Source of the DNA: Escherichia phage vB_EcoS_I14
Strand: one strand, 5' to 3'
Length of the DNA stretch: 64,000 nucleotides
Sequence record: PP892525.1
Shown here: positions 1 through 64,000 of the stretch, piece by piece
Layout of the letters: each line of letters begins with the position of its first letter
Numbering within the stretch: position 1 is the stretch's first letter
Translations under genes and position numbers: made by a program
The notes under the pieces: model-generated
What the model was told of the DNA's origin: nothing
Databases searched by the model: none
Seen by the model: only the letters and a program-made list of their open reading frames with translations

Positions 1-573
1 CATCACACATAGCTTCACCGATCAGATCGACATCCGCAGCATATTGCTTAGATTCCGCACTGTTAGGATCTTGCAGCTTAATCTGGAACTGCATAGCAGC
101 AATCTGCTGTACATCATACTCAGTATCGAAACCTTTACCTTTTTTCTCGATAGAAATATCAATATCAAACGGAGTTGCCAGGCTCAGCTGCTTCATGATA
201 GACTGGATGCCTTTCAGAATAGTGGCCTTAACTTCCATTACTTTCAGTTTGTTATCAGAACGGTCAATAACAAAAGCGATATAGTTTTTCTTCGGTTTCA
301 GCGGAACACGATTACCATCTTTATCCAGCTCTTTCTCGAAGAAGCCCATCTCATGAACTGGATCAGCTTTACCACGAACAAAACTCTCTTTGTCACGGTT
401 AAAACGGAGACATTCGAAAGGAGCTACGTTACCCTCTTTATTAGTCAGCCAATAGACATAACGTGGAAGAACACCAGAAACGATACGAACACGAGTGATA
501 CCGTTGTTGAACTTCAGGAATTCGATTTTATCGTTAGAACCGCCAGTAGTTTCGCCCCAAGACTTAGCCATAT
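1..573 (-). CDS. hypothetical protein, 5' part of a gene that continues past the window start (N-terminus MAKSWGETTGG...)
   Basis: ATG at 573 on minus strand with upstream AGGAAATAAAAT; frame open to window edge; plus ORF 44..589 is its shadow. Confidence 0.55.
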
Positions 574-848
574 TTTATTTCCTCTTTAAAGATTAATTTT
601 GATTTGTTAATTGCGATTAGTGGGTTAGTGTCGATTACTAAACGTGGTATCCATACTGGAACATATTGCATGTCCAAACTAGGATCGTTTGTAAACTTGT
701 ATTCGGCATAATTTCGTAGACTTAAAATTCCTAGATATTCTGCCAGTTGTCTAATAGACAACTTATTTGGATTATCAACTATTGTTGATTCATTCAAAAT
801 GAATGAGGAACCGACCAATAATTGGTGAGCATCAGGCTCTGTAAGCAT
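564..848 (-). CDS. hypothetical protein (94 aa)
   Basis: ORF downstream of two tandem minus-strand promoters; weak RBS; no recognisable motif. Confidence 0.4.
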   Translation of the reverse strand: MLTEPDAHQLLVGSSFILNESTIVDNPNKLSIRQLAEYLGILSLRNYAEYKFTNDPSLDMQYVPVWIPRLVIDTNPLIAINKSKLIFKEEIKYG

Positions 849-955
849 TCTTTTGAAGAGCTTAATAATTAGGTCGGAATTTCCTCTAGCTAGTAAGTAT
901 AGCTTTTCATAATCGAAGAATTTAATTTTTGTTTTCTCCTCGAATTTATGTATAT

Positions 956-985
956 ATTATACTAGATTTCAAGAGAATTTAGCAA
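956..985 (-). promoter_or_regulatory. T5-type promoter (minus strand): -35 TTGCTA, -10 TATAAT
   Basis: plus strand shows ATTATA at 956-961 and TAGCAA at 980-985, 18 bp apart; followed by ATATACATAAATT start region. Confidence 0.6.
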
Positions 986-1056
986 CTAAAATTTTTATTT
1001 TTCTGCTTCGGACTTTCTTATCAATCCGAAACTTTCTCTCTCAAATTTATGTATAT

Positions 1057-1085
1057 ATTATACATCATTTATGAGCTGTTGCCAA
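1057..1085 (-). promoter_or_regulatory. T5-type promoter (minus strand) overlapping the 3' end of the helicase gene: -35 TTGGCA, -10 TATAAT
   Basis: ATTATA 1057-1062 and TGCCAA 1080-1085 on plus strand, 17 bp spacer; near-duplicate of promoter at 956. Confidence 0.55.
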
Positions 1086-2421
1086 ATGCAATTTTAGCTA
1101 ATTGAACTGCTTTCTCCGGAGTCATGGTAATAGTTTTCCACCCGTTGTTACGATATACTGACATACGTCCAGAAGCCTGTCTTAGTCCAGTGCCTCCTTT
1201 CATAATTAGATCTACAACAATAGGGTCGAGTTTACCTTCAACAATACGTTGAACACGACCTGCAAGCTGTTCAATGAGAGACTCATTATTAATAAGACTT
1301 CCCATTATTAAACAAGATAGCTCATTAAGGGAGATACCTTCAGAGAAGATACTCTGAGCTGCTGCAAGTACACAAGGTCCACCTTTTGCTATATCTTCCT
1401 GGATTTTTAATCGGTCATCTAAGTGGGTTGCCCCTATAATTTCATATGTTGTAACACCACGCTGTGCAAGAGCTTCTAGTACTGTCTGGATTAACTCTGT
1501 TCTATCGCTTACAATGAGTACTTTATGCCCCATATTCACGTATAAATGTGCTAGATTTATAATAGTCTCTCGATATTCAGGATGATTATATACATCGTTA
1601 GCACGTAATGCCCATGGTACGTTTTGGTTCCCTGATAACTCAACAGGTACGGAGTACCTATGGATTGTAGGTGCAACAGTATTATTAACCGGTGGGCTAA
1701 AGATCTTATATCCAAAGAAATCTTTGAACATAACTTGTAGACCATCTTTTCTTTTTAATGTACCAGATAGTCCAATCTTATAGCGAGCACATGATATTTC
1801 TAGGAAGTTAGTGAAAGTTGTAGCCACACAATGGTGAACTTCATCAACTATAACAGTACCGAATACTTTAGAAAGATTATTCGCATGTTTATTCACTGTT
1901 TGAATATTACTGACCACAATTGGTGGATCAATATTGTATTTTCCAGAACCTATGATACCTGGTTCAAACCCAAACCATCTACGAACTTCTGCCGCCCACA
2001 TTTCACGAATAGATGTATTAGTACAAATTACCAAAGTTTTCTGGCCAAATTTATATGCAAGTGCAAGGGCTAGGATAGTTTTACCAAATCCAGGCTTACC
2101 ATTAATAATACAGGTATCATCGCACTCTTCATATATTGGGAGTTGGTCTTCTTCACGCAGCGTGAACTTAGGTTTTGGTATATCTACCGGAGCTAATGTA
2201 CGTTTATCGACTAATTCGTATTTTACTCCTTTAGCATCTAGTAAATCCAGACGCGTGATAGGAATCCACTTAATCTCTTTGGCAACAACACCACTATTCT
2301 TATACATAATAGGGTATTTACTAGTCATTGTCTCTATGTGATAAGTGGTTTGCTTACTACAATAATCCCAAAGTTCATCATCGGGCTTGAAATAGGCTTT
2401 ATTAGATATAACAACCTTCAT
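1069..2421 (-). CDS. SF2 DNA helicase (T5 D10-like)
   Basis: Walker A GKPGFGKT, DEVHH motif II, C-terminal helicase domain; 450 aa. Confidence 0.8.
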   Translation of the reverse strand: MKVVISNKAYFKPDDELWDYCSKQTTYHIETMTSKYPIMYKNSGVVAKEIKWIPITRLDLLDAKGVKYELVDKRTLAPVDIPKPKFTLREEDQLPIYEECDDTCIINGKPGFGKTILALALAYKFGQKTLVICTNTSIREMWAAEVRRWFGFEPGIIGSGKYNIDPPIVVSNIQTVNKHANNLSKVFGTVIVDEVHHCVATTFTNFLEISCARYKIGLSGTLKRKDGLQVMFKDFFGYKIFSPPVNNTVAPTIHRYSVPVELSGNQNVPWALRANDVYNHPEYRETIINLAHLYVNMGHKVLIVSDRTELIQTVLEALAQRGVTTYEIIGATHLDDRLKIQEDIAKGGPCVLAAAQSIFSEGISLNELSCLIMGSLINNESLIEQLAGRVQRIVEGKLDPIVVDLIMKGGTGLRQASGRMSVYRNNGWKTITMTPEKAVQLAKIAFGNSS

Positions 2422-2915
2422 AATTTTATTCTAAGTCTAGGAATTTCAGGCTCCTCTTGATGGACTTGGTAAATAACAGGGCTATTATTTACCAGAATAT
2501 AGCTTATATAAGCTGGAACATAGGATAATACAAATGGATATGGAACTTTAGCTACATAGCATTGGTATTTTCCGTTATAAATTCTAGCTGAATGCAAAAC
2601 TTTAGAGGTGACAACATCATAGAACGTAGTTTTCTTCCAGTTAATAAGATTTCCATCAGAATCTATAAATTGGCTACGCTTTGACCCAACTAATTGAGAC
2701 AACATTGATATTCTGCCTCTAATAGGGTAGAGCTTGTATGGTAATTCTTTCCGTTTCTCAAATAGAATAAGCCTACGTTGAGAAAACGTGCCAGGCAACT
2801 TCCTGTTATCTAGCACATATTTATTATATCTTGTTGTAATTACGGAATAATCACCTTCTTGCTCAATTGATACAAACGCCCGTAAAGCATATACGGGCAA
2901 TTTGAAATCAAGCAC
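2418..2915 (-). CDS. hypothetical protein (165 aa)
   Basis: ORF start overlaps polymerase stop; no motif recognised. Confidence 0.5.
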   Translation of the reverse strand: MLDFKLPVYALRAFVSIEQEGDYSVITTRYNKYVLDNRKLPGTFSQRRLILFEKRKELPYKLYPIRGRISMLSQLVGSKRSQFIDSDGNLINWKKTTFYDVVTSKVLHSARIYNGKYQCYVAKVPYPFVLSYVPAYISYILVNNSPVIYQVHQEEPEIPRLRIKL

Positions 2916-5475
2916 CGAGAATCCTTCTCACGTTATCCAGATCTTTACATACAGCAATAAACTTATCATCCTTGTATTTGCTGTGATCTGGATGCTCTTT
3001 ATCCATTGCAGCTAGTTTCTTATACTCGAACTCTGCATCAAGTAATACACCCTTGACATAACGAGTATATTCATCATCATCAATACAAGCGATTGATGGG
3101 TGCTGCTTCTTCATCTTACCACAAGAGTAGTCACGAGAACCTCCAGCTTCAGAATCAGAATCAATACCAATCGGACAACCAGGAATACTGATACCACGGT
3201 CTTTCTGAATATTACGAATCAGGATTTCATTGTATTGGTCGATCAAATCCTCACGAACAATAGCAACTACGGAGTCGTGAACCAGCATAACAATCTTCAT
3301 CTCTTGTTCTAGGCCAAGAGAAATGATCTCATTATCTGCATCTACAGCACCTAAAAGGAGGCTATCAGAAGAAGCAGACTGAATGATTGCGTTAAATCCA
3401 GAACGGATTTCTTCACCTTGAACACCACGGTCTTCGGAGTGGATATTATGCAGACGACGTTTACGACCAAAGTGACTATAGATAAACCCATGATTCTTGA
3501 TCTGATCATGGCACTTATCAATCCAACGCTTAAGCTGCGGGAACTGACCGAAGTATGTCTCAATGTACTCTTTAGCATCTGCAACCGTACACTCTACAAA
3601 CGGTTCGCCTGTCTTAGCAGCCTGTTCCAGAAGAGCTTCGTTAACAGAATGAGCTACTTTAGCCGGGCCGGAACCATACAGAATACCAAAGGTGATTGCT
3701 TTAGCTGCTTGACGCAGAGCTGGGAATAACTTTTTAACATCACGAGGTTCGCATTGAAGCTTAAATACCATGTGTGCGATGTTAGAGTGGAAGTCAGGGT
3801 ATTTATCAGGCTCATTTCTCATGTTGATAAATACTTGTTGCATATTTCTATCACCAGATAGAACAGCAGCATAATAAACTTCCGCAGTTGTTAAGTCCCA
3901 TGCGATTACACGATACCCGGTAGGAGCTACTACACAACCCTTGATAATAGATTCATCACGAGGTAACTGTTGCAGGTTCAGTTTACCAGAAGAACTCAGA
4001 CGACCAGAAGTGGTCATGTGTTCGTGGAAGCCAGTACGAATGCAACCATCAGCATCAATACTCAGAAGAATCTTCTCAACATAAGTAGAGATCAGCTTAG
4101 TCAGCTTACGAATCTCTAGTAGAGTCTTAGCAATTGGATGCTGCGTAGACAATTCGTTCAGAGCCTCTGCATCTGTAGAGTCTGCTCCAGTATCCGTCAA
4201 TTTACCTGTTGGAGTTAACCCAACATAATCAAACAGAAGAACACGTAGCTGCTTAACAGAGTTTGGGTTAAACGCTTCGTTCTGGTCTTTCTCTAGCTGA
4301 ACGACTTCTGGATAAGTATACAGCTTCTCACGAGCTTTATTCAGATTATGAGTTAACTGGTACTGAGCTTCTTTTAAACGATCAATAGAAATAGGTACAC
4401 CACGATCCTCAACACGCTGGAGAAATACACAACCAGGCATTAGAACATCATAATACAGACTGCAAAGTTTTTCATTCTTCTCAATTTTTGGTAAGAAGAA
4501 GTTGTGCAAACGTATGGTGGCATCGGTATCTTTTGCAGCGTAAGGCCACATAATATCAAACGGAATTAAATCATAGGTGAAATCTTCTTTCTTGATTTTA
4601 TGTGCTTTGCAGTAATCCTCCTTGAACTTATCTAGCTCAAAGTCATAGTCACCCATATCGGTATACTTCATTGCTAGAGATTTCAAGCCATGAGTACCAC
4701 GACGCTCATCTAGAACATAATGCTGCAACATTGTATCATGGAGCCTGCGTTCTTTATGTGCTTTATCAAAAGTAAGTCCCAGATGGTACTTATAAAAGTG
4801 CATATCGAACTTCAAGTTGTGAAAAACAATAGTGTGGTTTTCACTATCCAGAATTTTCTGGAGATAATATACTGCAACCTCTGTGAGACAATCAGAATCG
4901 ATATATACACCCTGATACTCTTGGTGAGACATAGAAACACCAAGCAGATAACCATCTCGACAGTATAGTGCTGAGGTTTCGGAGTCGAATGCGACAGGTC
5001 CGATAACCATATTATACACCATCTTGATATATTCTTCCGCCTCGTCAGGGTCAGTAATAGGACGGTAATCACCAGCTTTTGCAATCTTCTCACGACCATT
5101 GATAATATCGTGGATATTCTCTACTGTTGCATCAAAAACTGGTTTCATTTCAGGCTTAAAGTGTAACTGGGCTGGGCTGATACTCGCAATCCAGTTAGCA
5201 TATCCATTATACTCTACACGTTTACCAGTATAATCCCCAATGCCTTTCTTTCCTGCAAAGTATAGGAAAGGTTCAGCACCTACCAGTATAACAAAATCAT
5301 AATCATTCGGGTCAAATGGGTTTTCTGGTGTTCCAATAGTAATATGCTTTTTAAGCAAACGACCAGATAACTTCTCGTTACACATATGGAATACATCAAC
5401 TTCCTCGCCGTATAGCTGGAAATGTTTATCATAACGAGTGTTATTTAGAGCTTTATCAACTACTGCGATTTTCAA
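2908..5475 (-). CDS. DNA polymerase, family A, with 3'-5' exonuclease domain
   Basis: 855 aa; exo motif VAFDSETSAL; PolA-type palm region with LVHDS; size matches T5-type polymerase. Confidence 0.9.
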   Translation of the reverse strand: MKIAVVDKALNNTRYDKHFQLYGEEVDVFHMCNEKLSGRLLKKHITIGTPENPFDPNDYDFVILVGAEPFLYFAGKKGIGDYTGKRVEYNGYANWIASISPAQLHFKPEMKPVFDATVENIHDIINGREKIAKAGDYRPITDPDEAEEYIKMVYNMVIGPVAFDSETSALYCRDGYLLGVSMSHQEYQGVYIDSDCLTEVAVYYLQKILDSENHTIVFHNLKFDMHFYKYHLGLTFDKAHKERRLHDTMLQHYVLDERRGTHGLKSLAMKYTDMGDYDFELDKFKEDYCKAHKIKKEDFTYDLIPFDIMWPYAAKDTDATIRLHNFFLPKIEKNEKLCSLYYDVLMPGCVFLQRVEDRGVPISIDRLKEAQYQLTHNLNKAREKLYTYPEVVQLEKDQNEAFNPNSVKQLRVLLFDYVGLTPTGKLTDTGADSTDAEALNELSTQHPIAKTLLEIRKLTKLISTYVEKILLSIDADGCIRTGFHEHMTTSGRLSSSGKLNLQQLPRDESIIKGCVVAPTGYRVIAWDLTTAEVYYAAVLSGDRNMQQVFINMRNEPDKYPDFHSNIAHMVFKLQCEPRDVKKLFPALRQAAKAITFGILYGSGPAKVAHSVNEALLEQAAKTGEPFVECTVADAKEYIETYFGQFPQLKRWIDKCHDQIKNHGFIYSHFGRKRRLHNIHSEDRGVQGEEIRSGFNAIIQSASSDSLLLGAVDADNEIISLGLEQEMKIVMLVHDSVVAIVREDLIDQYNEILIRNIQKDRGISIPGCPIGIDSDSEAGGSRDYSCGKMKKQHPSIACIDDDEYTRYVKGVLLDAEFEYKKLAAMDKEHPDHSKYKDDKFIAVCKDLDNVRRILGA

Positions 5476-5568
5476 ATTTAATCTCCTCTTGGTAAGTAAG
5501 TATAACTTCAGTGTTTCTTCTCTAACTTACCAATATATTATATCAAAATATTGGGATAATAGCAAATA

Positions 5569-5898
5569 CTATTTATAGGTGTGTAGTAATTTACGCATTT
5601 CATTGCGCTGCTTTTCTAGCACTCGAAATTCTTCATCTATACACAGAAAAGCATCTAGCACTTTCATAGATTGCTCAGTATTTTCTACAACAGCCCAATC
5701 ATATGTTAGGTACACCTCTTGACCTGTATCTTTTACTTTAAAGTAAATATAAGATGCAGGCAATTTAGGATCACCAAATAAATGGAAATTCTTTCGTTTA
5801 TTAATGGACTCCAGTGTTGTAAACCGCTCTAGTTTAACCTCTTTGTGTGTTATACTATCGTACACCGGAACATCCGCATAAATATATACATATTCCAT
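5569..5898 (-). CDS. hypothetical protein (109 aa)
   Basis: ORF between primase and polymerase genes. Confidence 0.5.
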   Translation of the reverse strand: MEYVYIYADVPVYDSITHKEVKLERFTTLESINKRKNFHLFGDPKLPASYIYFKVKDTGQEVYLTYDWAVVENTEQSMKVLDAFLCIDEEFRVLEKQRNEMRKLLHTYK

Positions 5899-5924
5899 AG
5901 TAGCTCCTCAGTTATTTAGGACTA

Positions 5925-6815
5925 TTATACCAAATCTTTAAGCGACTCAGCAACTAAAATTTCAATACGTTTTGCTAACATATCAATTTCATCTTTGTTT
6001 AAATCACCCGGATCTTTGCCTTCTGGCAGAAGAAAGTTAGCAACTACAGGTGTTAAACGCGTTTTTGTACGAATTAGCTTGGCCAACGCTTGTGCAGCTT
6101 TGTTACCAGAAGCATCATTATCTAGTAAGATAACAACAACTTTTACACCAGCAATAATATAAGGACTGAACTTATCTGCAATGTTATCCGAAGTAAACTG
6201 ATGTGTACCAAAGCAGCAAGAAGCATAGTCTATACCATTATCCTCTAGGTTAAGCATATCAAAGATACCTTCAACTAGAATAAGAACTGGAGTATTATAT
6301 CGTACAGGGAAAATCGGTGGTGAAACTTGTTTTGGTTTTACTAAGTATTTAGGAGGGGCAGAACTGTTTATAGAACGACCCAAAAATAGGATATTGCGTC
6401 CAACAGCATCTGTGATTGGGAATACAATTCTGCCTTCCCAGTCTGCTTGGTGTTGGAAAGCAAAATATTTCTTCAAGGTTTTAGAACTTATACCTCGGAA
6501 ATCACCTTCGAAAAGGTAAGCAGATTCAGGAATTGCAAGATTTGTAGATCCATTCCTAATCTCTGAAATCTTTTTACGTACCTGCGATAGTCTTGGAGAC
6601 TGTCGGTACTGAGTCTCGTTAAAATAATGGTAAATGCTCGGTATACCTTTACCGAAGCCACAACTCAAGCAGTGCATAATACCTGTTTCAGGATCAATAC
6701 GCAAACTTGGGTGTTTATCGTCATGATCTGGATTGAGACAACAGATGAGGATGTCCCCACCTGTGTCTTTATATTCAATGCCTTTCAGATCAAGTAGTTC
6801 TGTTATTCTACTCAT
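5925..6815 (-). CDS. DNA primase (zinc-binding plus Toprim)
   Basis: Cys/His cluster CCLNPDHDDKH...HCLSCGFGKG; Toprim acidic motifs LVEGIFD and VILLDNDASG. Confidence 0.85.
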   Translation of the reverse strand: MSRITELLDLKGIEYKDTGGDILICCLNPDHDDKHPSLRIDPETGIMHCLSCGFGKGIPSIYHYFNETQYRQSPRLSQVRKKISEIRNGSTNLAIPESAYLFEGDFRGISSKTLKKYFAFQHQADWEGRIVFPITDAVGRNILFLGRSINSSAPPKYLVKPKQVSPPIFPVRYNTPVLILVEGIFDMLNLEDNGIDYASCCFGTHQFTSDNIADKFSPYIIAGVKVVVILLDNDASGNKAAQALAKLIRTKTRLTPVVANFLLPEGKDPGDLNKDEIDMLAKRIEILVAESLKDLV

Positions 6816-8335
6816 ATATCGCTGGCCTGTTCACCTGTTGAATTTTCAGTTTTGTCTTTCTTAGCACGTTTAGGTTGAGCCGGCTTATCCTTCTCAATAG
6901 GGATAACGAACTCAGCTTCCATTTGAGATATATCTTCCATTGCTAGGTTGGTAGTGTTATCCATTCGCAGAGTTTCCCAATTCATTTTAGGCATAAACTT
7001 CACGCTATCAGAAGAACGAGTCTTAACGAAGTCAAACATAATAGCACCTTGACCATTATCAGCTTTAGCAGCATTAAGATTAGCAGCCATGTCTGCGGAA
7101 TCAAGAATCCCCTTTGACATACGTGTTCTACCATCTTGATCGATCTGGTAGGGAGCTACGCCAGCCACGTTATGTTTCTGGCAGATGGATTTGAAAGACG
7201 AGCTAACAACCATCTGTTCCTTCCAGTCATACATATCAATGGTTTTAGAATCTGGAAGTCGGGTTTGGTTAATATAGTCCAGTAAAGCTACTGTAACTTT
7301 ATCACCATATCTAGCAACTAATTTATTTAATTCTACGTCAACTGTTGTAATGGACAGTTCAGGGTCATAAACGATAATCATAGGAGTATGTAGTTCATAC
7401 CCTTCTATTAGCTTACTCTCCATATCGTAGAAATCACTCATCTTAGCCATTGTATACTGTTTAACGAAGTTATCGAAAAGCTCTTCACCCCCGTTGAACA
7501 TTCTAGCTCTAGTTCTGGCTAATCTCAATAGAGCTGCACCTTCTAGAGTATTATTACGCATTGCTAGTGCTGATACCCCGGCTAACATGGCTAGATTACG
7601 TCTAAATACTTCATGTTCTTTCATCTCAATTGAGAAGTATGGAGCAATATCTCCATTCAAATATTGCTGAACCTGTATGTTTGAACAGATAATGGATTTA
7701 CCAGTACCACGCCAACCACCAAGCAGTAACGTTTCTGTGCGAGCTAAACCAATTTGAGCGTCGAACTCATTACAAATACCAAGAGCGATTAAGTTCAGTT
7801 TGGTATCTTCTTCTCTCTGGAAAATACGCATGTTATCTGCGTTGAATACTTTTCCAGTATTCGTTACTTTCTCTTCTAATTTTAAGTGAAGGGAGGCAAC
7901 TCGGTTGAGAATTTCTCCCTGATCCAGCATTGTTAAATCTTGAAGCACGTCTGTTTCTAGAAGCTTCAGGAATAAATCCTGTGTATATTCAGCCTCTAGG
8001 ACTTCAAGTGCCTGTTCCATGCTCACTTCTGGAATTTGAGTGTTAGCTAAGACGACTAGAGCTTGAGAAAGGCGGGCGTTCCTATTAGCTTCAAGCATAA
8101 GTGCGTCAATGGACGGCATTGTGTTATATTTTTTATAATAATTCTGGACGGCTTGGTAAATTGAGGAGAAAGCGTCATTAAAATGATCTTTATGCAGTTT
8201 TGAGAATGTTTCCAATGCTATTTGCTTCTGTTCGGAAGCTAGAAGCATCTTTAACACTACAGCTTGCACGTTAAACAAGGTCATTCTCCTTTGCACGCTT
8301 TCGTGCCTTCTAAATGCAAAAAGGGGAAGGAGCAT
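6812..8335 (-). CDS. replicative DNA helicase (DnaB-like, RecA-fold)
   Basis: Walker A GGWRGTGKS, Walker B-like IIVYD; 507 aa; adjacent to primase. Confidence 0.75.
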   Translation of the reverse strand: MLLPLFAFRRHESVQRRMTLFNVQAVVLKMLLASEQKQIALETFSKLHKDHFNDAFSSIYQAVQNYYKKYNTMPSIDALMLEANRNARLSQALVVLANTQIPEVSMEQALEVLEAEYTQDLFLKLLETDVLQDLTMLDQGEILNRVASLHLKLEEKVTNTGKVFNADNMRIFQREEDTKLNLIALGICNEFDAQIGLARTETLLLGGWRGTGKSIICSNIQVQQYLNGDIAPYFSIEMKEHEVFRRNLAMLAGVSALAMRNNTLEGAALLRLARTRARMFNGGEELFDNFVKQYTMAKMSDFYDMESKLIEGYELHTPMIIVYDPELSITTVDVELNKLVARYGDKVTVALLDYINQTRLPDSKTIDMYDWKEQMVVSSSFKSICQKHNVAGVAPYQIDQDGRTRMSKGILDSADMAANLNAAKADNGQGAIMFDFVKTRSSDSVKFMPKMNWETLRMDNTTNLAMEDISQMEAEFVIPIEKDKPAQPKRAKKDKTENSTGEQASDI

Positions 8336-8366
8336 AGCCCCCTCCCCTTAGGTTTAATTTACCAGA

Positions 8367-9134
8367 TTATTCAGCAGCCGCAGCTTTTGCATCCAGTTTA
8401 GCACGCTTAGCGGCACCATCATAGTCCTTAGCAACCAGACCACGACGAGACAGCATAGATTTAACACCGCGCTCAGACTTACCAGTTTTCTCAGCGATCT
8501 CAGCAACAGTCATGTTAACCAGATCCAGACCTTCTAACAAATCTTCACGAGTTTTAGCACTTGAAGTTTCCTGTACCGGCATAGCAGCGATACGACCTTC
8601 ACGAAGCAGGCTCAGAGCTTTACCACGGATCTGCTTGATATTACGACCGAAGTGAGCAGCAATAGCTTCAATAGTAGCACCAGCAACAACCTGATTAACA
8701 AAATCAGTTTCTTCATCCGGAGTGAAGGAACGAACAGCGGCAGCTTTTTCAGTTGGTTTAACAGAAGCGGTCATTTCCAGACTCAGGATCTTACCCTGTA
8801 CCTGCTTAGCACCGAACTGACCACCAGCTACAGCAGCAGCGATTTCAGCATAGGTATACTGACCAGCATGAGCGTTCAGGAAATCAACCAGTTCAGCTTC
8901 CTGCTCGGGAGTCCACGGGGATTTCTGTACTTCGTTAGCTTTCTGTACTTCAAAACCTTCTTTACGCAGTTTAGAGCCAACAGAGCGAGCAGTAACATCT
9001 TTGCCAGTTTCAGCAGCCAGTTCAGCAGCGATAGCAGCTACTTGTTCTTGAGAGATTACAGCAACACCCAGAGCAGTGGCTTTTGCTTTCAGAGACTCGG
9101 TTACACCTTCTACGTTCCAGTTCAGTTTAGACAT
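8367..9134 (-). CDS. Ala-rich putative DNA-binding protein with four internal repeats (possibly T5 D5-like)
   Basis: 255 aa; repeated about 25 aa motif G-K-x-V/L-x-S-x-L-R-x-x-G. Confidence 0.55.
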   Translation of the reverse strand: MSKLNWNVEGVTESLKAKATALGVAVISQEQVAAIAAELAAETGKDVTARSVGSKLRKEGFEVQKANEVQKSPWTPEQEAELVDFLNAHAGQYTYAEIAAAVAGGQFGAKQVQGKILSLEMTASVKPTEKAAAVRSFTPDEETDFVNQVVAGATIEAIAAHFGRNIKQIRGKALSLLREGRIAAMPVQETSSAKTREDLLEGLDLVNMTVAEIAEKTGKSERGVKSMLSRRGLVAKDYDGAAKRAKLDAKAAAAE

Positions 9135-9909
9135 TATTATTTTTCTCCAATAGTTCTTTAATCGACAGGATTTCTATCCCATTCGTTTCGGCTTTCTTAT
9201 AAGATGAGGAAGAACGTTTTGATTCATCCTCACAGATTAGGTATTTGACGTCTTTAGTAACGGATTTCTTAACCGTATACCCTAGACTTTCTAAATAGTT
9301 TGTTGCATCCGTTCTATTTGCAAAATCTTGCAAAGATCCGGTAATACATACCGCGATTCCATTTGGCTGGGCAACTAATTCATCTGTAATGATGATATTA
9401 GCTTTAGTGCCCCTAATACCAGTTGAAAATTTCCACGGTAGTTCGATAACATCTTTGCCTTGTGGGGAATTTAGCCAGGCTTTATAATTTTCTCCAGCCT
9501 TGCCGTCAGCCTTCACATCGTGGAAGCTAGTGCAATTTTGGGATAATTTCTTTGCTGCAACCTCTCCAATTAGAGGGATTCCTAAAGAACCGAGAACTGA
9601 ACCAAAGTCAATGTCTCCGCGAACTTTAGTATTTAATTCGCTAATTAACTTAGCGGCAACCTTGCTACCCACGGCTCTAACCAAATCTTCTTCGGTTAGG
9701 TAAAATAGTTCTGAAATCTTCGTCAGCTCCAGCTTCTCAATAGTTTTTGGGCCAAAGCCCTTTAACTTCATTTTTGTACAGAAGTTCTCAATTAACTTAC
9801 TTGATTGTGCTGGACAGTTGGACTTATTACGACAGAATAATTGTCCGTTGACAAGATCTAGCTTAGAACCACAAGAGGGACATTGTGTTGGAATTTCGAT
9901 TTTCATCAA
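9127..9909 (-). CDS. lig: NAD-dependent DNA ligase, C-terminal half (Zn finger, HhH, BRCT)
   Basis: CPSCGSKL...CRNKSNCPAQ zinc motif, HhH GPKTIEKL, BRCT-like tail; separate ORF from the adenylation domain. Confidence 0.85.
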   Translation of the reverse strand: MMKIEIPTQCPSCGSKLDLVNGQLFCRNKSNCPAQSSKLIENFCTKMKLKGFGPKTIEKLELTKISELFYLTEEDLVRAVGSKVAAKLISELNTKVRGDIDFGSVLGSLGIPLIGEVAAKKLSQNCTSFHDVKADGKAGENYKAWLNSPQGKDVIELPWKFSTGIRGTKANIIITDELVAQPNGIAVCITGSLQDFANRTDATNYLESLGYTVKKSVTKDVKYLICEDESKRSSSSYKKAETNGIEILSIKELLEKNNNV

Positions 9910-9936
9910 ATTTCTTCCTTATCAATTTATATAAAT

Positions 9937-9965
9937 ATTATAGCAAGTATTTAAGCATTTAGCAA
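9937..9965 (-). promoter_or_regulatory. T5-type promoter (minus) in the gap between the two ligase ORFs: -35 TTGCTA, -10 TATAAT
   Basis: plus ATTATA 9937-9942, TAGCAA 9960-9965, 17 bp spacer; RBS AAGGAAG before ATG at 9909. Confidence 0.7.
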
Positions 9966-10108
9966 CTACAATTTTAACTAACTTTGCTTACCCTCGCCAT
10001 AACTTTCTATCCCTCAACTGAATGATAATAGTATATACCTAAGCGGCGAAAATGTCAATAACCACTTTATAATTCCGATATGGTAGATGGGTAGCAAAGG
10101 GTTATGTA

Positions 10109-11080
10109 TTAATCGTATACTCGCTCTACTATGCACGGGATTACACCACCAGCACGAATCACTCGAATCTGGCAACCGATCTCTAGATCAAGAGAGTTAA
10201 TATAATCAACGTTATTAAGAGTCGCTTTAACAATTGTAGCGTCATCAATAATTACCGGTTCGAAATAACCAACTGGAGTTACTTTACCAGAAGCCCCTAC
10301 CTGCCATTCAACTTTAGTAAGAGTTGTAATCTCGCCTTCTTCATCCTCTTTAATAGCGAATGCCCCACGAGGGAATTTATTAGTCCAGCCTTCACGGAAG
10401 AATTTGTTGTTGTCATTAATACGAACAACTTTACCGTCCGTCGGAATCCATTTAAAGAAGGAACGCACATTAACAACTGTTAAGAAATCTTCATTCTCTA
10501 GCCAGAGCATATCTTTTAAATATGATTCTGTAATACCTACAGATTCAGCAGAACACTGGATACCGTATGCAACAAAGATTAAACCACCTTCCCCGATACG
10601 TTGTACGAAATCATCGCTATCTTTGAGGTTAATAGCGCCAGAGGCAAAGTTACGTTTATTTTCTACTTCTTTTGTAATTAGAACTTCACCAGTAATTTGA
10701 GTAGGTACTTTTTGGGAAATCTTTTTAGGGATGTTCAGCAATCTTACGTTGCTTGTGACATCATTCCCTAGAATGCCATTACCGCGAGTTAGTGCTTGAA
10801 CAAATTCGCCATTAATATATAACAGAGAAATCGCACAACCATCTAACTTATCAGTTTCTACCTGACCTAATGGGTTAAACGGAGGTTTATCCCCACGATT
10901 ATAATAAACTTTCTGTAAAGAATACATACGATACAGATGTGGAATATCTCCCTTAGGCCCAATCTCTTCCTCTAGTGGGAATCTTTTAATCAGACGATCA
11001 TATTCTTCGTCAGAGATTAAAGACATTCCCTGGTAATACGCTTCTTGGCAACGTTTAATAAAGTCTTTTACATTAGTCAT
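10109..11080 (-). CDS. lig: NAD-dependent DNA ligase, N-terminal adenylation and OB domains
   Basis: KxDG adenylation motif in TDKLDGCAISLLY; 323 aa. Confidence 0.85.
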   Translation of the reverse strand: MTNVKDFIKRCQEAYYQGMSLISDEEYDRLIKRFPLEEEIGPKGDIPHLYRMYSLQKVYYNRGDKPPFNPLGQVETDKLDGCAISLLYINGEFVQALTRGNGILGNDVTSNVRLLNIPKKISQKVPTQITGEVLITKEVENKRNFASGAINLKDSDDFVQRIGEGGLIFVAYGIQCSAESVGITESYLKDMLWLENEDFLTVVNVRSFFKWIPTDGKVVRINDNNKFFREGWTNKFPRGAFAIKEDEEGEITTLTKVEWQVGASGKVTPVGYFEPVIIDDATIVKATLNNVDYINSLDLEIGCQIRVIRAGGVIPCIVERVYD

Positions 11081-11111
11081 TTATTTGTATCTCTCATTAA
11101 TTTATATAAAT

Positions 11112-11140
11112 ATTATATAACAAAACTGAGTTGAAAGCAA
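11112..11140 (-). promoter_or_regulatory. T5-type promoter (minus): -35 TTGCTT, -10 TATAAT
   Basis: plus ATTATA 11112-11117, AAGCAA 11135-11140, 17 bp spacer. Confidence 0.65.
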
Positions 11141-11149
11141 ATACATTTA

Positions 11150-11183
11150 TAAAGAAAAAGCCAAGAACTAGGCATTCTTGGCT
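11150..11183 (-). terminator. rho-independent terminator (minus strand)
   Basis: hairpin GCCAAGAA/TTCTTGGC followed on minus strand by CTTTTTCTTT. Confidence 0.65.
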
Positions 11184-11476
11184 TTGAGTTCTTCAGCTCG
11201 TTTCTGTACTTCATGTAAAACCTCAGATTCGCTAAGAATCTGGGTAAACGCATAGAAAAGCTGTGATGTTGTTTCTAGGGTGTAAGGAAAAGAGAAGCCA
11301 GATTTCGTTGGAAACCATTCATCATTAATATCAAGAAGCCAGTAACGAATACCCATGTATAGATTCCCACGAAATTCAGATACTGTTAATCTTACTTGTT
11401 CTCCCTCCTTCTCCCAGAGTATGATGGACTGGTCATCAACGTGTCCTTCATAGTTTTGATTTACCTGTTCGCTCAT
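11168..11476 (-). CDS. hypothetical protein (102 aa)
   Basis: ORF ending in the terminator hairpin. Confidence 0.5.
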   Translation of the reverse strand: MSEQVNQNYEGHVDDQSIILWEKEGEQVRLTVSEFRGNLYMGIRYWLLDINDEWFPTKSGFSFPYTLETTSQLFYAFTQILSESEVLHEVQKRAEELKAKNA

Positions 11477-11526
11477 TTACATATCCCAAATACACAAAAA
11501 GCCCCATATAGGGGCTAATTGGTTTC

Positions 11527-11823
11527 TTATCGGCCTACTGGAGAAGCACGATCTAACTCTGATTGGAGGCTAGTCACACGACGGACTTTCTCGACAGGAA
11601 TAAAACGGAAGCTATCATTAGTACGAGAGAAGACAAGGATCTCATCATCTTTCGCTTTACGAATACGTTCACGTTTAATACGCTCAGCCAGATATTTATC
11701 TTGGGCTGGATCAAATTCCATCGTACCCTGAAGGTACGTGGTTCCTTTCTGACGAAGTTTCTCGTAATGAAGATAAAACTCACCAAATTTTTCACATTGT
11801 GCGATAATTTCAGCTTTGGTCAT
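11527..11823 (-). CDS. hypothetical protein (98 aa)
   Basis: ORF; overlapping ORFs on both strands judged spurious. Confidence 0.5.
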   Translation of the reverse strand: MTKAEIIAQCEKFGEFYLHYEKLRQKGTTYLQGTMEFDPAQDKYLAERIKRERIRKAKDDEILVFSRTNDSFRFIPVEKVRRVTSLQSELDRASPVGR

Positions 11824-11859
11824 AACTGTGTTCCTTTTGTTGGTGGATTTATCTAAAAA

Positions 11860-12270
11860 TTACTTAGTGATAGCTCGGATTGCTTCTGCCAGATGAGCAG
11901 CCGCTTTACCGGTCAGTTTGTCGATAATTGCATCATCCAGAAAATCTGGTGCTAGGCCAGCATCAGAGAATGCTGAACGAAGGTCGGCATGAGCTTGGGC
12001 TTTGGAAGTACGAGAACCACCAGAAGCTTTTTCTCCAGTAGATGCGCTAGATTTAGAAGCAGAGCCAGCAGCTTTCTTGATATACAAACCTGCTTTAGTC
12101 AGCTTCATACGAAAACCGTTCGGAGTTACACCATTTTCCTGGGCAATTTCGCTAACAATTTCCATGCTAACACCTGGACGTTCATCCTCTGGGAATTGCT
12201 CCATACGAGCAACGTATTCGGAAGACATTTTTTCGAACAGTTCATCAGTCCACTGAGTTGGAGTAGTCAT
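11860..12270 (-). CDS. hypothetical protein with a motif shared with the 8367..9134 product
   Basis: 136 aa; segment NGFRMKLTKAGLYIKK resembles the repeat unit of the upstream gene. Confidence 0.5.
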   Translation of the reverse strand: MTTPTQWTDELFEKMSSEYVARMEQFPEDERPGVSMEIVSEIAQENGVTPNGFRMKLTKAGLYIKKAAGSASKSSASTGEKASGGSRTSKAQAHADLRSAFSDAGLAPDFLDDAIIDKLTGKAAAHLAEAIRAITK

Positions 12271-12376
12271 ATTTTATATTTCCTTAATTAAGAATTAAAC
12301 AGAATAGTTCTTTCAAACTATGAGAATATTATATCAAGAATTATAGGATTAAGCAACTGAAATTTTTCTGTAATTG

Positions 12377-12664
12377 CTACACATCTAGCTCAACGATCTC
12401 CCAATCATCCGCCAGAGCTTCTTCTAGGGTTAGGGAGGAGGTTTTCCATGTTGCGTCTTTTATATCGAACTTGGTATACCCATCTTCATTGGGCCACCAG
12501 GTAAACTCGACAATATCATTATTATCAACATCTACTTTTATAATAGTAGAGTAATAAGTACGAGAGTCCCAATTACCCCAGCTATCCCGCTGGAGATATT
12601 TTACATCTCCATCTTTGAGCAAATCTGTTAGCTTACTCACGGCGTTTTCCTTTTTCTTTATCAA
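12377..12664 (-). CDS. hypothetical protein (95 aa)
   Basis: ORF. Confidence 0.45.
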   Translation of the reverse strand: MIKKKENAVSKLTDLLKDGDVKYLQRDSWGNWDSRTYYSTIIKVDVDNNDIVEFTWWPNEDGYTKFDIKDATWKTSSLTLEEALADDWEIVELDV

Positions 12665-13337
12665 GCTTCAGGGCGGCCTTAACAGCTTCGTTAATCAACG
12701 TAATAATTTCTTCACGAGTCCACTTGTACCCTAGAGATTTTACGTCAACCCCTAGTTTTTCCAGATGTTTAACAGAAGCCAGCTCGTAATTCATATAATG
12801 AACGTTCTGTTGTTTGCCTTCCGATAGAAGCCATACACGGTAACAACCAACAGGATTATCCATTGCTTTTTTGATTTCACCGATACACTGGTATCCAGGA
12901 ACCCAAACAAGCTCACCAACTGCAAATTCTTCTGCTACAGCATCATCAGGAATAATCGGAGGATTCAATGGATCTACAATATCGTTCAAACGAAGTAGAG
13001 CACCATAGCGTTCCAGAACAGATTTAACCATTGCTACAGAGCGGTAATTACGATCGGCAATTTCTTCAAAAGAATCACCAGATAAATACTGCTCAATAAC
13101 GTTAGCTAACTCGATGCCTTCAATAAGTGTGCCACGTTTCTTTTTCTTCATTTCGGCAACTTGAATTTGGCGATCTTGCCACTCTTCAATCATCCTTTCC
13201 ATAGTTGGATTGGATGATACGCCGAGCATTTCACATGCTGCTTTCTTAGTACCACCGTTCTCCAGATGCTCTATAACCTTTTTAAAGACTTCATCAGGGA
13301 TTTCATGGATATGTTTCTTTCTACGAGAACCAGCCAT
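12633..13337 (-). CDS. putative HTH DNA-binding protein
   Basis: 234 aa; N-terminal segment TKKAACEMLGVSSNPTMERMIEEW looks like a helix-turn-helix. Confidence 0.5.
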   Translation of the reverse strand: MAGSRRKKHIHEIPDEVFKKVIEHLENGGTKKAACEMLGVSSNPTMERMIEEWQDRQIQVAEMKKKKRGTLIEGIELANVIEQYLSGDSFEEIADRNYRSVAMVKSVLERYGALLRLNDIVDPLNPPIIPDDAVAEEFAVGELVWVPGYQCIGEIKKAMDNPVGCYRVWLLSEGKQQNVHYMNYELASVKHLEKLGVDVKSLGYKWTREEIITLINEAVKAALKLDKEKGKRRE

Positions 13338-13405
13338 ATTTAAACTCCTCTCTCAAATTTATAAATCTATTATACAGAAATTTTTTGCACTATGCAAATA
13401 AATTT

Positions 13406-13648
13406 TTACGATTCCTTGAGCAAAGAAGCAAGTTCAGCATAGACTTTATCTAACTCAAAGCCGATGCGAAGAGACACGTTAGTTTTCCGTTGTTTAAGTA
13501 ACCACTCGGATATGTTAGGGATGCCAGCTAATCTATGTGGTACCACCCTACATAGCTTTTCCGAAGTGTCGTAAACAGGAACTTTACGTTCTTTTACTGG
13601 GAACTTCCTTGTTTCCCATTTTTTATTCTTCACTGTCATTTCTAGCAC
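13406..13648 (-). CDS. hypothetical protein (80 aa)
   Basis: ORF. Confidence 0.45.
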   Translation of the reverse strand: MLEMTVKNKKWETRKFPVKERKVPVYDTSEKLCRVVPHRLAGIPNISEWLLKQRKTNVSLRIGFELDKVYAELASLLKES

Positions 13649-16490
13649 CTAGCTCTGCCATTGCTTCATCATGCATATGTTTCTCCTCATCAGTCATAAA
13701 CTTATACGGGATTGGCATACATTCGATTTTACAATAGGTTCTGTACCAGTCTACAATATTCTCCGTGTTCATATCCTTACCAATACCCATCATACCAAGA
13801 TACATTCTGGCATATTTTGGGTTAGCACTCTGACCTGTTTTAAGGAAGAAATCTTTCTTCTTACCTTTCAGAGCTTCTATGAATGGTTTGATAGTGACAT
13901 TTGAGCACTTCTTAATATCTTCCCAGAACATCTCGTGCATTTTATGGAAGAATGCCGCTCGATCATTCGGTTTATCCTTGATATACTGCTCAACATGCTC
14001 AACTGTTACATCTTTAATAGACTCAAGATGATAATAGCGAACAAGAAGTAGTTTAGCTTCATACGCATCTGCATGACGTGGAGCACAATAATCAGGAGTT
14101 GAATACAAAATAGCTTTGATTCGCTCTTCCGTATATTCTTTTCCTGCACCTTCGATAGTTCCCCAGCTTTCACTGAAAATATCAATAGTTGCACCCTGAT
14201 CAAGCAAGTAATAACGTAAAGTACTAGTATAGTTCCTAGATTCCAGCTCCCTACGACGTGCGTATAATTGCTGTGCTAACTCCAGCCAACCTTCATCAAT
14301 GTTATACTGTTCAGAACCTGCGGAGAATCCACTCGTAGATTTATCAATAAAATAATAAATGTTCTGGGCACCACGGTCGCGCCTGATTGCTTGGAAACGC
14401 ATGTTTGGCGCTTGGTTGCTAGTTCTAGTAATAACGAATACGTTATCAAAATAGTTGAAGTCAACACCACTCGTTACGGATGGACTACATAATAAGCAAT
14501 CAATTTGTTGGTCAATTAACTCATTAGTTGTGTAATCCAGAATACGTCGAATATCTACATCAGACGTAGAGTTTGAGTGGATTTCCTTAACTAACGCACC
14601 CGTATTACGACGCAACGCCATGCCCTTCTCATTCAGTTCATCCGGCCCACAGTCAGATACTAGGATAGATTTCTCCCCCATCTCTAGAGATGTCTGAAGC
14701 GCAACCCAAATACTGGATTCATCAGGGAACTCATAAGCATGAGCTTTTGACAGCATTTTTCGGTGATGATTATAAAATGCAACCGGTTTATCAAACTCAA
14801 TCAAGGAACCATATGCTTCAATTGTTTCTGCACTAATATCACCATCAGATAATATAATGATTTTTGCAGTTGCAAGAATATCCCGAAGAACCTGAATGCA
14901 TTCACGACGTTGTTTAACAACCGGGGCGAATAGTAGGTCATTCATTACAGCATCACATTCATCGATAAAGATTGCATCAATTTGACCAATAAAACTCTTG
15001 AACTTATGCAAAGAGTGAATAGTTGTGGACATACGGTCAATAGCACCACGCTTAAAATTAAGCATATCTACAGACTTATCATATTGTCCTGCACTAAATT
15101 TCTTAGCATTTGAAGACACCAGTGCTCTAGTATTGGTAATTGCTAAGAAATTACCTTTAATAACTCCCGAATCTAACCAACGCACAACCGCCGTGGTTTT
15201 ACCTGTACCTAGACTTGCTTTTACAAAAGTCATATAACCTTCTGGTGGCACAGTATTTAATTTCAAGAAGTTATCAGTTTCTAGGGAGTTAGTTTCTAGC
15301 TTTTTAAGTGGAATACCTTTTAAAACATCAGGTATATCGCGTTTAGAATTATTAACAAACGCTTTCAGAGCCTGTTTACGACCGTTATTAAAGTAATCTT
15401 GAATATTACGACTATTATCTTTAGTTGCAATATATTCTGATAAGGCTGGGCGGATTTCTTTTTCTAGCCATGCAAAATCAACACCATCCTCTAAAGCCCT
15501 GTGATAGAGTTTAGGAATAATACGTAGATACACTCCATCCTCAGCTTCTTCTAGTTCGCTGATAGTTTCTTCTACTTTATCAGAGGCAGCTTTTTTACCC
15601 TTAATTTGGTCGAGTAAAGAGTAAAACTCCTCCTTAAACTCACCTCTAGTTGTTTCATAGTCAACCAGATTATTTGGTAAATTTACTTTAGAACCTTTAA
15701 CAAATACCAGACGTGAAGCACCCTCCGCCTTAAACGGATCTACTATACCATCGGTAAATAACGGATCTGCAAAATAATGGAGCTGTACGGAAGAGTAATA
15801 AGCTAAGTCGGCAATATCAAAGCCATACTTTTGTCTACTACTTTCGTTGATAGATGTAAATAAGAATTTGATTTGACCCTGAGTTACTTTAACATTAGAT
15901 TCTAGTATTAAGTGCATTCGGATACCTGGTTTTAGCCCAGCCGAAGATGATGCATGAGCGATAAACCCTGCATCAAGAGGAAACATATCCTCACTAATAC
16001 TATTTAACATTCTAATAATATGTCGAGCCATACCAACAAGATCAAACTTGTTACAACCACCTGTATCTACAATACCATCCACGTCCATTGCAATTATATG
16101 ACTTGGGTTAGATACATTAAAGTTGCCCTTCTTACGTCGCACATTATTTTTAGGTGCAAGACATCGACCTCGTACCGCAACGATATGAGGGTCAGACGTT
16201 AAACGCCTCATAAGAGGGAGCATTTCTACTAGGGTTTGAGGATCAACTTCATCAATTACATCAAACTTGAAGGGCATTGAAGCTGGTTTACCTTCAGGAT
16301 GCTTTGAGGAAAATCTTTTAGCAAAAAGATAGTCTTCTGCTTTAACTTCTCGCCAAATGCCTGTGGCTAAGTCGCGATGAAATCCTGCATGACCTTGTAG
16401 GATTGAGAACACAACAATACTCCTGTGTTGGAAATGAAATAAGTTTTCTTTAGGACTATTCAGAAAGAATAGAACAACTGTTACTGTCAA
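13623..16490 (-). CDS. large P-loop ATPase, helicase/origin-binding-like; start uncertain
   Basis: Walker A SLGTGKTT, Walker B IFIDECDAV; first codon of longest ORF is TTG at 16490, first ATG is at 16277. Confidence 0.65.
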   Translation of the reverse strand: MTVTVVLFFLNSPKENLFHFQHRSIVVFSILQGHAGFHRDLATGIWREVKAEDYLFAKRFSSKHPEGKPASMPFKFDVIDEVDPQTLVEMLPLMRRLTSDPHIVAVRGRCLAPKNNVRRKKGNFNVSNPSHIIAMDVDGIVDTGGCNKFDLVGMARHIIRMLNSISEDMFPLDAGFIAHASSSAGLKPGIRMHLILESNVKVTQGQIKFLFTSINESSRQKYGFDIADLAYYSSVQLHYFADPLFTDGIVDPFKAEGASRLVFVKGSKVNLPNNLVDYETTRGEFKEEFYSLLDQIKGKKAASDKVEETISELEEAEDGVYLRIIPKLYHRALEDGVDFAWLEKEIRPALSEYIATKDNSRNIQDYFNNGRKQALKAFVNNSKRDIPDVLKGIPLKKLETNSLETDNFLKLNTVPPEGYMTFVKASLGTGKTTAVVRWLDSGVIKGNFLAITNTRALVSSNAKKFSAGQYDKSVDMLNFKRGAIDRMSTTIHSLHKFKSFIGQIDAIFIDECDAVMNDLLFAPVVKQRRECIQVLRDILATAKIIILSDGDISAETIEAYGSLIEFDKPVAFYNHHRKMLSKAHAYEFPDESSIWVALQTSLEMGEKSILVSDCGPDELNEKGMALRRNTGALVKEIHSNSTSDVDIRRILDYTTNELIDQQIDCLLCSPSVTSGVDFNYFDNVFVITRTSNQAPNMRFQAIRRDRGAQNIYYFIDKSTSGFSAGSEQYNIDEGWLELAQQLYARRRELESRNYTSTLRYYLLDQGATIDIFSESWGTIEGAGKEYTEERIKAILYSTPDYCAPRHADAYEAKLLLVRYYHLESIKDVTVEHVEQYIKDKPNDRAAFFHKMHEMFWEDIKKCSNVTIKPFIEALKGKKKDFFLKTGQSANPKYARMYLGMMGIGKDMNTENIVDWYRTYCKIECMPIPYKFMTDEEKHMHDEAMAELGARNDSEE

Positions 16491-16911
16491 TTTCTCAACA
16501 AATTAATTGCAAATACTGAAGTGGGGTGGCAACTTCCACTTTCACGCTACACTGCCGCTTCACTATACCGCACAAATCCTTGAGGATGGCCGCTAAGCCA
16601 GATTTGCTCACCTAATGCTTCATGTACTAGCTCATACTAGATGTAGTATACCTTACGTCATCACTTCTCAGAGTTTTTCACTCTTCCCGTCTCACTTCAC
16701 AACCACCTCACACTAGGTTGCTTCGAGGCCTTACCAGGGTTCCTACGGGATGTAGATCGCTAAGTATTCTATTAATTATTTGTTTAAAAACTAACACGTA
16801 ACAGTTAAAACAACCCTTAATGGGGCAGCCTAACTGTTCCGTATCGCGGATTGTAAACAAGAAAAATTAGCAAAATCAATTTTTACTAATGTCTCTCAAT
16901 TCAATATAAAT

Positions 16912-16940
16912 ATTATATCAAGATTTTGGGCATCCTGCAA
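16912..16940 (-). promoter_or_regulatory. promoter (minus): -35 TTGCAG, -10 TATAAT, about 400 nt upstream of the ATPase gene
   Basis: plus ATTATA 16912-16917 and CTGCAA 16935-16940, 17 bp spacer. Confidence 0.5.
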
Positions 16941-17031
16941 GTAAAATTTTCCGGACGGTGCTATCATTGGTCTTGAGTACGGATAAAACCGAGCCAAAAT
17001 GACTCGGTAATCAGAGTTCAGCTAGTAAAAA

Positions 17032-17424
17032 TCATTCATCATTTAGGCCTGGAACATAGATCCCAACACGGTTTAATTGTTCTTTAGCTTCTTTGAGAAT
17101 ATCTGGAGTGTACTCCCAAATATCATCTTCCACCTGTAAAAGATGGGGCGAACAACCGTCATCCGGCACACGACATATGGCCAAACCACGTGGATGGAAC
17201 AAAGAGAAATTTAGGGCAACAATTAAACCCATAGCAGACAATTCATTCCAATCCAATTCCCATTCCCCCGCGTAGCCGGATAGGAAAACACCAACACAGG
17301 GATCATCTATTTGCTGCTCCGGAAAAGTGAGGGAGGCTTGTCTTACCCCCAACCAACGTTGTAGCAGCTTCTCCGCACGTTTCACCAAACTAGGGTCAAT
17401 CTGACGCCAATATACTTGTTCCAT
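17032..17424 (-). CDS. hypothetical protein, paralog of 17434..17862
   Basis: shared segments MGLIVALN, FHPRG, PGL. Confidence 0.55.
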   Translation of the reverse strand: MEQVYWRQIDPSLVKRAEKLLQRWLGVRQASLTFPEQQIDDPCVGVFLSGYAGEWELDWNELSAMGLIVALNFSLFHPRGLAICRVPDDGCSPHLLQVEDDIWEYTPDILKEAKEQLNRVGIYVPGLNDE

Positions 17425-17433
17425 TCTGCCTCC

Positions 17434-17862
17434 TTAAGCAGTTAAACCTGGGATCATATACCCGAAACGGCGAAGTTTTTGAATCCCCTCATTTACTTCT
17501 TCCGGTGAGTAAGACCAACCATAACGTTCATTAATCTGAAAACCAGGAGATTCACTAGTTTTATAGTTAACAACGAGGCGGTGCTTAGCAGGCATAAACA
17601 GCTTATAATTTAACGCAAAAACTAAGCCCATTTCGTCTAACTCTTTCCAGCCCACAATCTCTTCAAGACCATCCTCTACCTGAACAATTAAACCAATACA
17701 GGGAGCCTCATCAATATCATCTTTAAAAGCAAAGGAGATTTCGTTATTCTCACACCATATTTTCAAAGAGTTAATAGCCTCATTATACAGGCTAGCTGGG
17801 AGGGTACGCCAAAAGTTAACCAAAATTGGGTTAGCCTCTTTAGAGAAGACATTATTAAACAT
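17434..17862 (-). CDS. hypothetical protein, paralog of 17032..17424
   Basis: shared segments MGLVFALN, FMPAK, PGL; tandem arrangement. Confidence 0.55.
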   Translation of the reverse strand: MFNNVFSKEANPILVNFWRTLPASLYNEAINSLKIWCENNEISFAFKDDIDEAPCIGLIVQVEDGLEEIVGWKELDEMGLVFALNYKLFMPAKHRLVVNYKTSESPGFQINERYGWSYSPEEVNEGIQKLRRFGYMIPGLTA

Positions 17863-17864
17863 AT

Positions 17865-18371
17865 TTACACCTTAAATTGTTGTAGGGCTTTACACATTTC
17901 AAGATCTGGACTAAATTCTAACATATAGCTAACAGCTTTTAAATCTTGAAGATTTATTCCAGTCCTACCGTTGACTATAACCGTTGGATACTGATACATC
18001 ATAGCACCCGCATCATCAAGCACACACCAATGTTTGAGCTTATGCTTTTCAACGAAGCGAAGAACAGAATTGCCCCTAGATAATCCACCCCCAGTAAAAT
18101 CCGTTGTACCAAGAAAACGATCGATAAGGCCTAATCCGGTCATAATCTGAACGTTCTCCATCTCATTTCTGACAGAGAACCAAGATGATACTCCAACAAT
18201 CATTATCGGAGAAGGACGAATAAAGTCCTGAAAAGCCTTGAGAAGCGGTTTGAAAACCCAGTCACTTCCAAAGAAAATCTTTTCATTATCAGGTGCATGA
18301 TGGTGGGAGATGCTCGAATTGAGCACCCCATCAATATCTAGAAAAATAATTGGAGTATTACTTATTTCCAT
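17865..18371 (-). CDS. HAD-superfamily phosphatase (putative 5'-deoxynucleotidase)
   Basis: N-terminal motif FLDIDGVL (DxDG nucleophile). Confidence 0.65.
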   Translation of the reverse strand: MEISNTPIIFLDIDGVLNSSISHHHAPDNEKIFFGSDWVFKPLLKAFQDFIRPSPIMIVGVSSWFSVRNEMENVQIMTGLGLIDRFLGTTDFTGGGLSRGNSVLRFVEKHKLKHWCVLDDAGAMMYQYPTVIVNGRTGINLQDLKAVSYMLEFSPDLEMCKALQQFKV

Positions 18372-18567
18372 TTTTGTTCCTTTCTAAGAACGTATCATAC
18401 TCAACCGTATCAACATATATAACACCATAGTCATCGGATTTATAGTCCATTTCCCACAGCTCACAGCGATAGCACCAACTACCATCTGCCCATACAAATA
18501 TATCATCGGGATGTGTATAAACAGATTTAACTATGGACATATCTGTTTCCCTTGCTTCTCGACACAT
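18358..18567 (-). CDS. hypothetical protein (69 aa)
   Basis: ORF. Confidence 0.4.
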   Translation of the reverse strand: MCREARETDMSIVKSVYTHPDDIFVWADGSWCYRCELWEMDYKSDDYGVIYVDTVEYDTFLERNKNGNK

Positions 18568-19363
18568 AAGGTCTACCCTCTAAATGAGCTTCTACACGAG
18601 CAATAAAATCAGGGTCACTAAAAGCATCTACCGCACCTTTACTCCAGTAAGGGATACCGCGTTCTTCCAACTGGTACATCTCACTACGAGTCATACCTTG
18701 ATAGCCCGGTTCTGCTGCGAGGGCACTATCATAGTAGTTAACAACCATAAGTTTCGCAGCAGTCAAATTAAGAACAGGAAATAATTCCCAGTAGAAGTTA
18801 ATTACTTGGTTAGAGCAACCAACCACAATGATCATATCTTGACTGGTAATACCATCAAAAACATTATACATTTCTGCGTATGCAGGAGCATGTTCTCCAA
18901 AGAAGATTACATTAGGTTTAACCCATTTATAATCATCTGGATCAATAGAATTATACCCTACATCAATAATCCGTTTATTGCTACTATTGTAGCTATCAGC
19001 TACAACAACCTCTTTTAAATATCCGTGAATGTGCAGAATGTCACTATGTGGAACGCCAGCACGCTCAATAAGGTCATCAACGTTGGTAGTCAAGTTTACT
19101 ACTTGACCTGGATATTGTTTATACCATTCACCAATACGCAAATGTGCAAGATTGGGTTCAACAGTTTTTAGCTCTTCACGACGTTTGTTGTAAAACATAT
19201 GGGTTTTATGGTAAAAATTACCACGAAAGGCATGAATATTACATACTTCTTCTAGATCATAATCATCCCACAATGCTTTACCACTAGCAGTATCAGTACG
19301 AAAAGCTCGTACACCACTTTCAACACTCAAACCTGCACCGCTAATAATAATTACCCTACGCAT
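18527..19363 (-). CDS. Sir2-family NAD-dependent deacylase-like protein
   Basis: GAGLSVESGV..FR, TTNVDDLIERAG, HIHG, PNVIFFGE, IVVGCS match sirtuin motifs. Confidence 0.7.
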   Translation of the reverse strand: MRRVIIISGAGLSVESGVRAFRTDTASGKALWDDYDLEEVCNIHAFRGNFYHKTHMFYNKRREELKTVEPNLAHLRIGEWYKQYPGQVVNLTTNVDDLIERAGVPHSDILHIHGYLKEVVVADSYNSSNKRIIDVGYNSIDPDDYKWVKPNVIFFGEHAPAYAEMYNVFDGITSQDMIIVVGCSNQVINFYWELFPVLNLTAAKLMVVNYYDSALAAEPGYQGMTRSEMYQLEERGIPYWSKGAVDAFSDPDFIARVEAHLEGRPYVSRSKGNRYVHS

Positions 19364-19577
19364 TTTTCACCTGTTCTCTGAAGTTTTGCCCAATACTGTC
19401 TAATAGCTCAGCTAATTCTTTATTGCCTTTCTCCATTAAGGTATTAGCAATAACTTCTAGCATAGTAGCACAGGATTCAACACCATCCTTATAGCCAGTT
19501 TCCCAGTGCTGCATTAATGCGTTTTCCAAAGCGGAGTTTAAACCCTTATCTGGCAGCATCGGCTTCGAGAATGCCAT
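19356..19577 (-). CDS. hypothetical protein (73 aa)
   Basis: ORF. Confidence 0.4.
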   Translation of the reverse strand: MAFSKPMLPDKGLNSALENALMQHWETGYKDGVESCATMLEVIANTLMEKGNKELAELLDSIGQNFREQVKNA

Positions 19578-19749
19578 AAAGTTTCTCCTCTAGTTCCATA
19601 ACACGATTTTCATAAGAGGCACGCAACTTTTCAATTGCTAGCGCACGCACTGTAACCTCATTAGAATTAATAGCTAATTGGGCCAGATCTTCTGTTTCCA
19701 TACGTCCGTTGTAAATTAAGCGATATTTAAGATGTTTTACGTTTTTCAT
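19546..19749 (-). CDS. hypothetical protein (67 aa)
   Basis: ORF. Confidence 0.4.
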   Translation of the reverse strand: MKNVKHLKYRLIYNGRMETEDLAQLAINSNEVTVRALAIEKLRASYENRVMELEEKLYGILEADAAR

Positions 19750-19758
19750 TCTTGTTCC

Positions 19759-20040
19759 TTAGTTCTGTACTGTAAATTCATTCTTATCACAGTGAGCATA
19801 ATAATACCCGTACATACGATAAATTTTCACAGCCTTAGTAGACCCCTTCGATTCTTCATAATCGATCCAGAGCCACTTGTCTTTACCTACATAGTGTACC
19901 CGAAACTTCTTAACCTTCTTATCATTCCATGTTGCAACAACACGACGATAATCAAATCCACCCAACCAATCTAGAGCCTTACGTTCTTCACTAGGCTCTC
20001 CAAGATGGGAGACATCTACTTTAGGAAGCAACTCGCTCAT
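19759..20040 (-). CDS. hypothetical protein (93 aa)
   Basis: ORF directly downstream of the minus promoter at 20069. Confidence 0.45.
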   Translation of the reverse strand: MSELLPKVDVSHLGEPSEERKALDWLGGFDYRRVVATWNDKKVKKFRVHYVGKDKWLWIDYEESKGSTKAVKIYRMYGYYYAHCDKNEFTVQN

Positions 20041-20068
20041 AGCTTTCTCCTATCAAATTTATAAATCT

Positions 20069-20097
20069 ATTATATATAAATTTTTGGCTGAAAGCAA
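20069..20097 (-). promoter_or_regulatory. T5-type promoter (minus): -35 TTGCTT, -10 TATAAT
   Basis: plus ATTATA 20069-20074, AAGCAA 20092-20097, 17 bp spacer. Confidence 0.65.
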
Positions 20098-20132
20098 ATA
20101 AAATAAAAGCCAGGTCGACTAGCAACCCGGCT
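20098..20132 (-). terminator. rho-independent terminator (minus) after nrdD
   Basis: hairpin AGCCGGGTTGCTAGTCGACCTGGCT followed on minus strand by TTTATTTTATTT. Confidence 0.6.
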
Positions 20133-20139
20133 GATTAGC

Positions 20140-22014
20140 TTATTTAGCTCGAATATCCTGATGTTTCACCCTGCCCATAACCTCATGCTGTTTGCCTGGG
20201 TTAAATGGACGAGCACCTGGATTTCCAAGATACCCACAAACTCGACGAGTTACTTCAAGAGTTTCAGGGTCATGATTACCACAGATAGGGCACTTAAACC
20301 CATCTTCGGATGCTATTGTTTCACCTAAGAATCCACATTTACCACAAGAATCCACTGGAGTATTAATACCGAAGTAATGAACCTTACTAGCAGCATAATT
20401 AATAACCCATTCCAGTGCATCTGGGAATCGTTTCATATCCGGTAGTTCTACATAGGAAATACACCCACCAGAAGCAATCGGAGTAAAGTTAGATTCATAA
20501 TCAAATTTGACGTTAGGAGCAACTTTACGTTCCACATCAAGGTGGTGCGAGTTAGTGTAGTATCCTTTAGACAGAATATCTTCATGCTCTGGGAAATATT
20601 CACGGTCTAGACGACAAAAACGATCACATAGGGATTCTGATGGTGTAGCATACAGGCTATAACCTAACTTAGTTTCTTCCTTCTTCTGATCGACTCTATC
20701 CCGCATGTACTGCAATACACGCTGAACAAACTTGATGCAGGTCTCGGACATTGTGTCTACATCTTTGCCAAACATGAACTGTAGCATTTCATGGCAACCA
20801 ATATACCCTAGAGATACAGAAGCACGGTTATAGAAATGATCGAATACATATTCATCAGGCTCCAAGCGTAAACCAAAGGCTCCTGACATATAGAGGATAG
20901 GTGCAGCTTTAGCTTGGATGTATTTTAAGCGATCAACTCTCCACTCCAATGCTTTTAACGCTGTATCCACACGTAGCTCAAGCAAATCAAAGAATAGATC
21001 AATATTTCCTTCAGCTTCGATAGCAATTCTAGGCAAGTTTACAGAAACAACACCTAAGTTATTACGACCGGCAGTTTCACCATCTTCTGTAGCAGCTAAG
21101 AATGAACGACAGCCCATAGAAACTTTATAGTCTCCAGTAACTTCCACAACCTTATCATAGCTGATATAATCTGGATACATACGTTCAGCAGTACATTTCA
21201 TAGCTAACTTCTTGATGTCATAATTAACATCCCCTGGTTTCATATTTACGCCATCACGAAGTACAAATACCAGTTTCGGGAAGATAGCTGTACGTTTATT
21301 GATACCTAAACCATCCATGCGTACTTTGAGTATTGCTTTCTGTACTAGACGTGCTTCCCAAGAAGTTCCCAGACCAAAGCCAAAGGTAATAAATGGACTC
21401 TGACCATTAGAGTTGAACATGGTATTGATTTCATATTCTAGACCCTGACAGGCATCATAAACTTCTTTTTCAGTCATCTCCGTAGCCATTACTGATGCTT
21501 TGGCCTCATCCTTAGTCCAACGTTTTGCAAACGCATGATTTTTGTCATAGGATTTACGAACATAAGGAGCTAATACTTCATCAAGGCGATCCACGGAAGT
21601 ACCACCATACTGATGGGAACTAACCTGTGTGATAATCTGAGCTGTAATAGCCGCCGCAGTAGTGATAGAGTTTGGAGTGCTAATTTCAGCATTACCAACC
21701 TTCATACCATTCTTCAACATATCTTCCAGAGCTACCAGACAACAGTTAGTCATGCCTAATGCAGCATAATCAGCATCATGGAAATGAATATCCCCAATCA
21801 TATGAGCATTTCGAATCTGAATTGGCATTTCTTCTAGAATCAGATACTTACTCAATTCACCTGCAAGCATATCCCTTTGTGTAGGGAAACGTTCTGAGGG
21901 TTTATTGGCATTATTAAACAGCAGTTCTTCATCTGCTGACCCTTCGATAATCTCTTTGCAGTTTCTAATTAACGCCTGCATTCCTTTATACTTTAGTTCT
22001 TCATTGCGATTCAT
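20140..22014 (-). CDS. nrdD: anaerobic ribonucleoside-triphosphate reductase (class III)
   Basis: 624 aa; C-terminal glycyl-radical motif RVCGYLG; Cys cluster CGKCGF...CPICG; RBS AGGAGG. Confidence 0.9.
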   Translation of the reverse strand: MNRNEELKYKGMQALIRNCKEIIEGSADEELLFNNANKPSERFPTQRDMLAGELSKYLILEEMPIQIRNAHMIGDIHFHDADYAALGMTNCCLVALEDMLKNGMKVGNAEISTPNSITTAAAITAQIITQVSSHQYGGTSVDRLDEVLAPYVRKSYDKNHAFAKRWTKDEAKASVMATEMTEKEVYDACQGLEYEINTMFNSNGQSPFITFGFGLGTSWEARLVQKAILKVRMDGLGINKRTAIFPKLVFVLRDGVNMKPGDVNYDIKKLAMKCTAERMYPDYISYDKVVEVTGDYKVSMGCRSFLAATEDGETAGRNNLGVVSVNLPRIAIEAEGNIDLFFDLLELRVDTALKALEWRVDRLKYIQAKAAPILYMSGAFGLRLEPDEYVFDHFYNRASVSLGYIGCHEMLQFMFGKDVDTMSETCIKFVQRVLQYMRDRVDQKKEETKLGYSLYATPSESLCDRFCRLDREYFPEHEDILSKGYYTNSHHLDVERKVAPNVKFDYESNFTPIASGGCISYVELPDMKRFPDALEWVINYAASKVHYFGINTPVDSCGKCGFLGETIASEDGFKCPICGNHDPETLEVTRRVCGYLGNPGARPFNPGKQHEVMGRVKHQDIRAK

Positions 22015-22045
22015 TATACCCTCCTTCTCTAACTAAGACTACTAT

Positions 22046-22074
22046 TATAACTCATTCGAAGGCGGATGTCAACA
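22046..22074 (-). promoter_or_regulatory. consensus sigma70 promoter (minus) for nrdD: -35 TTGACA, -10 TATAAT
   Basis: plus ATTATA 22046-22051, TGTCAA 22069-22074, 17 bp spacer. Confidence 0.7.
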
Positions 22075-22123
22075 ATATTTTACTATAAAGTTCTATAACA
22101 TGATCTGAGTCAAAAAATTTTAT

Positions 22124-22152
22124 TTGCCAACCTCTACTAAAAATAGTATAAT
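22124..22152 (+). promoter_or_regulatory. T5-type promoter: -35 TTGCCA, -10 TATAAT
   Basis: 17 bp spacer; divergent from nrdD promoter. Confidence 0.6.
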
Positions 22153-22264
22153 CACGCACCCGTGTACGCGATATAAAATGATTATCTAGTACCATACATC
22201 TCCCAATAAAAGCAAGCAAATTTTTTATTTAAATGCAATATCATAGGCTTATTTAAAATTGTAG

Positions 22265-22293
22265 TTGCTTTCTCCCGTATATATTGGTATAAT
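22265..22293 (+). promoter_or_regulatory. T5-type promoter: -35 TTGCTT, -10 TATAAT
   Basis: 17 bp spacer; about 75 nt upstream of phoH. Confidence 0.65.
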
Positions 22294-22366
22294 ATATTTG
22301 TAAGTTGATAAACAAGATCTTTTTGTTGATCCTCTGTTAGCGAAGTACACTATAGGAGTGTTATTT

Positions 22367-23119
22367 ATGGGAAAAGCACGTCAAAAAAGAGAGAACCGCA
22401 ATGGTTCAAGAAAGCGTGGCAACAAGTACGAGAGTAACGTAATTCAAGCAGATTTCTCTGGTGATTACGCCAATCCAGTTGCTAAATCCCTAGTTGGTAA
22501 AAACCGTGAGCAAAAATCATATATCAATATGATCAAGAACAACACAGTGACTGTGGGTATCGGTGAACCAGGTACTGGTAAAACCTTTATCCCGTCCGTT
22601 CTTGCAGCTCAGGAACTCGTAGACATTCACTCAGATATTGAGCAAGTGATCCTCGTGCGTCCGAACGAACCTCTAGGTAAATCTCTTGGTATGCTCCCAG
22701 GTGATCTAGCAGAAAAGCTAGAGCCTTGGTTGGAACCAATAGCCGATGGCATGAAATGGGCAATCGGTGATCACGCCTATAAAGGATATGTCGAACGTCA
22801 GAAAATCAAATTCCTGGCTATCGAACATGCCCGTGGCCGAACTTTCAACAACTCCTATGTAATTGTCGATGAAGCTCAGAATATTTCCGTTGAGGCAATG
22901 ATTTGTCTTCTAACTCGTGTAGGGCAAGACTGCCGTTTAATTATCTGCGGAGATATAGCTCAGAAAGACATTAAAGGTGACTCAGGTCTAGCACTCCTTA
23001 TGGAAGTCTATGAGAAATACGAAAATGCCCCATTCTCAATGATCGAATTGATTGATAACGTTCGTTCTGTTGAGTCTAAAGCATTCTATGACATCTTTAA
23101 AGACATGGGGAAGGTGTAA
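22367..23119 (+). CDS. phoH: PhoH-like ATPase
   Basis: Walker A GEPGTGKTF, Walker B VIVDEAQN; ATG at 22367 with RBS AGGAG. Confidence 0.85.
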   Translation: MGKARQKRENRNGSRKRGNKYESNVIQADFSGDYANPVAKSLVGKNREQKSYINMIKNNTVTVGIGEPGTGKTFIPSVLAAQELVDIHSDIEQVILVRPNEPLGKSLGMLPGDLAEKLEPWLEPIADGMKWAIGDHAYKGYVERQKIKFLAIEHARGRTFNNSYVIVDEAQNISVEAMICLLTRVGQDCRLIICGDIAQKDIKGDSGLALLMEVYEKYENAPFSMIELIDNVRSVESKAFYDIFKDMGKV

Positions 23120-23120
23120 T

Positions 23121-23342
23121 ATGGGAAACGTCGTTCATCTGAGCCGTAAAACTAAAATACATCGTACTTCACTGAGTGCTGCTAATATAATTACACGTAA
23201 GGAAGGGGAAGAAAGTCCTAAGACAACCCTAGCGTGGAAAATTGTAACCTCAAATCCAAATAAACCATTCAATTATAATGAGCTGAGCACCTCCATAGAT
23301 ATTCTATTAAAAGAAGTGGCTAGAGCTAAAATAATTGAATAA
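23121..23342 (+). CDS. hypothetical protein (73 aa)
   Basis: ATG immediately after phoH stop. Confidence 0.45.
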   Translation: MGNVVHLSRKTKIHRTSLSAANIITRKEGEESPKTTLAWKIVTSNPNKPFNYNELSTSIDILLKEVARAKIIE

Positions 23343-23417
23343 ACTAAAAAGCTAGACTGGTAATATACAGGGCCTGGGTATGAAAATACTCGGGCCTTTT
23401 CTATCAGAAAATTTTAT

Positions 23418-23446
23418 TTGCCTAATGACCGATAATAAAGTAGAAT
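23418..23446 (+). promoter_or_regulatory. promoter: -35 TTGCCT, -10 TAGAAT
   Basis: 17 bp spacer; upstream of nrdA. Confidence 0.5.
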
Positions 23447-23475
23447 ATTCCTTAAATCCTGATAACTATAAAAAG

Positions 23476-25815
23476 GAAAGCCAAATGAGCCATCGCATTG
23501 AAAAAGTAATTAAACGTGACGGTACTGTAGAAGACTTTGCTCCTGAAAAAATCAATGGTTGGGCAGAGTATGGGTGCAAAACAGTTGATGTAAGTTGGTC
23601 AGCCATTACTATGGCTGCTCAAAAAACTCTGCCTAAAGGGGTTGTAGATTCCGACACTCTGATGGATGCATTAATTAAAGCTGCTGAAAGTCTTATTAAA
23701 GATAATCCAGCATATGATGTGCCAGCAAAGGAATTACGTCTTGCGCAAATGCGTAAACGCCTTTATGACTCTTTCGAACCACCTTCTCTACGCTTCTTCC
23801 ATGACCATATGGTTAGCGTAGGTGCATGGGAAGACATGAGTGCATGGATTACCGATGAGCAATTTGAAGCTCTGAATCAGGTTATCGACCATGACCGTGA
23901 CCGTCTTTTTACTAGTGGTGGGCTGAAGCAGTTCTTTGATAAGTATTCCCGTCGTAACATAGCCACTGGTGAAATTTACGAAACCCCGCAGTTTGCCTAC
24001 ATGGGTATGGCAATGGCGATGCTTTCTCAACCTAACTGGACAATTCTAGATGCAATCGACCTCTACAACGCAATGTCACTCCACAAAATCAACGTTCCTA
24101 CGCCGCCACTGGTTGGTCTGCGCTCTAGTGACCGTGGATTTGCTAGTTGCTGCCTCGTGGATTCCACTGACACGTTGGATTCAATCGACACCGCCGAGCA
24201 CATCGTCTTCAAAATGGTCGCAGCCAGAGCGGGAATCGGGTATCATCTTGAAAGCCGATCAATTGCTGATCCGGTGCGAAATGGGGCATTCCCGCATTCC
24301 GGAAAACTGCCATATTATCGACACATTGACCGCTCAGTAAAGGCCAATACTCAGCAAACTCGTGGTGGTTCTGCTACAGTGTCTTATCCGTACTTCGACC
24401 CTGAAATCATTCAATTGATGCAGGTTAAGCAACAACGTGCTACAGATGAGAATAAAATTGATAAGATGGATTATTCTCTAAGCTTTAACAATCTTTTGTT
24501 AAAACGTTATCTTAAAAACGAAGATATTACGCTAATGTCATACTTCTATGCTCCAGAAGTTCATGAAGCGTTTTATAGTGATGACGAGGCTAAATTTGAA
24601 GAAATCTACGTGGCAGCGGAGAAACGTGTGGCATCTCTTACAAAGATCGACCACGAAGGAAAAACAGTTCCAGCAGCTCCTAAAGTCTCTGCAAAAGAAA
24701 TCCTAGATACTTGGCTACGTATCCGAATGGAAACAGGACGTATGTATGCTCATCACATTGGGGAATCTAATCGTCACGGTAACTTCCTTGATCCGATCCG
24801 TATGACAAACCTTTGTGTTGAAATTACTCAGCCTACACGCCCGTTCCATCACATTACAGAGCTGTACAAGACAAAAGAGCAGCTTAATCAGATGAAGCCG
24901 GAGGATATTGGTGAAGTATCCCTGTGTAACTTAGGTGGTGTTGTACTTGGACGCATGGAATCTCTGGCTGAGTGGGAAAAAACTTGCTACATCCTTCTGA
25001 AGTTTGTTGATACAATTATTGAAATTCAGGATTACCCGTTCCCAACTATGGAATATACGGCTAAGAAACGTCGTAATGTTGGTATTGGCCTGATGAACGC
25101 AGCAGGTGCAATGGCAGCAGAAGGTCTGGCTTACGAAGGTATTGAAGCTCGTAACTGGATCCACCGTGAGGCTGAAAAACTGTCTTACTTCCTGCATAAA
25201 GCCTCTGTACGCCTGGCTAAGGAACAGGGTGCATGTGAGTGGTTTGATCGTACTAAACCATCTAAAGGAATTCTGGTAATCGACACGTACAAGAAAACTG
25301 TTGATGAGTTGGTATCCGTAGGTCTAGAAATGGACTGGGAGTCTCTGCGTGCAGATATTCTGAAATACGGTATGCGTAACTCTGTTCTGACTGCTCAGAT
25401 GCCAGGAGAAAGTTCTTCTGTTCTGTTAGGTGTTACTAACTCTATTGAACCGCCTCGTAAGATTGTATCTATCAAGGGTAGTGCAGTGAATAAAGTAATT
25501 GCAATTGCCCCGGGTGCAACCGATTGGGAAACGTTAATGAGCTATAAACTGGCTTATGATGTAGATCGTATAGAGTGGATCAAATGGGTAGCAACTATGC
25601 AGAAATTCTTCAGTCAGTCTATCAGTACGAATATGTACTATGACTACACCAAGTTTGAGAATGAAATCATTCCTGGCCCAGTAGTAGTTCGTGATTTCAT
25701 GACTGCTGTTAAATACGGGTGGAAAACTTGGTATTATGCTAACTTCAACACCGCAAATGGTGGTGGTGCTGGAGAAGAAGCAGCCGGTTGTGCATCAGGC
25801 GGTTGTACTATTTAA
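23476..25815 (+). CDS. nrdA: ribonucleoside-diphosphate reductase large subunit (class Ia)
   Basis: N-terminal ATP-cone KRDGTVEDF; about 780 aa; RBS AAAGGAAAG; ATG at 23380 lies upstream of the promoter and was not used. Confidence 0.9.
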   Translation, partial: ESQMSHRIEKVIKRDGTVEDFAPEKINGWAEYGCKTVDVSWSAITMAAQKTLPKGVVDSDTLMDALIKAAESLIKDNPAYDVPAKELRLAQMRKRLYDSFEPPSLRFFHDHMVSVGAWEDMSAWITDEQFEALNQVIDHDRDRLFTSGGLKQFFDKYSRRNIATGEIYETPQFAYMGMAMAMLSQPNWTILDAIDLYNAMSLHKINVPTPPLVGLRSSDRGFASCCLVDSTDTLDSIDTAEHIVFKMVAARAGIGYHLESRSIADPVRNGAFPHSGKLPYYRHIDRSVKANTQQTRGGSATVSYPYFDPEIIQLMQVKQQRATDENKIDKMDYSLSFNNLLLKRYLKNEDITLMSYFYAPEVHEAFYSDDEAKFEEIYVAAEKRVASLTKIDHEGKTVPAAPKVSAKEILDTWLRIRMETGRMYAHHIGESNRHGNFLDPIRMTNLCVEITQPTRPFHHITELYKTKEQLNQMKPEDIGEVSLCNLGGVVLGRMESLAEWEKTCYILLKFVDTIIEIQDYPFPTMEYTAKKRRNVGIGLMNAAGAMAAEGLAYEGIEARNWIHREAEKLSYFLHKASVRLAKEQGACEWFDRTKPSKGILVIDTYKKTVDELVSVGLEMDWESLRADILKYGMRNSVLTAQMPGESSSVLLGVTNSIEPPRKIVSIKGSAVNKVIAIAPGATDWETLMSYKLAYDVDRIEWIKWVATMQKFFSQSISTNMYYDYTKFENEIIPGPVVVRDFMTAVKYGWKTWYYANFNTANGGGAGEEAAGCASGGCTI

Positions 25816-25821
25816 TAAAAA

Positions 25822-25850
25822 CAAGGGGATCTTCGGGTCTCCTTTTTCTT
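25822..25850 (+). terminator. rho-independent terminator after nrdA
   Basis: hairpin around GGGGATCTTCGGGTCTCC followed by TTTTTCTTT. Confidence 0.55.
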
Positions 25851-25861
25851 TGAAATTTTAC

Positions 25862-25890
25862 TTGCTAATCGCTACCAGATTTGCTATAAT
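25862..25890 (+). promoter_or_regulatory. T5-type promoter: -35 TTGCTA, -10 TATAAT
   Basis: 17 bp spacer; RBS GAGAAAGAGGAAA before nrdB. Confidence 0.7.
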
Positions 25891-25921
25891 ATTCCTGAAA
25901 TAGTGAGAAAGAGGAAAATCA

Positions 25922-27067
25922 ATGACTACTTTACTAAACCTGAACTGGGATCATACTAACGCTGACCTTTTCCTGGGAGATTCTCTCGGTATCGCAGATT
26001 ATGTACGTGTAGCACATCCAGAACTAGAACGTCTGGCACTACTGCAACGCTCTCAATTTTGGACTGAAACTGAAATCAGTCTGGAAGCAGATAAGAAACA
26101 ATGGCCTAATCTCCCACGTGAAATTCAGGAAATTACACTCCTGAACTTAGCATGGCAAACCCAAACCGACTCCTTTATCAGTCGTGCCCCTGAAGCAGCT
26201 ATTATGCCGCTTGTAAGTCGTCCAGAATTGGAAGGTATGCTCAAGCAGTGGAGCTACTTCGAAGATCTGCATAGTCGTGCTTATAGTAATATTATTCGTA
26301 ATGTGCTGACTGATCCAGCAGAATTTATTGATTCTGTAACCAAAAATCAAGAAGCATTCGCACGAATCGCTGATTCTGTTGAGCTATTTGATGAGCTATA
26401 TCAGTTAGGCCAGTATTTCATCGCAGTACGCGATCATCGTGGTGACAATACATATCCAGAAACTGAGTTCCCTGAAGTTAAACGTGAAACTCAGGCTAAA
26501 CTATTAGACGCTTACTTTGCGATCTATGGTCTGGAAGCAATGCAGTTTTACGCATCCTTTGCATGTACTTTTGCATTAGCAGAGAATGATATTCTGCAAG
26601 GTATTGCTAAAAATCTGCAATTAATCGCTAAAGATGAAGCTCTGCACACTCAGATGTCCAAAGCAATCATCCAGATTATGTTCCAGCAGTTTGACAAAGA
26701 TCTGGTGGATGAAGCAGTGGCTAAAGCACCAGCACAGCTCCTGAAAACTCTGAAAACTGAAATTGAATGGGGTCATTTCATTTTCAAAGGTCGTAGTCTG
26801 ATTGGCTTGAATGCAGAACTTCTAGAAGAATATCTGTACTTTGTGGGGCGTAATGCATTTATGCACATCGGTGTAGAATGGCCTAGTCATTTACCAGTAA
26901 TCACCAAGAACCCCATTCCGTGGATCATGAACTGGCTGGATACCACTTCTTTACAGCCTGCTCCACAAGAAATCCAGATTGGTGCAGCATATCGTGTAGG
27001 TCAAGTCACCGAAACCTCTACTGATACTCTGAAAGATCTGGGTAATGAATTTGGAGATTTCTTATGA
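25922..27067 (+). CDS. nrdB: ribonucleoside-diphosphate reductase small subunit
   Basis: 381 aa; ferritin-like di-iron helices with E/H ligands; follows nrdA. Confidence 0.85.
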   Translation: MTTLLNLNWDHTNADLFLGDSLGIADYVRVAHPELERLALLQRSQFWTETEISLEADKKQWPNLPREIQEITLLNLAWQTQTDSFISRAPEAAIMPLVSRPELEGMLKQWSYFEDLHSRAYSNIIRNVLTDPAEFIDSVTKNQEAFARIADSVELFDELYQLGQYFIAVRDHRGDNTYPETEFPEVKRETQAKLLDAYFAIYGLEAMQFYASFACTFALAENDILQGIAKNLQLIAKDEALHTQMSKAIIQIMFQQFDKDLVDEAVAKAPAQLLKTLKTEIEWGHFIFKGRSLIGLNAELLEEYLYFVGRNAFMHIGVEWPSHLPVITKNPIPWIMNWLDTTSLQPAPQEIQIGAAYRVGQVTETSTDTLKDLGNEFGDFL

Positions 27068-27597
27068 TTACAGCAATGTATGCAGTTGGGCCGAATGGGG
27101 AGTTCGGCCTCCACGGTAAACTTCCGTGGGGTTCCTTCAAAGAAGAACTAGATGCTTTCTATTCTCAACTGGACGTGTTGAATCCAGATAACATCATCAT
27201 TGGTGCTGGTACTTATTTAGCTCTTCCATACGCCGTTAGGGAACGTATGATTGGAGCTTCTGATCTATTTATTCGTGCTGATCGTCCACTGCCAGACGAT
27301 ATTACACATGGTATTTACACCCCAATTTCTAAGATTGGGGATACATTGCCTACGTTCTTAAAAGATCAACAGACAGTGGTTTTAGGTGGCGCAACATTAC
27401 TGTACGAAATGTATATTCACGGTCATATTGAAAGTGCTTTCGTATCCACAATCTTTAGTGATCAAAAACTAGAGGCAGATGTACATCTGGATAATACGAT
27501 TCTAGATTACAACTATGAATCTACTCGTTTAGTTTACGCAACTGGCGCAAACAGTGATAACAGCCTGCGATTTGTACAGGAATTGGTTACTTATTAA
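27064..27597 (+). CDS. dihydrofolate reductase
   Basis: N-terminus AVGPNGEFGLHGKLPW matches the DHFR glycine-rich signature; start overlaps nrdB stop. Confidence 0.75.
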   Translation: MITAMYAVGPNGEFGLHGKLPWGSFKEELDAFYSQLDVLNPDNIIIGAGTYLALPYAVRERMIGASDLFIRADRPLPDDITHGIYTPISKIGDTLPTFLKDQQTVVLGGATLLYEMYIHGHIESAFVSTIFSDQKLEADVHLDNTILDYNYESTRLVYATGANSDNSLRFVQELVTY

Positions 27598-28436
27598 TGC
27601 AACAATATTTAAAAATTCTAACAGATGTAATTTTACTGGGTGAACCACGTAACGATCGTACAGGAACAGGCACAGTTTCAATTTTCGATTCCTATGCTAA
27701 GTTCGACCTACGTGAAGGATTCCCTGCCGTAACTACTAAACGTCTAGCTTGGAAATCGGTAGTTGGGGAACTCTTATGGTTCCTATCTGGATCTACAAAT
27801 CTCCATGATCTGCGTGTATTCACGTTTGGGCGTGACCAAGGACAGTGGACTATCTGGACCCCAAATTATGAAGACCAAGCTATAAGCATGGGTTATGACA
27901 ATGGTAATCTAGGACCAGTATACGGTAAACAATGGCGCAACTTTGGCGGACGAGATCAGATTTTAGAACTCATTGAGGGACTCAATAATAATCCACATAG
28001 TCGTAGACACCTAGTATCTGCATGGAACGTTGCTGAACTGGATAAGATGGCACTACCACCATGTCATTATGGTTTTCAGTGTTACGTAAGTAATGATGGA
28101 TACCTAGATCTTAAATGGACACAACGTTCTGTAGACTGTTTTCTAGGCCTACCTTTCAATATTGCTAGTTATGCTTTATTAACACATATACTAGCAAAAC
28201 TGACTGGACTAAAACCTCGTTATCTCATCTTTAGTGGTGGAGATACACATATTTACAGTGATCATATAGAGCAAGTAGAGGAGCAAATGAAACGTAAACC
28301 ACGTCCTCTGCCAACTCTAGTAATGCCAGAATTTGTAGATCTCTATGATTTATTAGAGAATAATACTGCGGCTTGGTCCTTCCAGCTTGAAGGATATGAT
28401 CCGCATCCAGCTCTTAAAGCTAAAATGTCTTCTTAA
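27597..28436 (+). CDS. thyA: thymidylate synthase
   Basis: active-site Cys in MALPPCHY; conserved RRHLVSAWN and DTHIY segments. Confidence 0.9.
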   Translation: MQQYLKILTDVILLGEPRNDRTGTGTVSIFDSYAKFDLREGFPAVTTKRLAWKSVVGELLWFLSGSTNLHDLRVFTFGRDQGQWTIWTPNYEDQAISMGYDNGNLGPVYGKQWRNFGGRDQILELIEGLNNNPHSRRHLVSAWNVAELDKMALPPCHYGFQCYVSNDGYLDLKWTQRSVDCFLGLPFNIASYALLTHILAKLTGLKPRYLIFSGGDTHIYSDHIEQVEEQMKRKPRPLPTLVMPEFVDLYDLLENNTAAWSFQLEGYDPHPALKAKMSS

Positions 28437-28440
28437 TTTA

Positions 28441-28470
28441 AATAGCCCTTCGGGGCTATTATATTTAAAT
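28441..28470 (+). terminator. rho-independent terminator after thyA
   Basis: hairpin TAGCCCTTCGGGGCTA followed by T-rich tract. Confidence 0.6.
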
Positions 28471-28475
28471 TTCAT

Positions 28476-28504
28476 TTGCTTATTTAGTGAAATTTAAATA
28501 TAAT
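28476..28504 (+). promoter_or_regulatory. T5-type promoter: -35 TTGCTT, -10 TATAAT
   Basis: 17 bp spacer. Confidence 0.7.
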
Positions 28505-28529
28505 ATATTTTATAAATTGGAGGTATATA

Positions 28530-28811
28530 ATGATTTCAGCCAAAGAAGCTCAAGAACTTGCAGGATTAACAGAAGTACCCGCATTTCTAAAGTTTATAGA
28601 AGAAAAGATTGTAGAAGCTGCTAAGTCTGGAAATACAGAAGTAATTATTCGAGATAATCCTTACGCTAGGTGGCTATATAATCCTAGAGAAATGCCAGGA
28701 GCCGCTAAATCGGTACTAAAAACCTTATCGGATAAGGGGTATCATCTCTCACAATACTACCGAGAAGCCGCCTTTGTAGACATGGGTCTTAAAATTAGTT
28801 GGGAGGTATAA
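28530..28811 (+). CDS. hypothetical protein (93 aa)
   Basis: RBS GGAGG before ATG. Confidence 0.5.
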   Translation: MISAKEAQELAGLTEVPAFLKFIEEKIVEAAKSGNTEVIIRDNPYARWLYNPREMPGAAKSVLKTLSDKGYHLSQYYREAAFVDMGLKISWEV

Positions 28812-29287
28812 TGTCGGTTTTCCACATTTACACAGATGGTGCTTGTAAGTCTAACCCAGGTCCGGGTGCTTGGGGTTTTATTGTCTATGATGGTAACGAC
28901 GATCGTTTAGGTTCTAAATCTGGTTATAATCCTAAAACCACAAATAATGAGATGGAACTCACAGCTATCGTAGAAGCCCTACGTTGGTCTGTTAAAAAAG
29001 ATAATAGACCAATTGCTATCTATACTGACTCTGCTTATTGCAAAAATGGCATGGAAAGTTGGATGTTTTCTTGGCAAAGGAAAGGCTGGAAGAAAGCAGA
29101 TGGTGAAGTCCCTCTTAATCTAGAACTTTGGCAGGAAGCATTTAAATTAACACAGCAGTATATCAACTTTCATAATACTAACCCTACCTTTATTAAGGTT
29201 AAAGGACATTCTGGTATTAGTGGTAATGAAGCTGTAGATGCATTGTGTAACACAGTTATTACTGAAGCTGAAATGGCTGAGATGTGA
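28811..29287 (+). CDS. rnh: ribonuclease H (RNase HI family)
   Basis: HIYTDGACKSNPGPGAWG and TNNEMEL motifs; ATG at 28811 with RBS GGGAGG. Confidence 0.8.
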   Translation: MSVFHIYTDGACKSNPGPGAWGFIVYDGNDDRLGSKSGYNPKTTNNEMELTAIVEALRWSVKKDNRPIAIYTDSAYCKNGMESWMFSWQRKGWKKADGEVPLNLELWQEAFKLTQQYINFHNTNPTFIKVKGHSGISGNEAVDALCNTVITEAEMAEM

Positions 29288-29307
29288 TAAATAAATTAAA
29301 AATTTTC

Positions 29308-29336
29308 TTGCTTAAAGCCCTCTAATTTAGTATAAT
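29308..29336 (+). promoter_or_regulatory. T5-type promoter: -35 TTGCTT, -10 TATAAT
   Basis: 17 bp spacer. Confidence 0.7.
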
Positions 29337-29363
29337 ATTCTTATTGAAAGTGAGGAGGGCTTT

Positions 29364-29642
29364 ATGCGAATTTATAACTCAAATTCACTAGGATTTAAAC
29401 CATTGAGAAAACGTGCACAATCACCTCGTCAAATAAGAAAGGCTAATATTGGTGAGCCAGAAACACGTCTTCCACCTCCTCCAGAGCAACGTTTAGTTTA
29501 TCTGGATGAAGAATTAGCTGAACGCGAAAGAAAAGCTCAGGAAGAGATTGAGCGTAAGAAAATGTGTACTGCTCCGGCGTATAATAAAGGAGCGTATCAA
29601 TATGTCTCAGATGCTGAACAAGCTAAGATGGTTGGTAGATAA
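29364..29642 (+). CDS. hypothetical protein (92 aa)
   Basis: RBS GAGGAGGG. Confidence 0.5.
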   Translation: MRIYNSNSLGFKPLRKRAQSPRQIRKANIGEPETRLPPPPEQRLVYLDEELAERERKAQEEIERKKMCTAPAYNKGAYQYVSDAEQAKMVGR

Positions 29643-29660
29643 TTTTTAAAAAAAATTCAT

Positions 29661-29689
29661 TTGCTAAACGCTTCAAATTCTCGTATAAT
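29661..29689 (+). promoter_or_regulatory. T5-type promoter: -35 TTGCTA, -10 TATAAT
   Basis: 17 bp spacer; downstream CATAAATTGATAAAC. Confidence 0.7.
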
Positions 29690-29727
29690 ATACTTCATAA
29701 ATTGATAAACAAAAAGGAAAATAAATA

Positions 29728-30243
29728 ATGGCTAAGCAGAAAAACGCAAAAACTCAAGCAGCTCCGGCAGTTAAAACTTTCCCACAGACCGAGGCTAATC
29801 GCAAAGCTCGTCTGGAACGCCACCTGCGTAAGCATCCTACCGATGCTCAGGCTGCGCAAGCACTGAATAGTCCGGCTCCGATTCGTCAGAAGCCTAAAGC
29901 TAAAAATGCCACCCGTAAATCCTACAAAATGGTTATGTATGTAGAAAATTACGGCCACAAATCTGTCTCAGTTTCCCTGAGCTTTAACGCTGGGGCTGAA
30001 TTGTTCTCTCGTAATGGTATGTCCATGAAAGACTATGAGAAAGCAGTTAACCAGAAGCGTAAACCAACAGCAGATGTATTACGTGATACTCGTGGACAGT
30101 TTGGTTCTGTTAAGCCAAATATCTTTGGCGTAGAGTATAGTAAAGATAATGTTCGTGCTCTGTGTTACGGTGTAGGCATTAAGTTCACTGGTGATTCTGC
30201 TCGTAAATCTGCTAAACCAGCTCGCAAGCGTAAAGCGAAGTAA
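29728..30243 (+). CDS. hypothetical basic (Lys/Arg-rich) protein
   Basis: 171 aa; RBS AAGGAAA. Confidence 0.5.
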   Translation: MAKQKNAKTQAAPAVKTFPQTEANRKARLERHLRKHPTDAQAAQALNSPAPIRQKPKAKNATRKSYKMVMYVENYGHKSVSVSLSFNAGAELFSRNGMSMKDYEKAVNQKRKPTADVLRDTRGQFGSVKPNIFGVEYSKDNVRALCYGVGIKFTGDSARKSAKPARKRKAK

Positions 30244-30307
30244 TAGATAAATAGGGGCAGAAGCCCCTACAATCTACTAATTCTCTAACTAATCAAGGAT
30301 ATTTTTT

Positions 30308-30523
30308 ATGTTCTCTAAGAAACCACGTTCTGTTACTGAAATCGTTGCTTCCTTTACCACTATCACTGATGAGCTTCAAGCTCGTATTGAGGCTGATCAA
30401 AAAATTGCTGCGGATATTCAGAAACAGCAGGAAGAACTCGCTTTAAAGTTGGCTGAAACCAACAAGAGTGAAAAATCTGCCCAAACTATTATGGAAAATA
30501 TCTTTAAACTGCTGGGCAAGTGA
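30308..30523 (+). CDS. hypothetical protein (71 aa)
   Basis: ORF flanked by two GNRA-type hairpins. Confidence 0.45.
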   Translation: MFSKKPRSVTEIVASFTTITDELQARIEADQKIAADIQKQQEELALKLAETNKSEKSAQTIMENIFKLLGK

Positions 30524-30564
30524 TTTAAATCAGGGGGCGAAAGCCCCTCTTATTTGGAGAAACT

Positions 30565-30801
30565 ATGCGTAATTTTGTAGCAAAGAATGATTTTAACCGT
30601 GCTAGCACTCATAAGTCCGCTAGAGATTATACACGACTTTCTAGTCATGAGGTAATGGATACCTGTTATGAAGAGCTGGAAGGTAGCTGGAATGAATGGC
30701 CCGGCCTCTCTATGGAAGAGAACTGGGATGTCAGTGAGGATATGCTTCCTGGTTTTAAAGACCCCAAGAAGTGGGAGTCTATTAAAGAGACAGCTCTTTA
30801 A
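30565..30801 (+). CDS. hypothetical protein (78 aa)
   Basis: ORF. Confidence 0.45.
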   Translation: MRNFVAKNDFNRASTHKSARDYTRLSSHEVMDTCYEELEGSWNEWPGLSMEENWDVSEDMLPGFKDPKKWESIKETAL

Positions 30802-30829
30802 TAGTTTTCTACACAATAAAGGATAAGTT

Positions 30830-31531
30830 ATGAAAGTAAAACCATTTGGTATGCTAGATATTGAATCTCTAGGAACTCCAGGAGATTGTGGTACTACTCA
30901 TATCGCAATGCCTTCTTTCGCTTTTGTGGCTATGCATGGAATTGATAAAGACCCTGATCTAGTATTTGTTACCTTAGATGTACAAGATCAACTTAATTCT
31001 GGTGCCAAAGTTACAGCATCTACTCTAGCATTCTGGATGGATCAGGCTAAACATAGCCCGTCTGCTATCCACATTATGGAAGCTATGAATGAGCGTAATC
31101 CAAAACTGATTGCCTTCCAAAATGGTAAACATCATTGCACTAATAAACTTGGCTCTAACCATGCTGCCTTCTCTATGGCTCAAAATATTATGGAGTTGGC
31201 TCTAGGTGAAAATGCTTTGTACTATGGCAATGGCCCAGAGTTTGATATGACTATCTACTCTGCAAACACTTTCCATGCTGGAACCAATGAAGAAATAGTT
31301 CCGTGGAAATTCTGGAACTTGGGTAATGTTAGATCTCTTCGTAATCTCTGGATGCAAACTGGCTATAGTTATAAAGCTCTAGAAACCGAAGGTATTAGCT
31401 GGGCAATAGCTAAAATGGAGAAGATGGACACCATTCGTTATGGGATCTATCCGGTTAAGCACGACCCAGCATTCGATGCCCTAGTTGAGAGCTATTGTGT
31501 TGCAGCTATGATCGAAAAAATGAAAATTTGA
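30830..31531 (+). CDS. putative DEDDh-type 3'-5' exonuclease (DnaQ-like fold)
   Basis: Exo I-like FGMLDIESLG; C-terminal H-x4-D in KHDPAFDALVE. Confidence 0.55.
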   Translation: MKVKPFGMLDIESLGTPGDCGTTHIAMPSFAFVAMHGIDKDPDLVFVTLDVQDQLNSGAKVTASTLAFWMDQAKHSPSAIHIMEAMNERNPKLIAFQNGKHHCTNKLGSNHAAFSMAQNIMELALGENALYYGNGPEFDMTIYSANTFHAGTNEEIVPWKFWNLGNVRSLRNLWMQTGYSYKALETEGISWAIAKMEKMDTIRYGIYPVKHDPAFDALVESYCVAAMIEKMKI

Positions 31532-31532
31532 T

Positions 31533-31561
31533 TTGCTTCCGGCTCCAAAATTCTGTATAAT
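31533..31561 (+). promoter_or_regulatory. T5-type promoter: -35 TTGCTT, -10 TATAAT
   Basis: 17 bp spacer. Confidence 0.7.
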
Positions 31562-31601
31562 ATATTCATAAATTTGAGAAAACAATAAAAGGAAAACAAA
31601 T

Positions 31602-31784
31602 ATGCCAGTATCTAAAAATGTTCGTAAAAATGGTAAGAAAGCTACTCGTAATCTGGGTATCCGTCGTATGGCTGAACGTCAATCAGGTATCCAGAAAATC
31701 TTTGATCTGCTAAATCGTGCTAATCCTAAAATTGATAACAGTAACGATACTGTTCTGCGCACCCTGCTGGCAATTGGTCTGTAA
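31602..31784 (+). CDS. hypothetical basic protein (60 aa)
   Basis: RBS AAAGGAAA. Confidence 0.45.
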   Translation: MPVSKNVRKNGKKATRNLGIRRMAERQSGIQKIFDLLNRANPKIDNSNDTVLRTLLAIGL

Positions 31785-31837
31785 TAGACCAAATTTAAAC
31801 AAATTCAAATCTCAAACTTCATATAAGGAAGCAAATA

Positions 31838-32476
31838 ATGACTACTCGTATCTCTAAAACTCGCGCTCTGGCAACTATCAAATCTCTGGAAGCTAAAATC
31901 CGTAAAGCTACTGAACAACAGCTTCTGATCGCTGTTGGTGAAGGTAAGGATAAAAACCAGGTTGTAGTTGGCGCTGCAATCGAAGTAGATGCCCTGTCTA
32001 CTCGTATTAAAACTGATTTCCAATCTCTGCTGGATATGATGTCTCAGCGTGATCGTATTAAATCTGCTCTGATTAAGAGCAATGCAGAAACAATCGTTGA
32101 GATTGGTTCTCGTAAGATGACTGTTGCGGAAGCAATTGAAGCTAAGCGTTCTATGGAGCTTAAAGCTCAGCTGCTGGCTAACATGCGTAAGCAGTTCCAT
32201 GCCGCTACGGTTAAGTTTAATACGCAGAAAGCACAGTTTGATGCTAAATATGAGCGTTTGCAGGATAGCATGGCTACCCGCGATAAGAAAACTTCCGAAG
32301 ATGAAGTTAAAATGCAGCTCAATCTGCTGGAACTCAAGAATACTCCATTCTTGATTGATCCGCTGGAACTGGAGAAGCTGATTAAGCAGCATGACGAGGA
32401 ATACCAGGACTTTGCAACAAATGTTGACTTTGTTCTATCCGAGTCTAACGCCTCTACCTTCATTGAAGTAGAGTAA
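31838..32476 (+). CDS. hypothetical protein (212 aa)
   Basis: RBS AAGGAAG; minus ORF 31805..32392 is its shadow. Confidence 0.55.
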   Translation: MTTRISKTRALATIKSLEAKIRKATEQQLLIAVGEGKDKNQVVVGAAIEVDALSTRIKTDFQSLLDMMSQRDRIKSALIKSNAETIVEIGSRKMTVAEAIEAKRSMELKAQLLANMRKQFHAATVKFNTQKAQFDAKYERLQDSMATRDKKTSEDEVKMQLNLLELKNTPFLIDPLELEKLIKQHDEEYQDFATNVDFVLSESNASTFIEVE

Positions 32477-32859
32477 TAATTTAAAAGCTAGTAAATCGGT
32501 AGACGAAAGCCCAAGCATCTTACCTCGCAGCAGCGGTTGAAATACGAGGTTAAATAAGACCGCTGACCATACTATAAAGTATAATCTATTGGAGATTATG
32601 TTTATTACACCAGCCTTTTAAGCTGACACGTAAGAACAAAGCGTCGTTGATATTACCGACACAACTTCAAAGATCAACATTTAAGTATGAAAGCTGAAAA
32701 GTTTAAAGAACTCAAACTTCTAAACTTCTAAAGCTAAAAGATGCAAAGTATTCGTTGATGATTCAAACCCTAGATCAAAGGTACATGGCTCATAAGATAT
32801 GGCCTGTGGCGCCTCTAGGCTGTTTATCGGTTTACTAGTTTCACAATTTAAAAATGTAT

Positions 32860-32888
32860 TTGCTAATTTACTAAGTTATCTGTATAAT
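32860..32888 (+). promoter_or_regulatory. T5-type promoter: -35 TTGCTA, -10 TATAAT
   Basis: 17 bp spacer. Confidence 0.7.
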
Positions 32889-32918
32889 ATATTTTTAAAT
32901 TGATGAAACGAGGCTATT

Positions 32919-33236
32919 ATGACTTTTCATATTTTGATTGATGATGTGCGTAATCTTCACGGAATGGACATTATCATTCGAACCCCAGAAGCCGCTGTAG
33001 AGTTTCTGAATAAAACTGATACCACCGGCCATTTCGTTTATATGGATAATGACTTGGCTGTAGATGGTATGGAAGGTTATCAAATTCTTCGTTTACTCTT
33101 AGAATTTGGGCAGAGACCAAAGAAAGTGGTACTAGTAACCTCGAACCCAGTAGCTAAGCAAAATATGCGTAATGATTTGCTTGACTTAGGGTATAAAGAA
33201 AATCCCAATCGTGTTGAATATGATTGGCAGGAGTAA
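32919..33236 (+). CDS. small protein resembling a CheY-like receiver (REC) domain
   Basis: ILIDDV acidic pair, FVYMDNDLAVDGMEGY candidate phospho-acceptor loop, VVLVTS, later Lys; 105 aa. Confidence 0.45.
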   Translation: MTFHILIDDVRNLHGMDIIIRTPEAAVEFLNKTDTTGHFVYMDNDLAVDGMEGYQILRLLLEFGQRPKKVVLVTSNPVAKQNMRNDLLDLGYKENPNRVEYDWQE

Positions 33237-33241
33237 AAAGA

Positions 33242-33691
33242 ATGAAGGCAGCTTTGCTTTTAGTAGCTGCCCTTACCTTCAGCTTTAGTAGTCAGGCATC
33301 GCACGATGCAAAAGAAATAGATTGCATTGCTAAAAATATCTATTTCGAGAGTCGTGGTGAGGGCATAAAGGGAATGACGGCAATTGCACATGTTACTAAA
33401 AACCGTGTAAACTCCGGTAAATTCCCAGATTCCTACTGTAAAGTAGTATATCAGTCTAACCAGTTCTCTTGGGTATCTAAGAGACCAAAAGTTGATAAAA
33501 CTGATGAGGCTTGGCAAACCGCTAAGAATTTAGCTAGAGTGATATACTACGTTGATTTACCACAAGATCCTACACATGGAGCACTATACTTCCATAGTGG
33601 TAAAGATAAACCTTACTGGACAAAGAAATTTAAGAAAACAACTAAGATTAAGGGACATACGTTTTATAAACCTGTTGTCACTAAAACTTAA
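33242..33691 (+). CDS. secreted SleB-like cell-wall hydrolase domain protein
   Basis: signal peptide MKAALLLVAALTFSFSSQA; NIYFESRGEG and ALYFHSG resemble the SleB/Hydrolase_2 family. Confidence 0.55.
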   Translation: MKAALLLVAALTFSFSSQASHDAKEIDCIAKNIYFESRGEGIKGMTAIAHVTKNRVNSGKFPDSYCKVVYQSNQFSWVSKRPKVDKTDEAWQTAKNLARVIYYVDLPQDPTHGALYFHSGKDKPYWTKKFKKTTKIKGHTFYKPVVTKT

Positions 33692-33699
33692 AAATTTAC

Positions 33700-33728
33700 T
33701 TGCTTAAATACTTAAATTTCTGTATAAT
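33700..33728 (+). promoter_or_regulatory. T5-type promoter: -35 TTGCTT, -10 TATAAT
   Basis: 17 bp spacer. Confidence 0.7.
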
Positions 33729-33759
33729 ACTTCCATAAATTAATGAGAGGAAGCGAAAT

Positions 33760-33930
33760 ATGAAATCAGTTGTAATTATTGGTGTTAACACTCGCGGTAT
33801 TCGTACTACGAAAACTGTTAAAACTTCTAACGTTGCTGAGATCACTACGAACCCTAAAAAGTTTGATTTCGCCAAAGTCTCAGCAGTTATGACAGAACAA
33901 TCTTTTAACCAAGCATTGGGGATGAAATAA
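33760..33930 (+). CDS. hypothetical small protein (56 aa), below the ORF-track length cutoff
   Basis: ATG at 33760 after RBS GAGAGGAAG; stop overlaps next start. Confidence 0.4.
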   Translation: MKSVVIIGVNTRGIRTTKTVKTSNVAEITTNPKKFDFAKVSAVMTEQSFNQALGMK

Positions 33931-34364
33931 TGGGTACGAATATGATTCGTGTGCTGCGAGAATTAATTGAAAAAGCTCGCAAACACGGTGATACTGTGTC
34001 AGTCAAGCACCTTAGTACGATTTTAGGTGACTTACAACGAATTGATAAAGATTGCGTATCTAGACTAGAGTTTACTAACTGGATTAAATCACAGTTCAAA
34101 GCAATTGAGAGTACAATGACTTCTGCTGCAAAAGCAAATATCGAGTATACTCCAGATGCTGAATATCTCGACTTGTTAGCAGGTCTAGAGTATGAATATG
34201 CTCTAGAGCAGTTAACTGAAGTTCAGATTCGTGAGTATTTTGCAGAACTGGTTAAATTAAACCCAGGTATTACCAAAGCTCTATTAATGAAAACTATTAA
34301 GGCAGAATTTCCTGGACGTTATGACGGTAAAACAACTGCTTTGATTGCTAGTGAATTTTTCTAA
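33930..34364 (+). CDS. hypothetical protein (144 aa)
   Basis: ORF. Confidence 0.5.
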   Translation: MGTNMIRVLRELIEKARKHGDTVSVKHLSTILGDLQRIDKDCVSRLEFTNWIKSQFKAIESTMTSAAKANIEYTPDAEYLDLLAGLEYEYALEQLTEVQIREYFAELVKLNPGITKALLMKTIKAEFPGRYDGKTTALIASEFF

Positions 34365-34372
34365 AAATTCAC

Positions 34373-34401
34373 TTGCTAAATGCTTATAAATTCTGTATAA
34401 T
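34373..34401 (+). promoter_or_regulatory. T5-type promoter at the head of the tRNA array: -35 TTGCTA, -10 TATAAT
   Basis: 17 bp spacer. Confidence 0.7.
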
Positions 34402-34477
34402 ATATTCATAAATTAGAGAGTAATTTCTATCTAATTTATAAATAGTGGGGTGTGGAAATCACTTATGTAGTAACACT

Positions 34478-34549
34478 GCCGTCCTAGTATAATTGGTATT
34501 ATCAAGCCGTAACTGGTGGAAGATGTAGGTTCGAATCCTACGGTCGGTA
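34478..34549 (+). tRNA. tRNA-like element (degenerate; anticodon arm does not fold)
   Basis: canonical T arm GTAGG-TTCGAAT-CCTAC and acceptor GCCGTCC/GGTCGGT with mismatches. Confidence 0.35.
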
Positions 34550-35052
34550 AGAACTGGATAACTGATGCTTTTAACGTAAAAGCTTCCGAGGTTAGTTGCG
34601 CACTGCCTAAACCACGCGGTAGTTGGTTCCAGACTAACCAACCAGTCTGCTGAATAGTTTTATTACGATTTAACTATGTCCAGGCTAAAGAAGAACTTTA
34701 GAAGGTATTTCTAGGATAGTGAAGTTCTTTCTCCATATCGGAGTAGTTTTTCAAGCTATCCACAAAGTGGGAAATGCTGACATGAGAGATGTCACTAATG
34801 GTGCACAATAGCACAGGTAATTCGCGATAACTCCTGTTGAGTAGCAGCAAAAGGCGGGAAGTCATGACCCCAAGCCTAACCGAGTCCTCAATATACCGCA
34901 GGACATAACCACTAAGTCACCCTGACTTAAACTGGAAAATAATAGACGTTACTGTATTTTGTCTTGAAATACTTAATGAGTGAGACTTATGATTCTCCCG
35001 GTATCGTCTGTATTTTTAAGAGTTTTTACGAGAGTTCTTAAAAATACTTAAA

Positions 35053-35127
35053 CGGGGTGTAGTCTAATGGAGAGGCAGGAGTCTTCTAAATTCCTTTATG
35101 CAGGTTCGAATCCTGTCACCTCGGCCA
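35053..35127 (+). tRNA. tRNA-Arg (anticodon TCT)
   Basis: acceptor CGGGGTG/CACCTCG, anticodon loop CTTCTAA, T loop TTCGAAT, encoded CCA. Confidence 0.8.
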
Positions 35128-35161
35128 ATTTTATTAACTGTAACTAAAACAAAGGAAACAT

Positions 35162-36109
35162 ATGTTTAATACTAAAAATATGAAAGAATTGACTTCTGAG
35201 CAGAAAGTAATTCGTACTATTAAACGTTGGGGTATTGGTGCTATAGTTGGTTTAGCAGGTTTAATCCTAGCTTTTAATTCGTATACCATTGTTTCTGATG
35301 GTACGGTTAAAACCCAAACATTCCTGGGTAAAGTAGACCCTAATCCAGTATTACCTGGTTTCCATCTTGTAAACCCGTTTGCATCTTTCGATACTTTTAG
35401 TACAAAAGATATTGCTGTAAAATTAGATAAACTTCAGGTTCCTAGCCAGGATAAGTTTAAATCCACTGTTGACCTGACTGTTATGTTGCAGTTTGATGGT
35501 TCTAAGGCACCAATTAACCGTATTAACGCAGGTACTCAGGATCAAGCGTTAGACAAGTATGTAACTGAAAAATTACTGTCTACTATTCGTGAGTTTGGTA
35601 AGTCTGTACCTAAAGCACAAGATTTGTTTGATGCTAAAATTCAGGCTCAATTGCAAACCGCAATTCAACAAGAAGTTGAAGAGTATGCACGCCCATATGG
35701 TTACACAGTTAAGCAGGTATTCCTTCAGGATATTACTCTACCACCAGTAATCATGGAACAGGTACAGAATACCAAAGTTCGTGAAGAGCAAGTTAATGCT
35801 GCGAAAGCTGAATTGGCTCGTGTTGAACAGGAAGCACAGCAAAAAGTTAAACAAGCAGAAGCAGATCGTGAAGCTCGCAACAACCAAGCTATTGCTAATG
35901 AACGTGACGCAGATGCTAAACTGTACGCAGCTAAGAAAGAAGCTGAAGCTAACGCCGCACTGCAACGTACCATTACTCCTGAGATGATTCGTTGGAAACA
36001 ACTGGAAGTTGAGATGATTCGTGCTCAGAAATATCAAGGTGGTGTACCGCAGACTGTGGTTGGCACTGGCTATGATGGCCAAATGATTATGGATATGCGT
36101 AATAAATAA
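35162..36109 (+). CDS. SPFH/band-7 (prohibitin/HflC-like) membrane protein
   Basis: N-terminal TM helix GIGAIVGLAGLILAF, SPFH-like core, Ala/Glu/Gln-rich coiled-coil tail; 315 aa. Confidence 0.65.
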   Translation: MFNTKNMKELTSEQKVIRTIKRWGIGAIVGLAGLILAFNSYTIVSDGTVKTQTFLGKVDPNPVLPGFHLVNPFASFDTFSTKDIAVKLDKLQVPSQDKFKSTVDLTVMLQFDGSKAPINRINAGTQDQALDKYVTEKLLSTIREFGKSVPKAQDLFDAKIQAQLQTAIQQEVEEYARPYGYTVKQVFLQDITLPPVIMEQVQNTKVREEQVNAAKAELARVEQEAQQKVKQAEADREARNNQAIANERDADAKLYAAKKEAEANAALQRTITPEMIRWKQLEVEMIRAQKYQGGVPQTVVGTGYDGQMIMDMRNK

Positions 36110-36134
36110 TACCCGCACGTAACATCTGAAGTGA

Positions 36135-36170
36135 GCCCTGCGTTCCCTGGAGAGCGCAGGGCTTTTCTAT
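36135..36170 (+). terminator. rho-independent terminator
   Basis: 8 bp stem GCCCTGCG/CGCAGGGC followed by TTTTCTAT. Confidence 0.75.
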
Positions 36171-36205
36171 ATAATGTATTTGTAAATCTAACTAGGAGAT
36201 CAAAT

Positions 36206-36724
36206 ATGAATGTTGATGAGCTAATACAGCACCTCTTATCTAGGGGATTTGATACAGATAAATATCATTGCTGGTTAAGTCCGGAAGGATGGCTAACAGT
36301 CCCGTTGTATGACTTCTCTGGGATGTTGAGAGGCTATCAGACTTATAATCCTTCTGCTCCCAAAAGGCAGGGTAAGTGCCCATTTGAAGCTAAATATTTT
36401 ACCCATTCTACTACACAGTGTGTATGGGGGCTAGAAACTCTCAATGGAGATGAAAAAGTAGTATTGATTGCTGAATCTGTATTTAAGGCAGTTGCGTTAC
36501 ATAACGCTGGTTATCCCGCCCTAGCAATGTTGGGTTCTTCTCCGGGAAAAGCATTATTAAAGCAACTGAAATTACTACCTTTTAAATTGATAGCTATTGG
36601 TGACAATGATCCCGATGGTGAAAAATTTGCTAGAAAATTAAACGGCTTTGTTTCTCCCGTAGATGTGGATGAGATGTCTACCGAAAACTTGAAAAATTTT
36701 CTTGCTATGAAGCTAAATTTCTAA
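36206..36724 (+). CDS. small Toprim-domain protein
   Basis: VVLIAESVFKA (conserved Glu) and IAIGDNDPDGEKF (DxD); ATG at 36206 with RBS AGGAG. Confidence 0.5.
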   Translation: MNVDELIQHLLSRGFDTDKYHCWLSPEGWLTVPLYDFSGMLRGYQTYNPSAPKRQGKCPFEAKYFTHSTTQCVWGLETLNGDEKVVLIAESVFKAVALHNAGYPALAMLGSSPGKALLKQLKLLPFKLIAIGDNDPDGEKFARKLNGFVSPVDVDEMSTENLKNFLAMKLNF

Positions 36725-36730
36725 TATAAT
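36702..36730 (+). promoter_or_regulatory. T5-type promoter overlapping the 3' end of the Toprim ORF
   Basis: -35 TTGCTA 36702-36707, -10 TATAAT 36725-36730; tRNA-Ser begins 16 nt downstream. Confidence 0.65.
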
Positions 36731-36745
36731 ATATCTTATAAATTC

Positions 36746-36834
36746 GGAAGAATAGCATAACGGTATTGCAGCAGATTGCTAATCTGTCGGTTTGAAATAT
36801 AGCCTTGTGGGTTCGATTCCCACTTCTTCCGCCA
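36746..36834 (+). tRNA. tRNA-Ser (anticodon GCT), long variable arm
   Basis: acceptor GGAAGAA/TTCTTCC, anticodon loop TTGCTAA, T loop TTCGATT, encoded CCA. Confidence 0.8.
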
Positions 36835-36840
36835 GATTTT

Positions 36841-36918
36841 GGTTCTCAAGCTCATATGGTATGAGCACCCGGCTCATAACCGGAAGGTACGTAGGTTCGA
36901 ATCCTCGGGGAGCCACCA
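36841..36918 (+). tRNA. tRNA with anticodon CAT (Met, fMet or Ile-lysidine)
   Basis: anticodon loop CTCATAA; acceptor GGTTCTC/GGGAGCC; T stem imperfect. Confidence 0.6.
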
Positions 36919-37134
36919 ATTAAATAGAGGTCACAAATGGATCTATATATATAGTTTATGTTGTGTTTATCCAAGATAGAGAATACCCGGATGAATATAA
37001 AAAAGGATATAGGTTAGCCAGAGCTACTTCTGAAGCCCAAGCTATGGATAAAGTGGCAGATTATATGATTACAGTAGAAAACGTACACTATATCGACTAC
37101 CTTGAAGCCTCAAAAGTAATTGACTAAACTACAT

Positions 37135-37211
37135 GGGGGTGTAATCGAATTGGCATAGGTACTGGACTTAAAATTCAGGTTTTGTGGGTTCGAATCCCAC
37201 CACCCCTACCA
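37135..37211 (+). tRNA. tRNA with anticodon TAA on a short-variable-loop scaffold
   Basis: acceptor GGGGGTG/CACCCCT, anticodon stem CTGGA/TTCAG with loop CTTAAAA, T arm GTGGG-TTCGAAT-CCCAC, CCA; D arm weak. Confidence 0.55.
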
Positions 37212-37226
37212 AATTAAGGAAATAAG

Positions 37227-37394
37227 ATGTATAGACATCCACCTCCGCCAACACGTCGTTCTAGAGAAGTTATCCTCATGGAATTAACTAAAAACTTCAA
37301 GGCAACTCTTGAAGATAGAGATCTAGGCACGGATGAAGACATTGATTTTATTTGTAGACTACTAAAGATGAAACTGGAGAAACAACATGGCTAA
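37227..37394 (+). CDS. hypothetical small protein (55 aa), below the ORF-track cutoff
   Basis: ATG at 37227 after RBS AAGGAAA; stop overlaps next start (ATGGCTAA). Confidence 0.4.
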   Translation: MYRHPPPPTRRSREVILMELTKNFKATLEDRDLGTDEDIDFICRLLKMKLEKQHG

Positions 37395-37593
37395 TCCTGA
37401 AATTACCGCACAACGTTTCATGCTTAAAGGCATGATTGCTGAAGCAGGTATGACTCAAGAGGTTGCAGACTTTCATAAGCAAATTCTTGATATTATAACT
37501 CTAGCTAAAGAGACTGGAGAAAAAGAGCACGCAGCAGCAATTATGGCTATATCTCTTATTAGTCTAGACTTGGCTGAAGAATCTGGAGTTTAG
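37387..37593 (+). CDS. hypothetical protein (68 aa)
   Basis: ORF. Confidence 0.45.
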   Translation: MANPEITAQRFMLKGMIAEAGMTQEVADFHKQILDIITLAKETGEKEHAAAIMAISLISLDLAEESGV

Positions 37594-37623
37594 CTCCTCC
37601 AAACAGAATTTTTAAAAATGTAC

Positions 37624-37653
37624 TTGCCTTTTGCTTTAAATTTCTGATATAAT
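37624..37653 (+). promoter_or_regulatory. T5-type promoter: -35 TTGCCT, -10 TATAAT
   Basis: 18 bp spacer; RBS AAGGAG before 37684. Confidence 0.6.
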
Positions 37654-37683
37654 AGTTATATAAATTGATGAAGGAGTTAACGA

Positions 37684-37959
37684 ATGCAAAATCGTGTTGT
37701 AGCAGCTGGTATTGAAAGTGCAATCTGTAAATCCTGGGAAGGCTGGGAAGGTGAGATTGAATGGCTTTATTTCTACGATGTAGAACTTCTTCCAGAAGTT
37801 AAAGCTAAATGTGTTGAAGCTGGCATGGCTCCAGATGCAAAAGCTGATATTGATATTTCAATGTCTGAACTTAAAGGTCGTGTAATTACTGTTGGTGATG
37901 AGGGCGAAGAAGTTTTCGAACTTCCGTTCTCCTTAACTGTCACTCCTAAGTTCGACTAA
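37684..37959 (+). CDS. hypothetical acidic protein (91 aa)
   Basis: ORF. Confidence 0.5.
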   Translation: MQNRVVAAGIESAICKSWEGWEGEIEWLYFYDVELLPEVKAKCVEAGMAPDAKADIDISMSELKGRVITVGDEGEEVFELPFSLTVTPKFD

Positions 37960-37995
37960 CTAATACAGCACTGAGCAAGTTCTTTAAAATTTGAC

Positions 37996-38024
37996 TTGCT
38001 CAGTGCCTTAAAACTTGGTATAAT
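37996..38024 (+). promoter_or_regulatory. T5-type promoter: -35 TTGCTC (overlapping TTGACT), -10 TATAAT
   Basis: 17 bp spacer; drives tRNA-Tyr. Confidence 0.6.
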
Positions 38025-38087
38025 AGTTATCTAATTTGGAAACATATTTAAAAGTGTTTAAACTAATATTTGAATACTTTTAAATAT

Positions 38088-38175
38088 GGGCGTTTATTCC
38101 GTAAGTGGTAGCGGAGGGGATTGTAAATCCCTGGTCATTGCGACTCGAGTGGTTCGACTCCATTAACGCCCACCA
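38088..38175 (+). tRNA. tRNA-Tyr (anticodon GTA), long variable arm
   Basis: acceptor GGGCGTT/AACGCCC, anticodon loop TTGTAAA, T loop TTCGACT, CCA. Confidence 0.8.
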
Positions 38176-38192
38176 AATTAAAGGTAAAGGAT

Positions 38193-38684
38193 ATGTATAT
38201 TGATAGGATAATTCAAGAAGCTGCAAATAGGGGTATTATACAGTTAGGTTCACCCGCTGATATAAACAAAGATCTAATATTAGAGAGCCTCACATTTGGT
38301 ACAGCTAACTTTGGTCGCGATAGTAATCGTCGGTATAGTTTGAAGTTATCTGCTCTATCTTTTATCAAGTATAACAAAAGTATTGGAGAAAAATCCAGCT
38401 GTGGTTTTATTTATGCAATAACTAACCCAGCTTGGGATAACTATGTAAAAATTGGTATGTCTTCTGATCCTAAAACAAGATTAGGAAATTACCAGACTTA
38501 CTCTCCTTTACGTGATTATAAGTTAATACATTGGTCATTTTGGTTTAATGCTAGAGAAGCTGAGAAAATGCTTCATAATAGCTTTCCCGAACGGCTTAAT
38601 GAATGGGTAGTATTAGATAGAAGTGTAGATGAAATACTTTCTGAGTTTAATAATCTATCCAATAAACAATTTAAGTCCTGTTAG
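38193..38684 (+). CDS. GIY-YIG motif protein (homing-endonuclease-like)
   Basis: CGFIYAITNPAWDNYVKIGMSS...R...Y matches the GIY-(10)-YIG pattern, unusually in the C-terminal half. Confidence 0.5.
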   Translation: MYIDRIIQEAANRGIIQLGSPADINKDLILESLTFGTANFGRDSNRRYSLKLSALSFIKYNKSIGEKSSCGFIYAITNPAWDNYVKIGMSSDPKTRLGNYQTYSPLRDYKLIHWSFWFNAREAEKMLHNSFPERLNEWVVLDRSVDEILSEFNNLSNKQFKSC

Positions 38685-38751
38685 ACAAACTGGTAAAGTC
38701 ACTACCCTTTCAAGGTAGGGTTTGTGGGTTCGATCCCCGCACAGGACGCCA
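38675..38751 (+). tRNA. tRNA-Glu (anticodon TTC)
   Basis: perfect acceptor GTCCTGT/ACAGGAC, anticodon stem CTACC/GGTAG with loop CTTTCAA, T loop TTCGATC, CCA. Confidence 0.85.
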
Positions 38752-38759
38752 ATTTCTGC

Positions 38760-38836
38760 ATTCCTAGAGTGTTACTGGACAGCATGTCGGTCTCCAAAAC
38801 CGTACGGTCTAGGTTCGAGTCCTAGTAGGTTTGCCA
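38760..38836 (+). tRNA. possible tRNA-Trp (anticodon CCA) with a mismatched acceptor stem
   Basis: anticodon loop CTCCAAA, T arm CTAGG-TTCGAGT-CCTAG, CCA; acceptor has two U-U oppositions. Confidence 0.45.
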
Positions 38837-38842
38837 AAATTT

Positions 38843-38917
38843 GCACCTTTAGCTGAGATGGATTAGCGCTTGCCTGAAGAGCTTGAGAGGTTCGTTCGAT
38901 ACGAACAGGGTGCACCA
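38843..38917 (+). tRNA. probable tRNA-Phe (anticodon GAA)
   Basis: acceptor GCACCTT/AGGGTGC, anticodon loop CTGAAGA, T arm GTTCG-TTCGATA-CGAAC, CCA; two mismatches in anticodon stem. Confidence 0.55.
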
Positions 38918-38919
38918 AA

Positions 38920-39207
38920 TTGAAGGAGCTGCTGATGCATCCTGAAAACTTCTTTATTTACTGCGCTGATAAGTCGCTAAAACGTAGAATTAACAAAGTC
39001 TATCATTATCGTGCTAGTCAACAGCCTTATGTATATGCTTTTGACGGTGATCACATTCCACTAGAACAATTATCTTGTGATTACATGATATTGAAGAACT
39101 TTGACGAGACGAAGATCTCAAGCGTTCACAATCGACAGAATCCATTAACGTGGAAATATAAGAAGAAAAAGAAAGGAATCAAATTCTTAAAAAATGTAGT
39201 TGCTTAG
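38920..39207 (+). CDS. hypothetical protein (95 aa)
   Basis: ORF. Confidence 0.45.
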   Translation: MKELLMHPENFFIYCADKSLKRRINKVYHYRASQQPYVYAFDGDHIPLEQLSCDYMILKNFDETKISSVHNRQNPLTWKYKKKKKGIKFLKNVVA

Positions 39208-39228
39208 TTTCCAAAAGTTCTGTATAAT
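39200..39228 (+). promoter_or_regulatory. T5-type promoter: -35 TTGCTT, -10 TATAAT
   Basis: 17 bp spacer. Confidence 0.65.
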
Positions 39229-39239
39229 AATTACATAAA

Positions 39240-39482
39240 TTGAACTGGAGAAGCAACATGACAGAACAAGAATTGAATGAACGTAAGCTGGTAATGCTTC
39301 GCTTACTAAATATTTTCTCTGGTATGGACGGTGGAATTGACTTTGTTCATCTACGTTCTTTCGTAGAAGAAGCCGAAGGCGAATCTATCACTAAAATCCT
39401 TAAACACATGGGATTACTTTTAGATGCTGCTAATGTGGCTACTGAATATAAACTAGAAGATCTACCGGAGCGTGTTAAATGA
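39240..39482 (+). CDS. hypothetical protein (80 aa)
   Basis: RBS GGAG. Confidence 0.5.
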   Translation: MNWRSNMTEQELNERKLVMLRLLNIFSGMDGGIDFVHLRSFVEEAEGESITKILKHMGLLLDAANVATEYKLEDLPERVK

Positions 39483-39670
39483 AACGATTAGTTAGATTTA
39501 AGTGTTGTGGTTCTGAACATATTTTCACACATCTTCGTGAATTTAAAATGTGTGATTGTGGTAAATCAGGCTATGACTCAGGAGATGGGTTCTACGCCCG
39601 TACTCTAGGGAACTTCAATGATCTAGAATTTGAAGATCTCGAAAAGCAAGATAAATCGACCGTTGGCTGA
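39479..39670 (+). CDS. hypothetical zinc-ribbon-like protein (63 aa)
   Basis: Cys pairs CCGSEH...CDCGKSG. Confidence 0.45.
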   Translation: MKRLVRFKCCGSEHIFTHLREFKMCDCGKSGYDSGDGFYARTLGNFNDLEFEDLEKQDKSTVG

Positions 39671-39732
39671 ATGGCTTAGGCGAAGGATTGCAAATCCTTT
39701 TTATGTGAGTTCAAATCTCATGCGGTCGTCCA
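39657..39732 (+). tRNA. tRNA-Cys (anticodon GCA)
   Basis: acceptor CGACCGT/GCGGTCG, anticodon stem AAGGA/TCCTT with loop TTGCAAA, T loop TTCAAAT, CCA. Confidence 0.8.
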
Positions 39733-39739
39733 AATTTTA

Positions 39740-39822
39740 GGGTCGTTAGCCAAGCGGTTTGGCGGCGGATTGTTAATCCGTGTCGAAAGACAACGTAGGT
39801 TCGAATCCTACACGGCCCGCCA
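39740..39822 (+). tRNA. tRNA with anticodon GTT on a long-variable-arm (type II) scaffold
   Basis: acceptor GGGTCGT/ACGGCCC, anticodon stem GCGGA/TCCGT with loop TTGTTAA, 13 nt variable arm GTCGAAAGACAAC, T arm GTAGG-TTCGAAT-CCTAC, CCA. Confidence 0.6.
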
Positions 39823-39924
39823 AATTCTGTGTAGAGTTAAGTAAACCGGTAGCCAACCAGCTATCATTGCTGACATCGAATTCAGCCACAGATACCATTT
39901 TCATTAATAACTGAGGAAACAAGC

Positions 39925-40110
39925 ATGTCCAAGAATGTAATTGCACAGTTAGAAGTTCATCGTGATAACACAGCTAATAACATTAAGTGCCGACAAAAAG
40001 ATATTGAAGCTCGAAAGGCTGATCTTTTAATGAGTATTCGAGAGCTTAATGTACGAAAAGAGTTTCTTAAAGAACTTAATGCAGCTATTGAAAAACTCAA
40101 AGCTGAGTAA
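39925..40110 (+). CDS. hypothetical protein (61 aa)
   Basis: RBS GAGGAAA. Confidence 0.45.
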   Translation: MSKNVIAQLEVHRDNTANNIKCRQKDIEARKADLLMSIRELNVRKEFLKELNAAIEKLKAE

Positions 40111-40119
40111 ATGAATTAT

Positions 40120-40196
40120 GCGACCGGGGCTGGCTTGGTAATGGTACTCCCCTGTCACGGGAGGGAATGTGGGTTCAAATCCCATCGGTCGCGCCA
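40120..40196 (+). tRNA. tRNA-Asp (anticodon GTC)
   Basis: perfect acceptor GCGACCG/CGGTCGC, anticodon stem CTCCC/GGGAG with loop CTGTCAC, T loop TTCAAAT, CCA. Confidence 0.85.
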
Positions 40197-40222
40197 AACT
40201 AAACTAGCACGAGAAATATGAT

Positions 40223-40570
40223 ATGGTTAATGCTAAAGAAGAATTGTTACTTGCCCTAAAGAATACTAATTCTGAAGTTAAGTGTATTAAGATAGAATTC
40301 GGTTATTATGGGGACAAAGAAGTTTGGGTATTACCCATAGGTTATACAGAAAAAGATATTGAAGATTTTCTAAATAATCTAGACTTTAAATATGATTCTG
40401 GTTTCGGTGGACAATTGCTTTATGGTAACGTATGGTTTACTGATGGAACTTGGTTAGAACGTGGTGAATACGACGGTTCTGAATGGTGGGAATATAAGGC
40501 TACACCAGCAATCCCAGAAGAATGCCGAACAATTAATGGTGAAGTAGATCGTACTTTACTATTAAATTAA
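40223..40570 (+). CDS. hypothetical protein (115 aa)
   Basis: ORF. Confidence 0.5.
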   Translation: MVNAKEELLLALKNTNSEVKCIKIEFGYYGDKEVWVLPIGYTEKDIEDFLNNLDFKYDSGFGGQLLYGNVWFTDGTWLERGEYDGSEWWEYKATPAIPEECRTINGEVDRTLLLN

Positions 40571-40692
40571 CAAAATTTCAGTGCAGAACACGGAGCTAGC
40601 AATTCGGAAGTGCTGACTCATGATAAGCTGCCTATGTACTTGCGAAGCGGTCGTGTCCAAGACTCGGACTCTTGCACTGAAAACAATCAAAC

Positions 40693-40813
40693 ATTCTAGC
40701 GTGGTTGATGGGGAAACCAGCTTGGCTAGGGCAGAAGCTCGTTCGATTCGAGTGAAAGAATGGTTCTCGTAAGTCCGCACAAGTGATAGCAGGTTCGAGT
40801 CCTGTCTAGAATG
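40693..40813 (+). ncRNA. candidate tRNA-like RNA of about 121 nt with an enlarged central region
   Basis: 7 bp acceptor-like helix ATTCTAG/CTAGAAT, D-arm-like TGGTT...AACCA, canonical T arm GCAGG-TTCGAGT-CCTGT, but about 68 nt where an anticodon arm should be. Confidence 0.35.
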
Positions 40814-40962
40814 ACACTATAAAGTTTACTTATTATGTAGGTTCCGATAGATCGGCGGGTCTATTCTGGCATTTAAGAGAAGTCTCGCAAACTTTTTTGT
40901 CAGCCGTGGGGTTGGTAGCCTCCAGGTGGCCTACACAATAAGTAAATTTATTAAAAATTCAT

Positions 40963-40991
40963 TTGCTATTCTGCTTTATTATCTGTATAAT
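40963..40991 (+). promoter_or_regulatory. T5-type promoter: -35 TTGCTA, -10 TATAAT
   Basis: 17 bp spacer. Confidence 0.7.
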
Positions 40992-41023
40992 ATATTTTAT
41001 AAAGTGAAGAGAAGGAAAGCAAA

Positions 41024-41182
41024 ATGAAACACAAGATAGCTCAAGTCTTTATGGCATTATGGTGTATGCCAATAGCTATAACAGCATTTAATCTAGATAC
41101 TTTTACTATAGAAGAAAAATATATCGGATTAGTTAGCGGCTTTAGTATGCTGGGCTTATCTTTGCTGTGGTTAAAGAAATAA
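41024..41182 (+). CDS. hypothetical small membrane protein (52 aa), below the ORF-track cutoff
   Basis: ATG at 41024 after RBS AAGGAAAG; hydrophobic. Confidence 0.4.
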   Translation: MKHKIAQVFMALWCMPIAITAFNLDTFTIEEKYIGLVSGFSMLGLSLLWLKK

Positions 41183-41186
41183 TATT

Positions 41187-41264
41187 CTCCGTGTAGCTCA
41201 GTTTGGCCAGAGCGTTTCGTCTGGAGCGATAGGGTCGGGGGTTCAAATCCTCCCACGGAGACCA
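41187..41264 (+). tRNA. possible tRNA-Pro (anticodon TGG), atypical anticodon loop
   Basis: acceptor CTCCGTG/CACGGAG, D stem GCTC/GAGC, loop TCTGGAG with C at position 33, T arm GGGGG-TTCAAAT-CCTCC, CCA. Confidence 0.5.
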
Positions 41265-41270
41265 AATAAT

Positions 41271-41348
41271 TGCGGGTTAGATCTCTGGTAGAGATCGCTA
41301 GTCTCATAAGCTAGAAAGAGGTAGGTTCGATTCCTGCACCCGCTTCCA
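41271..41348 (+). tRNA. tRNA with anticodon CAT (Met, fMet or Ile-lysidine)
   Basis: anticodon stem CTAGT/GCTAG with loop CTCATAA, D stem GATC/GATC, T loop TTCGATT, CCA; position 1-72 mispaired. Confidence 0.65.
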
Positions 41349-41368
41349 TTTTAATAGAGGATTTCGAA

Positions 41369-41536
41369 ATGAAAGTATTTCGATTAGTAGTAAGTGACAA
41401 ACGCTTAGGTAAGAATACATCAAAATCCTTACTTGCTCATTATGGTAGAAATTGGGATGAAGTAATGGCAGAGTTTAGTACTAATCACCCTTACTTGAAA
41501 GTTCACTCTATTAAAGAAGTATACAATGGTTACTAA
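41369..41536 (+). CDS. hypothetical small protein (55 aa), below the ORF-track cutoff
   Basis: ATG at 41369; ends 2 nt before tRNA-Lys. Confidence 0.4.
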   Translation: MKVFRLVVSDKRLGKNTSKSLLAHYGRNWDEVMAEFSTNHPYLKVHSIKEVYNGY

Positions 41537-41537
41537 T

Positions 41538-41616
41538 AGATCGCTAGCTCAATAGGTTTAGTAGCATCCGACTTTTAATCGGAAGGTTCTGGGTTCGAGT
41601 CCCAGGCGATCTACCA
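41538..41616 (+). tRNA. tRNA-Lys (anticodon TTT)
   Basis: perfect acceptor AGATCGC/GCGATCT, anticodon stem TCCGA/TCGGA with loop CTTTTAA, T arm CTGGG-TTCGAGT-CCCAG, CCA. Confidence 0.85.
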
Positions 41617-41620
41617 AATT

Positions 41621-41694
41621 GCTCGGTTAGTTTAATGGGAGAACCCCGTCTTTACACGGCGGTTGCGATAGTTCGATTCTATCACCGAGTACCA
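41621..41694 (+). tRNA. tRNA-Val (anticodon TAC)
   Basis: acceptor GCTCGGT/ACCGAGT, anticodon loop TTTACAC, T arm GATAG-TTCGATT-CTATC, CCA. Confidence 0.8.
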
Positions 41695-41713
41695 ATTAAC
41701 TCAAAATAAGGAA

Positions 41714-42073
41714 TTGCAAATGCAATTATCAAGCAAGGTTCAAGGCTATTTCGGTCATGTAACAATGGAGTTCGCTATCTCTAAAGGTTGGGACTTCGAA
41801 CAAGATTTAGCTGAGTTCTACAAAGATATTGATCTGAACGTACCATATATGGGACTTTCTACTGGTCAGGAGATCACAGAAGCCGATGTATTCAAGGCAA
41901 GTCAAGGTGAGGTAACACCTAGTTTTGCCGAGTTCTGGTTAGGCATTACGTTAAAAGAAGATGCACCAGATAGTGGTGTACTAATGTCTAGTTTGCACTC
42001 TGGAAGTTCCGATTACCTTTTCATTAGCGATGTTAAGGAAATACAAGAAGTCTGCAAAAATGTACTTGCTTGA
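41714..42073 (+). CDS. hypothetical protein (119 aa)
   Basis: RBS AAGGAA; 3' end overlaps next promoter. Confidence 0.5.
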   Translation: MQMQLSSKVQGYFGHVTMEFAISKGWDFEQDLAEFYKDIDLNVPYMGLSTGQEITEADVFKASQGEVTPSFAEFWLGITLKEDAPDSGVLMSSLHSGSSDYLFISDVKEIQEVCKNVLA

Positions 42074-42094
42074 TGCTTAATTTCTTGTTATAAT
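42066..42094 (+). promoter_or_regulatory. T5-type promoter: -35 TTGCTT, -10 TATAAT, driving a non-coding transcript
   Basis: 17 bp spacer; no ORF follows, only a structured region and then tRNA-Ala. Confidence 0.65.
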
Positions 42095-42120
42095 ATTTAT
42101 ATAAATTGATGAGGATTTCT

Positions 42121-42310
42121 CCTCATCATAGTTCACTAAGGTATTAGCTCGACCTAGGACTGGCTGCCAAAAAGCACGATCCCTACGATTCGGGAGAAGT
42201 TCTAGATTAGTCCACTAGATTCAGCGGCAACTGAATAGTGTATTGGGTTTGCGAGATGACGCGGTTCCTTCCGCTCGAAGCGAAGGTGCTGTAGTTACGC
42301 CGAGCTAATA
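42121..42310 (+). ncRNA. candidate structured small RNA of about 190 nt
   Basis: terminal clamp ATTAGCTCG (42143-42151) pairing with CGAGCTAAT (42301-42309); internal hairpins GCGGTTCCTTCCGC and CTTCGC/GCGAAG; no ORF. Confidence 0.4.
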
Positions 42311-42332
42311 GCCTTAGTAAACTAAAGAATTT

Positions 42333-42406
42333 GGGGATATAGTTTAATGGTAGAACATCTGCTTTGCACGCAGAAGACGAGGGTTCAACTCCCTCTTTCT
42401 CCACCA
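42333..42406 (+). tRNA. tRNA-Ala (anticodon TGC)
   Basis: anticodon stem TCTGC/GCAGA with loop TTTGCAC, T arm GAGGG-TTCAACT-CCCTC, CCA; one U-U in acceptor. Confidence 0.7.
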
Positions 42407-42412
42407 AAATTC

Positions 42413-42497
42413 GGGGCTATGCTGGAACTGGTAGACAATACGGCCTTAGATTCCGTAGCTTAAATGCGTGGGAGTTCGAGTCTCCCTAGCCCCACCA
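42413..42497 (+). tRNA. tRNA-Leu (anticodon TAG), long variable arm
   Basis: perfect acceptor GGGGCTA/TAGCCCC, anticodon loop CTTAGAT, T arm GGGAG-TTCGAGT-CTCCC, CCA. Confidence 0.75.
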
Positions 42498-42513
42498 ACT
42501 TATAGGGTAATGT

Positions 42514-43098
42514 ATGCAGTTTGTACCAATAAAAGATGCACCAGGGTATTTAGTAAATGAAACAGGGGATGTGTTATCTACATTTACTAATAAAATTTTA
42601 TCAAGATATATAGTTGATGGATACCCTGCTGTAAAATTACAGATAAATGGTAAGCAAACTTCGGTACTTATACACCGAATTATTTCTCATGTATTTGGGG
42701 ACTTATATAATCTATTTGACCCTGAATTAGAAGTAGATCACAAGGATAGAGATAGGCTGAATCTATCTAAAGATAATCTTCAAGTTTTATCAAAAATAGA
42801 ACATCAGAAGAAAACTAATAAAGATAATGGATGGTCTGATAGTAGAGTACCTTGCCCCTTATGTGGAAATCTAATGCTTCAGAGATCAGTAACATGTACA
42901 AATTGTAAGCCAAAACCTACAGGAAAGTTAATAAAACCAGAGTTGTCCTTAGAAGACATAACTGAAAAGGTTTTATTAATGGGGTGGGTTAAGGCAGCTA
43001 AAGATCTAGAAGTATCAGAGTCCACTTTACGTAGACGATATACTAAACTAACCGGATTAAGCCCAAAAGTATTAACAGAACAACGGAAAAGCAAATAG
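42514..43098 (+). CDS. HNH homing endonuclease-like protein
   Basis: HNH motif in VDHKDRDRLNLSKDNLQVLSKIEHQ plus C-terminal Cys cluster; embedded in tRNA array. Confidence 0.7.
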   Translation: MQFVPIKDAPGYLVNETGDVLSTFTNKILSRYIVDGYPAVKLQINGKQTSVLIHRIISHVFGDLYNLFDPELEVDHKDRDRLNLSKDNLQVLSKIEHQKKTNKDNGWSDSRVPCPLCGNLMLQRSVTCTNCKPKPTGKLIKPELSLEDITEKVLLMGWVKAAKDLEVSESTLRRRYTKLTGLSPKVLTEQRKSK

Positions 43099-43178
43099 AC
43101 TGGTGACTAAACCCGATTGGAAATCGGTTGAGTGGTAGCAATACCGCCTTATGGGTTCAACTCCCATCTTTTCCGCCA
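43085..43178 (+). tRNA. tRNA-Ser (anticodon GGA), long variable arm
   Basis: perfect acceptor GGAAAAG/CTTTTCC, anticodon loop TTGGAAA, T arm ATGGG-TTCAACT-CCCAT, CCA. Confidence 0.8.
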
Positions 43179-43190
43179 AACAATTTATAT

Positions 43191-43285
43191 GGTAGGTCAA
43201 TCCAACGGCTGGCGCTGGACTCCGACTTGAAATCGGTTGATCGTAGTGATACGGTGTAAGGGTTCGATCCCCTTACCTACCTCCA
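43191..43285 (+). tRNA. tRNA-Ser (anticodon TGA), long variable arm
   Basis: perfect acceptor GGTAGGT/ACCTACC, anticodon loop CTTGAAA, T arm AAGGG-TTCGATC-CCCTT, CCA. Confidence 0.8.
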
Positions 43286-43651
43286 AATCTTGAAGTATGC
43301 CGGAATCGGTAGACGGGGCTGCCTAAAAGGTTTATAGGGAACATCCACTCCCTGCAACATACCTCATAAAGCGGCTGAGATAAATGGTCTATCTCGTGAA
43401 GGTTCAAGTCCTTCTGCTTCTTGATACATCTATGGCTCAAAGTGTAACGGTGCTATTTGATGCTCTTGGTAAGACTTCCCCGACATGCGTTCGGGAGTAA
43501 GCTGCTAAGGCTAGGGTAGAAGAGTTTCTGAGAGCCGCCACAATTGAAAATTCGTACTCGTCTTGAGCTGCGTGCAATAGGAGATAACTTGATTAGTATT
43601 CTAGAACATGCTAATTGAGGAAGGTTTCGCTAACCCTGCGAGTTTTCAATT

Positions 43652-43728
43652 GTGGCTATATCATAATTGGTTAATGATCCTGATTGTGAATCAGGCCTAT
43701 GTGGATTCGAATTCCACTAGCCACCCCA
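43652..43728 (+). tRNA. tRNA-His (anticodon GTG)
   Basis: perfect acceptor GTGGCTA/TAGCCAC, anticodon stem CCTGA/TCAGG with loop TTGTGAA, T arm GTGGA-TTCGAAT-TCCAC, CCA. Confidence 0.85.
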
Positions 43729-43752
43729 AATTAACTTAAATAGGAAATAAAT

Positions 43753-43947
43753 ATGGCTGATTTCTGCAAACAATGCTCCATTGATATGTGGGGCAGAGAT
43801 ACTGGTGATCTTTCTGGTTTGATTACAGAAGCTGAAGTTAAAGAAGGCTACGGTGCTGTTGTGGTTTGCGAAGGATGCGGAGTTATTCGAGTAGATCATG
43901 AAGGCAAACGTTTGGAAGAATCTGAGCCAACAACGATTTTTCCGTAG
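43753..43947 (+). CDS. hypothetical zinc-ribbon protein (64 aa)
   Basis: CKQC...CEGCG Cys pairs; RBS TAGGAAA. Confidence 0.5.
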   Translation: MADFCKQCSIDMWGRDTGDLSGLITEAEVKEGYGAVVVCEGCGVIRVDHEGKRLEESEPTTIFP

Positions 43948-43963
43948 AATAAGATGAAATTAT

Positions 43964-44039
43964 TGGGATGTAGATCAATTGGCAGATCGTCGGTTTCTGA
44001 CATCGAAGGTTCCACGTTCGATCCGTGGCATCCCAGCCA
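43964..44039 (+). tRNA. tRNA-Gln (anticodon CTG)
   Basis: perfect acceptor TGGGATG/CATCCCA (U1-A72), anticodon loop TTCTGAC, T arm CCACG-TTCGATC-CGTGG, CCA. Confidence 0.8.
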
Positions 44040-44045
44040 AACAAT

Positions 44046-44120
44046 TGGAAAGTAGTGTAATGGTTAGCACTGGAGATTTTGAATCTCTTAGTTAGGGTTC
44101 GAATCCCTACTTTCCTGCCA
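44046..44120 (+). tRNA. tRNA-Gln (anticodon TTG)
   Basis: anticodon stem GGAGA/TCTCT with loop TTTTGAA, T arm TAGGG-TTCGAAT-CCCTA, CCA; position 1-72 is U-U. Confidence 0.7.
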
Positions 44121-44126
44121 ATTTAC

Positions 44127-44201
44127 GCGTGATTAGTTCAGTGGCTAGAATAACTGGCTTCCAACCAGTAGACACGAGTTCGACTCTCGTATCCCGCACC
44201 A
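44127..44201 (+). tRNA. tRNA-Gly (anticodon TCC)
   Basis: anticodon stem ACTGG/CCAGT with loop CTTCCAA, T arm ACGAG-TTCGACT-CTCGT, CCA. Confidence 0.75.
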
Positions 44202-44218
44202 ATTTTTAAGGAAACGTT

Positions 44219-44440
44219 ATGCACGTTTTTGAATTTCGTAATAAAAGTACCGATAAACGAGTTATTGTTATTGGAGAAACATACCGAGCATACGAACAAA
44301 CTGACGGCTCTGTTATCTTGAATGACGAGAAAGGAGGTTTTAGCTTTTATCCCAAAGAAACTTACGAAGAATTTCGTACAAAGTTTCTTCTACCAGACTG
44401 GCTAGAAGTAGCGCAGCAACGAGAACCCGAAGATGGCTGA
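44219..44440 (+). CDS. hypothetical protein (73 aa)
   Basis: RBS AAGGAAA. Confidence 0.5.
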   Translation: MHVFEFRNKSTDKRVIVIGETYRAYEQTDGSVILNDEKGGFSFYPKETYEEFRTKFLLPDWLEVAQQREPEDG

Positions 44441-44597
44441 TAACCTAAAAGTCAAGATCGATAAACAAAAGAAACGTGTAGAAGTAGAGATTGGTGAAGA
44501 ACGTGTAGCCTTCACCTTTGAATTTCTACAACAAATGGCAATGACAGTTATGACTGATAAGTCTCCTGTTATTGAAAAAGAAATCCCGTTAAAATAA
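44433..44597 (+). CDS. hypothetical small protein (54 aa), below the ORF-track cutoff
   Basis: ATG at 44433 overlapping previous stop; stop codon sits inside palindrome ATCCCGTT-AAAA-TAACGGGAT. Confidence 0.4.
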   Translation: MADNLKVKIDKQKKRVEVEIGEERVAFTFEFLQQMAMTVMTDKSPVIEKEIPLK

Positions 44598-44605
44598 CGG
44601 GATCT

Positions 44606-44692
44606 GCTGGGTTGGCAGAATGGTTGAATGCACCTGATTTGTAATCAGGAGGAGTAATCCCGTTGCAGGTTCGAATCCTGTGCCCAGCACCA
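44606..44692 (+). tRNA. tRNA-Thr (anticodon TGT) with a 15 nt variable region
   Basis: acceptor GCTGGGT/GCCCAGC, anticodon stem CCTGA/TCAGG with loop TTTGTAA, T loop TTCGAAT, CCA; variable region AGGAG plus TAATCCCGTT. Confidence 0.6.
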
Positions 44693-44706
44693 ACTTAAGG
44701 ACTAGT

Positions 44707-44874
44707 ATGTTTAAACTGTTAGTAGTTATCTGGTATAGTCAATCAAATAGAGCGAATACCTCCCACGTTATAGACTTTAATACTAAAAATGAAGCTGAAA
44801 AAGCATACGCTAATTTAATAGAACGTAATAAAGAATCTCGTAGTATAGTTTATGAAGTGACTAAACTTTATTAA
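44707..44874 (+). CDS. hypothetical small protein (55 aa)
   Basis: ATG at 44707 after RBS AAGGA; the longer ORF-track start 44680 would overlap the tRNA. Confidence 0.4.
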   Translation: MFKLLVVIWYSQSNRANTSHVIDFNTKNEAEKAYANLIERNKESRSIVYEVTKLY

Positions 44875-44882
44875 AAATTCAT

Positions 44883-44911
44883 TTGCCTTCTCTCTTATTT
44901 CTTGTTATAAT
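44883..44911 (+). promoter_or_regulatory. T5-type promoter: -35 TTGCCT, -10 TATAAT
   Basis: 17 bp spacer. Confidence 0.65.
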
Positions 44912-44941
44912 ATTTATATAAATTAATGAGAGGGAAACCAA

Positions 44942-45235
44942 ATGAAACGTTATATTTCTGTTATGTTCCAAACTGGTGGTCAACGCTATACATATGAATT
45001 TCCATCTTCTTGGAAAATCAAAGAAGGTGATCAAGTAGTTGTACTAACACCTCGTGATGGGTACAAGGTAGTAACGGTTAAGCAAGTCTTCCCAAAAGAT
45101 TATACGCCATCTAAGTCTATTAATTATAAAATGATTCATGGTGTAGTTCGTCAAGTACCACGAGCGGAAGTCGAAATCAAAGTAGATAAAGATGGTAAAC
45201 TTAAATATACCTCTTGCTTAGAAGAGTTGCTATAA
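44942..45235 (+). CDS. hypothetical protein (97 aa)
   Basis: RBS GAGAGGGAAA. Confidence 0.5.
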   Translation: MKRYISVMFQTGGQRYTYEFPSSWKIKEGDQVVVLTPRDGYKVVTVKQVFPKDYTPSKSINYKMIHGVVRQVPRAEVEIKVDKDGKLKYTSCLEELL

Positions 45236-45441
45236 TGAGGATTACTTTTACAGAAAAGATCATGAGTAATGGTGTTATGATCATTACTGCATGGGATGGT
45301 AATCAGTGGTGTAGTGTCTCAGGTATTAAGCCTGAAGAACAAACACTAGATAATATCTCAAAGATTAAGCGAAGAATGACAGAACGTGCACGACTTCCAG
45401 GTGCACCTAGAAATGGCAAACGTTCTGCTGCAAAATGTTAA
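45235..45441 (+). CDS. hypothetical protein (68 aa)
   Basis: ATG at 45235 overlapping previous stop. Confidence 0.45.
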   Translation: MRITFTEKIMSNGVMIITAWDGNQWCSVSGIKPEEQTLDNISKIKRRMTERARLPGAPRNGKRSAAKC

Positions 45442-45442
45442 T

Positions 45443-45519
45443 GCTTCGGTAGCTTAGCGATCTAAAGCACTCGGCTGATAACCGAGAGATCGGGGGTTTA
45501 AATCCCTCCCGGAGTACCA
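45443..45519 (+). tRNA. tRNA-Ile (anticodon GAT), non-canonical T loop
   Basis: anticodon stem CTCGG/CCGAG with loop CTGATAA, D stem GCTT/AAGC, T arm GGGGG-TTTAAAT-CCCTC, CCA. Confidence 0.75.
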
Positions 45520-45615
45520 AATTTAGGAATTAAGACTATGCGTCCAGGAAAGTTTAAAAAAGCTAATTGGTCTAAAGAGTATAAAGAATACTTACTTAGT
45601 CTAGTAAAACATAAT

Positions 45616-45691
45616 AGTTAGTTGGCAGAGTGGTTATGCACCTCCTTCATACGGAGCGACTACAGTGGTTCAAATCCACTACTAACTACCA
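45616..45691 (+). tRNA. tRNA with anticodon CAT (Met, fMet or Ile-lysidine)
   Basis: perfect acceptor AGTTAGT/ACTAACT, anticodon loop TTCATAC, T arm AGTGG-TTCAAAT-CCACT, CCA. Confidence 0.7.
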
Positions 45692-45728
45692 TTAAAAGAG
45701 CTAGAGATAGCTAACTTTAGGAGCAGCT

Positions 45729-45923
45729 ATGTTAACAATTAAAATAATGTCAGCCAAGAATGGGGAACAGATTCATACAGGCAAAAGTGTAAGCTTTAAT
45801 CCTAGAAATAAAAGACTGGCTATAGTTGGAGTAGACCAAGCCATCTTTTTAAAAGAAGATGAAGTAGCATATGTCATGAACCAAACTGGTAAGACAGTTT
45901 CCGTATACTATGGAAAAGTATAA
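45729..45923 (+). CDS. hypothetical protein (64 aa)
   Basis: RBS TAGGAG. Confidence 0.5.
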   Translation: MLTIKIMSAKNGEQIHTGKSVSFNPRNKRLAIVGVDQAIFLKEDEVAYVMNQTGKTVSVYYGKV

Positions 45924-45965
45924 AGAATAAATAGCTGAGCCAAATTCTAACATCGGGGAGATCTA

Positions 45966-46334
45966 ATGAAAGCATATCAAAACCTTAAATCTGGCGTAAT
46001 TAATATTGTTCATAATAATCAGATCATTCAGCTATACTCCGACAACGGTGAACTTAAACAGAAAGTTCTAGTTGAAGATCTAGAAGGTATCACACCACAA
46101 TTCGATCCTGAAGCCTTCCGTGAAGTTAAGGTGGAAGTCGCCCCTCAAATCGAAGGTGGTCAGCACCTAAATGTCAATGTGTTAAGCCGTGATCAGCTTT
46201 TGGATGCGCAGAAACACCCTGAAAAATATCCTCAGTTGACCATCCGTGTCTCTGGCTACGCTGTTCGATTTAATGCACTGACTCGTGAACAACAGAACGA
46301 CGTTATTAGTCGTACATTTACTCAGGCGATGTAA
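45966..46334 (+). CDS. grcA: GrcA/YfiD-like autonomous glycyl radical cofactor
   Basis: [11 protein letters not shown] and [21 protein letters not shown] match the glycyl-radical C-terminal module of GrcA/PflB as recalled. Confidence 0.8.
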
Positions 46335-46415
46335 TGGGGTTTGGATACGATTTCTCCCAGCTACGCAAGGTAGTCGAGCAAACTCCGTTTATCTCCCAAG
46401 TTTTAGGAGAAATGT

Positions 46416-46721
46416 GTGGATCGAGCATTAAGACGTCATCACAGGCAACGTGTAAAGAACAACCGCAAGAAGTACTGGACAGTCTTTCCACATGAAGAAA
46501 GCCCTAAGCGGTTAGGTATTATCACTACTACTCCTTGCATCTGTTCTTGTTGGATGTGTGGGAACCCTCGCAAGTACTATAAGAATAGTAAAGCAGGCAT
46601 GAAAACCTCGGAGATCAGGAAAATGGAAGCGATGATTGCGGGCATCACCTATACTGGTGGTATTTCAAATGATGAATTTGATGGCTTTGTGTCGTTCGAA
46701 GATGAACGCCCCGATCTGTAA
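46416..46721 (+). CDS. hypothetical Cys-rich basic protein (101 aa)
   Basis: CICSCWMCG cluster. Confidence 0.45.
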   Translation: MDRALRRHHRQRVKNNRKKYWTVFPHEESPKRLGIITTTPCICSCWMCGNPRKYYKNSKAGMKTSEIRKMEAMIAGITYTGGISNDEFDGFVSFEDERPDL

Positions 46722-46730
46722 TTAATAACA

Positions 46731-46768
46731 AACCCCAGCTATTGAATAAGTAGTCTGGGGTTTTTCTG
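46731..46768 (+). terminator. rho-independent terminator
   Basis: stem AACCCCAG/CTGGGGTT followed by TTTCTG. Confidence 0.7.
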
Positions 46769-46842
46769 TATAAAGGTACATAATATATGTATAATAAAAT
46801 TCATCCACATTAGGTTAATTTAAAAGACTTAATGGAGGTAAT

Positions 46843-47190
46843 ATGAGCCGTACTTATCGTAAACAATCTGGTGATCAGTGGTGGAAGTCTAAAGAACACT
46901 TCTCTCAAGAATATTCTTTCTTCAAAGAAAATGGCTACTGGATTCGTGTTATTTATCCCAAATCCTGGGACGACATCAAAAAAGAAATGAAGGAAGCAAC
47001 CATTCGTAATGAGAAAAAGGATGGTTATAACTGGAATTCCATTAGTAAGAATGTTAAGTGGCACTCTAATAAAATGGTTCGTCAAGGGAATCGTCAAGAA
47101 CTTCACCGCGTGATGAAAGATCCAGAAAATTACGACTATAATCGCGATCATGACATGCGTAAGCGTGGGTTATGGTGGTGCTATGACTAA
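46843..47190 (+). CDS. hypothetical protein (115 aa)
   Basis: RBS GGAGG. Confidence 0.5.
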   Translation: MSRTYRKQSGDQWWKSKEHFSQEYSFFKENGYWIRVIYPKSWDDIKKEMKEATIRNEKKDGYNWNSISKNVKWHSNKMVRQGNRQELHRVMKDPENYDYNRDHDMRKRGLWWCYD

Positions 47191-47207
47191 ATTCTGAAAT
47201 AATTCAT

Positions 47208-47236
47208 TTGCTAAACCTCTCTTTTCTTGCTATAAT
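47208..47236 (+). promoter_or_regulatory. T5-type promoter: -35 TTGCTA, -10 TATAAT
   Basis: 17 bp spacer. Confidence 0.7.
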
Positions 47237-47266
47237 ATGTTTATAAATTGATGAGAGAGGTTTGAA

Positions 47267-47548
47267 ATGAAAACTCGTCTAGACTGTGCTGTTCATGTTC
47301 TTGAGCATGATGTTGCTGGAACCTGTATGTCTTACCACGAAGCAGGTCGTTTAATTAAAGAACGTGTGGCAGATGTGTGTGGATTGAAGATTACTGCTGA
47401 GGAAGCTGATGATCTTTTAGGTCAAGCACTGGAGAAAACTGAAATGTTCCTCTGCGATTCTTGTTCTTGGTGGGGTGAAGCTCACGAACGTTCTTTCAAC
47501 GATTATGATGTATGTCGTGATTGTAGTGGGGAGGATGAAGATGAATAA
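47267..47548 (+). CDS. hypothetical Cys/His-rich protein (93 aa)
   Basis: CAVHVLEHD...C...CDSCSWW...CRDCSG. Confidence 0.5.
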   Translation: MKTRLDCAVHVLEHDVAGTCMSYHEAGRLIKERVADVCGLKITAEEADDLLGQALEKTEMFLCDSCSWWGEAHERSFNDYDVCRDCSGEDEDE

Positions 47549-47840
47549 GTTTATTATTGCACTGATGATCTCCGCAGTTAGTTTCGGTTCTCTGGCGTCT
47601 ACCAAAGTTTCTATGAAAAATGGTAATGTTAAAGTTCAACAGAACGGCATTATTACCGAGTATGGTAAAGTTCGTGATGTTAAGGAACGTAATGGTAAAG
47701 TAGAAATATATACTAATAAAAACTTCTCTACTCCAGCCGTTACTATTAGCAAACGCGGTGAAATAACCACTCAACGTACTAATAGCTCCAGTTCTTTTAC
47801 TTGTCGTTATGATTGCGACTTTGAAGGTGAAGATGAATAA
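47541..47840 (+). CDS. hypothetical secreted protein (99 aa)
   Basis: ATG at 47541 with RBS GGGAGGATG; signal peptide MNKFIIALMISAVSFGSLAS. Confidence 0.5.
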   Translation: MNKFIIALMISAVSFGSLASTKVSMKNGNVKVQQNGIITEYGKVRDVKERNGKVEIYTNKNFSTPAVTISKRGEITTQRTNSSSSFTCRYDCDFEGEDE

Positions 47841-48228
47841 TTTAGACCCTAGAATTAAATTTGCAATTACAGAAATCCAAGATCAAATTGATGAGGACTT
47901 CACCGTTTGGTCAAGGTCTGGTAATGGAGAATATTGCCAGCTTTATAGCATGAAAATGGGTATCTCAATTGAGCTTAATATCAACTCTGAAGGTAGAGTA
48001 GAAGCCCAACCCATGTTCAGTGTTCCAGGCTTCTCTGGATTTGTTGCAGGTATAAAATTGTGTCTACCAAATAACCATCTTCATCGAGTTATTTGTCAGC
48101 TAGAGACTATTAAGCATTTCTTGCCAGAAGATAACATTAATGACTACTACCACGAAGTTGTAGCAGCTCATATGATGAAAGAATCTAAACGTCGGAGAGA
48201 AGAACGTGAAAAGACTAAACATCAATAG
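47833..48228 (+). CDS. hypothetical protein (131 aa)
   Basis: ATG at 47833 with RBS GAAGGTGAAG. Confidence 0.45.
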   Translation: MNNLDPRIKFAITEIQDQIDEDFTVWSRSGNGEYCQLYSMKMGISIELNINSEGRVEAQPMFSVPGFSGFVAGIKLCLPNNHLHRVICQLETIKHFLPEDNINDYYHEVVAAHMMKESKRRREEREKTKHQ

Positions 48229-48502
48229 CACGGTGCAGATTCCAGCAACTAAGGATGTTTTAACATTCCTACGAAGTGAAAACGCTCAGTTTTGGCATGA
48301 TCATGTTGTAAAGAACGGTAGTACTCCAGATGTAGTTGCCTTTGCCAAAAAACGTATCGAGGAGTATAAAGATCCAGAGATTAAAGATGGTACGATAACT
48401 ATGCAGTTATGGGTAGCCATGCAAACCTTTGGCCCCACAATGCGTTTAGGAAATATCCCATTATTTACAAATATTTTAATTAATGAAAAGGATCTGAAAT
48501 GA
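48206..48502 (+). CDS. hypothetical protein (98 aa)
   Basis: ORF. Confidence 0.45.
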   Translation: MKRLNINSTVQIPATKDVLTFLRSENAQFWHDHVVKNGSTPDVVAFAKKRIEEYKDPEIKDGTITMQLWVAMQTFGPTMRLGNIPLFTNILINEKDLK

Positions 48503-48783
48503 TTATCTCTCCATTTGCTCTTTGGTTCGTCATTGGATCTATAGTAGCTATTTACAGCTTGGTTGATGATCTGTATATTTCTAAGAATAAAGATGTAATA
48601 TTATACGTTATACATAAAACTCGACCGTTAGATCTGCCTCCTCTTGATGATAAAACATTACTCAGATGTGCTAGATCTATGATATTTATTGTAGATATTC
48701 TTCTAGGCCCAACATCTGTGTTTTTCTTTTATAGAAAGACTCGTAATATGAAAAAATTTAAAGCTGAAATGCAGAATACCTAA
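48499..48783 (+). CDS. hypothetical membrane protein (94 aa)
   Basis: N-terminal hydrophobic helix. Confidence 0.45.
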   Translation: MIISPFALWFVIGSIVAIYSLVDDLYISKNKDVILYVIHKTRPLDLPPLDDKTLLRCARSMIFIVDILLGPTSVFFFYRKTRNMKKFKAEMQNT

Positions 48784-48893
48784 AGAACTCGCGTAGGACC
48801 GAGTTGCGTCACCTGCAACTGTTACGGATAAGGGAGTCGTGCCCCTTAGTGCGGTAAGTGGTGAGGTGGCTGCTAGCCCTAACTGGAGATAAT

Positions 48894-49238
48894 ATGACTA
48901 CATTACTAATTCTTGTTACAACTTGGTTTTTAATCGGTGCTGGATATGCGATAGCTATTATTAGACATCTGGACGAATATTCTGCTGAATGGTTTGTTAA
49001 GTATCTACGTATTGATGATCAAGAACAGAAGTTTAAAGATGAAAAGCAGAAAAAAGCAGTAAATAATATGACAGCCAAAGAATGCTTGTTCTACATGCGT
49101 ATTGTAGGGTTCTTTGGACTATTAGTTGCTGGCCCAATTGGTTCTACCATTGCCCCATATAAAGAAACAGTTGCTGACATCAAATTGTGGAGAAATGCAG
49201 GGGTACTACGCAAAGCTAGAGAAACTAATATTACATAA
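48894..49238 (+). CDS. hypothetical membrane protein (114 aa)
   Basis: ATG at 48894 with RBS GGAG; two hydrophobic helices. Confidence 0.45.
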   Translation: MTTLLILVTTWFLIGAGYAIAIIRHLDEYSAEWFVKYLRIDDQEQKFKDEKQKKAVNNMTAKECLFYMRIVGFFGLLVAGPIGSTIAPYKETVADIKLWRNAGVLRKARETNIT

Positions 49239-49282
49239 GATTGATACTAAATCAACTTACTAGCAAAAGCAAATAATGACAA

Positions 49283-49318
49283 AGCCCAGCCTGCACTTTT
49301 GCGACTGGGCTATTTTTA
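49283..49318 (+). terminator. rho-independent terminator
   Basis: stem AGCCCAG/CTGGGCT followed by ATTTTTAT. Confidence 0.65.
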
Positions 49319-49333
49319 TAATAAAATTTTAGT

Positions 49334-49361
49334 TGCTTAGATGCCCAAATTTTTGTATAAT
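49334..49361 (+). promoter_or_regulatory. T5-type promoter: -35 TTGCTT, -10 TATAAT
   Basis: 16 bp spacer. Confidence 0.6.
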
Positions 49362-49392
49362 ATGTTTATAGATTGAGGCAAGAGGATTAAAT

Positions 49393-50091
49393 ATGAGGAT
49401 CATTTCTAAATTCGCCGATGTATATGATTTGCAGAACAGTTTATTTGATGCAGATCGTGTTTGGGAGCGTAAAACTGAAGAGCTACTGGTTAAAGTAACC
49501 GATGATGCAGAAAAGAACATTGTGCATACTCGCCAGGTATTTCGTGATGGCTCACTATCCTTTCGTGGTGATTTCGAATATTTTGTAAACCCACTATTTG
49601 TTGCAGGTGAAGTTTACTGGTTGCACGAGCTGTACTGCTGGCATCCAGCATTTAGCTTCAAAACGTTTAATCTCGACACTATGTTCGATAAAATGGAAGA
49701 GATGGGATTACATGCTCGCTCTTACTTAATGGATAAGAGTCGCGGAGATGTTCGTGAAACAATGCGTGATTTGCTCGCTGAAGCAAAACCTAAAGCAGAA
49801 CGTATCTTATCCGAACTGCGTGTACCGATTGCATATGTGAAAGGTATTAAGAAGAACGATAACGATGATGTTCGTAACTTCGTGATTCAGACTAATATTC
49901 GTTTCCATCAGTCAGGTATTCCGTGGCAGGAAATTGAAAGTAACTTATACCGTTTACACCAAGTTCTCGAACAGTATATCTTCGGTGTACTAGGAACTGG
50001 TGAGCCTGATATGATTAAAGTATCAGATAAAGACAGGTTAGCAGCGCATGGATTTGATACAAAAACTTCTTTCAGGAATATGGCACGGTAA
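49393..50091 (+). CDS. hypothetical protein (232 aa)
   Basis: RBS AAGAGGA. Confidence 0.55.
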   Translation: MRIISKFADVYDLQNSLFDADRVWERKTEELLVKVTDDAEKNIVHTRQVFRDGSLSFRGDFEYFVNPLFVAGEVYWLHELYCWHPAFSFKTFNLDTMFDKMEEMGLHARSYLMDKSRGDVRETMRDLLAEAKPKAERILSELRVPIAYVKGIKKNDNDDVRNFVIQTNIRFHQSGIPWQEIESNLYRLHQVLEQYIFGVLGTGEPDMIKVSDKDRLAAHGFDTKTSFRNMAR

Positions 50092-50497
50092 GTGGTATAT
50101 CCTGGGAGCAGGTCTAGCGATAGGCATCGGGTTCGGTGCGTATCACTTAGTAAATAAAGTGGAGACTTTAGCGGGAGATCTTGCGGTAGCTACTAAAAAG
50201 ATTTCCTCTCTAGAGACTTCCCTTAATAAGGTGAAAGCTGAAAGTGAACTTCGTGAGACTAGAATGAATCAGTATTTCACAGTGAATAATATTTCGCAAG
50301 CAGATCTAGACAAAAAGATTAAGCAGTTAGATAAAGCTCTTAGTCGACAAGATATTATAGCTGCAAAGCCTGGATTGGTAACATTAATTGCTAAAAAGCA
50401 GAGTAAAGAGTTCGAGGAAAGATTAGCGTGTTTAACTGGAAACTTGGAATACTGCTCGCAGCCGCAATCACAATCACAGGCTGTGCAGAAGAAATAA
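50048..50497 (+). CDS. type II membrane protein with coiled coil (i-spanin-like candidate)
   Basis: N-terminal TM WYILGAGLAIGIGFGAYHLV followed by heptad-rich periplasmic segment; overlaps both neighbours. Confidence 0.4.
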   Translation: MDLIQKLLSGIWHGKWYILGAGLAIGIGFGAYHLVNKVETLAGDLAVATKKISSLETSLNKVKAESELRETRMNQYFTVNNISQADLDKKIKQLDKALSRQDIIAAKPGLVTLIAKKQSKEFEERLACLTGNLEYCSQPQSQSQAVQKK

Positions 50498-50781
50498 AAC
50501 CAGAGCCATCTCATGAGTTAAAGCAAGCTCATGTAGACTGGCCTAAAGGACTTCAACCTTGTAGCTTTGACTTTAAGTTTGAAAAGAAATTAGCTACAAA
50601 TGGAGAAGATGGCGTAGTAGTTGTTGTACCATACAAAGATTGGAATGCAAAAGCAAAATGTGAGGAAGCAGTTTACTCTTACATTTCACGACTGACTGGT
50701 ATGGTTTGCTTCTATCGCCAAGATTTACAAGAAAAACGTTGCTTAGTTTACTATCCACCAATTAACAATAGGAAAGATTAA
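50428..50781 (+). CDS. lipoprotein (o-spanin-like candidate), GTG start
   Basis: signal peptide with lipobox ITGC; starts inside the previous ORF in another frame. Confidence 0.45.
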   Translation: MFNWKLGILLAAAITITGCAEEIKPEPSHELKQAHVDWPKGLQPCSFDFKFEKKLATNGEDGVVVVVPYKDWNAKAKCEEAVYSYISRLTGMVCFYRQDLQEKRCLVYYPPINNRKD

Positions 50782-51533
50782 TGTCAGTATTAGTCGGTTT
50801 ACATGGTGAAGCTGGTTCGGGAAAAGATACCGTTGCAAAATTAATTATCGATTGGTGTAATGACACGTATCCAACATGTTTATCACGTCGTTATAGTTTT
50901 GCTAAGCCCGTTTATGAACTTGCATCCGTAATCCTCGGTGTAACTCCGGAGTTTCTAGGAGAGCGCAGGGGAAAAGAGATTGACCAATGGTTTACTGTCA
51001 CACAATCTCAATTGGAGCGAGCCAGAGATGTGTGGTTTAAGTACGGTATCGATAAGTTTGAAGACTTCTCGTACATTTGGCCTATTTTTGAGGAAAAGTA
51101 TCTTAATCCTCAACAACTTATCTCAGAGAATAAAGAAGACGGACTTTATAGTTTATTTATTTCTCCGAGAAAAATGTTACAGCTCGTAGGGACAGAGCTA
51201 GGAAGGCAGCTGGTGCATGAACGCATTTGGCTCATAATTCTGGAGCAATCCATCGCTAAAGACGACCCAGATGTCGCCGTAATAACAGATGTTAGATTCC
51301 CCAATGAAGGAGAGTTACTCAGAGAAACAAACCATTTAGATATGGATTCTTTGATAGTAAATGTAGTACCCGCTGAGCAGAAGTTCACTATTAAATCAGA
51401 TCATCCATCTGAAAGTGGTATTCCTGCAAAATATATTACGCACGAATTAGTTAATAAATTCGATGGTATCAATAACCTTAAACTAGAAGTTTATAACTTC
51501 TGTGACTTAGAGCTAGAACCACTAGTTGGATAA
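50781..51533 (+). CDS. deoxynucleoside monophosphate kinase-like P-loop protein
   Basis: GLHGEAGSGKDT P-loop near N-terminus. Confidence 0.6.
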   Translation: MSVLVGLHGEAGSGKDTVAKLIIDWCNDTYPTCLSRRYSFAKPVYELASVILGVTPEFLGERRGKEIDQWFTVTQSQLERARDVWFKYGIDKFEDFSYIWPIFEEKYLNPQQLISENKEDGLYSLFISPRKMLQLVGTELGRQLVHERIWLIILEQSIAKDDPDVAVITDVRFPNEGELLRETNHLDMDSLIVNVVPAEQKFTIKSDHPSESGIPAKYITHELVNKFDGINNLKLEVYNFCDLELEPLVG

Positions 51534-51545
51534 TCAAGGATCGCT

Positions 51546-52145
51546 ATGACTAATAAAAAAGAAGAAAAGACTAACCTGTTTCACTCCATTCGCCAATCTA
51601 ATGAGTATACCTTTTTCTTTGATGAAGAATTAGGTCCACCTGATGAATACCGTGATTTATCAATGGTACTTATGCAGGCAAATGAGGACGACGAAATTAA
51701 TCTGATGATTAATGGCCCGGGTGGTTATGTTGATACTGCTGCACAGTTATCTAACTTAATTGCTAATTGCCGTGGAACAGTTATAGGACATCTGGTTGGT
51801 CCTAGTGCTTCTGCTTACTGCACAATTTTTCTATCCTGTCATGGATGGGTAGTACACCCACATGCTACGCTAATGGGCCACACGTTCTCTGGTGGGTTCT
51901 GTGAGAAAGGTCAGGAAATCAAGAAAGCCTATGAATCTTACAACAAGTTTGTAGAAGATATGATGCTAGATGTCTACTATCCCTTTTTCTCAATAGATGA
52001 AATCGACGAGATGGTAAAAGACAACAAAAATATCTATCTAGATAGCAAGGAAATCCATAAGCGTATTGAAATCTTGGCGAAATATCGATCTGAGCAATAT
52101 AATAAAGCCCAGTTACCTCAATCCGAGGAGCACAACGAAGAGTAA
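51546..52145 (+). CDS. ClpP-like serine protease fold protein
   Basis: LMINGPGGYVDTA resembles the ClpP INSPGG segment. Confidence 0.45.
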   Translation: MTNKKEEKTNLFHSIRQSNEYTFFFDEELGPPDEYRDLSMVLMQANEDDEINLMINGPGGYVDTAAQLSNLIANCRGTVIGHLVGPSASAYCTIFLSCHGWVVHPHATLMGHTFSGGFCEKGQEIKKAYESYNKFVEDMMLDVYYPFFSIDEIDEMVKDNKNIYLDSKEIHKRIEILAKYRSEQYNKAQLPQSEEHNEE

Positions 52146-52153
52146 GTAATTTT

Positions 52154-52186
52154 AAGCCAGGGTTTAACGACCCTGGCTTTTCTTTT
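52154..52186 (+). terminator. rho-independent terminator
   Basis: stem GCCAGGG/CCCTGGC followed by TTTTCTTTTAT. Confidence 0.7.
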
Positions 52187-52247
52187 ATCTAAAATTCTTC
52201 TTGACAACGACAAAATTTTGTGCTCCAAAGAAAATCTTTAAAAACAC

Positions 52248-52276
52248 ATTGTAATTTTCCTCCAAAATTAGTATAA
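52248..52276 (+). promoter_or_regulatory. promoter: -35 TTGTAA, -10 TATAAT (also TTGACA at 52200)
   Basis: 17 bp spacer; RBS GAGGAGG before 52302. Confidence 0.5.
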
Positions 52277-52301
52277 TGGTACTGGTTAGAGGAGGTTACA
52301 A

Positions 52302-52958
52302 TTGGAAAAGTTCTTACAATTATTAACGGTACTGCTCCAAGAAGCGAAAGATCCAGCATCGCTTCTTAAACGTCTGCTAACTATCTTAGTTGCTGTCATT
52401 ATTTTCTTATTTGTTAGTAATACTAGCGAGGTGATGTCATTCTTAAAGACTTTCTCCACGTCTGCGGTTCTACAGGATGTTCAAACTCAAAGGATAGATA
52501 ACTTTCCTAATGTAGCTAGAGAAAAGAGCATGGTACTCTTTTCTCAAACGGGTGCGGATGCTGTTTTTGTAGTCAAGTATAAACCCGATGCCATTAATGA
52601 TTATTCTAACATTATTGCATGGGAAAGCAATGCGCAATTAGATAGGGCTGACTTGGCCGATAAAGCAGTAAATAAAACGTCTGAGCTATACAGACGTCAC
52701 TTAGAGGGCTTTAACTACGCATCGGATTTAAGTGTAAGAGTAAATAAATATACGGGGTTAAATATACCTGCGTTTAAGAACGTTACTTTTAATTACATAT
52801 ACACTTGTCCATATTTCAATCTAAACAATATCTATGCTGGATATATTGGTATTGCTTGGAAAGATAATCCTGTAGATGCAGCCGATTCTGAGAAATTTAA
52901 GGAATATTTAACAAAGCTCTGTTCTCCACAACAGAGATCTTTAGGTAGATCAATATGA
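52302..52958 (+). CDS. membrane protein upstream of the endolysin (putative holin)
   Basis: single N-terminal TM LLTILVAVIIFLFV; start overlaps endolysin by 4 nt. Confidence 0.45.
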   Translation: MEKFLQLLTVLLQEAKDPASLLKRLLTILVAVIIFLFVSNTSEVMSFLKTFSTSAVLQDVQTQRIDNFPNVAREKSMVLFSQTGADAVFVVKYKPDAINDYSNIIAWESNAQLDRADLADKAVNKTSELYRRHLEGFNYASDLSVRVNKYTGLNIPAFKNVTFNYIYTCPYFNLNNIYAGYIGIAWKDNPVDAADSEKFKEYLTKLCSPQQRSLGRSI

Positions 52959-53368
52959 GTTTTAAATTTGGTAAAAATAGCGAAAAACAATTAGCTACCG
53001 TTAAGCCAGAGCTACAAAAAGTAGCTCGTAGAGCTTTAGAATTATCTCCATATGATTTCACGATCGTACAGGGTATTCGTACAGTAGCACAAAGTGCCCA
53101 GAATATTGCTAATGGTACTTCATTTTTAAAAGATCCTAGTAAAAGCAAGCATATTACTGGGGATGCTCTTGATTTTGCTCCATACATTAATGGCAAGATT
53201 GATTGGAATGACTTAGAAGCATTTTGGGCAGTTAAAAAGGCTTTTGAACAAGCAGGTAAAGAACTAGGCATTAAACTTCGTTTTGGTGCTGATTGGAATG
53301 CTTCGGGAGATTATCACGATGAAATAAAACGTGGTACCTATGATGGCGGTCATGTCGAACTAGTTTAA
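52955..53368 (+). CDS. endolysin, L-alanyl-D-glutamate peptidase (zinc peptidase M15-like)
   Basis: 137 aa; metal-ligand pattern KHITGDALDF ... GGHVEL. Confidence 0.75.
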   Translation: MSFKFGKNSEKQLATVKPELQKVARRALELSPYDFTIVQGIRTVAQSAQNIANGTSFLKDPSKSKHITGDALDFAPYINGKIDWNDLEAFWAVKKAFEQAGKELGIKLRFGADWNASGDYHDEIKRGTYDGGHVELV

Positions 53369-53378
53369 TTAATAACTG

Positions 53379-53404
53379 AGGCGGGAATATTCCCGCCTTT
53401 TTAG
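53379..53404 (+). terminator. rho-independent terminator after the endolysin
   Basis: stem GGCGGGAA/TTCCCGCC followed by TTTTTT. Confidence 0.75.
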
Positions 53405-53445
53405 GCAAAGGGGGCTTTAATAATTTTTGAAGATAGGAGAAAGCC

Positions 53446-53862
53446 ATGTTTGCAGAACTATTCACTATGATGCTGCTAGGTATCTGGAAAATAAGTCTAG
53501 TAGTATTCGTTTTAATGATAGTCTTTACTATCCTTGCATTAACTACCCGAAATAGCTTGTTAATAAAGGTTATTCACGGACTAGAGTATATAATTATGGG
53601 TTCATTCGGCGTTTGTAAATGCAATTGCCATAGAGATACGAAATATTGTTGGTTATGGATGGAACTAGAGAATCCTATATCCATAGCTTTGGCTGTTTCA
53701 TTCGGCATGATTCTTATGGCCCTTACTCTAGCATTAATACCTTTGATGTTAGCTGGGGGAGTTACAGCGTATTTCACCCTTTTCTCCCCGATACTTATGT
53801 ACTCAATTTACCCAATAACTATGTATCTAGTTAGGAAAAGATTTATACACGCAGAAGATTAA
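53446..53862 (+). CDS. polytopic membrane protein (138 aa)
   Basis: about four hydrophobic helices plus CKCNCH cluster; RBS TAGGAGAAAG. Confidence 0.5.
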   Translation: MFAELFTMMLLGIWKISLVVFVLMIVFTILALTTRNSLLIKVIHGLEYIIMGSFGVCKCNCHRDTKYCWLWMELENPISIALAVSFGMILMALTLALIPLMLAGGVTAYFTLFSPILMYSIYPITMYLVRKRFIHAED

Positions 53863-53874
53863 GATAAAAAAGTA

Positions 53875-53903
53875 TTTGACTTTTAGCCCTAGTTATTATA
53901 TAA
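53875..53903 (+). promoter_or_regulatory. promoter: -35 TTGACT, -10 TATAAT
   Basis: 17 bp spacer. Confidence 0.6.
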
Positions 53904-53937
53904 TATATACATAAATTAGTTAAGAGAGGTATATATT

Positions 53938-54369
53938 ATGTCTGATCGTTTCTATACTCAAATGGCGGAACATTTTCGTATACCACATTACGAGCTAAAC
54001 ATTGCACTCCGTGATCATGACTCTCCTGAGTACAAAAAGCTCGAAAAGAAAGCGGAAAAATCTATTGATACAAAGGTAGGTGCATCTATGTCTAAGGGCA
54101 AAAAGTTAACTCGTCTTGATCTTAATAAAATTTTAACTGAACTTTTGGGTACTGATATTGAAGGTGCTAAATTACCACTTCTTGTACTAGAGACTATGAT
54201 TAAAAAGGTCAAAAATAAAGAGTATAAAAAGGTAGAAGTCCCAGAAGGCAGATTAAAGGCTCCTTATCAGGAAGCATTAACCGAGTGTTTGGGTGTAAAT
54301 CTTGATCTGAGCACCGCAACCGTAAAAACTATGAAAAACTTCTTAGAGGCCATTAATAACTATGAGTAA
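53938..54369 (+). CDS. hypothetical protein (143 aa)
   Basis: RBS AGAGAGG. Confidence 0.5.
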   Translation: MSDRFYTQMAEHFRIPHYELNIALRDHDSPEYKKLEKKAEKSIDTKVGASMSKGKKLTRLDLNKILTELLGTDIEGAKLPLLVLETMIKKVKNKEYKKVEVPEGRLKAPYQEALTECLGVNLDLSTATVKTMKNFLEAINNYE

Positions 54370-54652
54370 ATTAGTATATTTATTAAAAGGTTCCACTTGC
54401 AATCCTTGCAAACTTTTCGAGCCAGTGTTTGATAAAGTAGTCAGTGACTATAATTTGGAAATCCATAAAGAGACTGATAATACAGAATTAATGCAGAAAT
54501 TTGGTGTGCGCCAAGTTCCTGTAGTAGTTCTGGCGGATCGTTTACCTAATGGTCGAGTAGAAGCTAATCATATTTTGATTGGACGTCAGCTTCGTAAAGA
54601 AACTATGCACGAAGCTATTAAAAATTTCCTGGAGGATAATCCAGAGGACTAA
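54362..54652 (+). CDS. thioredoxin-fold CxxC protein
   Basis: CNPC redox motif near N-terminus; 96 aa. Confidence 0.5.
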   Translation: MSKLVYLLKGSTCNPCKLFEPVFDKVVSDYNLEIHKETDNTELMQKFGVRQVPVVVLADRLPNGRVEANHILIGRQLRKETMHEAIKNFLEDNPED

Positions 54653-54658
54653 TAAACA

Positions 54659-54692
54659 AAGCCTGATCTTAGCTGATCAGGCTTTTATTTTA
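54659..54692 (+). terminator. rho-independent terminator
   Basis: stem AGCCTGATC/GATCAGGCT followed by TTTATTTTA. Confidence 0.75.
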
Positions 54693-54693
54693 C

Positions 54694-54722
54694 TTGCTTT
54701 TTGCTAAAAATCTTGGTATAAT
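54694..54722 (+). promoter_or_regulatory. T5-type promoter: -35 TTGCTT, -10 TATAAT
   Basis: 17 bp spacer. Confidence 0.7.
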
Positions 54723-54750
54723 ACTTATATAAATTGATAGGAGTATTACG

Positions 54751-55128
54751 ATGAACTATGCATATCTAATTATTAATAACAATGTAGTTTGTGGTACTCG
54801 CGCCGTTGAGATGGGTATTACAGAAGAAAAGTATAAGTCACTCCCAGGAAAGGAACAACAATATTATGTTGAAGAAGCTGCTTGGGAATATGCTGATGTT
54901 TATCCCGAACAACGTGAAGATCGCGTTACTATTGTTGTTTCTTTGGGGCTGGTTGGCTGTGATACCGAAATTGATACAGACCTAGAGACTTTAGAAGAGT
55001 GGGAAGAATTAGACATTTCAGCTAAAAACTCTTTAATCCGTGAGGCTTTTTGGGAAGCAGTTGACTGCCATGTTGTCTTTGAACCTAACGATGAGGAAGC
55101 TGAGAAGCATACTAACCAATGGAGATAA
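54751..55128 (+). CDS. hypothetical acidic protein (125 aa)
   Basis: RBS TAGGAG. Confidence 0.5.
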   Translation: MNYAYLIINNNVVCGTRAVEMGITEEKYKSLPGKEQQYYVEEAAWEYADVYPEQREDRVTIVVSLGLVGCDTEIDTDLETLEEWEELDISAKNSLIREAFWEAVDCHVVFEPNDEEAEKHTNQWR

Positions 55129-55132
55129 TTAA

Positions 55133-55378
55133 ATGTTAGCGGAACAAGCAAAACGTTTAGCCAGGATAAATAGAGCTGTACTCCTTAAGAGCAAGAAGAA
55201 AACGTATAAGTATGTTAAAAAGAGAATAGTTTCTTCCGTAGGTATTGGAGGTTCTTTTGTACAGTTTAATCGTGATGAAATTAGTTATGAAGCTATAAAA
55301 GCCCTCTATAAAGAGGGGTATACTCTCCAACTATCTAATGATTATGGCACAACTATTTTAACTGTTATTTGGGAATAA
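55133..55378 (+). CDS. hypothetical protein (81 aa)
   Basis: ORF. Confidence 0.45.
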   Translation: MLAEQAKRLARINRAVLLKSKKKTYKYVKKRIVSSVGIGGSFVQFNRDEISYEAIKALYKEGYTLQLSNDYGTTILTVIWE

Positions 55379-55380
55379 TT

Positions 55381-56244
55381 ATGAAAAAAGAATTTAATGT
55401 ACATAAAACTCTAGTAGTGCCGGATGATGCCAACTTGTTTTTCGTTGGTGATATTCATGGATGCAATGATTTGCTAGAAGATGCGTTGAAATTAGCTGGG
55501 TATAATAGCAAAAAAGATTGCGTAGTATGTGTTGGTGACTTAATTGACCGAGGCACACAAAACTTACAAGTTTTAGCCAAATTCTTGTATAATCCACGTT
55601 TTATCAGTGTCCGTGGTAATCATGACCAATTTATGATTGCAGGAGATTGGGCTAATTGGATGTATAATGGTGGTATGTGGGCTATGAATGAGCTGGATGC
55701 AGATACAATTAAAAATATTGCCGAAGATATGGCTGAAAAAATGCCAGTATTCCTAACTGTCAGACATCGTGGTAATAAATTTGGTGTTGTTCACGGTGGT
55801 GTACCTTTTACGTACAAAGAATGTGGTAATGAGGTAGAAACCCCAGTATGGAATAATCTTATTGCACAAGTAGAAGCAGCTAAAGAAGACCCGCATGACC
55901 ATCCTGAATACCATATTGAGCCATATTTATGGGACCGAGATGTAATCCAAGAAATAGGCTTCCACTTGTCCAAAAAGGGTGAGGAACACCCATATTTCCA
56001 GCGTTATGCAGGATTTAAGGAAAAATACATGGTAGAAGTGCCAGAGGTTAAAGGGGTAGATTTCGTATTTCACGGACATACTGGGGTTCCTTACCCACTT
56101 CTTTATAAAAACCGTGTTTATCTTGATACTGGCGGTGTTTTCAACGGGCAGTTGACGGTTGCGCAAGTTAACGATGAAACAGGTAAAATCACCACATTTA
56201 CCACAGACAAAAATAATAGCTGCGGTGTACAGAGGGTTCTTTAA
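55381..56244 (+). CDS. serine/threonine protein phosphatase (calcineurin-like metallophosphatase)
   Basis: GDIHGC, GDLIDRG, GNHD motifs; ATG at 55381. Confidence 0.8.
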   Translation: MKKEFNVHKTLVVPDDANLFFVGDIHGCNDLLEDALKLAGYNSKKDCVVCVGDLIDRGTQNLQVLAKFLYNPRFISVRGNHDQFMIAGDWANWMYNGGMWAMNELDADTIKNIAEDMAEKMPVFLTVRHRGNKFGVVHGGVPFTYKECGNEVETPVWNNLIAQVEAAKEDPHDHPEYHIEPYLWDRDVIQEIGFHLSKKGEEHPYFQRYAGFKEKYMVEVPEVKGVDFVFHGHTGVPYPLLYKNRVYLDTGGVFNGQLTVAQVNDETGKITTFTTDKNNSCGVQRVL

Positions 56245-56543
56245 TGAATGATAGCACAAAAGATACACAAGAACAGCTAGAATCAATGCATATTGATGCC
56301 CTTCGTTGGAGGGCATTAGTTAATGCTTTCGTCAAAGGAGATACCGGAGTAATATATTCTGGAATAGCAGTCAATTTTTGTTTTAATTCTCCTGCTGAAA
56401 TAGAGATAGAAACAAGGCTTACTACCTACCTTAATGAGGTAGATCTTAAGGAAGGAGAGACTCCCGAGGAGTTTAAAACCAAAGTGTTAACCTCTTGGGC
56501 TAATAGTTTAATACGGAATAAGGAAAAGAATAATGAAAGTTAA
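56244..56543 (+). CDS. hypothetical protein (99 aa)
   Basis: ORF. Confidence 0.45.
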   Translation: MNDSTKDTQEQLESMHIDALRWRALVNAFVKGDTGVIYSGIAVNFCFNSPAEIEIETRLTTYLNEVDLKEGETPEEFKTKVLTSWANSLIRNKEKNNES

Positions 56544-57123
56544 ATTCTGGTCAGACTTGCACCTAGACCACCCTGGAGCGTTACGTTTCCGTCCGTGGTT
56601 TAAGAACATGAAAGAGCACGATGAGTATATTCTAGATACTTTGTCCAAGCATATTGGTAAACGAACAAAACTTATTTTGCTAGGAGATATTGCAGTAGGT
56701 CGTGAAGGTCTAGCTAAATTAAAGTCGGTTATCCACAATGTTCCTAATCAACTGATTATGGGTAATCATGATGCGGAGCGTCAAGGACTGAGTATTAGGG
56801 ACTTAGCGGAAGTTTATGATGATATTCAGGCTCTAGGTAAACAGACTGGAGGTGGCAAAAAGTTTTGGTTATCTCACTGCCCTTTGCACCCCAATGAACT
56901 TCGTGGCAAACTAAATATTCATGGACACGTACATACTACTTCTCTACGTGATCCACGTTATATCAATGTTTCATTTGAAATGAGTAAAACTCCAATTTCA
57001 TTAGAGGATATTGTGTCTGGTAAGTTTACTAGTTACGATAGAATAGTTAACTGTACTACCGGCGAGGTATTACAAATAGGGGAAGACGTAGCTGCTGTAT
57101 TGCGTGGTGATATAAATGTATAA
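56533..57123 (+). CDS. metallophosphoesterase (second calcineurin-like fold)
   Basis: DLHLD, GDIAVG, GNHD, HGHVH motifs. Confidence 0.7.
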   Translation: MKVKFWSDLHLDHPGALRFRPWFKNMKEHDEYILDTLSKHIGKRTKLILLGDIAVGREGLAKLKSVIHNVPNQLIMGNHDAERQGLSIRDLAEVYDDIQALGKQTGGGKKFWLSHCPLHPNELRGKLNIHGHVHTTSLRDPRYINVSFEMSKTPISLEDIVSGKFTSYDRIVNCTTGEVLQIGEDVAAVLRGDINV

Positions 57124-57231
57124 GTATATAGCTGAGGCTATTATTAAACGAATCATACAAGCGATAGCAATACTTATAATCATTTGTATTGCTATTGGCA
57201 CAGGACTAGGCATTTTAATTAAAAGTTTTAT

Positions 57232-57260
57232 TTGCTAAAATGCTTAAGTTTCTGTATAAT
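57232..57260 (+). promoter_or_regulatory. T5-type promoter: -35 TTGCTA, -10 TATAAT
   Basis: 17 bp spacer. Confidence 0.7.
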
Positions 57261-57290
57261 TACTTTATAAATTGATGAGAAGGAATCAAA

Positions 57291-57722
57291 ATGAACAAAG
57301 TTGATAAAGCTCTAGTTTTCGCAGCAGCAGATAAGTTTGAACAAGTTAAGGCAACTTTCCGAACCTTGTTCCAGTCTTACGTTCAGGATAAGTCTAATCC
57401 TATCTCTGAACGTTTGATGGTCTGGGAATGTCATGCTTGCAATGCCCTATTAATTGCGGATTATCGTAGCGATATGGATAAAGATCTGTGCGAAATTCTT
57501 ATCGCTGAGGAGGCAGAACGTTATCAGTTAATCTCTTTCCAAGATTTGGCGGAGCATATCATTCCTGATGATCTTTGGGATAAATACTACGGTGATCCTG
57601 AAGATGAGGGAATGACTCCAGAAGCCTGTATTGAGCTGATCTGCAAAGATCATCCTGAAATTGCAGAGAAATTTGAAAAAGTTTTTGCTTCTGAGTTCTC
57701 CGGCGTTGTTAACGATTGGTAA
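57291..57722 (+). CDS. hypothetical acidic protein (143 aa)
   Basis: RBS GAGAAGGAA. Confidence 0.5.
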   Translation: MNKVDKALVFAAADKFEQVKATFRTLFQSYVQDKSNPISERLMVWECHACNALLIADYRSDMDKDLCEILIAEEAERYQLISFQDLAEHIIPDDLWDKYYGDPEDEGMTPEACIELICKDHPEIAEKFEKVFASEFSGVVNDW

Positions 57723-57739
57723 GTAATTAAAAAATTCAG

Positions 57740-57768
57740 TTGCTTTAAGCCTTAAAATTCTGTATAAT
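57740..57768 (+). promoter_or_regulatory. T5-type promoter: -35 TTGCTT, -10 TATAAT
   Basis: 17 bp spacer. Confidence 0.7.
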
Positions 57769-57800
57769 AAGTTTATAAATTAATGAGAGAGGAAATTCTA

Positions 57801-58052
57801 ATGGAAAACATGACTAAAAATGAAATGGCTAACGTTCTGGCAATTCTCCTCGACATGCAGGGTTTTGAAGGCCAGCTCATGAAGATGTCTATTCCGGCAA
57901 TGAAAAAGATGTATGATTCCCTGAATAAGAATGCTATGGCGTTCAACCTTGCAAAACAGGAAGCACGTTTTGCGAAAGAACATCAGGCAACTGCCGAACG
58001 TCGTGCAGCATCTTTTGAGCGTGAAGTTAAGCAACTGAAAGGTAAGAAATAA
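57801..58052 (+). CDS. hypothetical protein (83 aa)
   Basis: ATG at 57801 after RBS GAGAGAGGAAA. Confidence 0.5.
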   Translation: MENMTKNEMANVLAILLDMQGFEGQLMKMSIPAMKKMYDSLNKNAMAFNLAKQEARFAKEHQATAERRAASFEREVKQLKGKK

Positions 58053-58213
58053 TGGAGAATAAACTAGCATTAGTAGCAATAATGGTAGTTTTCCAAGCGA
58101 TATTTTTGGGACTTATCCACAATAAAGTTTCTAAACTAGAAAACTCAGCAAAAGAACTGAAAGTAGAAATGTGTAAATTAGTCCCGGATAACGAAAAATG
58201 TAGGGGTATTTAA
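58052..58213 (+). CDS. hypothetical small membrane protein (53 aa), below the ORF-track cutoff
   Basis: ATG at 58052 after RBS AAGGTAAGAAA; hydrophobic. Confidence 0.4.
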   Translation: MENKLALVAIMVVFQAIFLGLIHNKVSKLENSAKELKVEMCKLVPDNEKCRGI

Positions 58214-58494
58214 TGTTAATTGAAATTCTCATTGGATTGCTAGTGCTTATGACACTAGTAGCTATAGGTGGGATTATTGGTATTGTAAGCATGCGAAAAA
58301 ATATAGAGAGTATGCTTACTACTAATAGTGGACTTCACTGCCGCTTAATAGAACAAGAACAAGATATTGAACTAGCACAGAGACGCTCAGATATTCTAAA
58401 AGAAAAACTAAACAATATTGAAACAATTGCTGGGAATACAAAACTACCTAATAAAGTAATGCGTGCTCAGATAATTACGGAGATTAAAAAATGA
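58213..58494 (+). CDS. hypothetical membrane protein (93 aa)
   Basis: N-terminal TM helix. Confidence 0.45.
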   Translation: MLIEILIGLLVLMTLVAIGGIIGIVSMRKNIESMLTTNSGLHCRLIEQEQDIELAQRRSDILKEKLNNIETIAGNTKLPNKVMRAQIITEIKK

Positions 58495-58736
58495 TGATGT
58501 TTATTCTAGCGTTTTATCTAATTGTGGTTGGTGTACTGGTTACTAAGTATCACACATGGACACCAAAGAATGTAGCTAAGGTAGCTTTATTTGTTATTCC
58601 AGTCCCACTTATTATCTTTTCTATGCTAATGGTGATGTTAGTTGGTAAAGTAACAAAAACAGATATTAAACGAATTGCGGAGGAATTGCAACAGTCTTGC
58701 GATATGGTAGAGGATATTCTTAAAGATGAAGCTTAA
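58491..58736 (+). CDS. hypothetical membrane protein (81 aa)
   Basis: two hydrophobic helices. Confidence 0.45.
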   Translation: MMMFILAFYLIVVGVLVTKYHTWTPKNVAKVALFVIPVPLIIFSMLMVMLVGKVTKTDIKRIAEELQQSCDMVEDILKDEA

Positions 58737-59052
58737 TTTTAATGAATTAAATACCTTACATGAGATATTACAGTTTGTGAATAACAATATTAGTATTCCA
58801 GATGATACACTAGAAGTTCTCATGTTAATAGAGAAAAAGGTAGGAATTGAAATTGAGGACTCTTGGAAACCACTTTCTGTATTAACACCACTTAATATGA
58901 AAGTGATAGTTAAAAATATTGATACTGGTGAAGAGTGTGAAATGATTCGTAAAGAACTAGCTGATAGCTATTCACCAAAGTCTGTAGTAATGTACCATGA
59001 TGATACCGCTAAGACTCTACAGACAGCTAATTACGTATGGCGTCTCCCATGA
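58726..59052 (+). CDS. hypothetical protein (108 aa)
   Basis: ORF. Confidence 0.45.
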   Translation: MKLNFNELNTLHEILQFVNNNISIPDDTLEVLMLIEKKVGIEIEDSWKPLSVLTPLNMKVIVKNIDTGEECEMIRKELADSYSPKSVVMYHDDTAKTLQTANYVWRLP

Positions 59053-59151
59053 TTGATTTAGTACCAATTACTGCGGGGCTAATAGCGCTATTAGTGCTTG
59101 CAGTTTTTATTATTGTGGAGCAGGCCAAAGTAATAAGGAGACTTAAAAACA

Positions 59152-59352
59152 ATGATAAAACGTCTTGTTTATCAGGCACCAAAGATTGTAACTGAGTATT
59201 TTGTATTACTGCCTCAGATTGTATTTCTAACAGCATTATTTAATATACTTTTTCGACATCTAGGAATAACGGAAAATATCTTCTACACTTCTGAACTACT
59301 TCCTTTTATGTACGAAGGCATCATCGTGGCAATTAATGGAGTTCGTAAATGA
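59152..59352 (+). CDS. hypothetical membrane protein (66 aa)
   Basis: ORF. Confidence 0.4.
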   Translation: MIKRLVYQAPKIVTEYFVLLPQIVFLTALFNILFRHLGITENIFYTSELLPFMYEGIIVAINGVRK

Positions 59353-59810
59353 CAGCACTACAACAACTACAGAATTACTGGTTTGATAACCAATTTAACG
59401 ATCTCTTCATCCAGTTGTTTGTCGAAACGAACGGACGCTTCAACTACCGATTCTTTAATAAGTTTCACGAAACAAAATTCTCTCATACAGAAATTAATGC
59501 AGCGATCCAAGACCTAACCGGTTCTAAAGTAATTCAGTATCGTGAAGTAGACTTTACACCTGATTGTTTTGGGTTTGAGCTGTTTAAGAAAGCGTATAAA
59601 TTTGGTAAGTTTGAGGATGCTCGTCAATGGGTTCATGATTTCTGGTACAACACTGATATTGTTCCTAGTCGTGTACTGATTCTTAACTGGATTGCTAAAC
59701 AACATCCACCTAAAGCTCAATCGTCCTTCTTACCAACTGACACAGGAAACCTTTACCATGACAGAAAAGAAAAATCCATTGCTGGAGCAGATGAAGGAAT
59801 GGGAGAGTAA
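59349..59810 (+). CDS. hypothetical protein (153 aa)
   Basis: ORF. Confidence 0.5.
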   Translation: MTALQQLQNYWFDNQFNDLFIQLFVETNGRFNYRFFNKFHETKFSHTEINAAIQDLTGSKVIQYREVDFTPDCFGFELFKKAYKFGKFEDARQWVHDFWYNTDIVPSRVLILNWIAKQHPPKAQSSFLPTDTGNLYHDRKEKSIAGADEGMGE

Positions 59811-60129
59811 TATTGAATCTGGTCTAGTAGACGGAGAAGATATTGTTAACTCTATGCTAGAAGTAACAATAGATAATATTAACCCTATTTTGGCCAGTGA
59901 AACCTCAGATCTTATAGGACTTTCTAGTACTTTCGATTCTTTAGCTAAATTAGCTTTAGATAATGAAGAGATAACCAAAGAAGATCTCGCCTCAGCTATG
60001 AATATGGCTATTAACGCTTACATTGGCAAACGTACCGATGAACTCGACAAACAAATCAAAAAGCGGGATACAACGTTAAATCTTATGGAAACGGCCACTA
60101 TTTTAAGAAGTGGTAAACAACTTCATTAA
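59758..60129 (+). CDS. hypothetical acidic protein (123 aa)
   Basis: ATG at 59758 with RBS AGGAAA. Confidence 0.45.
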   Translation: MTEKKNPLLEQMKEWESNIESGLVDGEDIVNSMLEVTIDNINPILASETSDLIGLSSTFDSLAKLALDNEEITKEDLASAMNMAINAYIGKRTDELDKQIKKRDTTLNLMETATILRSGKQLH

Positions 60130-60132
60130 TTC

Positions 60133-60169
60133 TAGAGGCCAGGACTTAATTGTTCTGGCCTTTTGTGTT
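60133..60169 (+). terminator. rho-independent terminator
   Basis: stem GGCCAG/CTGGCC followed by TTTTGTGTTT. Confidence 0.65.
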
Positions 60170-60381
60170 TCAAGGAACTTAGTATGAAAACATTAGATAA
60201 CTACCTAAAGGCTAGATATAGCCCTACGGAAGATCAATCTGCTGTAACCTGTGAAATAAGCAAAAATAAAACAGTACGATTAGCTCAAAAAGGTGGAGGA
60301 ACATCCCCCAATATTATTTGGCTATCCGAAGAACAAGCAAAAGACTTATACTGTAAACTAAATAAGTTATTTAATAAGTAA
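60163..60381 (+). CDS. hypothetical protein (72 aa)
   Basis: ORF. Confidence 0.45.
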   Translation: MCFKELSMKTLDNYLKARYSPTEDQSAVTCEISKNKTVRLAQKGGGTSPNIIWLSEEQAKDLYCKLNKLFNK

Positions 60382-60382
60382 C

Positions 60383-60829
60383 ATGCGTGATAAAATAAAT
60401 GAATTATTAATCGAGGAAGCGAACAACTTCCCAATAAATAGGTTTACCAAATCAGATGGGTCTATTAATAGAACTAAGATTAAGCAGCTACATCCCGACT
60501 TTCAACAGGAAGCGCTAAACCTTATCTTTATCAAGAAAGCTGTTGCAGTTCATGGAGCTTTCTTTGGATATGAACGTGTAAATTATAAAACAATGCAACA
60601 GCAAGTCGAGATCTATTGTCCAGATCATGATGGTTATTACTGGCAAACTGCTAGATCTCATTTAGAAGGGCATGGTTGTAGACTGTGTGCACACAAGGTT
60701 GTGCAGCGTGTCACGGATTATGGAACTTATACCGTACCAGCATGTTATCATAAATTTGTAGTTGACGATAATCATATAGTTTGGTATAATAAGTTTTCAA
60801 AGTTAAGAATGGAGATAAATAGTGAGTAG
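60383..60829 (+). CDS. hypothetical Cys/His-rich protein (148 aa)
   Basis: CPDHDGYYW...HLEGHGCRLCAH cluster. Confidence 0.5.
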   Translation: MRDKINELLIEEANNFPINRFTKSDGSINRTKIKQLHPDFQQEALNLIFIKKAVAVHGAFFGYERVNYKTMQQQVEIYCPDHDGYYWQTARSHLEGHGCRLCAHKVVQRVTDYGTYTVPACYHKFVVDDNHIVWYNKFSKLRMEINSE

Positions 60830-61112
60830 CTATATTATATGGTCAAATCCATTAGCAGCACTTAGTAACAAACTATTTAAAACAACGTGGGGCTATAATG
60901 AAATAGACTTAAGCAGTCGCCCAATATCAAATACATGCTCTCTAGTCCCAGATCTGTATAAAGTAGTAATAAATAACGTAGAATATTTGGTTGACGAATT
61001 TGACAGAAAGTATATACTAGAGTGCGTTTATGATAACAACACATCAATGAATGAACTGATAGATCATGCCCAAATGTGTGATAAAAGCTGGATGTTAATA
61101 TGGAAATCATAG
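60822..61112 (+). CDS. hypothetical protein (96 aa)
   Basis: ORF. Confidence 0.45.
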   Translation: MSSYIIWSNPLAALSNKLFKTTWGYNEIDLSSRPISNTCSLVPDLYKVVINNVEYLVDEFDRKYILECVYDNNTSMNELIDHAQMCDKSWMLIWKS

Positions 61113-61333
61113 CAATTATTTTAGTAGTTATGTTATTCATCGTAGTACTTGTATCTTTTGCTATTATGCGTAGAGCTAGAGAACTAGCAGAAGATCTGGT
61201 AAAATTACGGGGTGAGTTGGCTGCTCTTAAGTTACAACGTGAAGCTCTCAAGCTATTCGTAGCTCAAGGTAGCGTAGAGCATACAGCAGAAGACTTCATC
61301 GTATATCTTAAACGTTACATGGGAATCAAATAA
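61100..61333 (+). CDS. hypothetical membrane protein (77 aa)
   Basis: N-terminal TM helix. Confidence 0.45.
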   Translation: MEIIAIILVVMLFIVVLVSFAIMRRARELAEDLVKLRGELAALKLQREALKLFVAQGSVEHTAEDFIVYLKRYMGIK

Positions 61334-61518
61334 TGGAAACTCTTTTTCTTTTAATGCTCGTAGGTTCTCTGTTACTAATACTAGCACTTCTACTAATCTG
61401 CAACATTCTTAATAATAAGAATTTAGAGTTAAAGTGTGAGAACCAAATCCTTAATCGTGAACTTAAACAATATAACCTAGCAGCCCATAAACTGTTAGAC
61501 AAACTGGAGAATAAATAA
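61333..61518 (+). CDS. hypothetical membrane protein (61 aa)
   Basis: N-terminal TM helix. Confidence 0.45.
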   Translation: METLFLLMLVGSLLLILALLLICNILNNKNLELKCENQILNRELKQYNLAAHKLLDKLENK

Positions 61519-62138
61519 TGACATTTAATGCACAACAACCTATTCAAGTAGTACCAGACCATGAACTGAATACGTGGGATTATAGCTTTAAAGATTTAAC
61601 TGCTACTGTACAATTCAAATCTATGAAGCTAACATTTGCACACAATGACCTTAGAGCATGTAAAGATCTTGAGGGTAAGCTCGAAGATGCTCGTAAGATT
61701 TTTGGTAAGGCTCGCATCCCAGCTGATAATCTAATTAACGCATTAATCGATGCATGGTATAAACTTGTGAAGACTGAGGTAAATCGGCCCAGTACTCCAG
61801 TGACTATTAGAGATCCGTGGCAGTTAGGGACAATCTCAATGCTGAATAACTCCGATAAAAGATTAATGTCGGATATGCACAATGTTCCTTGTGGGGGTGT
61901 GGGAAGTAGTACGCAGTCATATAAGTTAGGAGAAGATTACGGCCCTTCTGTACAGTTGAAACATACTCAAGAAGCTTTTGAATCTGATATGCGAAGCGTA
62001 GCACCTGCGGATGCTGGAGTTTCTAGGAGTTCTGTTTGTACTATTCATTTTAATAATCCTAGTAAACATGGAAGCTTAGAAGATGCTATTATGGGGGCGC
62101 TGGGAGCCTCTATTAATGAAGATAAAAGAGGTAATTAA
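61518..62138 (+). CDS. hypothetical protein (206 aa)
   Basis: ORF. Confidence 0.5.
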   Translation: MTFNAQQPIQVVPDHELNTWDYSFKDLTATVQFKSMKLTFAHNDLRACKDLEGKLEDARKIFGKARIPADNLINALIDAWYKLVKTEVNRPSTPVTIRDPWQLGTISMLNNSDKRLMSDMHNVPCGGVGSSTQSYKLGEDYGPSVQLKHTQEAFESDMRSVAPADAGVSRSSVCTIHFNNPSKHGSLEDAIMGALGASINEDKRGN

Positions 62139-62626
62139 TGAAAGAAGCACTTAAGTTTGCTAATATACTATTTGAACCGACGGAGGACTCGTCGGTTTAC
62201 TTTCTACAAATAACTGATGGTGCAAATGTACGACGTTATCTAACTGTATTAACTTTTGAAGCTATTACGCTTATTGAAGCTATTAGAAAAGTCTCTTATG
62301 ACTCAGAAGATGTCCAAACTATTGGATTCCTGAATTTCTTGAAGGAACAGAAATGTGCAGTGATTCCTATGAAAGAACATATTCCTGTTGATAGTACGGG
62401 AATACTAGAGTCTTTCCCACTTACTAAATATACTCAATTACATTTGAAAGAGTATACTATATGTCTGGGAGAGGAAGAGTTTGAGGTTCCTAATCCTAGA
62501 GTCTTATTTGACCTAATAAAGAGAACAGCCAAAAATAAATCTGATGCAAAAGATATTATTAATGGTATCTTGAAACGTGAAAGAAGATTAGCAGCAACAG
62601 CTAGTGGACAGGCGGATGATATATGA
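62138..62626 (+). CDS. hypothetical protein (162 aa)
   Basis: ORF. Confidence 0.5.
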   Translation: MKEALKFANILFEPTEDSSVYFLQITDGANVRRYLTVLTFEAITLIEAIRKVSYDSEDVQTIGFLNFLKEQKCAVIPMKEHIPVDSTGILESFPLTKYTQLHLKEYTICLGEEEFEVPNPRVLFDLIKRTAKNKSDAKDIINGILKRERRLAATASGQADDI

Positions 62627-63348
62627 GTATTAAAAAGAATTTAGCAGAGATTATTAAATTAGCTAGAGCTTGTAATGGAAAATGTGTTTCTCAGCTTAAT
62701 GAACTAGAGGCACATGCAGTAGCATTTTGTGCAGAGTTTTATCCTGCATATATTAATGCTAGTGGACAACCTAAGTATAATAAAAATGCGGAAGAAGTTA
62801 CTTTAGCTCCTTCATATATTAGCTTGCGTCGCCTAATCCAAACTGTTGATCCTACTATTAAAGGATTTTCAGCAGACTCATTCCACGTCTTTGCAGATAA
62901 AGAACTCCCACATTTTAAAGAAGGAAATGCAAAGTCATGTCTAGAATGTTATCCAAATATTCTGATGATTCCTCAAAAGCAATGTAAATACGATCATCTC
63001 CCTAGACTTACAAAGAAAGTAGAACCACCTTATTCTTCTCTATCTGAGTTAAAGCTAGGAATTGTATCTACACTTGCGCAGGTTCATCTAAGTATAGTTG
63101 ACGAATCAACAACATCTAACCCTATTCTAGATGCTGCTCACTTTGAAATTTTACGTGATCCTGAACAAGCTAGAAAAGTTGCAAAGTCTGTTAAGTTTGA
63201 TATATCAACAATTCTTGACACTAAACAAGAAACTAGACCTAGAGGAAGTGTAGATTATTCTGCGCTAAATTCCGAGTCATCTTACTTAGCAACATTCCTT
63301 TTCATGGCATCGAAGGGAATCATACTCAAAGTCAATCACGATATATAA
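62623..63348 (+). CDS. hypothetical protein (241 aa)
   Basis: ORF. Confidence 0.5.
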   Translation: MSIKKNLAEIIKLARACNGKCVSQLNELEAHAVAFCAEFYPAYINASGQPKYNKNAEEVTLAPSYISLRRLIQTVDPTIKGFSADSFHVFADKELPHFKEGNAKSCLECYPNILMIPQKQCKYDHLPRLTKKVEPPYSSLSELKLGIVSTLAQVHLSIVDESTTSNPILDAAHFEILRDPEQARKVAKSVKFDISTILDTKQETRPRGSVDYSALNSESSYLATFLFMASKGIILKVNHDI

Positions 63349-63365
63349 ACGTTAACGAAAAATTC

Positions 63366-63394
63366 TTGACATTATTTGAGCTGTATGTTATAAT
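63366..63394 (+). promoter_or_regulatory. consensus sigma70 promoter: -35 TTGACA, -10 TATAAT, reading into the repeat region
   Basis: TTGACA 63366-63371, 17 bp spacer, TATAAT 63389-63394; no ORF follows. Confidence 0.65.
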
Positions 63395-63687
63395 AATCTC
63401 ATAGATTAAAAACATCAACTTGTTTTTACCTCTAGGCCGTAGATTTACATCATTCCTCGTAGGAAAACACTTGATGACGGTTCTGGTACAGGTTCTCGTC
63501 AATTGTTCTTCCACACCGAGACTTAGGAGGATGTATCAAATCGCACGCGCCTAGAGGGGCTAACTCTCATGAAATGGGGGTATATTTACTTTTAAATAAC
63601 TAAAAATATTTAAAGGCAATATCTGTGTTCAAGATGATACACCTGTTGCCGCTCATCTGCTAGGATGGTACAACACTTTCTTCTAGA

Positions 63688-63935
63688 CTCCTAAGTTTCT
63701 AGGAATACTCACCCTTTCTAGGGCGGTTCTCCTAAGTTTCTAGGAACATATACTAGGCGGTTTAATACAGGGCGGTTTAATACAGGGCGGTTTAATACAG
63801 GGCGGTTATTGGGAGGGCGGTTATTTCTAGAAGACATTTTTCTAAAACACATTTCCAGAAATTACTGTCGGATTTGCACACTGACATAAGTTTAAAAACT
63901 GGTCGGATTTGCACAATCGCCTAAGTTTTTAGGAA
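63688..63935. repeat. three copies of an 18 bp repeat (C-T/G-CCTAAGTTT-C/T-TAGGAA, centred on a short palindrome) and two copies of GTCGGATTTGCACA
   Basis: copies at 63688, 63729 and 63918; GTCGGATTTGCACA at 63867 and 63902. Confidence 0.7.
63721..63825. repeat. iteron-like direct repeat array (GGCGGTTTAATACAG x3 plus degenerate GGGCGGTT units)
   Basis: tandem 15 bp units from 63757 to 63800 with flanking GGGCGGTTCT, GGCGGTTATT and GGGCGGTTAT. Confidence 0.75.
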
Positions 63936-64000
63936 CATATAATCTCCTGAAAATGGCAGCATTATTTCGGGCCGAAGGCCCATGATTGCCTGAGTTTTTA

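What the first reader, a model, noticed from the sequence alone, without database searches (positions are those of the whole stretch)
17032..19363. Sir2-like protein clustered with a HAD phosphatase and a tandem paralog pair
The 278 aa ORF has the sirtuin NAD-binding and catalytic His motifs (GAGLS, TTNVDDLIERAG, HIHG). It sits with a HAD-type phosphatase (FLDIDGVL) and two paralogous unknown proteins (17032..17424, 17434..17862). Sir2 domains in phage-host conflict are best known as NAD-depleting defence effectors, so a phage-borne Sir2 next to a nucleotidase could be an NAD or ADP-ribose manipulating counter-defence module or a protein-modifying enzyme.
Basis: partly seen in the sequence, partly recalled or inferred. 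Interest (0 to 1): 0.55.

Follow-up and report, generated by a model that had tools for sequence, protein, structure and literature searches.

The report
Phage T5 sirtuin–phosphatase early operon
This is the known but never tested early operon of phage T5 and its relatives, which encodes a zinc-less CobB-like sirtuin, a small HAD phosphatase and two acidic proteins of unknown function; the sirtuin–phosphatase pair has already been predicted on paper to be an NAD-dependent RNA-repair module.

Summary
The window comes from a T5-like phage (Tequintavirus), and the four ORFs are the homologues of T5 genes T5.102 (Sir2), T5.105 (HAD), T5.106 and T5.107, at 92–99% identity.

- **Sirtuin.** It is a true sirtuin. 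Its closest relative by sequence and by predicted fold is E. coli CobB. All NAD-binding and catalytic residues are kept. The four zinc cysteines are missing, and the TQN motif reads TTN. It resembles no defence-type NADase Sir2.
- **HAD.** It is a capless HAD_SAK_2 phosphatase with all four catalytic motifs.
- **Paralogues.** Each is an internal duplication of DUF7415, an acidic, phage-only domain with no known fold relative.
- **Prior work.** The Sir2–HAD neighbourhood was published in 2022 as a predicted KptA-like RNA-repair system. A 2016 paper proposed host-protein deacetylation instead. Neither has been tested.
- **Fitness.** A CRISPRi screen of T5 scored genes T5.100–T5.106 as having no fitness effect.
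- **Added here.** HAD and Sir2 stay linked through gene-order changes in distant T5-like phages. The closest non-T5 HADs sit in the NARP1 NAD-rebuilding operon. T5-likes also encode an unlinked cREC enzyme, which is present and absent in the same phage groups as HAD. DUF7415 is a promiscuous accessory domain.

Verdict: real, already described, mechanism open, moderate interest.

The parts
20108..20132 (-). Terminator-like hairpin ending the upstream nrdD gene; marks the upstream boundary of the operon
   Evidence: 10-pair stem, 6 G-C pairs, followed by a T-run. T5 annotates a terminator and a promoter at the equivalent place.
19759..20040 (-). Small ORF (93 aa), first gene of the operon, function unknown
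   Evidence: phrog_7953, E 9e-66. No T5.100 homologue is present in the window, so this position varies between relatives.
19546..19749 (-). Small ORF (67 aa), homologue of T5.101, function unknown
   Evidence: phrog_5236; 89% identical to T5.101.
19356..19577 (-). Small ORF (73 aa), function unknown; overlaps the start of the Sir2 gene
   Evidence: phrog_5827, E 6e-31.
18527..19363 (-). Zinc-less CobB-like sirtuin (homologue of T5.102), 278 aa
   Evidence: Pfam SIR2, E 8e-25. Best solved relative is E. coli CobB 1s5p, E 8e-18. AF2 model pLDDT 89.1; Foldseek top hit CobB, target-normalised TM 0.85. Invariant catalytic and NAD-binding residues and no zinc cysteines across the clade. 95% identical to T5.102.
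18358..18567 (-). Small conserved ORF between Sir2 and HAD (homologue of T5.104; the likely start is at 18540, giving 60 aa)
   Evidence: phrog_5116, E 9e-30; 98% identical to T5.104.
17865..18371 (-). Capless HAD-superfamily phosphatase of the HAD_SAK_2 family (homologue of T5.105), 168 aa
   Evidence: Pfam HAD_SAK_2, E 7e-20. Invariant motif residues: D12/D14 (motif I), S62/S63 (II), R99 (III), D119/D120 (IV). 99% identical to T5.105.
17434..17862 (-). DUF7415 double-domain protein, paralogue A (homologue of T5.106), 142 aa, acidic
   Evidence: Pfam DUF7415, two stretches, E 9e-35. 31% identical to paralogue B. pI about 4.5.
17032..17424 (-). DUF7415 double-domain protein, paralogue B (homologue of T5.107), 130 aa, acidic
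16988..17008 (-). Terminator-like hairpin (ACCGAGTC-ATTTT-GGCTCGGT followed by TTTAT) that closes the operon
   Evidence: Read from the sequence. Corresponds to the rho-independent terminator annotated after T5.107. The simple consensus scan did not report it.
32919..33233 (+). Unlinked cREC (cyclic-phosphate-processing receiver) protein, homologue of T5.084; an inferred functional partner, about 13.5 kb away
   Evidence: 96% identical to T5.084, which matches Pfam cREC_REC at E 3.4e-15. Its distribution by host genus among phage records matches that of the HAD. Both are absent from a Klebsiella T5-like genome.

Best explanation
The block is one early, dispensable accessory operon shared by T5-like phages.

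**Proposed mechanism (inferred, not shown).**
- The core enzyme is a sirtuin that binds NAD+, releases nicotinamide and transfers ADP-ribose to an oxygen nucleophile.
- The acceptor is most likely a phosphate rather than an acyl-lysine: a 2'-phosphate left at a broken or re-joined RNA. That would make the sirtuin a functional analogue of the RNA 2'-phosphotransferase KptA/Tpt1.
- Such a reaction releases ADP-ribose 1'',2''-cyclic phosphate.
- The unlinked cREC enzyme would open the cyclic phosphate. The capless HAD_SAK_2 phosphatase would then remove the remaining phosphate, either from ADP-ribose 1''-phosphate or from an RNA end.
- The whole would counter host RNA-cleaving defences and tidy up or recycle the NAD-derived by-products.

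**The two DUF7415 proteins** are acidic accessory proteins of unknown role that share the operon. They are probably not enzymes.

**Shown here:** the domain identities, intact catalytic residues, operon structure, conserved linkage and dispensability.
**Inferred:** the substrate of every enzyme and the biological role.
For: **The sirtuin looks catalytically competent.**
- The motifs GAGxS...SG..FR, PN..H, T-N-V-D, H-G, FGE, GxS and N209 are invariant or nearly so across 67 phage homologues.
- The fold is predicted with confidence (pLDDT 89).

**The same phage sirtuin clade (52-61% identical) sits among RNA-end-processing genes in unrelated myoviruses.**
- In rV5-like LL12 and Mydovirus KPP-1 the neighbours are a metallophosphoesterase, an AAA_33 kinase, a T4-type RNA ligase and cREC.
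- In jumbo phage CBB the neighbours are a 2H-like 'RNA ligase' and a Nudix-cREC fusion.
- These observations reproduce the neighbourhoods of Iyer et al. 2022 (PMC9503650). That paper names the T5-like phage SP15, whose Sir2 is 97% identical to this one.

**HAD-Sir2 linkage survives rearrangement in distant T5-like contigs.**
- L012: nrdD-HAD-81 aa-Sir2.
- L015: nrdD-79 aa-HAD-117 aa-108 aa-Sir2.
- L078 and L080: PhoH | HAD-117/119 aa-Sir2.

**The other partner of this HAD group is also an NAD/ADP-ribose pathway.** In Serratia phage ChuuTotoro and in contigs L010 and L011, the HAD (36-43% identical) lies directly upstream of the NARP1 genes Adps and Namat. NARP1 rebuilds NAD+ from ADP-ribose (bioRxiv 10.1101/2024.02.11.579819). 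A Macro-domain ADPR-1''-phosphate phosphatase in NARP1 operons is an experimental precedent (bioRxiv 10.64898/2026.01.28.702374).

**HAD and cREC vary together.**
- T5 and this window encode cREC.
- HAD and cREC have nearly the same counts by host genus among phage records: Salmonella 271 and 269, Escherichia 129 and 129, Klebsiella 3 and 3.
- Both are missing from a Klebsiella T5-like genome that keeps Sir2.

**The accessory enzymes fit the chemistry (established knowledge).**
- A deacylation yields no phosphomonoester or cyclic phosphate. A Tpt1-type reaction yields ADP-ribose cyclic phosphate, which yeast clears with a cyclic phosphodiesterase (Cpd1) and then a phosphatase (Poa1).
- Those are the two activities that cREC and HAD would supply.

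**An accessory, conditional role fits the fitness data.** T5.100-T5.106 all score 'Not Fit' in the T5 CRISPRi-ART screen (PMC11879866, supplement file 16).
Against: - No sirtuin has been shown to act on RNA or on a phosphate acceptor.
- T5 (first 75 kb) and the window contain no homologue of the RNA ligase, polynucleotide kinase, 2H, Nudix, Adps or Namat found in the other neighbourhoods (tblastn, E < 1). A self-contained repair pathway is therefore absent here.
- The sirtuin clade is acidic (median pI 5.2, net charge -12), which is unusual for an RNA-binding enzyme.
- Its closest relatives by sequence and by structure are genuine protein deacylases. It keeps the Tyr/Arg pair (Y58, R61) that sets acyl specificity in CobB and SIRT5.
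- Klebsiella T5-like phages keep Sir2 without HAD or cREC, so the sirtuin does not depend on them.
- The HAD-NARP1 link comes from a single lineage: three isolates and two metagenomic contigs.
Confidence: 0.38

Rival explanations
1. The sirtuin is an ordinary NAD-dependent protein lysine deacylase, working as a phage copy of host CobB. It would remodel acetylation or succinylation of host or phage proteins during early infection, for example by activating acetyl-CoA synthetase. On this reading the HAD and DUF7415 genes are neighbours with separate jobs.
For: - The best sequence match is E. coli CobB (E 8e-18). NCBIfam deacylase models match at E 5e-29.
- The best structural matches are CobB-peptide complexes (target-normalised TM 0.85), followed by SIRT5 and Sir2Af1.
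- The catalytic His113, Asn94, Asp96, the FGE loop and the CobB/SIRT5 Tyr-x-x-Arg pair are conserved.
- The acidic pI resembles that of CobB.
- Sir2 persists alone, without HAD or cREC, in Klebsiella T5-like phages.
- This role was proposed for the same phage clade in PMC5107563.
Against: - All four zinc-ribbon cysteines are missing throughout the clade, and the TQN motif is changed to TTN or TAN.
- Scores are far below the curated CobB equivalog cut-offs: 91-101 bits against 243-320.
- No acyltransferase or other acylation-related gene appeared in the neighbourhoods examined. The recurring neighbours are phosphoesterases, an RNA ligase and NAD-rebuilding enzymes.
- A deacylation gives the linked HAD and the co-varying cREC nothing to act on.
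Confidence: 0.3
2. The module acts on small NAD-derived molecules rather than on macromolecules. Sir2 and HAD (with cREC) would convert or destroy ADP-ribose-based metabolites or immune signals, or protect the NAD+ supply that T5's NAD-dependent DNA ligase needs. The purpose would be to counter NAD-targeting host defences.
For: - The closest non-T5 HAD homologues sit in the NARP1 NAD+ reconstitution operon.
- Phosphatases and other ADP-ribose-processing enzymes are known add-ons to NARP1 (abstract of PMC13232231).
- The sirtuin clade lies within a few kilobases of NARP1 or NARP2 genes in KPP-1 and CBB.
- T5 and its Klebsiella relative use an NAD-dependent DNA ligase.
Against: - T5-likes have no Adps, Namat or NadV to rebuild NAD+.
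- A sirtuin consumes NAD+ rather than saving it.
- No sirtuin is known to degrade cyclic ADP-ribose signals.
- The HAD-NARP1 association comes from one lineage.
- More distant HAD_SAK_2 relatives sit next to an RNA ligase and a metallophosphoesterase about as often as next to NAD genes.
Confidence: 0.17
3. The sirtuin is an NAD+ glycohydrolase that the phage uses to drain host NAD+, as a host shut-off function. It would work like the Sir2 effectors of bacterial defence systems.
For: - Sir2 domains can act as NADases.
- The catalytic residues needed for NAD+ cleavage are present.
Against: - No match to any PADLOC defence Sir2 model.
- No defence-type Sir2 among the 50 best structural matches.
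- T5 replication depends on its own NAD-dependent DNA ligase.
- Related phages pair this sirtuin with NAD+-rebuilding genes.
- Knock-down has no fitness effect.
Confidence: 0.05

Closest known systems
Phage T5 genes T5.102-T5.107, and the 'sirtuin + Swiss-army-knife HAD' neighbourhood of Iyer, Burroughs, Anantharaman and Aravind 2022 (PMC9503650), typified by Escherichia phage SP15
   Same: - Same genes: 92-99% protein identity to T5.102, T5.104, T5.105, T5.106 and T5.107, and 97% to the SP15 Sir2.
- Same order, and the same position between nrdD and the origin-binding helicase.
   Different: - The small ORFs differ: T5.100 and T5.103 are absent, and two other small ORFs are present.
- The text of the 2022 paper read here does not mention the DUF7415 pair, the unlinked cREC of T5-likes or the HAD-NARP1 link. 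Its figures were not available.
E. coli CobB and human SIRT5 (class III sirtuins, protein lysine deacylases)
   Same: - Same fold (Foldseek E 3e-17, target-normalised TM 0.85).
- Same NAD-binding loop, catalytic His, Asn and Asp, FGE loop and Tyr-x-x-Arg pair.
   Different: - About 25% identity.
- No zinc-binding cysteines.
- TQN is replaced by TTN.
- A C-terminal extension of about 60 residues.
- Below the NCBIfam equivalog cut-offs.
- Encoded only in phage-like genomes among the best 120 relatives.
KptA/Tpt1 RNA 2'-phosphotransferase with the yeast by-product pathway Cpd1 and Poa1
   Same: Proposed to work alike (inference). The steps would be NAD+-dependent ADP-ribosyl transfer to a 2'-phosphate, then a cyclic phosphodiesterase, then a phosphatase acting on ADP-ribose phosphate. 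A candidate for each step is encoded here: Sir2, cREC and HAD.
   Different: - Unrelated folds: sirtuin against ART, cREC against 2H, HAD against Macro.
- No activity has been shown.
- T5-likes have no RNA ligase or kinase.
NARP1-AP (Adps, Namat and the Macro-domain ADPR-1''-phosphate phosphatase Adpp; Osterman et al. 2026 preprint)
   Same: A phosphatase gene attached to the Adps-Namat operon is seen for HAD_SAK_2 homologues of this protein in ChuuTotoro-like phages.
   Different: - The characterised phosphatase is a Macro domain, not a HAD. HAD is not mentioned in that paper.
- T5-likes have no Adps or Namat.
T4 polynucleotide kinase-phosphatase (Pnkp), phosphatase domain
   Same: From established knowledge: a HAD-superfamily DxDxT phosphatase that acts on polynucleotide ends and is used by a phage to heal cleaved tRNA.
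   Different: - Here the phosphatase is a stand-alone 168-aa protein with no kinase domain.
- It belongs to a different HAD family (HAD_SAK_2).
- No phmmer match to any solved structure at E <= 1.

Membership tests
Sirtuin / SIR2 family (Pfam PF02146) | Profile match above the curated threshold | tested here: met
   88.2 bits against a cut-off of 24, E 8e-25, covering profile positions 1-178 of 180.
Sirtuin / SIR2 family (Pfam PF02146) | NAD-binding GAGxS...SGIxxFR loop, catalytic His (HG), and Asn/Asp of the (T)QN(I/V)D motif | tested here: met
   G9-A10-G11, S13, S16-G17, F21-R22, N94, D96 and H113-G114 align with CobB and are invariant in 67 phage homologues. The Gln before the Asn is replaced by Thr (or Ala).
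Sirtuin / SIR2 family (Pfam PF02146) | Four-cysteine zinc ribbon in the small domain | tested here: not met
   No cysteine at the aligned positions in any clade member. The segment is still predicted as beta strands 114-122, 131-134 and 147-152 with high confidence. The loss was already noted for phage homologues in PMC5107563.
CobB / class III protein deacylase (NCBIfam equivalogs NF040867, NF001755 and related) | Score above the curated equivalog cut-off | tested here: not met
   79-101 bits against cut-offs of 243-320. The protein is related to CobB but is not a CobB equivalog.
CobB / class III protein deacylase | Tyr-x-x-Arg pair that recognises acidic acyl groups | tested here: met
   Y58 and R61 align with the FYNARR segment of CobB. 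Y58 is invariant. R61 is invariant in the 67-sequence phage set A3 and is replaced by Met only in jumbo phage CBB in alignment A2.
CobB / class III protein deacylase | Lysine deacylase activity | not testable with these tools
   Needs an enzyme assay.
Defence-type NADase Sir2 (ThsA, DSR, SIR2-HerA and similar) | Match to defence Sir2 profiles or structures | tested here: not met
   No PADLOC hit. None of these among the 50 best Foldseek PDB matches.
HAD_SAK_2 (Pfam PF18143), HAD superfamily phosphatase | Profile match above threshold, and the four HAD catalytic motifs | tested here: met
   72.2 bits against a cut-off of 27.5. Invariant D12-x-D14, S62-S63, R99 and D119-D120 in 13 homologues down to 37% identity. 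No cap domain fits into 168 residues.
Iyer et al. 2022 phage sirtuin RNA-repair neighbourhood, type 3 (sirtuin + SAK-HAD) | A sirtuin of the phage clade adjacent to a SAK-type HAD in a conserved neighbourhood | tested here: met
   Adjacent here and in T5-like relatives. The linkage is kept with a different gene order in L012, L015, L078 and L080. The named prototype SP15 is 97% identical.
Iyer et al. 2022 phage sirtuin RNA-repair neighbourhood | RNA ligase and 5' kinase available to complete a repair | tested here: not met
   No homologue of the neighbourhood's Rnl1-type ligase or AAA_33 kinase in the window or in T5 positions 1-75,000 (tblastn, E < 1). T5's late region was not scanned.
Iyer et al. 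2022 phage sirtuin RNA-repair neighbourhood | KptA-like removal of an RNA 2'-phosphate by the sirtuin | not testable with these tools
   A prediction only. The paper searches run here returned no experimental study of it.
DUF7415 (Pfam PF24187) | Profile match above threshold | tested here: met
   119 and 106 bits against a cut-off of 27, two stretches in each protein.

The most novel reading that the evidence does not exclude
The phage sirtuin clade would be the first sirtuin that works on a phosphate acceptor, namely an RNA 2'-phosphate. cREC and the HAD_SAK_2 phosphatase would then convert the released ADP-ribose cyclic phosphate to ADP-ribose. In ChuuTotoro-like phages, where the same HAD sits in the NARP1 operon, that ADP-ribose would be fed straight back into NAD+. 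Together this would be a closed NAD+ cycle built by phages around RNA repair. A separate possibility is that the acidic DUF7415 proteins are a widespread, uncharacterised family of phage anti-defence proteins.
Probability: 0.2. Interest if true: 0.75.

Novelty: already known. Interest (0 to 1): 0.35.

Why it matters
Sirtuins are among the most studied NAD-consuming enzymes, yet the purpose of the zinc-less clade carried by more than a thousand sequenced phage records is unknown. That clade spans T5-like, rV5-like and KVP40-like phages and several jumbo phages.

- If it acts on RNA phosphates, the known chemistry of sirtuins would widen, and a new route would be added by which phages undo tRNA-cleaving immunity.
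- If it is a deacylase, it would be a clear case of a phage rewriting host protein acylation.

T5 is a tractable model phage and the genes are dispensable, so the deletions, enzyme assays and defence-system panels needed to decide are straightforward.

As a scan finding it is not new. The genes have been annotated since the T5 genome was published, and the Sir2–HAD link was published in 2022.

Tried and rejected
- **A DUF7415-HAD association outside T5-likes.** T5's own annotation notes hinted at one in phage Aeh1. None was found within 10 kb in 46 distant HAD loci.
- **Sir2 next to distant HAD_SAK_2 relatives (22-33% identical).** None found. Sir2 is adjacent only in T5-like phages.
- **RNA ligase, kinase, 2H, Nudix, Adps, Namat or NadV in the window and in T5 positions 1-75,000.** None found. 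The same search turned up cREC.
- **cREC, HAD or a metallophosphoesterase in a Klebsiella T5-like genome.** None found.
- **Domain fusions of DUF7415.** Fusions exist to a dATP/dGTP pyrophosphohydrolase domain and to thymidylate kinase. They suggest a link to nucleotide metabolism, but there are too few of them to assign a function.
- **Locus search with a 17-sequence DUF7415 alignment.** It failed because no stretch was conserved enough. It worked with 9 sequences.
- **Experimental work on the T5 sirtuin.** The paper searches run here found none. One search was rejected for syntax.
- **NADase or defence-like reading.** Rejected on the PADLOC and fold evidence.
- **'Nucleotidase' reading of the HAD.** Not rejected outright, but nothing supports it. 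T5's known deoxynucleotidase is a different gene, dmp (T5.001).


Full report
**What the window is**

The region is 97% identical at the DNA level to Salmonella phage HMD-7. It has several hundred relatives, all T5-like phages of the family Demerecviridae. In phage T5 itself the same block is T5.100-T5.107. There it lies between the anaerobic ribonucleotide reductase gene nrdD and the origin-binding helicase, with an annotated promoter in front and a terminator behind. The window's proteins are 95% (Sir2, T5.102), 98% (T5.104), 99% (HAD, T5.105), 92% (T5.106) and 95% (T5.107) identical to the T5 proteins.

**Checking the observation**

- All four ORFs and the quoted motifs are present.
- Pfam assigns SIR2 (E 8e-25), HAD_SAK_2 (E 7e-20) and DUF7415 twice (E 9e-35 and 1e-30).
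- The two DUF7415 proteins are 31% identical (E 9e-20). Each contains two copies of the 53-residue domain, so the operon carries four copies in all.
- A small conserved ORF lies between Sir2 and HAD, and three more lie upstream.
- The unit is bounded by terminator-like hairpins at 20132-20108 and 17008-16988.

**The sirtuin**

- Its best solved relative is E. coli CobB (E 8e-18).
- A confident model (pLDDT 89.1, pTM 0.88) matches CobB best (Foldseek E 3e-17, target-normalised TM 0.85), followed by Sir2Af1 and SIRT5. No defence-type NADase Sir2 appears among the first 50 matches.
- No PADLOC defence model matches.
- Across 67 phage homologues the NAD-binding loop, Asn94, Asp96, His113, the FGE loop and the Tyr58/Arg61 pair of CobB and SIRT5 are invariant.
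- Two features set the clade apart. None of the four zinc cysteines is present, and the Gln of the TQN motif is Thr or Ala.
- NCBIfam CobB models match, but far below their equivalog cut-offs.
- The best 120 relatives in the large protein collection are 50-97% identical. Those that lie on long contigs sit on phage-sized ones, about 110-150 kb.
- The clade spans T5-like, rV5-like, Mydovirus, Phapecoctavirus and KVP40-like phages and several jumbo phages: 1007 phage records in all.

**The HAD**

Thirteen homologues, down to 37% identity, keep the four HAD motifs: DxD, SS, R and DD. At 168 residues there is no room for a cap domain. From general knowledge of the superfamily, capless HADs tend to take large substrates. 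No solved structure matches by sequence.

**DUF7415**

- An exhaustive profile search of 1.84 billion representative proteins found only 156 clusters. Most match only the C-terminal half of the profile, either as single-domain proteins of 60-110 residues or as part of larger proteins.
- A few are fused to a dATP/dGTP pyrophosphohydrolase domain or to thymidylate kinase.
- In T4-like Klebsiella phages a single-domain copy sits between nrdD and nrdG. In RB43 one sits near a Nudix gene.
- In temperate phage contigs of roughly 15-55 kb (most 32-47 kb), the neighbours are mostly the replication protein GPA and DNA methyltransferases: 6 and 11 of 60 neighbours.
- The family is acidic, with a median pI of 4.5-4.9.
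- I read DUF7415 as a promiscuous accessory domain of early regions, not as a dedicated partner of Sir2.

**What is already published**

- Iyer et al. 2022 (PMC9503650) describe a distinct phage sirtuin clade in three kinds of neighbourhood. [quoted passage not shown] They propose that the sirtuin removes RNA 2'-phosphates as KptA does.
- Skliros et al. 2016 (PMC5107563) had already noted the missing zinc site in phage Sir2/CobB, including T5's. They proposed deacetylation of host enzymes such as acetyl-CoA synthetase.
- The paper searches run here returned no experimental test of either idea.
- In the genome-wide CRISPRi-ART screen of T5, T5.100-T5.106 are all 'Not Fit', meaning dispensable on the laboratory host (PMC11879866, supplement file 16).

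**What the comparisons here add**

1. I reproduced the myovirus neighbourhoods.
   - In LL12 and KPP-1 the sirtuin follows a T4-type RNA ligase and cREC, with a kinase and a metallophosphoesterase beside them.
   - In CBB it lies between a 2H-like gene and a Nudix-cREC fusion, just downstream of NAD salvage genes.
2. HAD-Sir2 linkage is kept through rearrangements in three further T5-like sublineages (L012, L015, L078/L080). In these the order is HAD first, other small genes intervene, and nrdD or DUF7415 may be missing.
3. Klebsiella T5-like phages show the opposite pattern. They have Sir2 followed by two DUF7415 genes and no HAD. Sir2 is therefore the constant element.
4. The only other context found for HADs of similar closeness (36-43% identical) is directly upstream of the Adps-Namat pair in Serratia phage ChuuTotoro and in two metagenomic contigs.
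   - That pair is the NARP1 NAD+ reconstitution pathway (bioRxiv 10.1101/2024.02.11.579819).
   - NARP1 operons are known to recruit a Macro-domain ADPR-1''-phosphate phosphatase (bioRxiv 10.64898/2026.01.28.702374). HAD is not mentioned there.
   - This is a single lineage, so it carries limited weight.
5. T5 and the window encode a cREC protein 13-14 kb away: T5.084, window 32919-33233.
   - Its counts by host genus among phage records are almost identical to those of the HAD.
   - Both are absent from a Klebsiella T5-like genome scanned over 110 kb.
   - The 50 Vibrio phage records with cREC equal the 50 Vibrio records with Sir2.
6. T5-likes lack the RNA ligase, kinase, 2H, Nudix and NAD-rebuilding genes of the other neighbourhoods.

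**Weighing the explanations**

The sirtuin's nearest relatives are deacylases, it is acidic, and it can occur without HAD or cREC. All of this keeps the deacylase reading alive (0.30).

Several points count against that reading:
- The missing zinc site.
- The altered TQN motif.
- The absence of any acylation-related neighbour.
- The linked and co-varying partners are two phosphoesterases, for which a deacylation offers no substrate.

A transfer of ADP-ribose to a phosphate, as in KptA/Tpt1, would release ADP-ribose cyclic phosphate. Yeast clears that compound with a cyclic phosphodiesterase and then a phosphatase. The chemistry of sirtuins and of Tpt1 is closely parallel: an oxygen nucleophile attacks C1'', then the 2''-hydroxyl attacks. 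Both points come from established enzymology and are inference here.

I therefore rank a phosphate-directed, RNA-repair-type role with by-product clean-up first, but only at 0.38. The main reason for caution is that T5-likes lack a ligase and a kinase.

A purely small-molecule role in the NAD/ADP-ribose economy is third (0.17). A host-draining NADase is unlikely (0.05).

**Verdict**

The finding is real and correctly read at the domain level. It concerns genes long annotated in a model phage, and a neighbourhood already described in the literature. Its mechanism is still open and easy to test, which gives it moderate interest.

Noticed in passing
window 32919-33233 (+): A 105-aa cREC (cyclic-phosphate-processing receiver domain) protein, 96% identical to T5.084. 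It is annotated 'hypothetical' in T5 and in most relatives. Its counts by host genus among phage records mirror those of the HAD gene.
   Followed up: yes
window 17032-18371, and GenBank records of relatives: Annotation errors are being propagated. The HAD (T5.105) is labelled 'Sir2 (NAD-dependent deacetylase)' in T5 RefSeq and in many relatives, apparently through phrog_18062, a 92-position profile that covers only the C-terminal half of the HAD. The DUF7415 proteins are labelled 'tail tube protein' in several records.
   Followed up: partly
L009 4980-8196; L010 8001-11519; L011 8001-11569: In Serratia phage ChuuTotoro and two metagenomic relatives, a HAD_SAK_2 gene lies directly upstream of the NARP1 genes (Adps-like and Namat-like). 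This suggests a HAD-type counterpart of the Macro-domain phosphatase of NARP1-AP. Neither NARP1 paper read here mentions it.
   Followed up: partly
L004 4995-5213 (Klebsiella phage JD18); L005 4992-5249 (RB43): Single-domain DUF7415 genes sit between nrdD and nrdG in T4-like Klebsiella phages, and near Nudix and 2H-like genes in RB43. In the window the DUF7415 pair is also downstream of nrdD. It is unclear whether the nrdD association is functional or only reflects a shared early region.
   Followed up: partly
L083-L162 (temperate phage contigs, most 32-47 kb): In temperate phages, including P2-like ones, the immediate neighbours of DUF7415 genes are often DNA methyltransferases (11 of 60 neighbours) and the replication protein GPA (6 of 60). 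The family is strongly acidic. Together these hint at an anti-restriction or DNA-mimic role.
   Followed up: partly
L078 2894-3247; L080 2656-3015; L015 5712-6065: A conserved family of 117-119-aa proteins with no Pfam match lies between HAD and Sir2 in distant T5-like contigs (33-44% identical to one another). It occupies the position that a small ORF fills in T5.
   Followed up: no
window 19356-20040 compared with T5 55786-57428: The small ORFs of the operon vary between close relatives. The window lacks homologues of T5.100 and T5.103 and instead carries ORFs of phrog_7953 and phrog_5827. Some relatives have an HNH homing endonuclease inserted in this block (ECOP18).
   Followed up: partly
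window 13623-16490 (-): The ORF listing gives a 955-aa reading frame starting at TTG for the origin-binding helicase. Relatives annotate about 929 aa (2787-2790 nt), so the true start is probably an internal codon downstream of the promoter-like TTGCAG-N17-TATAAT at about 16945-16917.
   Followed up: no
window, about 22000: GC skew changes sign near 22 kb, matching the switch from minus-strand early genes (nrdD and the Sir2 operon) to plus-strand genes (phoH onwards).
   Followed up: no
L164 49312-50000 (Klebsiella phage vB_Kpn_K7_rec19): A gene annotated 'polynucleotide kinase' lies just after the 'DNA transfer protein' (A1-like) gene, a position comparable to that of dmp beside A1 in T5. It may be a HAD-type deoxynucleotidase mislabelled by similarity to the Pnkp phosphatase domain.
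   Followed up: no

What the first reader, a model, noticed from the sequence alone, without database searches (positions are those of the whole stretch)
20140..46334. Glycyl-radical pair: NrdD at 20140..22014 and a GrcA-like spare-part protein at 45966..46334, with no NrdG activase
NrdD carries the C-terminal RVCGYLG glycyl-radical motif. About 24 kb away, inside the tRNA/small-ORF region, a 122 aa protein matches the C-terminal glycyl-radical module of GrcA/YfiD ([32 protein letters not shown]). No radical-SAM activase with a CxxxCxxC motif was found in the window, so both would depend on host activases. GrcA normally repairs oxygen-damaged pyruvate formate-lyase; a phage copy suggests manipulation of host anaerobic metabolism or rescue of NrdD.
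Basis: partly seen in the sequence, partly recalled or inferred. Interest (0 to 1): 0.6.

Follow-up and report, generated by a model that had tools for sequence, protein, structure and literature searches.

The report
Known T5-phage NrdD and GrcA genes
The window comes from an ordinary T5-like phage, and the two glycyl-radical genes flagged are real, but both they and the missing activase gene are already described for T5 and T4 phages.

Summary
Both ORFs exist exactly as described. The window is a T5-like phage (Tequintavirus, about 97% identical to Salmonella phage GSP044).

- **NrdD:** 20140..22014 (-) is an intact class III ribonucleotide reductase. All catalytic, zinc-site and glycyl-radical residues are present, including the Met of the formate-using type, and there is no ATP-cone.
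- **GrcA-like protein:** 45966..46334 (+) is a 122 aa GrcA/YfiD-type protein. It is 118/122 identical to T5 gene T5.056 and 51% identical over its full length to T4 Y06I. Y06I was shown in 2001 to be activated by PflA and to repair oxygen-cleaved pyruvate formate-lyase (PFL).
- **Target of the spare part:** its C-terminal 61 residues are 80% identical to E. coli PflB 700-760. It has no similarity to the phage's own NrdD, so rescue of NrdD is not supported.
- **No activase:** no NrdG or PflA homologue is found in the window or in the complete GSP044 genome. Two candidates were tested and rejected: a CX3CX2C-bearing ORF next to the GrcA gene and the ORF just downstream of nrdD.
- **Prior knowledge:** phages with nrdD but no nrdG were documented in 2013.

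The likely mechanism is dependence on two separate host activases. A functional link between the two genes through formate is my inference. Verdict: already known, low interest.

The parts
20140..22014 (-). nrdD, a class III (anaerobic) ribonucleoside-triphosphate reductase of 624 aa with no ATP-cone. Key residues: glycyl radical site G594 in RRVCGYLG, thiyl Cys302, Cys91, Met300, Asn319, and Zn site Cys557/560/575/578.
   Evidence: The alignment with E. coli and T4 NrdD gives 53.8% and 50.3% identity, with every functional residue conserved. The NCBIfam match starts at model position 87 of 712 and the alignment shows the first ~87 residues of E. coli NrdD have no counterpart; that this missing segment is the ATP-cone is from established knowledge.
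45966..46334 (+). GrcA/YfiD-type autonomous glycyl-radical cofactor ('spare part') of 122 aa, orthologue of T5.056 and homologue of T4 Y06I (vs.6). The predicted radical glycine is G97 in RVSGYAV.
   Evidence: PHROG 1209 matches the full length at E 1e-47. Identity is 74% to E. coli GrcA 54-127 and 80% to PflB 700-760. PDB 6OWR matches at E 1.3e-30. Identity to T5.056 is 118/122. In the AlphaFold model the C-terminal half has pLDDT 73-85, and it matches the YfiD NMR structure and PFL.
45955..45960 (+). Shine-Dalgarno sequence GGGGAG, 5 nt upstream of the ATG of the GrcA-like gene.
   Evidence: Read directly from the sequence.

Best explanation
The window is part of a T5-like phage genome carrying two independent auxiliary genes for growth in oxygen-poor hosts.

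1. NrdD makes dNTPs anaerobically. It is the formate-using type, with a Cys/Met pair. Because the phage has no nrdG, its Gly594 radical must be installed by the host's NrdG.
2. The 122 aa protein is a phage copy of the GrcA/YfiD spare part. The host's PflA would install a radical on its Gly97. The protein would then dock onto host pyruvate formate-lyase whose own C-terminal glycyl-radical domain has been cut off by oxygen, restoring pyruvate -> acetyl-CoA + formate.

What is shown here: the identities, the intact motifs and the absence of any phage activase.
What is shown elsewhere for a homologue: activation of T4 Y06I by PFL-AE and repair of cleaved PFL.
What is inferred: that the T5-type protein does the same; that host NrdG activates the phage NrdD; and that keeping PFL running benefits the phage through ATP/acetyl-CoA and through formate, the reductant NrdD consumes.
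For: - **Phage identity.** The region is 97% identical to Tequintavirus GSP044 and matches 445 phage records. The window maps to GSP044 58139-110448 plus 72-13213.
- **GrcA family.** Evidence is. The RVSGYAV loop and 43 columns are invariant across phage and cellular GrcAs.
- **Phage homologues.** They occur in 1585 phage records, including T4-like phages at 51% identity over the full length.
- **Experimental precedent.** T4 Y06I and E. coli YfiD are the two experimentally validated spare parts, activated by PFL-AE (PMC8683613).
- **Activase specificity.** PFL-AE accepts RVSGYAV but not RVCGYLG peptides (PMC13450708).
- **NrdD is intact.** All catalytic residues are conserved, including Met300/Cys302. 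E. coli and T4 class III RNRs use formate with a Cys-Met pair (PMC4390871).
- **Gly-loop similarity.** By my own count on the sequences printed, the 32 residues from two before TRRVCGYLG to RVKH are 25/32 identical to E. coli NrdD and 20/32 to T4 NrdD.
- **No activase.** tblastn with E. coli NrdG and PflA gave a best E of 0.17. An NrdG HMM and a PflA phmmer search over all six-frame segments of the window plus the whole GSP044 genome gave a best E of 0.08. Nothing is annotated as an activase in GSP044, and none lies within 3.5 kb either side of nrdD (the locus fetched) in the more distant Klebsiella phage RCIP0070.
Against: - No experiment exists for the T5-type protein.
- It scores below NCBIfam's equivalog cut-off for GrcA (121 bits against 170), and only residues 50-122 match that model.
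- Its N-terminal half is divergent and modelled at low confidence. In YfiD the N-terminus affects radical installation, so activation efficiency by host PflA is uncertain.
- Host NrdG activating a 54%-identical phage NrdD is untested.
- From my own knowledge, not tested here: T5 shuts off host gene expression early, so the phage would rely on activase protein already present at infection.
- The absence of nrdG from the unseen ~45 kb of this particular phage is inferred from a relative, not observed.
Confidence: 0.78

Rival explanations
1. The GrcA-like protein is a spare part for the phage's own NrdD, replacing the NrdD C-terminal glycyl-radical domain after oxygen cleavage.
For: Both proteins carry a Pfam Gly_radical domain. 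The literature speculates that spare parts may exist for glycyl-radical enzymes other than PFL (PMC8683613).
Against: BLASTP of the two proteins finds nothing (E 5.5). The loop is RVSGYAV, the PFL type, not RVCGYLG. The C-terminal 61 aa are 80% identical to PflB. The protein lacks the four-Cys zinc site that precedes the NrdD radical loop.
Confidence: 0.03
2. The protein is a decoy or inhibitor. It soaks up host PflA activity, or occupies PFL non-productively, to shut down host fermentation rather than sustain it.
For: No direct evidence. The N-terminal half differs from host GrcA, and phages often carry host-mimicking inhibitors.
Against: Every residue invariant in functional GrcAs, including the radical glycine, is retained. 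The T4 homologue restores PFL activity. A decoy would not need the complete docking surface, which is 80% identical to PflB.
Confidence: 0.07
3. The phage does encode an unconventional activase: either the CX3CX2C-bearing ORF 46416..46721 next to the GrcA gene, or ORF 19759..20040 just downstream of nrdD, which could be an nrdG remnant.
For: ORF 46416..46721 holds the only CX3CX2C motif in the window and has a faint NCBIfam hit to a radical-SAM maturase around the motif (E 0.024, 13.5 bits). ORF 19759..20040 is the best NrdG hit in the whole genome (E 0.08-0.17; shuffle test p<5e-4 against E. coli NrdG), and it sits where nrdG normally lies.
Against: - **ORF 46416..46721.** It is 101 aa and belongs to a family of ~70-100 aa proteins (882 clusters at E<=0.001). 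Their conserved core is RRHH...CSCxxCGNPRK, and the first Cys of the CX3CX2C string is not conserved. Homologues occur in unrelated jumbo phages.
Confidence: 0.02
4. NrdD is a non-functional relic in T5-like phages because its activase was lost.
For: There is no nrdG in the genome. T4 keeps its own nrdG close to nrdD, separated only by the mobC homing-endonuclease gene.
Against: The reading frame is intact and all catalytic, zinc and radical residues are conserved at only 50-54% identity to characterised enzymes. The gene is retained in ~390 records at >=80% identity and ~160 more at 60-80%.
Confidence: 0.05

Closest known systems
Bacteriophage T5 gene T5.056 (YP_006884.1, 'putative acetyltransferase-related protein', InterPro IPR001150)
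   Same: It is the orthologue: 118/122 identical, the same length, and the same position at the end of the tRNA cluster, followed by the T5.055 homologue.
   Different: Nothing of substance differs. The T5 record annotates it only by domain match, and no functional study was found.
Bacteriophage T4 Y06I (vs.6), a validated autonomous glycyl radical cofactor
   Same: Both are small standalone phage proteins (120 aa against 122 aa) that align over the full length at 51%. They share the N-terminal MKAYQ start and an identical [10 protein letters not shown] loop. Both fall in PHROG 1209.
   Different: The C-terminal 61 codons of T4 are 100% aa and 96% nt identical to E. coli grcA, which looks like a recent exchange with the host. 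The window's copy is only 70% nt identical to grcA and 78% to pflB. It carries the phage-clade signatures DAQ and DVIS, shared with jumbo-phage copies. T4 also encodes its own NrdG; this phage does not.
E. coli GrcA/YfiD (PDB 6OWR) and the C-terminal glycyl-radical domain of PflB (PDB 2PFL, 1H16)
   Same: The glycyl-radical domain is the same: 74% identity to GrcA 54-127 and 80% to PflB 700-760. The structural matches agree.
   Different: The N-terminal ~50 residues are not detectably matched by the GrcA equivalog model, and the total score is below its cut-off. The gene is phage-encoded.
Class III RNR NrdD of E. coli and of phage T4 (formate-dependent type)
   Same: The fold family and all functional residues are the same, including the Cys-Met pair.
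   Different: It lacks the ATP-cone present in E. coli NrdD, as T4 NrdD also does. There is no intron, unlike T4 nrdD, and no cognate nrdG.

Membership tests
GrcA/YfiD autonomous glycyl radical cofactor (NCBIfam TIGR04365; InterPro IPR011140) | Small standalone protein (~120-130 aa) whose C-terminal half is a PFL-type glycyl-radical domain with the RVSGYAV loop | tested here: met
   The protein is 122 aa. Pfam Gly_radical E 3.3e-18; 80% identity to PflB 700-760; 6OWR E 1.3e-30.
GrcA/YfiD autonomous glycyl radical cofactor (NCBIfam TIGR04365; InterPro IPR011140) | Score at or above the curated equivalog cut-off over the full-length model | tested here: not met
   The score is 121 bits against a cut-off of 170, and only residues 50-122 align. 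This reflects the divergent phage N-terminus.
GrcA/YfiD autonomous glycyl radical cofactor (NCBIfam TIGR04365; InterPro IPR011140) | N-terminal region homologous to that of cellular GrcA | tested here: inconclusive
   BLASTP alignments to Vibrio GrcAs cover 86% of the query at 57-59% identity. Pairwise comparison of the N-terminus with E. coli GrcA is weak, and the model has low pLDDT there.
GrcA/YfiD autonomous glycyl radical cofactor (NCBIfam TIGR04365; InterPro IPR011140) | Glycyl radical installed by PflA, and restoration of activity to O2-cleaved PFL | not testable with these tools
   This has been demonstrated only for YfiD and T4 Y06I (PMC8683613).
Phage GrcA-like family (PHROG 1209; T4 vs.6/Y06I, T5.056) | Full-length match to the phage family profile | tested here: met
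   E 1e-47, residues 1-122 on profile positions 1-121 of 121. Identity to T5.056 is 118/122 and 51% over the full length to T4-like copies.
Class III ribonucleotide reductase NrdD | NRDD domain above curated cut-offs, C-terminal RVCGYLG glycyl radical loop, four-Cys Zn site and thiyl-radical Cys | tested here: met
   NF006732 scores 842.7 against 657, and TIGR02487 scores 588.7 against 326. G594, C557/560/575/578, C302 and C91 align with the E. coli and T4 residues.
Formate-dependent NrdD subtype (E. coli/T4 type) | Met two residues before the thiyl Cys (E. coli M382/C384) and no third active-site Cys | tested here: met
   M300-G-C302 aligns with E. coli M382-G-C384 and T4 M288-G-C290. The subtype definition is from PMC4390871. 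Actual use of formate is not testable here.
Glycyl-radical activating enzymes (NrdG / PflA, radical SAM) | Radical-SAM domain with a conserved CX3CX2C cluster motif, encoded anywhere in the phage | tested here: not met
   tblastn and HMM searches of the window plus the complete GSP044 genome found nothing significant. The single CX3CX2C string lies in a 101 aa protein of an unrelated small-protein family.

The most novel reading that the evidence does not exclude
The two genes may form a functional module linked by formate rather than by a shared activase. The phage spare part would keep host PFL producing formate when oxygen fluctuates, and formate is the obligate reductant of the phage's Met-type NrdD. 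That could explain why GrcA-like genes turn up in T5-like siphoviruses, T4-like myoviruses and ~350 kb jumbo phages, groups in which NrdD and/or NrdG hits were also seen. It would also imply that T5-like phages run anaerobic dNTP synthesis entirely on host activases already present at infection.
Probability: 0.25. Interest if true: 0.45.

Novelty: already known. Interest (0 to 1): 0.15.

Why it matters
If the inferred mechanism holds, T5-like phages, which are widely used as therapeutic and biocontrol phages against Salmonella and E. coli, carry two genes tuned to replication in the oxygen-poor, oxygen-fluctuating gut. Both would depend on host radical-SAM activases. That predicts host pflA or nrdG status and oxygen history could affect phage yield in vivo. 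As a discovery it adds little. The genes are annotated in hundreds of genomes, the protein family was characterised biochemically in 2001, and the missing nrdG was noted in 2013.

Tried and rejected
1. **ORF 46416..46721 as a mini-activase.** It holds the window's only CX3CX2C string and has a faint radical-SAM hit. I rejected it. There is no Pfam hit. It belongs to a family of ~70-100 aa proteins with a conserved CSCxxCGNPRK motif, and the first Cys is variable. Homologues occur in unrelated jumbo phages.
2. **ORF 19759..20040 as an nrdG remnant.** It is the best NrdG hit in the genome, lies immediately downstream of nrdD, and keeps the same GG-to-GKD spacing. I rejected it. The matching residues are not conserved in its own family. 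hhalign probability is 0.2%. The predicted fold is a helix plus an antiparallel sheet with no radical-SAM match.
3. **GrcA as a spare part for NrdD.** Rejected.
4. **Literature on T5-like GrcA, or on T5 nrdD without nrdG.** No paper discusses the T5 GrcA gene. Only gene lists mention T5 nrdD.
5. **Tool limits.** The afdb50 fold library was unavailable. Wei et al. 2014 (PMC4246965) was not held.
6. **Record-level co-occurrence of GrcA and NrdD.** This could not be computed because hit lists are capped at 60 rows. Only totals are available: 1585 GrcA, 2908 NrdD and 2273 NrdG records.
Full report
**Observation.** Both ORFs are present exactly at the stated coordinates.
- ORF 20140..22014 on the minus strand encodes a 624 aa protein ending in ...TRRVCGYLGNPGARPFN....
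- ORF 45966..46334 on the plus strand encodes a 122 aa protein containing [11 protein letters not shown] and [21 protein letters not shown].
- The first matches Pfam NRDD at E 2.7e-172 plus Gly_radical. The second matches Gly_radical at E 3.3e-18 over residues 62-103.
- The small gene has a GGGGAG ribosome-binding site 5 nt before its ATG. It follows directly after a cluster of 24 tRNA genes at 35053..45691.

**What the window is.** The region around the small gene is 96-98% identical to many T5-like phages of Salmonella and E. coli, with 445 phage records matching.
- The whole window maps in reverse orientation to Salmonella phage GSP044 (Tequintavirus) positions 58139-110448 and 72-13213. 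About 45 kb of that genome (13214-58138: recombination, tail, head, terminase and pre-early genes) lies outside the window.
- In relatives the small gene is annotated as 'pyruvate formate-lyase', 'autonomous glycyl radical cofactor' or 'acetyltransferase-related protein'.
- In T5 itself it is T5.056, annotated by its InterPro glycine-radical domain. T5.056 is 118/122 identical to the window's protein.

**The GrcA-like protein.**
- It matches PHROG 1209 over its full length at E 1e-47.
- Its C-terminal 61 residues are 80% identical to E. coli PflB 700-760, and residues 51-122 are 74% identical to E. coli GrcA 54-127.
- The best solved-structure relatives are YfiD (6OWR, E 1.3e-30) and PFL.
- An AlphaFold model is confident only in the C-terminal half: a helix, a hairpin carrying Gly97, then a helix. 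That half superposes on the YfiD NMR structure and on PFL.
- The N-terminal half is divergent. NCBIfam's GrcA equivalog model aligns only residues 50-122 and scores 121 bits against a cut-off of 170. BLASTP alignments to Vibrio GrcAs do cover 86% of the protein.
- Homologues occur in 1585 phage records. T5-like phages are at >=90% identity and T4-like phages at 51% over the full length. Copies from ~350 kb jumbo phages turned up in the protein search.
- In an alignment of phage and cellular members, 43 columns are invariant, including the whole [19 protein letters not shown] stretch. The phage copies share signatures (DAQ, DVIS) that cellular GrcAs lack.

**Experimental precedent.** T4 Y06I and E. 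coli YfiD are the two spare-part proteins validated experimentally. PFL-AE installs the glycyl radical on them, and they restore activity to oxygen-cleaved PFL (Wagner et al. 2001, as summarised in PMC8683613, and PMC13450708).

**NrdD.**
- Aligned with E. coli and T4 NrdD, it is 53.8% and 50.3% identical.
- Every functional residue is kept: Cys91, Met300, Cys302, Asn319, the zinc site Cys557/560/575/578 and Gly594.
- The Met-x-Cys arrangement marks the formate-using type studied in E. coli and T4 (PMC4390871).
- It lacks the ~87 N-terminal residues of E. coli NrdD, which form the ATP-cone (model positions 87-706).
- By my own count on the sequences printed, the 32 residues from two before TRRVCGYLG to RVKH are 25/32 identical to E. 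coli NrdD and 20/32 to T4 NrdD.

**Is there an activase?**
- tblastn with E. coli NrdG and PflA against the window and the complete GSP044 genome found nothing better than E 0.17.
- An NrdG profile and a PflA phmmer search with filters off, run over all 2538 six-frame segments, found nothing better than E 0.08.
- GSP044's annotation lists no activase. The nrdD neighbourhood fetched (3.5 kb either side) of a more distant T5-like Klebsiella phage has none either.
- NrdG homologues are common in other phages (2273 records). NrdD is found in 2908 records, of which about 550 fall in the T5-like identity bands.
- Dwivedi et al. 2013 had already stated that many phages carry only nrdD with nrdAB, and cited T5, EPS7 and SPC35 for the nrdD/phoH/class I (nrdAB) layout (PMC3653736).

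**Two candidate activases, tested and rejected.**
- **ORF 46416..46721.**
  - It belongs to a large family of 70-100 aa proteins. Their conserved core is RRHH...CSCxxCGNPRK, and the first Cys of the string is not conserved.
  - Its homologues occur in unrelated jumbo phages.
- **ORF 19759..20040.**
  - It lies just downstream of nrdD and was the best NrdG hit in the genome. It beat all 2000 shuffles against E. coli NrdG.
  - The matching residues are not conserved in its own family, and profile-profile probability is 0.2%.
  - Its predicted fold is a helix on a four-stranded antiparallel sheet, with only weak cystatin/NTF2-like matches.
- Neither ORF is an activase.

**Mechanism.** PFL-AE radicalises RVSGYAV peptides but not RVCGYLG peptides, so the two phage proteins need two different host enzymes.
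- PflA would serve the spare part and NrdG would serve NrdD.
- The spare part almost certainly targets host PFL, not the phage NrdD. It is 80% identical to the PflB segment that oxygen cleavage removes, and it shows no similarity to NrdD (E 5.5).
- The benefit to the phage is inferred. Continued PFL activity supplies acetyl-CoA and ATP, and it supplies formate, which the NrdD type encoded here uses as reductant. A 2026 review notes that formate-dependent class III RNR may consume PFL-derived formate.
- That link is my hypothesis for why the two genes travel together. It is untested.

**Comparison and novelty.** The closest known entities are T5.056 (orthologue), T4 Y06I (validated homologue), E. 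coli GrcA and the PflB C-terminus, and T4 and E. coli NrdD. Nothing here departs from them in kind. The finding is a correct reading of an already annotated and largely explained pair of phage auxiliary genes. I rate it already known, with interest 0.15.

Noticed in passing
L009:2501-2863 (T4 vs.6/Y06I) compared with L004:2067-2450 (E. coli grcA): The last 61 codons of T4 Y06I are 100% aa and 96.2% nt identical to E. coli grcA, while its N-terminal half is phage-type (MKAYQ...). This looks like a recent recombination with the host gene. The T5-type copy is only 70% nt identical to grcA.
   Followed up: partly
window 46416..46721 (+): This 101 aa protein (T5.055 homologue) has an RRHHRQR...PCICSCWMCGNPRKYY motif. 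Its family has 882 clusters at E<=0.001, mostly 70-100 aa, with invariant R, H and CSCxxC and no Pfam family. One 3003 aa member (P0136) matched the query in 19 separate stretches. It is probably a small metal-binding domain of unknown function.
   Followed up: partly
window 19759..20040 (-): This 93 aa ORF just downstream of nrdD is restricted to T5-like phages (10 clusters, including a 79 aa variant at ~57% identity). The predicted fold is a helix plus a four-stranded antiparallel sheet, with weak cystatin/NTF2-like matches. Its function is unknown.
   Followed up: yes
window 20140..22014 (-): The phage NrdD lacks the N-terminal ATP-cone of E. coli NrdD, so it should escape dATP/ATP overall-activity regulation. 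The same is true of T4 NrdD.
   Followed up: partly
window 22358..23119 (+) and about 18548..19363 (-): The ORF between nrdD and nrdA (window 22358..23119) corresponds by position to the gene annotated PhoH in GSP044, the layout noted for T5/EPS7/SPC35. By coordinate mapping, a gene annotated as a SIR2-family NAD-dependent deacetylase in GSP044 lies about 0.8 kb downstream of nrdD.
   Followed up: no
window 46843..47190 (+): This 115 aa ORF is a full-length match to Pfam DUF7295 (E 1.5e-53) and PHROG 5021. Its function is unknown.
   Followed up: no
window 35053..45691 (+): There are 24 tRNA genes in about 10.6 kb, interspersed with small ORFs, which is the typical T5 tRNA region. In the T5 record this region also carries annotated stable RNAs of unknown function.
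   Followed up: no
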